A DNA stretch of 18,283 nucleotides, taken from positions 1-18,283 of the forward strand of contig NZ_PQWO01000044.1 in the NCBI RefSeq assembly GCF_003231495.1. The letters run 5' to 3'. Below the pieces are notes generated by a model. That model searched no databases. It saw only the letters and a list, made by a program, of their open reading frames with translations, and had not been told where the DNA came from. Positions within the stretch are counted from its first letter, which is position 1; each line of letters opens with the position of its first letter. A program made the position numbers and the translations under genes. Below are positions 1 to 18,283 of this stretch, piece after piece. This DNA is from Acaryochloris thomasi RCC1774 (GTDB lineage: Bacteria; Cyanobacteriota; Cyanobacteriia; Thermosynechococcales; Thermosynechococcaceae).

Positions 1-127
1 TACGCCAACGCGTCTCAAGATTGGTGCGCAAGACACTGTCATTCTCCAAAAAGCTAGAGAATCATATCGGTGCTATTTGGTACTTTATTCACCATTACAA
101 TCAATCCTTACCTATTTAGGACTACCA
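1..127 (+). mobile_element. IS1-family insertion sequence, inner (transposase 3') end only; the element continues beyond the window start
   Basis: nt 1-127 are a perfect reverse complement of 18157-18283. The region contains the transposase C-terminus and stop. The last bases, read from outside the element, are GGTAGTCCTAAATAGG, resembling the IS1 terminal inverted repeat (GGT[A/G]ATG...). Confidence 0.8.
3..119 (+). CDS. IS1-family (InsB-like) transposase, C-terminal 38 codons plus stop; 5' part lies outside the window
   Basis: Frame 3 reads RQRVSRLVRKTLSFSKKLENHIGAIWYFIHHYNQSLPI*. The RL-RK-LSFSK...H-YN block matches the C-terminus of IS1 InsB (..[32 protein letters not shown]). The TAG stop is at 117-119, 7-8 nt from the repeat boundary, as in IS1 where insB ends inside the IR. 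Confidence 0.8.
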   Translation, partial: RQRVSRLVRKTLSFSKKLENHIGAIWYFIHHYNQSLPI

Positions 128-203
128 GAGATTTGTCATGGTGTGGAAAGTATAGCTGAGGCTCTTTTTAGAAAAGTATTTCGGGGTTTATATCGCCTGT
201 TTG

Positions 204-237
204 GGTCGAGAACGCAAACGCAGTAACATTCTCGACC
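204..237 (-). other. Hairpin (9-bp stem GGTCGAGAA/TTCTCGACC, 16-nt loop) 16 nt downstream of the phnE stop; possible transcript-end structure
   Basis: The inverted repeat was read directly at 204-212 and 229-237. No U-tract follows on the minus strand, so it is not a canonical intrinsic terminator. Confidence 0.3.
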
Positions 238-252
238 TCTTTCAGCATTCCT

Positions 253-1977
253 CTATGTCGACCGCATCTGCTGACTAATCCCATCGACTAAAAACGTCAA
301 CAATACAAAGCATCCTAAGGTAAGGGTCAAACCTGAATAGTCAAAACTGCTGAGCTGTTCAGTCATTAAACGCCCCAATCCCCCGGCTCCCACTAATCCG
401 ACAATGACGGTTTCTCGAATGCAGACTTCCCAGCGGTAAAAGATATAGGCCACAAAGCGTCCAAGATTCTGCGGTAAGACACCGTAGAGAACAATTTGTT
501 CTGGGGAAGCGCCGAGTGTCTGCAGCGCTCGTACCGGTCGATCATCAAGATTTTCATTCACCTCCGCCATCAAGCGCCCCAAAATGCCGAGGTTGTGAAC
601 GGCCAACGCCAGCACCCCCGGCCACACACCAGGGAATAGTACAAACAAAAAGACTAAGGCCCAAATTGGTGCGGGAATGGCCCGACTGACCAGTAGTAGT
701 AAGCGGCTGCATAGAAATAGGCTTGTGGCTCCGAGAGATCGCGTTGTCTCTCCTTGGGGGTACAGCCATCCCCCCGGTAGTAAAAAGGTTCGCGCCGCCG
801 GGAATGACAGGAGAATGCCACCAGCTCCGGCAAGAGCAGCGGCCAAAATTGACATCGATAGAGTCAGACTCGACAGGTGAAGTAAGTTCTGAAGGCTATA
901 AAAACTCGGCCATGCAGGGGCTGCATCTGTGAGGATTTCTTGCAAAAGCCTGTGGGTGCGAGGAGACCATAGCCGTTCCCAACCGATCCCCAGTCCCCAA
1001 AAGCAGAGGGGAATGGCTAAGGTGATCAGCCCCCAAGAGAGGGACAATGCCCCGTTGGGTCGATGGGGAAGGGCCAAGTCGTTGGGCCTGTTGCTGATCT
1101 CCCTGCAGGTCTGGAGATCTAAGCGGCTGGTGAAGCCCATTGTTTGCCGCATCCAGGCGCTCCACAAATCGACGGTCCCGTTGAGGATGATCAGGGCGTA
1201 GAAGCCAGTCCAGAGCTGTCTGTACTGCAGAGACTGCAGGCTCAGGAATATTTCATAGCCCAGCCCCCCAGCACCGATGACGCCCAAGACGGCGGCGGAA
1301 CGCAGGGAGCATTCAAAGCGGTAAGAGGCGTAGGACAGCAGGTTGGGGAAGGCTTGGGGCAACAATCCATAGAGCCAAGCGGCTGCGGGTGAGGCTCCGC
1401 TATTAAGCAGTGCGTTGAGGGGGGCTCGGGGGGTTGTATCTAAAATCTCGGAGAAGACTTTGGCCACGATGGCGCTGAATGGAATTGCGATCGCAACCAC
1501 CGCAACCACCGGATCGAGTCCTAAAATACTGAGAAAAAACAAGCCCCAGATCAGCTCATGAATCGCCCTCGGAAAGGCCAACAGCAATCGCATGAGTCGC
1601 CAAATCAGCGGTCCTAGCCAGCCCCCTTTTGCCGCCGGAGGCAGAACCGTTCGCCACCAGGTTGCTGACGTGAGTACGCCCCCTATAAACCCGAGGCCAA
1701 TGCTGAGGGTGGTGCCACAAACTGCGTAGGCAAAGGTCACTAACGTCGCTCGACCCATGACGCCCAAAAACTCAGGGTTGAGGTCCGGCGTTAGGCTGGC
1801 CTGCCAAAATTCTCCGAGCTGGCCGAGGCCGCCCCAGTTGATGAGTGCTGACTGTCCCTGGCTAGCGATGTATAGGGAGGATGCGATCGCAACCACCACT
1901 ATCGCCATCCACAGCATCTTCCGCGTCATGAGCGATGGACGAGCAGGCAGTTTAGCAACGGGAGGAGACGCAGACAT
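253..1977 (-). CDS. phnE: Phosphonate/phosphite ABC transporter permease, fused tandem PhnE-PhnE
   Basis: 574-aa hydrophobic ORF with a visible internal duplication. First half: LNSGASPAAAWLYGLLPQ..YRFECSLRSAAVLGVIGAGGLG. Second half: LQTLGASPEQIVLYGVLPQ..YRWEVCIRETVIVGLVGAGGLG. This is a PhnE-type signature. The ORF starts 24 nt after the phnC stop on the same strand. Confidence 0.85.
   Translation of the reverse strand: MSASPPVAKLPARPSLMTRKMLWMAIVVVAIASSLYIASQGQSALINWGGLGQLGEFWQASLTPDLNPEFLGVMGRATLVTFAYAVCGTTLSIGLGFIGGVLTSATWWRTVLPPAAKGGWLGPLIWRLMRLLLAFPRAIHELIWGLFFLSILGLDPVVAVVAIAIPFSAIVAKVFSEILDTTPRAPLNALLNSGASPAAAWLYGLLPQAFPNLLSYASYRFECSLRSAAVLGVIGAGGLGYEIFLSLQSLQYRQLWTGFYALIILNGTVDLWSAWMRQTMGFTSRLDLQTCREISNRPNDLALPHRPNGALSLSWGLITLAIPLCFWGLGIGWERLWSPRTHRLLQEILTDAAPAWPSFYSLQNLLHLSSLTLSMSILAAALAGAGGILLSFPAARTFLLPGGWLYPQGETTRSLGATSLFLCSRLLLLVSRAIPAPIWALVFLFVLFPGVWPGVLALAVHNLGILGRLMAEVNENLDDRPVRALQTLGASPEQIVLYGVLPQNLGRFVAYIFYRWEVCIRETVIVGLVGAGGLGRLMTEQLSSFDYSGLTLTLGCFVLLTFLVDGISQQMRST
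1487..1494. repeat. HIP1 octamer GCGATCGC
   Basis: Exact match read in sequence. Confidence 0.95.
1883..1890. repeat. HIP1 octamer GCGATCGC
   Basis: Exact match read in sequence. Confidence 0.95.
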
Positions 1978-2001
1978 TAACCAATCTCAAGGACCAAGAG
2001 C

Positions 2002-2757
2002 TTATCTACTCGAAGTAAACCGGTAGAGCCTGTCAATCATACCCTCAGTCACCTGAGACGGCGGCAGATCGAACTGTAGCTGTCCCTGGCATAGGCCCAA
2101 TAATCGCGTGCAGTACTGAAAAGCAAACTCAATATCATGGAGGCTCACCACCAGTGTCTTGCCAGCTTCCCTCGTCAGGCTTCGGAGTAAAGCCATCAAA
2201 TCATGGGACCGTGCCGGATCTAAGCTCGCAATCGGCTCATCGGCCAAGATAGCCACCGGCTGCTGCACCAGCACCCGAGCCAGCGCCACCCGTTGCTGTT
2301 CCCCCCCTGAAAGGCGATCGGCGCGGGCATAGAGCTTATCCGCAATGCCCACCTGCTCTAACGCTTGCACCACCGTTTCTTTGCTCTGCGGCCACAGCAG
2401 AGACCAAGCCGCCTTCCCCAACGACCAGTGCCCCAACTGCCCCGCATTGACATTGTGAATCACCGATAGATTCGTGACCAGATGATGTTGCTGATAAACC
2501 GTGCCCACCTGTCGCTGGATTCGCCGCCGTCTTCGAGGGCTAAGCTGACTCAAATCACGGCCTAAAACCGTCACCTGCCCTGTCGAAGGTACTAGGCTCC
2601 CATTCAAAAGATTGAGGAGAGTACTTTTACCGGCACCGCTGGGGCCAATCAATGCGACCCGCTCCCCCAGACCAATGGAGAGACTCAAATCGCTGAGGGC
2701 CATCACATCCCCAAACTGCCGGGAGACCTGAGCCAGCTCAAAGACAGGCTCACCCAT
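2002..2757 (-). CDS. phnC: Phosphonate ABC transporter ATP-binding protein
   Basis: Walker A GPSGAGKST, ABC signature LSGGEQQRVALAR, Walker B ILADEP, and H-loop SLHD. The start ATG overlaps the phnD stop (TAATG at 2755-2759). Confidence 0.9.
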   Translation of the reverse strand: MGEPVFELAQVSRQFGDVMALSDLSLSIGLGERVALIGPSGAGKSTLLNLLNGSLVPSTGQVTVLGRDLSQLSPRRRRRIQRQVGTVYQQHHLVTNLSVIHNVNAGQLGHWSLGKAAWSLLWPQSKETVVQALEQVGIADKLYARADRLSGGEQQRVALARVLVQQPVAILADEPIASLDPARSHDLMALLRSLTREAGKTLVVSLHDIEFAFQYCTRLLGLCQGQLQFDLPPSQVTEGMIDRLYRFTSSR

Positions 2758-3686
2758 TACTTAATCTTGCCGATCTGGCGACCAATCTTCTCGATCTGGG
2801 CATAGTTCTGATTCTCAGTCGGAATAAACTTGACCGCCCCAAACAAATCTAAAATCTCTTTTTCTTCAGGAACGCTGGTATCAAGGCGAGTTAACGCTCC
2901 TTGCAGCTTTTTAGTGAATCCAGTTCCATAGCGTTCTTCAACGGCTGGGCTTGCAACCCAGTGGTAGTCATAGTAGGGCGGCGTTCGCCAGATCACCTGG
3001 ACCTTAGCCTCATCCACACTCCCCTCTGTCAAGCGGCTGTCCCAGACCTGTGAGTTTAGAGCACCCACTTCAAACGTACCCGCCTCAACCAGCTTAATCG
3101 TCGCATCATGGTTCCCCGAAAATCCTACCTCGCCCTTTACTTCTTCCAGCGCGACCCCCGCCTGCTGCATGAAGTACTGAGGCATCAGCCGTCCCGAAGT
3201 TGAAGACTCGCTGCCAAAGGTCAGGGTGTGACCCTTGAGTGCCGTGAGGCCGCTTACCTCTTCAAAAGGCTGAACACCGCTATTGGCATTGGTAATGAAA
3301 ACGCTGGTGAACTGTTCATCAATATCGCGCTGGGCAATGGCTTGGGCGCCTGTCACCTGAAGGCGAGCCTGCACGCCCGTCAGTCCTCCAAACCAGACTA
3401 GATCTAAATCACCTACTTTGAAGGCCGTCACAGCAGCGGCATAGTCGGTCACTGGCTGATACTGAACGGGGACGTTCAGCTCTGACTCTAGATAGGCCGT
3501 GAGTTTTTCTGAAAGGCGCTGAATTTTTTCAGGATCCTGATCGGGAATGGCTCCAATCGCTAAAGGAGCAGCATCGACTCCATCGACCTCACCTGCAGGC
3601 TTCGGCGTTGGCTCTTGGCTAGCACAGGCGGCCAGCAATGAAACAATACTCCCCCACAAAATGACTTGTTGTTTGAACCGTTTCAT
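2757..3686 (-). CDS. phnD: Phosphate/phosphite/phosphonate ABC transporter substrate-binding lipoprotein (PhnD family)
   Basis: PhnD-like periplasmic binding protein at the head of phnC-phnE. I prefer the ATG at 3686, which gives MKRFKQQVILWGSIVSLLAAC, a lipoprotein signal with an LAAC lipobox. AGAGG lies 6 nt upstream of that ATG. The ORF track extends to 3866, but the extra 60 residues look non-coding. Confidence 0.8.
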   Translation of the reverse strand: MKRFKQQVILWGSIVSLLAACASQEPTPKPAGEVDGVDAAPLAIGAIPDQDPEKIQRLSEKLTAYLESELNVPVQYQPVTDYAAAVTAFKVGDLDLVWFGGLTGVQARLQVTGAQAIAQRDIDEQFTSVFITNANSGVQPFEEVSGLTALKGHTLTFGSESSTSGRLMPQYFMQQAGVALEEVKGEVGFSGNHDATIKLVEAGTFEVGALNSQVWDSRLTEGSVDEAKVQVIWRTPPYYDYHWVASPAVEERYGTGFTKKLQGALTRLDTSVPEEKEILDLFGAVKFIPTENQNYAQIEKIGRQIGKIK

Positions 3687-3890
3687 CTTCGACCTCTTTA
3701 GCATCATCACTGGAGAGCTAGGGTACAGTGCCCCCAACGGCCAATGCAAGATAGGTTGCCTCTCGCTGCTGACCCTTGAAGTCTGCCTACTGCTCCACAC
3801 CACAAGAACTAGAGCTCTAAGCAAGTAGACTGTAGCAGTGGTGTGTAGCTTTTGGCCGTCAACCAAGCGGTAAACTATTGATAGCTTTTT

Positions 3891-3912
3891 CCCATAGACT
3901 CTTGGCTATGGG
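3891..3912. promoter_or_regulatory. Inverted repeat CCCATAG-N8-CTATGGG in the phnD/ppgK divergent intergenic region; candidate operator
   Basis: Arms read directly at 3891-3897 and 3906-3912, about 30 nt upstream of the ppgK-like start. Confidence 0.2.
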
Positions 3913-3943
3913 CATAAAACATATAGCTGGAGTGACACCATAG

Positions 3944-4666
3944 ATGACAGATGCTGAGACGCAACCCCTGCAGGTTTTATCCGTGGACATTGGGGGCAGT
4001 GGTATTAAAGCAATGGTGTTGAATGAGACCGGTAAACCCATTACCGAACGTAATCGCATCAAGACCCCTCACCCCCCAACCCCCGACGCTGTCCTGGATG
4101 TGATCGCTCAATTAGCTACAGAACAAGGCGCCTTTGAACAGGTTTCTGTCGGTTTTCCGGGAGTGGTCCAACACGGCGTCACTAAAACTGCCGTTAACCT
4201 CACCGCCGAATGGCTTGGCTTTGACCTCGCCACAGCCCTTTCAAAGCGATTAGGAAAACCTGTACGTGTCGCTAATGATGCCGATATTCAGGGCTATGGC
4301 GCAATCTCAGGTAAAGGCGTTGAATTAGTATTAACGCTGGGAACTGGCTTTGGCTCTGCTTTGTTCGTCAACGGCCACTTGGTCCCCAACCTTGAAATGG
4401 CCCACCACCCCTTTCAAAAGCAGAAGACCTATGAGCAGCAGTTGGGTCGTAAAGCTCTCAAAAAGAAAGGTAATAAGACCTGGAATCGAAATTTAGCCAA
4501 AGCAATCGCTAATTTAGAACGACTGTTTAGCTATGATCAACTCTACATTGGGGGTGGGGAAGCAAAACGCATCAATATTGACCTGCCTCCGAACGTGACC
4601 ATGGTATCCAACGAAGCCGGTATTCTGGGCGGAATAGCATTATGGGGCGACAGCGGAGCTGATTAG
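3944..4666 (+). CDS. ppgK: ROK-family sugar kinase, short polyphosphate-glucokinase-like form
   Basis: N-terminal VDIGGSGIK (actin-fold phosphate-1 motif), GFPGVV, ANDADIQG and TLGTGFG. The 240-aa size lacks the Zn-cysteine motif of classical ROK kinases, as in the short cyanobacterial polyP-dependent glucokinases. The donor specificity is inferred. Confidence 0.65.
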   Translation: MTDAETQPLQVLSVDIGGSGIKAMVLNETGKPITERNRIKTPHPPTPDAVLDVIAQLATEQGAFEQVSVGFPGVVQHGVTKTAVNLTAEWLGFDLATALSKRLGKPVRVANDADIQGYGAISGKGVELVLTLGTGFGSALFVNGHLVPNLEMAHHPFQKQKTYEQQLGRKALKKKGNKTWNRNLAKAIANLERLFSYDQLYIGGGEAKRINIDLPPNVTMVSNEAGILGGIALWGDSGAD

Positions 4667-5031
4667 CGAATCAAGCGATGCGCTTCTAACAGCGTCACCA
4701 TTTCTGCTGATGTTTCGGCATACCATGATTGGCCGGTACGAGGATCGTAAGCATGCCAGGCTACTTTTCCTGAAGGCCCCTGGATTTCTTCGAGACTGAT
4801 CTGATTTCGTTTGATGATAGTTTCTGTTAGCCGTTGCCATAGGCTTAAGTGACTTGAGACTGATTGTTTACTTCTCTCAAGCTGCTCCTTTTCTTGCTGT
4901 AGTAACGTCAACAACTGCCGATCTTGATGAACCTGAGCGACATCGGTGCGATGAGCTAACGTCTCTTCCATATTGGCTTGGTGCTGTTCTGGCTGCTGAC
5001 TCTGAACCGGAAAGTGAAGTGCATTTGCCAT
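4663..5031 (-). CDS. Hypothetical protein with a Gln/Glu-rich coiled-coil N-terminal half and a conserved-looking C-terminal WHAYDPRTGQSWYAETSAEMVTLLE module
   Basis: The first ATG is at 5031, with TAAGGA 8 nt upstream (the ORF track starts 2 codons earlier at TTG). The stop overlaps the ppgK stop. I do not recognise a function. Confidence 0.55.
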   Translation of the reverse strand: MANALHFPVQSQQPEQHQANMEETLAHRTDVAQVHQDRQLLTLLQQEKEQLERSKQSVSSHLSLWQRLTETIIKRNQISLEEIQGPSGKVAWHAYDPRTGQSWYAETSAEMVTLLEAHRLIR

Positions 5032-5451
5032 GATCAAAATCCTTAAACGTTCCCTACGTTATCTGTTGGTATCTTAGAGGTATTAAATAAAATCAAGCAT
5101 CACTCTGATAGAAAATATGGGAACTTTTTCAGCCTTTGGCAAAGAAAAAATACTCTTTCATTAATCAGATTTTCTTGGATCTATTACCTCTATATATAAT
5201 ACTTTTCAGCACTTCTATGACGCTTTACGCAGCAAAGTTTTGCAACGTTTTTTGTCCGAAAATTATATTCATACGGCTTCAATAATATCTTTCGTTGGCA
5301 GAGCAATAGGGGTATCAGCCGTGGCTTATGGGCTTGAGCAGAATTCATGTATTTCTATCCCAATTAAGCGAAAGAGGAAGGATAACCTCTGTTCATTTCG
5401 GCCCATGTTGAAATATCTCGTTTTGTGTAAGTGCGCTTGCCCACTGAAGTT

Positions 5452-5485
5452 GGGGCATGCCGAGAAATGTGTAAAAAGGCATAAG
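5452..5485 (+). repeat. Candidate Tn3-family terminal inverted repeat (GGGG...TAAG)
   Basis: GGGGCATGCCGAGAAATGTGTAAAAAGGCATAAG begins with GGGG and ends with TAAG like Tn3-family IRs. It lies about 100 nt beyond the tnpA-relic stop on the side expected for the IR. No partner copy exists in the window, so this is weak. Confidence 0.25.
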
Positions 5486-5588
5486 ATGGTTCTAGGACCT
5501 ATACATAGCAGAGCTTCTAGGGATCTAAGCTCTCAAGCCTTCAAGCCATTTAAATCACACTATACTCTTCCCAAAAGCCTTGTCCTAT

Positions 5589-5957
5589 CTAGATAAAATC
5601 TAGATCAATAGGAAGCTGAATCGCTTGTTCAAACGGCACCGGCATCGTCTCTATGTCCACCACGAAGTCACCAATGCGCTTCAGCTGCCCTACCAGAGAA
5701 GGACTCGTCGTTGCTAATGTCTTACGGTCAATGGGATTTCCCTCTGCACTAAGCTGCTGCATGATTAAAGACATATCCATCGCATTCTGGAAAATCACCG
5801 CACTGGCCGTCAGGTCCAAATACTTGAGCTGCCTCTCCTGCTCATCGGGATCCTGCTTAGTGATCACCTCATGCGTACCAAAATGCAACCAATCGAGAAA
5901 GTGGTGATAGGTCTCAACAATGTTGGTGCAAGCCGTTATCTGTGAAAAGCTGATGTT
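5589..5957 (-). pseudogene. Tn3-family transposase (TnpA), C-terminal ~123 codons only; relic
   Basis: My translation from 5957 downward reads NISFSQITACTNIVETYHHFLDWLHFGTHEVITKQDPDEQERQLKYLDLTASAVIFQNAMDMSLIMQQLSAEGNPIDRKTLATTSPSLVGQLKRIGDFVVD... It parallels the Tn3 TnpA C-terminus (..F.GR.GE....EDQ...L.L..NA...WNT.YM...L...G....L..L.P....HIN.LG.Y.F), but several invariant positions are changed. There is no N-terminal ~850 aa. Confidence 0.65.
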
Positions 5958-7268
5958 CTATCTGTTAGACATTGCAAAACTTCCTGATGCCTGAATTTGA
6001 ACTGAGACAGCCTGCTCCGTTGCAATCACCTGCTCGATCACGTCAGCGGCTTGATTGGCTCCGCCAGCTGTTTGCATGGCCTTTTGTAGCCTAACAGCAT
6101 TGTTTCTGTAAGATTTCATAACCAAAACTCGACGGATGGTGCTGCGCAGCCTGGAGACAGTCAAATCTTTTAAGGTGACGACTTCTCCGGCCCCAGTCCA
6201 GGCAATTCGGGCTGCGACCCCCGGCTGATCGTTGGTAATCGGAATCGCCACCATCGGCACACCGTTACTCAAAGATTCCAAAACTGTATTCATGCCTGCA
6301 TGGGTAATGGTCAGGGTGGCTCTTTGCAACAGTTCCAATTGGGGAGCATAGCCAACGACTAAAGGAGAGCCGGGTAAAATCGGCAGTGATTCTGGCGTAC
6401 TTCCGCCGCCTAGCGCAATCACCAACTGCACATTTAAGACTTGACAGGCTTCTGCAATGATCTCGAACGTGCCTAGCAAACGGTTCTGTAGCGTACCAAG
6501 GGAGGCATAAATCAGCGGTTGTCCTGTCAATTGATCAAAGGGAAAATCTACAGGTTCGCGGGTGTTCTGATCTGAGTAAGGCCCCGTAAAGTAGAAGTGA
6601 GCGGGTAAGGATTGTCTTGGATATTCAAATTCAGCTGGTTGCTGGCAGATCTGTGCGAGTGGAGAATAGAAATCATTTTGATGCTTGAGAGATGGCAAGT
6701 TCCACTGCTGTCGATATGTAGCAATCTGCCTCGTACTGGGTTGCGCAAGAATAGAAAGTAATTGGTAGCCTATTTGATTCCGTAACCGTGCCCACCAGGT
6801 TGCGGAGTAGCGCCAGCTGGTAAAGAAAGGAGGCACATTGGAATCTTGATTGAACATTAGAGCGCAAGCAACGCTGATAAAGGGCAGATCTAATCTCTGA
6901 GCAATGCTTGAACCGCCAACTAAGGCCTGATCAATCAGCAGAATTTCTACACCCATATTCTGAAGAGCAGCAGGTGCTTCTTCCAGCAGGGTTGCTGTTG
7001 CTTGCTTCATCAGCTCAATGGAGTATCGAAATGCAGCTATACCACTGAGCTGTCCTAGCTTATCTAAAGATTGGCTAGTGGAGCCAAAGGGGAACTTGAC
7101 TTCACCAATCGCCAGGAATTCTAATCCTGCAGCCAAAACTTTGGATTTTCCATCGAGAAGACCCACTATCGTTATGCGATGCCCTCGACGCTTCAGTTCA
7201 TGCCCTAGCGCCATCATTGGATTGAGATGACCATTCAGAGTAGGACAAAGGATGCCGATATGAGTCAT
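5958..7268 (-). CDS. GT1-family UDP-glycosyltransferase (MGT / CrtX zeaxanthin-glucosyltransferase-like)
   Basis: N-terminal GILCPTLNGHLNPMMALGHELKRRGHRITIV and the C-terminal donor-binding signature THAGMNTVLESLSNGVPMVAIPITNDQPGVAARI. The start overlaps the upstream IMPase-family stop (ATGA at 7265-7268). Confidence 0.85.
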   Translation of the reverse strand: MTHIGILCPTLNGHLNPMMALGHELKRRGHRITIVGLLDGKSKVLAAGLEFLAIGEVKFPFGSTSQSLDKLGQLSGIAAFRYSIELMKQATATLLEEAPAALQNMGVEILLIDQALVGGSSIAQRLDLPFISVACALMFNQDSNVPPFFTSWRYSATWWARLRNQIGYQLLSILAQPSTRQIATYRQQWNLPSLKHQNDFYSPLAQICQQPAEFEYPRQSLPAHFYFTGPYSDQNTREPVDFPFDQLTGQPLIYASLGTLQNRLLGTFEIIAEACQVLNVQLVIALGGGSTPESLPILPGSPLVVGYAPQLELLQRATLTITHAGMNTVLESLSNGVPMVAIPITNDQPGVAARIAWTGAGEVVTLKDLTVSRLRSTIRRVLVMKSYRNNAVRLQKAMQTAGGANQAADVIEQVIATEQAVSVQIQASGSFAMSNR

Positions 7269-8068
7269 AAAACTATCTTCCTGGGACGTAAATAACGCTG
7301 GTAGGCTTCGTGAGCAATTTTCTTGCTCGCGCTGGCGATGTAGCAGAAGTTGTAAGTGCGGAGTTTTTTAAGGTCTCCTAGAATGGCAAACACGTCTGAA
7401 CATTCAGTGAAATCCTGGCCTGTCTCATCGATCAAAGCCCCTCCCATTTGTTTGAGAAATGCGATCGCACCACAGACATCCCAAAAAGCCCCTTTGCCCA
7501 TAAAAGCAAAGTCGAGTCGGGGTCGCTGACGATTGCGGGAGTCACAGCACCATAAAAGCGTAGGCACCGCCGCCCCTAATTGACGACGCTTAAGAATGAG
7601 ACCTTGAAGCTGCAGGTTTTCAAAAGTGCTATCAATACCGTAGAACTGTGCTTCGGTTAACGTGTTGAGCGGTTTGATCAGCGGGGTAACCTCTTGGCTG
7701 AAGAAGATCTCGCCGGTGAAGGGCAAGGCAATCATCCCGCTTTCGACGACACCTTCTCTCACAAAGCCAATGGAAATAGCCCATAAAGGGATTCCTGCTT
7801 TGAAATTAGCCGTTCCATCTAGGGGATCGACCACAAACCACGTTCCGTCTTGGGAGGGTTTATCTTGCTCATCTTCCTCGGCCACAATTCCCGCAGCCGG
7901 AAAGTGCTGTTCAATCGCAGCAAGAATCCTGCGCTGTGATTGCCGATCTACTTCTGAGACAAGGTCATAGGAATGAGTTTTGCTTTGGAACGTGACATTT
8001 GGATCAGTGAACGCATGCTTTTGATACTGGGCAACTTCTGCAACTGCCTGTGACAAGGCTTCAATCAT
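7265..8068 (-). CDS. Inositol-monophosphatase-family phosphatase (IMPase/SuhB/CysQ superfamily)
   Basis: Metal-site motifs VAEEDE, WFVVDPLDGTANF and WDVCGAIAFL (DPxDGT and WDxxAG signatures). Confidence 0.8.
   Translation of the reverse strand: MIEALSQAVAEVAQYQKHAFTDPNVTFQSKTHSYDLVSEVDRQSQRRILAAIEQHFPAAGIVAEEDEQDKPSQDGTWFVVDPLDGTANFKAGIPLWAISIGFVREGVVESGMIALPFTGEIFFSQEVTPLIKPLNTLTEAQFYGIDSTFENLQLQGLILKRRQLGAAVPTLLWCCDSRNRQRPRLDFAFMGKGAFWDVCGAIAFLKQMGGALIDETGQDFTECSDVFAILGDLKKLRTYNFCYIASASKKIAHEAYQRYLRPRKIVL
7461..7468. repeat. HIP1 octamer GCGATCGC
   Basis: Exact match read in sequence. Confidence 0.95.
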
Positions 8069-8112
8069 AGTTTTGGCTTGACTTAACCAAGGATGTTTGT
8101 GATTACGGGGCC

Positions 8113-8517
8113 TTAAGCTGCTGCTCTAGTAGCGGTCTGTGGGTGCTCTGTATACACAGACGGAATATCCCAAGCCTCAGCAATGCAGCCATCCACAATT
8201 CGCCATACGACAACGGCATCAAGTGCAACGAATCTGCCGTCCAATGTCATCCGATCCTGAACGTGCGTCACCAGTAGCTCATCGCCAATAGGTGTGATGG
8301 AAATCGGTTCAACCTCAAAGGTTCCCTGTGTAATGGCTTCGAGCGTTTCAAAAAAGTATTGGAGACCTTCTAAACCAACATAGTCGCCCTGGACCTCTGG
8401 CAGGTGAGGGTTGAAGAAATGCCAGACAAAGTTTGGTGCAAAAAGATTGGGATCTCTAGAGAGATCTTTAGGATCTAGTTGCTTGAGTAACGCAACATTT
8501 GGGTGCTCTTGAAGCAT
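8113..8517 (-). CDS. NTF2-like / SnoaL-like (ketosteroid-isomerase fold) small protein
   Basis: 134 aa with the alpha+beta cone pattern typical of nuclear-transport-factor-2 family proteins (..FAPNFVWHFFNP..GDYVGLEGLQYFFETL..VVWRIVDGCIAEAWD). AAGAGGA lies 9 nt upstream of the ATG. Confidence 0.6.
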   Translation of the reverse strand: MLQEHPNVALLKQLDPKDLSRDPNLFAPNFVWHFFNPHLPEVQGDYVGLEGLQYFFETLEAITQGTFEVEPISITPIGDELLVTHVQDRMTLDGRFVALDAVVVWRIVDGCIAEAWDIPSVYTEHPQTATRAAA

Positions 8518-9008
8518 AATTCAATTCCTCTTAATTGAGACCTGATATTGAACGGTAAGCCCTCCAGTCCATGCGCAGTAAGGGCCATGAGAACAAAGAG
8601 CCTGTCTCATTAATGTATTTCACTGATTTCGTTTTTGTTAACTAGCAATAGGAACAGAGTTGATGGCTAGCAGAACTAATAGTTTTAGCCAATCGCTAAA
8701 ATATTCTGCTTGGCTGCAGCCCCCAACTGCCTAGAAGAATCAATAGGTGAGCTTATACTGGCTATCTCTTTTTCTCTCGAAAATCTGTCGCAATATGGAG
8801 TATGGGATTCGCTTAACTGTTTTCAAAAAATAATTTCTAATCCTGACTAAATATGGAGTTACGAAAATATTGCCTATACAAATAGGCTAAGGGAACGTTG
8901 ATTCTGAACTAGAAATTTAGTCTTTTCTCTTATCCGAACTCTCCGCACACATATCAGAATCGGCTCAAATCTCACTGTTTTAAAAGTGATTGATGAGCCT
9001 CAATTACT

Positions 9009-10715
9009 ATGGAAAATCAGATGGTACAGCCTCGATCTGCTCAATGGTTTCTAGACTCTATCTTGACTCGCGCCTTAGATTGGAATGGAGAATGGATGCG
9101 ATGGGGAATGGGGGGAGTTGCGATCGCATCCACCCTCTTCCTCTCTCTCCCAACAACAGCAGCCGAACATATTCACTTTAAGTACGACGACCTAGACATC
9201 ACCTTCTCTGTAGAGACGCTAGACACTTACGCAAAGCTTGGACATGTAGAAGAAGAGCTAAAAGGCTATATTGCCTTACTCCCGACCAGAGCACAGGCAG
9301 ACTTACGCCGCCTCCTACAGACTCCGTTCCCCATAGAAGCGCTGGAGCTTGAGAACGTGCTCAAAGCGCCAATGGGTCAAATGATGCTGACTGAAGTCGG
9401 TCGAATTATCCAAACGCAGTCGGGAGCTAATGGCGCGATGACGTTGCAAACAGCGTTGAATTTGGCCGCCAAGGACTCGGGTGGTTTGACCCTGATCAGC
9501 CTAATGCATCACCTACAAGCCGATGTTCGGGTTGACTTAAAGCAAGTCTTTAGGCTCCTCGAGCAGCGAGACGTGATGCGGAAGCAAGCGCACGTTCTAG
9601 TTCAAGAAATGCAGCCGTCGCGGACCACGACGGAAGCGTCCTGGTCCAAATCTGATCGCCTTACTGACCTTCGTCTAGCGGGGAAACTTGGGGTATTGAA
9701 AGAAACCGTGACTGCAACTTACACTCCACAACATTTTTCAAACGAGATGCGATCGCAACGCCAGGTCACCGCAGATTTGTATCGACCTAATCGCACCGAT
9801 GACGTACCCGCTTCTGTAATCGTGATGTCCCACGGCTTAGGCGGGAACCGCGACAGTCATCTTCACTTTGCTCAGCATTTGGCATCCCACGGGTTTGCAG
9901 TGGTGGTGGTACAGCATCCTGGAAGTGACAAAGAGCAGTCGAAGGCGCTACTACAGGGGAGATCGCCCCATCTATTCGACTTTAATGCCTTCATTGATCG
10001 TCCCTCGGATATTACTCATCTACTGAACGAGCTAGAGAAACAAAACCAGACCGATTCAAGGGGGCGTCTCAATCTCCAACAGGTCGGCATCTTCGGACAT
10101 TCCTTTGGTGGCTATACGGCCCTAGCCCTTGCGGGCGCGGAAATTGACTTTGCTCAGGTTGCCCAGAACTGCAGCACTCAAAGTTTTTTGCTCAATCCCT
10201 CCCTGTTGCTGCAGTGTCGCGCTCTAGAACTGCCGCGAAAAGCCTATCAGTTCCGAGATCCTCGTGTGCAGGCAATTCTAATTATCAATCCCGTCAACGC
10301 TAGCGTATTTGGGCGACCCAGTCTCCAGCAGATCAGTATCCCCGTTCTTTGGGCTACAGGAACCGAAGACGTTGTAACTCCGCTGGAGACTGAACATATT
10401 CCTTCTTTTCAGGCCCTGACCACCCACCATAAATATTTAGGCGTTGTTGAAGGGGCAAGGCATGGCGCTTCACCGATGAGTATGGCAAGCGTTGCACCGG
10501 GAGAGACTCCCTCAGATTCTTCTGTTCTCGATGATTACCTGAATGCAGTCGGTCTAGCTTTTATGCAGGTTCATGTTCAAGACGATGACATGTATCGCTC
10601 CTATCTTCAGCCTGCTTACGCCCAATCGATTAGCCGTGAGCCATATCAGTTGAACTTTATGCCTTTGGGCATAGATACCTCAACCTCGCATCAGTTTAAT
10701 TCGCCATCGTTATAG
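9009..10715 (+). CDS. Alpha/beta hydrolase with a cyanobacterial DUF1400-type N-terminal domain (dienelactone-hydrolase / PAF-acetylhydrolase-like C-terminal half)
   Basis: Signal-like GMGGVAIASTLFLSLPTTAAEH is followed by HFKYDDLDITFSVETLDTYAKLG.. (DUF1400-like). The hydrolase core has SHGLGG and the nucleophile elbow GHSFGG (Ser codon at 10101-10103). The true start may be the ATG at 9096. Confidence 0.75.
   Translation: MENQMVQPRSAQWFLDSILTRALDWNGEWMRWGMGGVAIASTLFLSLPTTAAEHIHFKYDDLDITFSVETLDTYAKLGHVEEELKGYIALLPTRAQADLRRLLQTPFPIEALELENVLKAPMGQMMLTEVGRIIQTQSGANGAMTLQTALNLAAKDSGGLTLISLMHHLQADVRVDLKQVFRLLEQRDVMRKQAHVLVQEMQPSRTTTEASWSKSDRLTDLRLAGKLGVLKETVTATYTPQHFSNEMRSQRQVTADLYRPNRTDDVPASVIVMSHGLGGNRDSHLHFAQHLASHGFAVVVVQHPGSDKEQSKALLQGRSPHLFDFNAFIDRPSDITHLLNELEKQNQTDSRGRLNLQQVGIFGHSFGGYTALALAGAEIDFAQVAQNCSTQSFLLNPSLLLQCRALELPRKAYQFRDPRVQAILIINPVNASVFGRPSLQQISIPVLWATGTEDVVTPLETEHIPSFQALTTHHKYLGVVEGARHGASPMSMASVAPGETPSDSSVLDDYLNAVGLAFMQVHVQDDDMYRSYLQPAYAQSISREPYQLNFMPLGIDTSTSHQFNSPSL
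9120..9127. repeat. HIP1 octamer GCGATCGC
   Basis: Exact match read in sequence. Confidence 0.95.
9749..9756. repeat. HIP1 octamer GCGATCGC
   Basis: Exact match read in sequence. Confidence 0.95.
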
Positions 10716-10798
10716 ACGCAGACAGAGACATAAACCTATGCCACTTATGTCAAGTCAGCGACCCATACAGTCACGGAACATTCTGTCAGGAATACCCA

Positions 10799-11404
10799 GT
10801 GACTCTTGACCTTAACTATCTTTTACCTATGTACATTGCCCACTCGAACAAACCTATTTCACCCAGCCCAATTCTTCGGCAGTTCCAGCGTCGAGAATGT
10901 TTGCCCATGATTAAGACTCTTCTATGGAAGATTGATGTCGGTATGGTCCGAACTCTGACCTTACAAGAAAGCGGTGCTGTTATAACACTTGGCCTATGGG
11001 GCGTTGGCGATGTTGTTGGACATCCGCTGGCCGGAGTTGAACCGTATCTCATCGAATGTCTTTGTAAGGTTCAAGCGCATCGACTGCACATAGATGATGG
11101 ATTGGCGATAGATGAGGTGATGTGGTCTCACATCCATCAAAGTCAAATCTTACAAAGGATGAATTATGGCTCAATACCCGAACGCCTCAAGCAATTCTTA
11201 GCGTGGTTCGCTTATAAATTTGGGACAAAATCTGAAGAAGGATGGCGTATCCCCAACCGCCTGACACAGCAAGATATTGCAGAAGCCATTGGAACAAGCC
11301 GAGTCACCATCTGCAGATTACTTGGCGAATTAGAGCAAGGCGGAATTATTCACTCATCTAAAAAGGGTTATCTACTCAGTCACCGCTTTCAGATGGAGAG
11401 ATAG
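10799..11404 (+). CDS. Crp/Fnr-family transcriptional regulator
   Basis: cNMP-binding-like beta-roll (LWKIDVGMVRTLTLQESGAVITLGLWGVGDVVG) and C-terminal HTH LTQQDIAEAIGTSRVTICRLLGELEQGGII. The ORF-track start is a GTG, and an alternative ATG lies at 10829. Confidence 0.8.
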   Translation: MTLDLNYLLPMYIAHSNKPISPSPILRQFQRRECLPMIKTLLWKIDVGMVRTLTLQESGAVITLGLWGVGDVVGHPLAGVEPYLIECLCKVQAHRLHIDDGLAIDEVMWSHIHQSQILQRMNYGSIPERLKQFLAWFAYKFGTKSEEGWRIPNRLTQQDIAEAIGTSRVTICRLLGELEQGGIIHSSKKGYLLSHRFQMER

Positions 11405-11482
11405 CGTCAGAATTTATGTCTGTGTACCTCCAGAATTACAGTCCCGCTACTAATTGATTCAATACGGAAAAACTAATGTTAT

Positions 11483-12898
11483 TTAAATGTTTACTCCATT
11501 CGACAGCATTAGATTATAAAGCGCCTGAAGACGAGTTTTTGCCTCAAGTTTAGCGACAATATTATTGATATGAAACTTGACCGTACTGTCACTGATGTAG
11601 AGTTTTTCAGCAACGTCGCGATCGCGAAATCCCTGCACCAAAAGCGCAATCACCTCCTGCTCTCGATTAGAAAGCGTTTGCTTGCCCGAAGCATCACCAC
11701 TGAGTCCCCAGGTCTCACCTCTTGTTACGTTCTCAACAGCCTCCTGTAGCTGATCTGGCGTGATGGAGAGACTAACGTGAGCTTTCGCCTGATGCGGCGC
11801 AGCGGCGCTGTGGTCAACCCAAAGAACGCGGTCATTATCACAACTCTCCGCTAAAGATGCCTGATCGGTGAGTAGCGGTATGCGCTGGTCGTCATGATTA
11901 CAAACTATGAGTCCCGCTGAATAGGCAAGCTGAGTGAATCCCATTTGCAGCAGCGGAGACGCGCATTGAATTCGCAGAGAGAGTCCCGAACGACTGATCG
12001 AAGATGCAAATGTTAAAGAAAACTGAATCGCCTTAATGCTGTTTTCTGTATTAATTTTGAGGACGCCACCGAAACATGATGCCACTAAAGATAAATGACC
12101 AAATGTTGACCGCTCCCACTCTGCTTGCTCCTGAGCGGGTATGGAAGCGGATGCGATTGCATCTAGAACAATCGACTCTGACCCATAGGTCAAACGACAG
12201 TAGGTGCAGTCTAGCGCCTTCAGAATTTCAGCCGCTTTTAAAAAGACTTGACTCTGAGACAGCTCTAGACGCCTCTCAGTTCCTAGAACGGTCAGTGTTG
12301 TCTGACCCATGATGTAAGCGAGGTTATCAGATAGTGAAAAATCGACAAGAGTATTTTTGGTCTGCTGGGTATCTAACGTCTGCACCTTTTGTTGATGCAG
12401 TGAGGCTAGGTCTAAGGCCACGGTTAACGTTGTACAAAGGCTGGACAATATCTTTAAAAACTCTGCCTCCATAGGCCGATGGCTGAAGACCGCCAAGACC
12501 CCAATCACTCGGTCAGCATTGGCTAACGGATAGCCCGCAAAGCCTTTGAGATTATTTGCGATCGCCCAGTCTGGATCTCTAACCCAAGACTCATCTGCCA
12601 AGTTGTTGCTCAATAGAGAGACACGGTTTTGGGCAATTCTGCCAATCTTGAATGCACCCATCGGAATGCGGCTATAGGAACCATCGATACGGGTATATAA
12701 CCCAGAGGAGGCCACCAACTTCAACCTGTTGCGATCGGGTTCAACCAGCCAGATCCGAGCAAAGGCGCAGTCAAACTGTTCCACGATGCCTTGGGTTGCA
12801 AAGCGAGCAATTTTCTCAGTATCAAGGGAGGTCGAAAACTGTTGAGAAATTTTGTTGGCTTGCTCCAAGTCCCAGACCAACATTGTGTTGTTAAGCAT
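11483..12898 (-). CDS. GAF-sensor LuxR-family transcriptional regulator
   Basis: N-terminal GAF domain (FDCAFARIWLVEPDRNRLKLVASSG...GFAGYPLANADRVIGVLAVFS), an unassigned central region of ~230 aa, and C-terminal LuxR HTH LSNREQEVIALLVQGFRDRDVAEKLYISDSTVKFHINNIVAKL. The first ATG is at 12898 (the ORF track begins at a TTG, 12907). Confidence 0.8.
   Translation of the reverse strand: MLNNTMLVWDLEQANKISQQFSTSLDTEKIARFATQGIVEQFDCAFARIWLVEPDRNRLKLVASSGLYTRIDGSYSRIPMGAFKIGRIAQNRVSLLSNNLADESWVRDPDWAIANNLKGFAGYPLANADRVIGVLAVFSHRPMEAEFLKILSSLCTTLTVALDLASLHQQKVQTLDTQQTKNTLVDFSLSDNLAYIMGQTTLTVLGTERRLELSQSQVFLKAAEILKALDCTYCRLTYGSESIVLDAIASASIPAQEQAEWERSTFGHLSLVASCFGGVLKINTENSIKAIQFSLTFASSISRSGLSLRIQCASPLLQMGFTQLAYSAGLIVCNHDDQRIPLLTDQASLAESCDNDRVLWVDHSAAAPHQAKAHVSLSITPDQLQEAVENVTRGETWGLSGDASGKQTLSNREQEVIALLVQGFRDRDVAEKLYISDSTVKFHINNIVAKLEAKTRLQALYNLMLSNGVNI
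11618..11625. repeat. HIP1 octamer GCGATCGC
   Basis: Exact match read in sequence. Confidence 0.95.
12558..12565. repeat. HIP1 octamer GCGATCGC
   Basis: Exact match read in sequence. Confidence 0.95.
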
Positions 12899-13233
12899 AG
12901 TCGGCAAATCTTTAATCAGAAACGTCTCAAGAAAATAGACTGCAGATATCTAAAAAATAGAGACTCTAGCTGAGACTCTCCACAGCCTCTCTCCTCAAAA
13001 GCCTGTGACTTAAGTTTTACGAAAGATTCAACGCCTTCCGTTTGTATTGAGTGAAGGTCATCATGAACTCCCACCCAGACCTAGTCACCACAAAATAGAT
13101 AGGGGAAGTGCCTGCTCTACTGAAGGCTGGTTAGATATCGGCTCAGTCGATCCCTTGAGTCGATTTCTCCCTGCACACCGCAAGTCAGACATTGATGAAG
13201 CTTTAGCTAGATTGACAGGTTTGCTCAGCCTGT

Positions 13234-13249
13234 TGTGATTGTAAACACG
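13234..13249. promoter_or_regulatory. Imperfect CRP-like palindrome TGTGATTGTAAACACG (GTG-N8-CAC)
   Basis: Read directly, about 145 nt upstream of the S9 peptidase start. The left half TGTGA is perfect and the right half is ACACG versus the consensus TCACA. A TTGACA hexamer sits at 13212-13217. Confidence 0.2.
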
Positions 13250-13394
13250 TTCTTTCACTTGATTGCTTCTTGATTTTAGGGGCTTTGCCCACAACTTTCC
13301 ATGACAAAAGTCATTCATCAGCGTGACTTCCCGATATGGGAGGGGCTGACTGTAGCTTGCTAAATTCACACTATGGCCCACCTCTAGAGTATTG

Positions 13395-15416
13395 ATGATG
13401 CCAAAACTTCAACGATATACAGGTCTAATTCTCATGGCTAGCTTGATGGGGCTTGTTCCCCTGGTGCACATTGCTGAAGCCTCTAGCGCTGCGACCCAGC
13501 CGCCCCTAATCAAGCGAGAACTGTTCTTCTCTGACCCAGATATTTCTGGTGCCCAGCTCTCCCCAGACGGTCGATTTCTCGCCTTCCAAAAGCCATTGAA
13601 CGGAATTATCAATGTTTGGGTTAAGGGCATTAATGAACCAATGGAGGCTGCTCGTCCGATCACAGCTGATGCCAACAGCCCGATCATGGTCTATTTCTGG
13701 AGCGCCGATGGCCGCTACATTCTCTATGGTCAGGACAAAGGGGGGAATGAAAATTTTCGTCTCTACGCGGTCTCACCAGAGACGGCGGGTGATCAGACCA
13801 AGGCGCGCGACTTAACGCCCTTTGAAAACGTTGCCGCCCAGCTTTATGCCGTCCCAAAGCAGACGCCTGATGAAATCATCATTGGCCTTAATGACCGCAA
13901 CCCACAGGTGCATGATGTTTATCGGCTAAATCTGACAACAGGCAAGCGGACGCTGATTCTCAAAAACGAGCAGAACATCGCAACTTGGATGACTGACTTA
14001 AAGGGGACTGTGCGCTTGGCCTACCGACAGACCCTAGAGAGAGGCAACGAAATTCTCAAGGTCGAAGAGGGTAAACTCACGCCGATTTACACCTGCAAGA
14101 TTGAAGAGACCTGTGCCCCCATTCGCTTTCATCCTGATGGTCAGCGCGTCTACTTACAGACGAACCGAGACGTGGATCTGATTCAACTGGAGCTGCTCAA
14201 TGTAGAGACTCAGAAGAGTCAAACGGTGGAGTCTGATCCTGAAAAGCAGGTGGATTTTGGCGGTGCATTATTCTCACAGGTAACGGATGAGTTGATTGCG
14301 ACCTATTACGTGGGCGATCGCAGCCGAATTTATCCGAGAAACAACTCGCTAGCCGCTGATATAAAGTACCTCCGTCAACAGCTTCCTGATCTGGAACTCT
14401 CTGTTGGGTCTGTCACGCGGGATGATCGCCTCGCTCTGATTGATGTGCAAAGCGATATCAATCCAGGTGCGACGTACCTATTTGATCGCAAGGCCCAAAC
14501 GTTGAAAAAACTCTATGATGTGCGGCCAGACCTGCCGAACGAACACCTAGCTGCTGTCAAACCAATTCGCTATCGATCTCGTGATGGTCAAGAGATTCCG
14601 GCTTATCTGACGTTGCCCAAAGGCGTTGACCCTAAAAATCTTCCTGTGGTTGTCTTTCCCCACGGTGGACCTTGGGGACGAGATTTCTGGGGCTATAGTG
14701 GCGCAGCTCAATTTTTTGCCAATCGTGGCTATGCTGTCTTACAGCCTAACTTTCGCGGGTCTACAGGCTACGGGAAAGCCTTTCTCAATGCCGGAAATAG
14801 GGAATGGGGAACCGGCATCATGCAGCACGATATTACGGACGGAGTGAAGTATCTGATTGACCAAGGCATTGCCGATCCCAAGCGAGTTGGGATCTCAGGG
14901 ACTTCCTATGGTGGGTATGCGACTCTGGCTGGATTAGCGTTTACGCCCGATCTCTATGCTGCCGGGGCTTCGGTTGTCGGTCCATCGAACCTGATGACGC
15001 TGCTGAATTCAATCCCGCCCTACTGGGCACCGATCAAAGCCATGTTTTCTTTGCGCGTCGGGGATCCAAATAATCCTGAAGATCAGGCTCGCCTTAAGGC
15101 CCAATCTCCTTTGTTCTCTGCTAATAAAATTCAGGCTCCGCTGCTGGTGATTCAAGGCGCGAACGATCCCCGCGTTAAGCAGGCAGAATCAGACCAAATT
15201 GTGGTGGCTCTGCGAGAGCTAGGCAGACCTGTGGAATACCTAATTGCTCCAGACGAAGGTCACGGCTTCCGTAAAGAAATCAATCTATTGACGATGACGG
15301 CGGCACTAGAGCGCTTCTTCGCCCAGCATTTGGGAGGACGCTACCAAGAAGAGATGTCTCCTGAGCTTCAGGCTCAGCTCAAGACCTTGACCATAGATAT
15401 CGACACAGTGCAGTAA
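13395..15416 (+). CDS. Secreted S9-family serine peptidase (prolyl oligopeptidase / dipeptidyl-aminopeptidase / acylaminoacyl-peptidase type)
   Basis: N-terminal signal peptide (..[19 protein letters not shown]|SS) and a long beta-propeller-type N-terminal region. The C-terminal catalytic domain has GTSYGG (Ser codon at 14904-14906), then QGANDPRV (Asp) and DEGHGF (His) in S9 order. The ORF track starts at the TTG at 13392; ATG codons lie at 13395 and 13398. Confidence 0.88.
14314..14321. repeat. HIP1 octamer GCGATCGC
   Basis: Exact match read in sequence. Confidence 0.95.
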
Positions 15417-16028
15417 ATGCTGAAACTCAAAAAGACGCCTCCATGGCAGCAAGACTGGAAAGATTTGACCTATCTTCTTGACGGTACAGCCACTCAACAA
15501 GCTGCCTACTCTGCCCTGGACTCACTCCAGATGGCTTCTTTACTCCAGCGCTTTGATCCGATTTTGGTCGGCACTATCCCGCTGGATATTGACATTCCTG
15601 GTAGCGATCTTGATATCGTCTGCTGTACTGCCAACGTAGATGACTTTGCTCAGTTTCTATTTGAGACCTTTAGCCACTACCAGAACTTTGAGCTGCGGCG
15701 GAAACGTGTGGGTGGTGTGGAAAGTGCGATCGCAACCTTCACCCACCAAGACTTCCCCATCGAACTCTTCGGTCAGCCACGCCCCACACTGTCTCAAGCC
15801 GCCGTTCGGCATCTAGACGTGGAAGCCCGTCTTCTGCACTACAGCAGCGAGAAAGTGCGCCAGCAGATGCGTCAACTGAAAAGCCAAGGCTTCAAAACGG
15901 AACCCGCTTTTGCGATCGCCTTTTCGCTAATTGGAGACTCCTACCAAGCGTTATTGGACCTTTCGGATCAGCCGGATGAGGTGTTGATCTCCATCATCTC
16001 CGCCTCAAAACTAAACATGGAGAACTGA
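15417..16028 (+). CDS. DUF4269-type nucleotidyltransferase-fold protein, function unknown
   Basis: LVGT-x10-DLDIV (hG[GS]-x9-13-DhD NTase-like pattern; Asp codon at 15606-15608) and LKSQGFKTEPAF..GDSYQALL, which I recall as typical of DUF4269. The ATG immediately follows the S9 peptidase TAA with a 0-nt gap. Confidence 0.65.
   Translation: MLKLKKTPPWQQDWKDLTYLLDGTATQQAAYSALDSLQMASLLQRFDPILVGTIPLDIDIPGSDLDIVCCTANVDDFAQFLFETFSHYQNFELRRKRVGGVESAIATFTHQDFPIELFGQPRPTLSQAAVRHLDVEARLLHYSSEKVRQQMRQLKSQGFKTEPAFAIAFSLIGDSYQALLDLSDQPDEVLISIISASKLNMEN
15726..15733. repeat. HIP1 octamer GCGATCGC
   Basis: Exact match read in sequence. Confidence 0.95.
15912..15919. repeat. HIP1 octamer GCGATCGC
   Basis: Exact match read in sequence. 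Confidence 0.95.
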
Positions 16029-16031
16029 AGA

Positions 16032-16817
16032 ATGGTAGATACCCCTCTCTACGTTGAAAAATCTGGAAATCCAGACGGTCCTACCCTCATCTTTTTGCAC
16101 GCCATCGGGACCAGTGGTTGGATGTGGCAGAACCAAGTCAAGCTGTTGAGTCACTTCAACTGTATCGTTCCTGATCTACCCGGCCACGGCAATAGTAATC
16201 ATATTCCTTGGCAGTCTTTTGCAAAGACAGCCCAGTTAGTGACTAATTTGATTCAGGTCCATGCCAAGTCTGGGAAAGCAAATATTGTGGGCCTTTCTTT
16301 AGGTGCATACGTGAGCTTGCAACTGCTCTCTGACTCTCCATCAGTTGTTGAGCGTGCTGTCTTGAGTGGTGTGCATATCCTCCCCATGCCCAACAAGCAG
16401 CTAATGATGATGATGAGTTATCTGATGATGCCTTTCATGCGGTCAAGCTGGATGGCCCACCTGAATGCAAATGCTCTGCACATTCCCCCAGAGCAGTTCG
16501 ATGGATATCATCGCAGCTTCAGGCAGATGTCTCGACAAGCCTTTCTGAAAGCAAGTGGAGACGCCGTGAACTTTGAAGTGCCAGAGAATATCAGCTCTAT
16601 CGCGGTCCCGACCCTGATTACCGCAGGGGAAAATGAGCAAGCCCTGATCCACAAATCTCAGCAGGCGCTGGTGAAAATGACACCTCATATCGAAGCCTAC
16701 ATTGCTCCGAATGTTGGGCATGGATGGAGTCTAGAAGCCCCCCAGTTATTTGCAGAGATGATTTATTCCTGGATTCAAGCGCAGCCCCTTCCAGATCAAC
16801 TACAGCCCGTTGTTTAG
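16032..16817 (+). CDS. Alpha/beta-fold hydrolase
   Basis: LIFLHAIGTSGWMW (oxyanion region), nucleophile elbow GLSLG (Ser89 codon at 16296-16298) and C-terminal PNVGHGW (catalytic His). It starts 3 nt after the DUF4269 stop. Confidence 0.85.
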   Translation: MVDTPLYVEKSGNPDGPTLIFLHAIGTSGWMWQNQVKLLSHFNCIVPDLPGHGNSNHIPWQSFAKTAQLVTNLIQVHAKSGKANIVGLSLGAYVSLQLLSDSPSVVERAVLSGVHILPMPNKQLMMMMSYLMMPFMRSSWMAHLNANALHIPPEQFDGYHRSFRQMSRQAFLKASGDAVNFEVPENISSIAVPTLITAGENEQALIHKSQQALVKMTPHIEAYIAPNVGHGWSLEAPQLFAEMIYSWIQAQPLPDQLQPVV

Positions 16818-16898
16818 TGTTTGAGCTAGCAAGAGTCAAGCAAGATGTAAACGAATCGTTATTAAGCCAACACCAAGAGGCGACAGGAAACTAAAACG

Positions 16899-17087
16899 AT
16901 GGTCAATAAATCATGTAAGGGCTTTCTCAATCTCGTTATTGCTGCGATCAAAATTGAGCTCTTTATTCTGTTGATATTGGGGATGCTGATTTTAGGATAC
17001 ACGGTTGCAGTTTCTCTCAGCGATCCTGCACCTCCTGTACCAGAAAAATCTCCAGAAACCGAGGATGAAAAATATTTTTACGCTTAA
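16899..17087 (+). CDS. Small hypothetical single-pass membrane protein (62 aa)
   Basis: One hydrophobic helix (LNLVIAAIKIELFILLILGMLILGYTVAV) followed by an acidic Pro-rich tail. AGGAA lies ~9 nt upstream of the ATG. No homology recognised. Confidence 0.4.
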   Translation: MVNKSCKGFLNLVIAAIKIELFILLILGMLILGYTVAVSLSDPAPPVPEKSPETEDEKYFYA

Positions 17088-17119
17088 ATTTAGACCCAAT
17101 CATTTTTACCTCAAGCACC

Positions 17120-17311
17120 ATGAAAAAAGATCATAAAAAGCGAACCGTATTCGCACCTCAATCAGCACTGGACGCATCTGCCCAAGAACCTGCAAATCGC
17201 GTGATTAGTGTTGAGTTAGCCGAGGATGAGGACGTCCAGTGGATATGGATGTCGTTGCCTGAGGGTACAGCCTATGTCAGTGGCTACAACATCATCAAGA
17301 AAAAATCATGA
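17120..17311 (+). CDS. Small hypothetical soluble protein (63 aa)
   Basis: Lys-rich termini and an acidic core (VELAEDEDVQWIWMSLPEGTAYVSGYNII). No clear Shine-Dalgarno sequence and no homology recognised. Confidence 0.3.
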   Translation: MKKDHKKRTVFAPQSALDASAQEPANRVISVELAEDEDVQWIWMSLPEGTAYVSGYNIIKKKS

Positions 17312-17327
17312 GAAAAGGAATCTATCT

Positions 17328-17573
17328 ATGGCTTCTGAAGATAGCGATCTTAGACAGCGCTCTGCTTATAAAACTGCCTATCTTTTTTTAGGCGGTATTG
17401 CAGTTGGGGCTTTGACAATGCTTATTCTTGACTCATTTTTTCCGGTTGAGTTGAATGCGTTGAATGTGGGGATTGCAACAATTGTGATTGTATCGTCCGG
17501 GTTACTATCGAGCATTTTTGGCAAGAGCTTTATCAACGCATTGATGGATATATTAGGGTCTTCAAGTTTATAA
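17328..17573 (+). CDS. Small hypothetical two-helix membrane protein (81 aa)
   Basis: I prefer the ATG at 17328, which has AAGGA ~9 nt upstream and avoids overlap with the preceding ORF. It has two hydrophobic segments (AYLFLGGIAVGALTMLILDSFF and VGIATIVIVSSGLLSSIF). Confidence 0.45.
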   Translation: MASEDSDLRQRSAYKTAYLFLGGIAVGALTMLILDSFFPVELNALNVGIATIVIVSSGLLSSIFGKSFINALMDILGSSSL

Positions 17574-17590
17574 CCATAGTTGAGACATTG

Positions 17591-18058
17591 ATGGAAATTC
17601 GCAAATATATCCCTACAGACTGGCCGCGCCTTTGTAAAATTCATGATGCTGCTCGCCTCGACGAGCTTCGCCTTTCTGTGGGAGAAGCAGCATTCCTCAC
17701 TTTGGAGCAAACGGCCAAGAATGAGGGACTCTTTGATTCAAGTGTCGTCGTCGCAGAAGCTTCAGGCTGTGTTGAAGGTTTTGCTGCTTTTTCACAGGAC
17801 GAACTGACTTGGTTGTATGTCAATCCATTGGTCTATCGGCGAGGTATAGGCAGGGGATTACTGCGTTACGCAATCGAACATGCGGGCGATCGTTTTTCCG
17901 TCGAAGTGCTTGAGGGCAATGAACCAGCCCTCAAGCTGTATCTTTCTGAAGGGTTTAGCATTGCAAAAAAATCAAACGGTCGGCTTGCAGGAAACGAAGC
18001 ATTCAAAGCTTCAGGATATAGGCTTGAAAGGGCTTTGTTACAAAGTGACTCTTTTTGA
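17591..18058 (+). CDS. GNAT-family N-acetyltransferase
   Basis: Acetyl-CoA-binding motif A (WLYVNPLVYRRGIGRGLLRYAIEHA) followed by NEPALKLYLSEGF. 155 aa from the ATG at 17591 (the ORF track starts one codon earlier at TTG). Confidence 0.8.
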   Translation: MEIRKYIPTDWPRLCKIHDAARLDELRLSVGEAAFLTLEQTAKNEGLFDSSVVVAEASGCVEGFAAFSQDELTWLYVNPLVYRRGIGRGLLRYAIEHAGDRFSVEVLEGNEPALKLYLSEGFSIAKKSNGRLAGNEAFKASGYRLERALLQSDSF

Positions 18059-18156
18059 CAACGATAGATTAAGTATCACAGGCTTGGGAAAGAACTTGTA
18101 TTCTCAATAAATGGGACCCACTACAGTTAAGTGGACAGTTCCGTTTGAGCAGACGG

Positions 18157-18283
18157 TGGTAGTCCTAAATAGGTAAGGATTGATTGTAATGGTGAATAAA
18201 GTACCAAATAGCACCGATATGATTCTCTAGCTTTTTGGAGAATGACAGTGTCTTGCGCACCAATCTTGAGACGCGTTGGCGTA
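18157..18283 (-). mobile_element. IS1-family insertion sequence, inner (transposase 3') end only; the element continues beyond the window end
   Basis: Perfect reverse complement of nt 1-127; identity breaks at 18156 versus 128. Confidence 0.8.
18165..18281 (-). CDS. IS1-family (InsB-like) transposase, C-terminal 38 codons plus stop; 5' part lies outside the window
   Basis: Mirror image of 3-119 with an identical peptide. Confidence 0.8.
   Translation of the reverse strand, partial: RQRVSRLVRKTLSFSKKLENHIGAIWYFIHHYNQSLPI

Follow-up and report, generated by a model that had tools for sequence, protein, structure and literature searches.

Introduction

The insertion sequence IS1 forms composite transposons with its two copies in either orientation, Tn9 and Tn1681 being IS1-based examples and Tn1681 one in which the copies are inverted, and IS1 transposition is partly replicative. 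A cyanobacterial subgroup of the family is represented by complete elements, including a 781-bp element on Leptolyngbya boryana pLBX and 827-bp elements in the MAG MFD03250.bin.1.67. A further point of comparison lies outside biology, in the contig breaks that repeats induce in de Bruijn assemblies.

Here we analyse a stretch of 18,283 bp (hereafter, the window), which makes up one complete contig in the draft assembly of Acaryochloris thomasi RCC1774 (PZD70298/PZD70299; proteins P0121, P0241 and P0394). Like Tn9 and Tn1681, the window is bracketed by two IS1-family copies, here seen as right ends of 126 nt and inverted as in Tn1681; unlike these transposons, it has no selectable cargo and no second location in which it was seen among the plasmids and loci examined, and one of its borders lies inside a resident gene. 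Its terminal repeat and transposase C-terminus are alike to those of the cyanobacterial subgroup, whose members are known complete, whereas the window element is seen over 126 nt per copy only. With repeat-induced contig breaks the window shares terminal, identical arms as long as the largest SPAdes k and a repeat body missing from the deposit, the sole difference being that both of its ends reach the same end of the same IS. An earlier note, made from the sequence alone, had proposed that the 18 kb could move or flip as a unit. We consider it probable, instead, that the contig was broken at a collapsed IS1 repeat, that the genome carries two inverted copies of which the right one is a simple insertion, and that the segment between them has never moved or flipped.

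Results

The two ends of the window, positions 1-127 and 18157-18283, are 127-nt inverted repeats with 100% complementarity, as both a repeat search and direct reading of the ends established in agreement with the earlier note, and their identity breaks off at 128 versus 18156. A perfect repeat of this length cannot have arisen by chance. Each arm carries the right end of an IS1-family element, laid out as follows:

1-126, plus strand: IS1-family right end, left copy (final 126 nt; the body lies beyond the left contig end)
3-116, plus strand: C-terminal 38 codons of the transposase, with the stop codon at 117-119 (left arm)
104-126, plus strand: 23-bp terminal inverted repeat ATCCTTACCTATTTAGGACTACC (left arm)
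127, no strand: single flanking base A, the same at both junctions, bringing the perfect repeat to 127 nt instead of 126
18158-18283, minus strand: IS1-family right end, inverted second copy (final 126 nt; the body lies beyond the right contig end; homology as for the left arm)
18158-18180, within the minus-strand arm: terminal inverted repeat of the right copy

The IS ends at base 126 in the left arm and at base 18158 in the right arm, since similarity in every related element stops at ...TTAGGACTACC, the related elements ending in ...ACC. In an IS-free relative, the base homologous to 18157 is a flank base and belongs, at the right junction, to a Leu codon. Taken together, these two observations identify base 127/18157 as a flanking base that is coincidentally common to both junctions.

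Frame 3 of the arm translates as RQRVSRLVRKTLSFSKKLENHIGAIWYFIHHYNQSLPI, followed by a stop codon. Almost all of the 125 database matches to the arm bear the name "IS1 family transposase, partial", and named IS1 proteins agree with its C-terminus at 84-95% identity; tblastn and blastn both align it with annotated IS1 elements on plasmids of cyanobacteria. On its own, the 38-aa peptide aligns with PF03400 positions 97-126 at 21.3 bits, just below the cut-off of 24.1. It is identical at 36 of 38 residues to the closest complete IS1-family relative, an 827-bp element (L023) with the canonical layout of InsA, an A6G slippery site and InsB, whose fusion protein reaches 203 bits with NF033558 (cut-off 100) and 85 bits with PF03400; the arm thus belongs, through this relative, with the IS1-type DDE transposases. 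At the DNA level, 104-126 and 18158-18180 match the paired, GGT-starting repeats of about 23 bp of three complete elements (L001, L002 and L023), and the repeat form GGTAGTCCTAA..AGGTAAGGAT is common to the cyanobacterial IS1 subgroup and the arms. Of each copy, the window shows the right-end repeat only; the left-end inverted repeat of the IS would read GGTAGTCCTAAATAGGTAAGG.... Complete relatives measure 777-833 bp, and their target-site duplications, where identifiable, are 8 bp (L002, L019, L023, L051 and L112) or 9 bp (L076 and L079) long. These profile and database matches bear out the earlier assignment of the arms to IS1-family right ends, inverted and with the 3' end of each directed toward the interior.

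Across the arm, the closest relative at the DNA level has 86.6% identity, which indicates a distinct IS1-family member that probably has no existing name. The 38-aa peptide has no exact-sequence entry in the protein collection, and a scan of genome contigs with a 39-nt IS-end pattern returned 0 matches; a looser 21-nt inverted-repeat pattern retrieved 106 stretches from the genome contigs, none of them from A. thomasi. The metagenome scan yielded nothing beyond a relic (L007) and a contig end (L006); no full IS copy was among its matches. Two further candidates were set aside: P0043, a relic in another assembly that is unrelated to the window, and L028, from a different MAG, which beyond an IS1 end of 78% identity has nothing in common with it.

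The clearest evidence on how the copies came to lie where they do comes from the right junction, which falls within a regulator gene:

18127-18157, minus strand: tail of a MocR-type regulator gene (GntR HTH plus aminotransferase), comprising its last 10 codons (PSAQTELST and stop) and one base of the preceding codon

In a related MAG (contig L115, GCA_039814705.1), the orthologous gene of 498 aa, with the same GntR and aminotransferase parts, is intact and IS-free. L115 aligns with the window at 96% identity over 16316-18030 and at 91% over 18035-18157, and beyond 18157 it runs on into the intact gene, whose final codons correspond to window positions 18127-18156 on the minus strand. The 8-9 bases that a target duplication of the right copy alone would repeat are (G)CAGACGGT or GCAGACGGT, and the remainder of the mocR-type gene, as in L115 from position 2985, would follow them as AAATCATTCC... 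/ AAATCATTCCCTCTC.... Because the gene is intact and the site empty in this relative, the right copy is evidently, on sequence comparison, a simple insertion into resident, ancestral DNA, 10 codons short of the mocR-type stop. The earlier note had read this end as part of a candidate composite or invertible unit, and had named as signs of two independent insertions a separate target duplication at each copy together with relatives carrying the same DNA IS-free; half of that, at one end, is now in hand. The first 454 nt of L115 are of low complexity and unrelated to the window; they may reflect a chimeric metagenome join and are therefore not counted as a break in synteny.

The left junction has a different setting:

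128-252, no strand: left inner flank, non-coding, downstream of a PhnE-like permease gene, with no truncated ORF

A reading-frame check gave no truncated ORF adjoining the IS at the left junction, and no promoter or terminator consensus was found in the left flank. The corresponding contig of the related MAG, L117, stops inside the permease gene, short of this junction, and the contigs of this MAG are too short to reveal which way round the segment lies there. With two distinct junctions, one of them validated by a relative, the sequenced DNA must contain at least two right-end (IRR) junctions: there are two IS copies about 18 kb apart, inverted, with their right ends inward.

The interior between them comprises, among other genes, a transporter operon and a transposase relic:

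253-3866, minus strand: ABC transporter operon, collinear with L117
253-1977, minus strand: fused double permease of this operon
2002-2757, minus strand: ATPase of this operon
2757-3866, minus strand: substrate-binding protein, true start probably internal
5589-5888, minus strand: Tn3-family transposase relic, C-terminal 99 aa only, with 71% identity to Acaryochloris marina plasmids across 5325-5678

The Tn3 relic and the gene content listed in the earlier note are indeed present. Its phosphonate uptake module holds as a transporter operon but is weakened as to substrate, as the binding protein scores above the cut-off for a putative selenate-type SBP family and under that for PhnD. Two interior blocks are kept in the related MAG, 1229-5243 (collinear with L117 at 88.8% identity) and 16316-18157. 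The HIP1 motif occurs 10 times in the window against 0.26 expected, and the GC content is 49.0% versus 50.2% for the genome. With HIP1 abundant, GC near the genome mean and two blocks retained in a relative, the interior looks native in character on these sequence measures, which speaks against its description in the earlier note as accessory cargo. Megablast of the whole window against plasmids gave no match, and a more sensitive blastn against the same collection returned single-gene similarities only, to the Tn3 relic, a glycosyltransferase, a GAF-LuxR regulator and an S9 peptidase. No synteny with the window was seen in the pREC2 region of A. marina or in the neighbourhoods of two homologues of the window's DUF1400 hydrolase (68% and 56% identity). 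Searches of the window for tRNA genes and Rfam families gave no match.

Discussion

The arms are truncated by the contig ends and not by biology, and their length is most likely a product of the assembler. SPAdes has a maximum k of 127, and its defaults with 160-bp reads give a largest k of 77; 127 would need a pipeline setting. As the arm length equals the largest SPAdes k, it was likely set by the assembler. The genome was sequenced with 160-bp MiSeq reads at 20x coverage and processed with the Sequana pipeline, giving an assembly of 72 contigs, those under 1000 bp having been discarded, for a genome of 5.9 Mb and 50.2% GC (PMC6002478); the Sequana de novo pipeline runs SPAdes (PMC8477403). 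The k of this assembly is absent from the paper, and the value of 127 derives from the exact, symmetric 127-nt truncation. In such a model, the assembler would have met an IS1-family copy of about 0.8 kb at each contig end; identical repeat copies are merged by a de Bruijn assembler into one node, and a unique contig ends at the last k-mer that it has in common with the repeat, keeping exactly k repeat bases. A k of 127 would then leave two arms that are terminal, identical and 127 nt long, and the merged IS body, being shorter than 1 kb, would have been removed by the authors' size filter. Comparable truncations occur among GTDB genome contigs, in which 24 of 109 IS-terminus matches are cut at a contig end with 36-190 nt kept, and seven k141 contigs keep 136-141 nt of the IS terminus. 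Moreover, the same partial IS1 protein is found on up to 8 contigs within single draft assemblies. Given two flanking, randomly oriented copies, about one inter-IS segment in four should, like the window, reach the same IS end on both sides. We infer that k was 127, that the left copy was inserted independently, and that the two copies have at no time mobilised or inverted the DNA between them.

Any DNA enclosed by two IS copies could, in principle, be transposed as a unit or inverted, and both possibilities have to be weighed against a broken contig with independently inserted copies. It is unlikely that the window is the product of an inversion, in which the 18 kb would have been flipped relative to its ancestral order either by recombination between inverted copies or by duplicative inversion. 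By the latter route, replicative transposition to a nearby target would make a second, inverted IS copy and flip the intervening DNA. The standard model of replicative transposition leads, by our derivation, to the geometry X a[IS]t' S' a'[IS']t Y with the same ends inward, which the window shows, and the partly replicative character of IS1 transposition is compatible with it; however, one in two inverted pairs would be arranged so by chance, and no feature of the window separates an inversion from two insertions. Were the IS copies few, a separation of 18 kb in 5.9 Mb would also be improbable as a random outcome, and if the genome had two IS copies only, the spacing would be non-random and would point to a local event. 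We nevertheless regard as doubtful a genome with these two copies only, in which the 18-kb block, transporter operon and regulators included, was recently inverted, or is still invertible and potentially mobilisable.

Still more doubtful is a composite transposon in the manner of Tn9 and Tn1681, in which the outer (IRL) ends of both copies would move a unit of about 19.7 kb. Its appeal lies in the two identical right ends, inverted and matching over all 126 visible nt, that flank the segment, in the ability of IS1 to build such transposons in either orientation, and in the presence inside the segment of a Tn3 relic and of genes with A. marina plasmid homologues. Against it stand the native composition and HIP1 content of the interior and the position of the right border, within a gene that is unbroken across the site in a relative. 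In the related MAG, resident DNA runs on across an empty site that concerns the right IS and not the whole segment, and, the right border being inside a resident gene, any unit would sit at the original IS insertion site or carry a gene stump. Nor was a second occurrence of the 18 kb, in another genomic context, found in the plasmid collection or among the loci examined. Nothing, then, shows the segment to have moved as one or to invert, as the earlier note had envisaged, and that reading is unproven rather than refuted. Finally, it is highly improbable that the second copy does not exist and is due to assembly alone, such as a chimeric or hairpin contig with one spurious junction: although coverage was only 20x and contig ends are set by the assembler, the same IS end is joined to two different unique sequences, one of which the relative validates up to the junction base.

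Our preferred reading, a contig broken at a collapsed repeat, carries a caution: a whole draft contig with perfect terminal inverted repeats of k-mer size represents a repeat-broken assembly and not the limits of a mobile unit. Unit mobility or inversion, if true, would be a routine case of IS-mediated rearrangement. The biological content is modest: A. thomasi has an IS1-family element, probably unnamed, that is active or was so recently, and a copy of it has clipped the last 10 codons off a MocR-type regulator gene.

IS1-family arms at the ends of a complete contig

Nucleotides 1-127 and 18157-18283 are 100% reverse-complementary, with identity ending at 128/18156; both direct reading of the ends and a repeat search confirm the perfect inverted arms described in an earlier sequence-only note, and the assignment of these arms to the IS1 family made there is likewise supported. 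A perfect match of 127 nt cannot have arisen by chance, and the repeat search found no further long repeat in the window, the runner-up inverted pair being 39 nt at 77%. Used as a protein query, the 38 residues encoded in frame 3 of the arm (RQRVSRLVRKTLSFSKKLENHIGAIWYFIHHYNQSLPI*) gave 125 matches (64-97% identity); almost all bear the name 'IS1 family transposase, partial' or InsB, and PF03400 is assigned to many. Plasmid searches by tblastn and blastn matched annotated IS1 elements of Pseudanabaena, Leptolyngbya, Acaryochloris and Nostoc. Complete elements recovered by pattern scanning of GTDB genomes number 18 and measure 760-833 bp; a target duplication (8 or 9 bp) is identifiable in seven, and complete relatives carry paired terminal inverted repeats of 23-24 bp, GGTAGTCCTAA..AGG.AAGGAT. 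The nearest relatives of the arm (86.6% identical across it) come from a long-read MAG, as 827-bp copies that show the canonical IS1 layout: InsA with a zinc ribbon, the A6G slippery site, and InsB in the -1 frame; the 240-aa fusion protein reconstructed from them reaches 203 bits against NF033558 (cut-off 100) and 85 bits against PF03400, and its C-terminus is identical to the arm at 36/38 residues. The element itself is new to the known IS1 family. Since similarity stops in all relatives at ...GGACTACC, window position 126, the IS boundary lies at 126/18158, and base 127/18157 is a flank base common to both junctions by coincidence.

The DUF1400 hydrolase, PhnE-like permease and ATPase of the window are PZD70299/WP_110989142, PZD70298/WP_110989133 and PZD70305 of Acaryochloris thomasi RCC1774, and as the database contig of each is exactly 18,283 bp, the window is an entire contig. 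Both arms are terminal in it and cut at the identical IS coordinate, which argues for a deterministic process, the assembler rather than biology. Where a unique contig of a de Bruijn graph runs into a collapsed repeat, it stops with the last k-mer common to both and retains exactly k shared bases; SPAdes has a maximum k of 127 and, under defaults with 160-bp reads, stops at k 77. The genome was sequenced to 20x coverage with paired 160-bp MiSeq reads and assembled de novo by Sequana pipelines, 72 contigs being left after removal of those below 1,000 bp (PMC6002478), and the Sequana de novo pipeline runs SPAdes (PMC8477403). The assembly most likely dictated the arm length, for which we infer an undocumented k of 127, and the missing IS body beside the arms is accounted for by a collapsed IS node of ~0.8 kb falling below the 1-kb filter.

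An IS1-bounded contig is an ordinary finding. IS termini of this type are cut at a contig end in 24 of 109 matches in GTDB contigs, with 36-190 nt of IS kept; seven MEGAHIT k141 contigs keep 136-141 nt, and 'IS1 family transposase, partial' proteins of 26-70 aa cluster on up to 8 contigs in one draft assembly. With random orientation, roughly one in four segments flanked by two copies of one IS should have both right ends pointing inward.

The right copy and its empty site in a related MAG

Direct reading shows the identical IS end joined to different unique DNA at the left and right junctions, which implies at least two IS copies, or two insertion alleles.

Junction features
128-252, left inner flank, non-coding by ORF check, 3' of the permease gene
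18127-18156, minus strand, final ten codons of a MocR-type gene, PSAQTELST*, by match to L115

No truncated ORF lies next to the left IS. At the right, L115, a contig of the related MAG Cyanobacteria bacterium P01_A01_bin.17 (GCA_039814705.1), matches window 16316-18030 at 96.2% identity and 18035-18157 at 91%, past which it carries no IS and instead holds an intact 498-aa GntR-HTH plus aminotransferase (MocR-type) gene (L115 2955-4451), followed by a pyridoxamine-oxidase-like gene. By this alignment the right junction is an empty site in the MAG, whose gene runs intact across it. The right IS has thus gone into a resident gene, 10 codons ahead of the stop; the right edge of the '18-kb unit' is not one at which cargo would naturally end. 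Another contig of this MAG, L117, aligns collinearly with window 1229-5243 (88.8% identity) over the genes for the permease, ATPase, binding protein and ROK kinase and over the 124-aa ORF, and stops within the permease gene; the empty-site comparison covers the right junction alone.

L115 also carries, at 2308-2825 between its GNAT and mocR genes, an extra ~0.5-kb copy 84% identical to window 16630-17149, which lies upstream of the GNAT gene; this duplicate is absent from the window. Its first 454 nt are low-complexity (GA/CT and GTT runs), unrelated to the window and joined inside an alpha/beta-hydrolase gene at the point matching window 16316, and may mark a chimeric join in the metagenome, not a true rearrangement.

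Character of the interior

Interior features
2757-3866, minus strand, substrate-binding protein, TIGR04553 (putative selenate ABC transporter SBP), 360 bits against a cut-off of 250
4663-5037, minus strand, 124-aa ORF, no Pfam family
11483-12907, minus strand, GAF + LuxR-type regulator, 66-73% DNA identity to A. marina MBIC10699 pREC2
1487, 1883, 7461, 9120, 9749, 11618, 12558, 14314, 15726, 15912, HIP1 sites

The genes listed in the earlier note are present, but the supposed phosphonate-binding protein fits TIGR04553 and fails the PhnD profile (119 bits, cut-off 261); the substrate of the predicted transporter operon (253-3866) may be other than phosphonate. The 574-aa permease is a double PhnE-like fusion. 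GC ranges over 39-58% across 600-nt windows and is 49.0% overall against 50.2% for the genome, and there are 10 copies of the cyanobacterial HIP1 octamer GCGATCGC, where 0.26 would be expected. Megablast of the window against plasmids gave no match and sensitive blastn single-gene similarities only; neither A. marina pREC2 nor the surroundings of more distant DUF1400 homologues show synteny. HIP1-rich, near the genome mean in GC and with two blocks common to the related MAG, the interior does not resemble a recent import, which weakens its description as accessory cargo, and looks like resident, somewhat fluid cyanobacterial DNA with an old Tn3 relic.

This relic is the C-terminal 99 aa of a Tn3-family transposase within 5325-5888; 5325-5678, comprising its end and ~260 nt of adjoining DNA, shares 71% identity with A. 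marina plasmids NC_009932 and pREC2, where the counterpart is a transposase relic plus its neighbouring hypothetical gene. L117 stops at window 5243, just short of this region. No HIP1 site falls in 1884-7460 or beyond 15912, stretches that hold the ATPase, binding-protein, ROK kinase and glycosyltransferase genes and the relic. The 124-aa ORF resembles the PirA arginine-synthesis regulator motif weakly and below threshold (21 bits, cut-off 50) and its place beside the ROK kinase gene is conserved on L117 (229-597) of the related MAG. For the GAF + LuxR-type regulator, the pREC2 copy is the nearest plasmid-borne DNA homologue, and the genes around it are unrelated.

Probable simple insertion, with inversion and composite transposition as rivals

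Overall, the best explanation is a joint one, in which the contig broke at copies of a repeated IS and the right copy, at least, is a simple insertion into ancestral DNA. Simple insertion, composite transposon and inversion each predict their own target-duplication pattern. An inversion, arising either from recombination of the two IS copies or from replicative transposition within one molecule, appears unlikely here. The replicative route gives precisely two inverted copies whose same end points inward (X a[IS]t' S' a'[IS']t Y). Still less probable is a functional composite transposon acting through both outer (left, IRL) IS ends, as its right border falls inside a gene intact in the related MAG; the earlier proposal, composite transposon or invertible segment, lacks support, and gene continuity in L115 contradicts the right border as a cargo edge. 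Should the IS have just these two copies, with 18 kb between them in a genome of 5.9 Mb, inversion would become the favourite.
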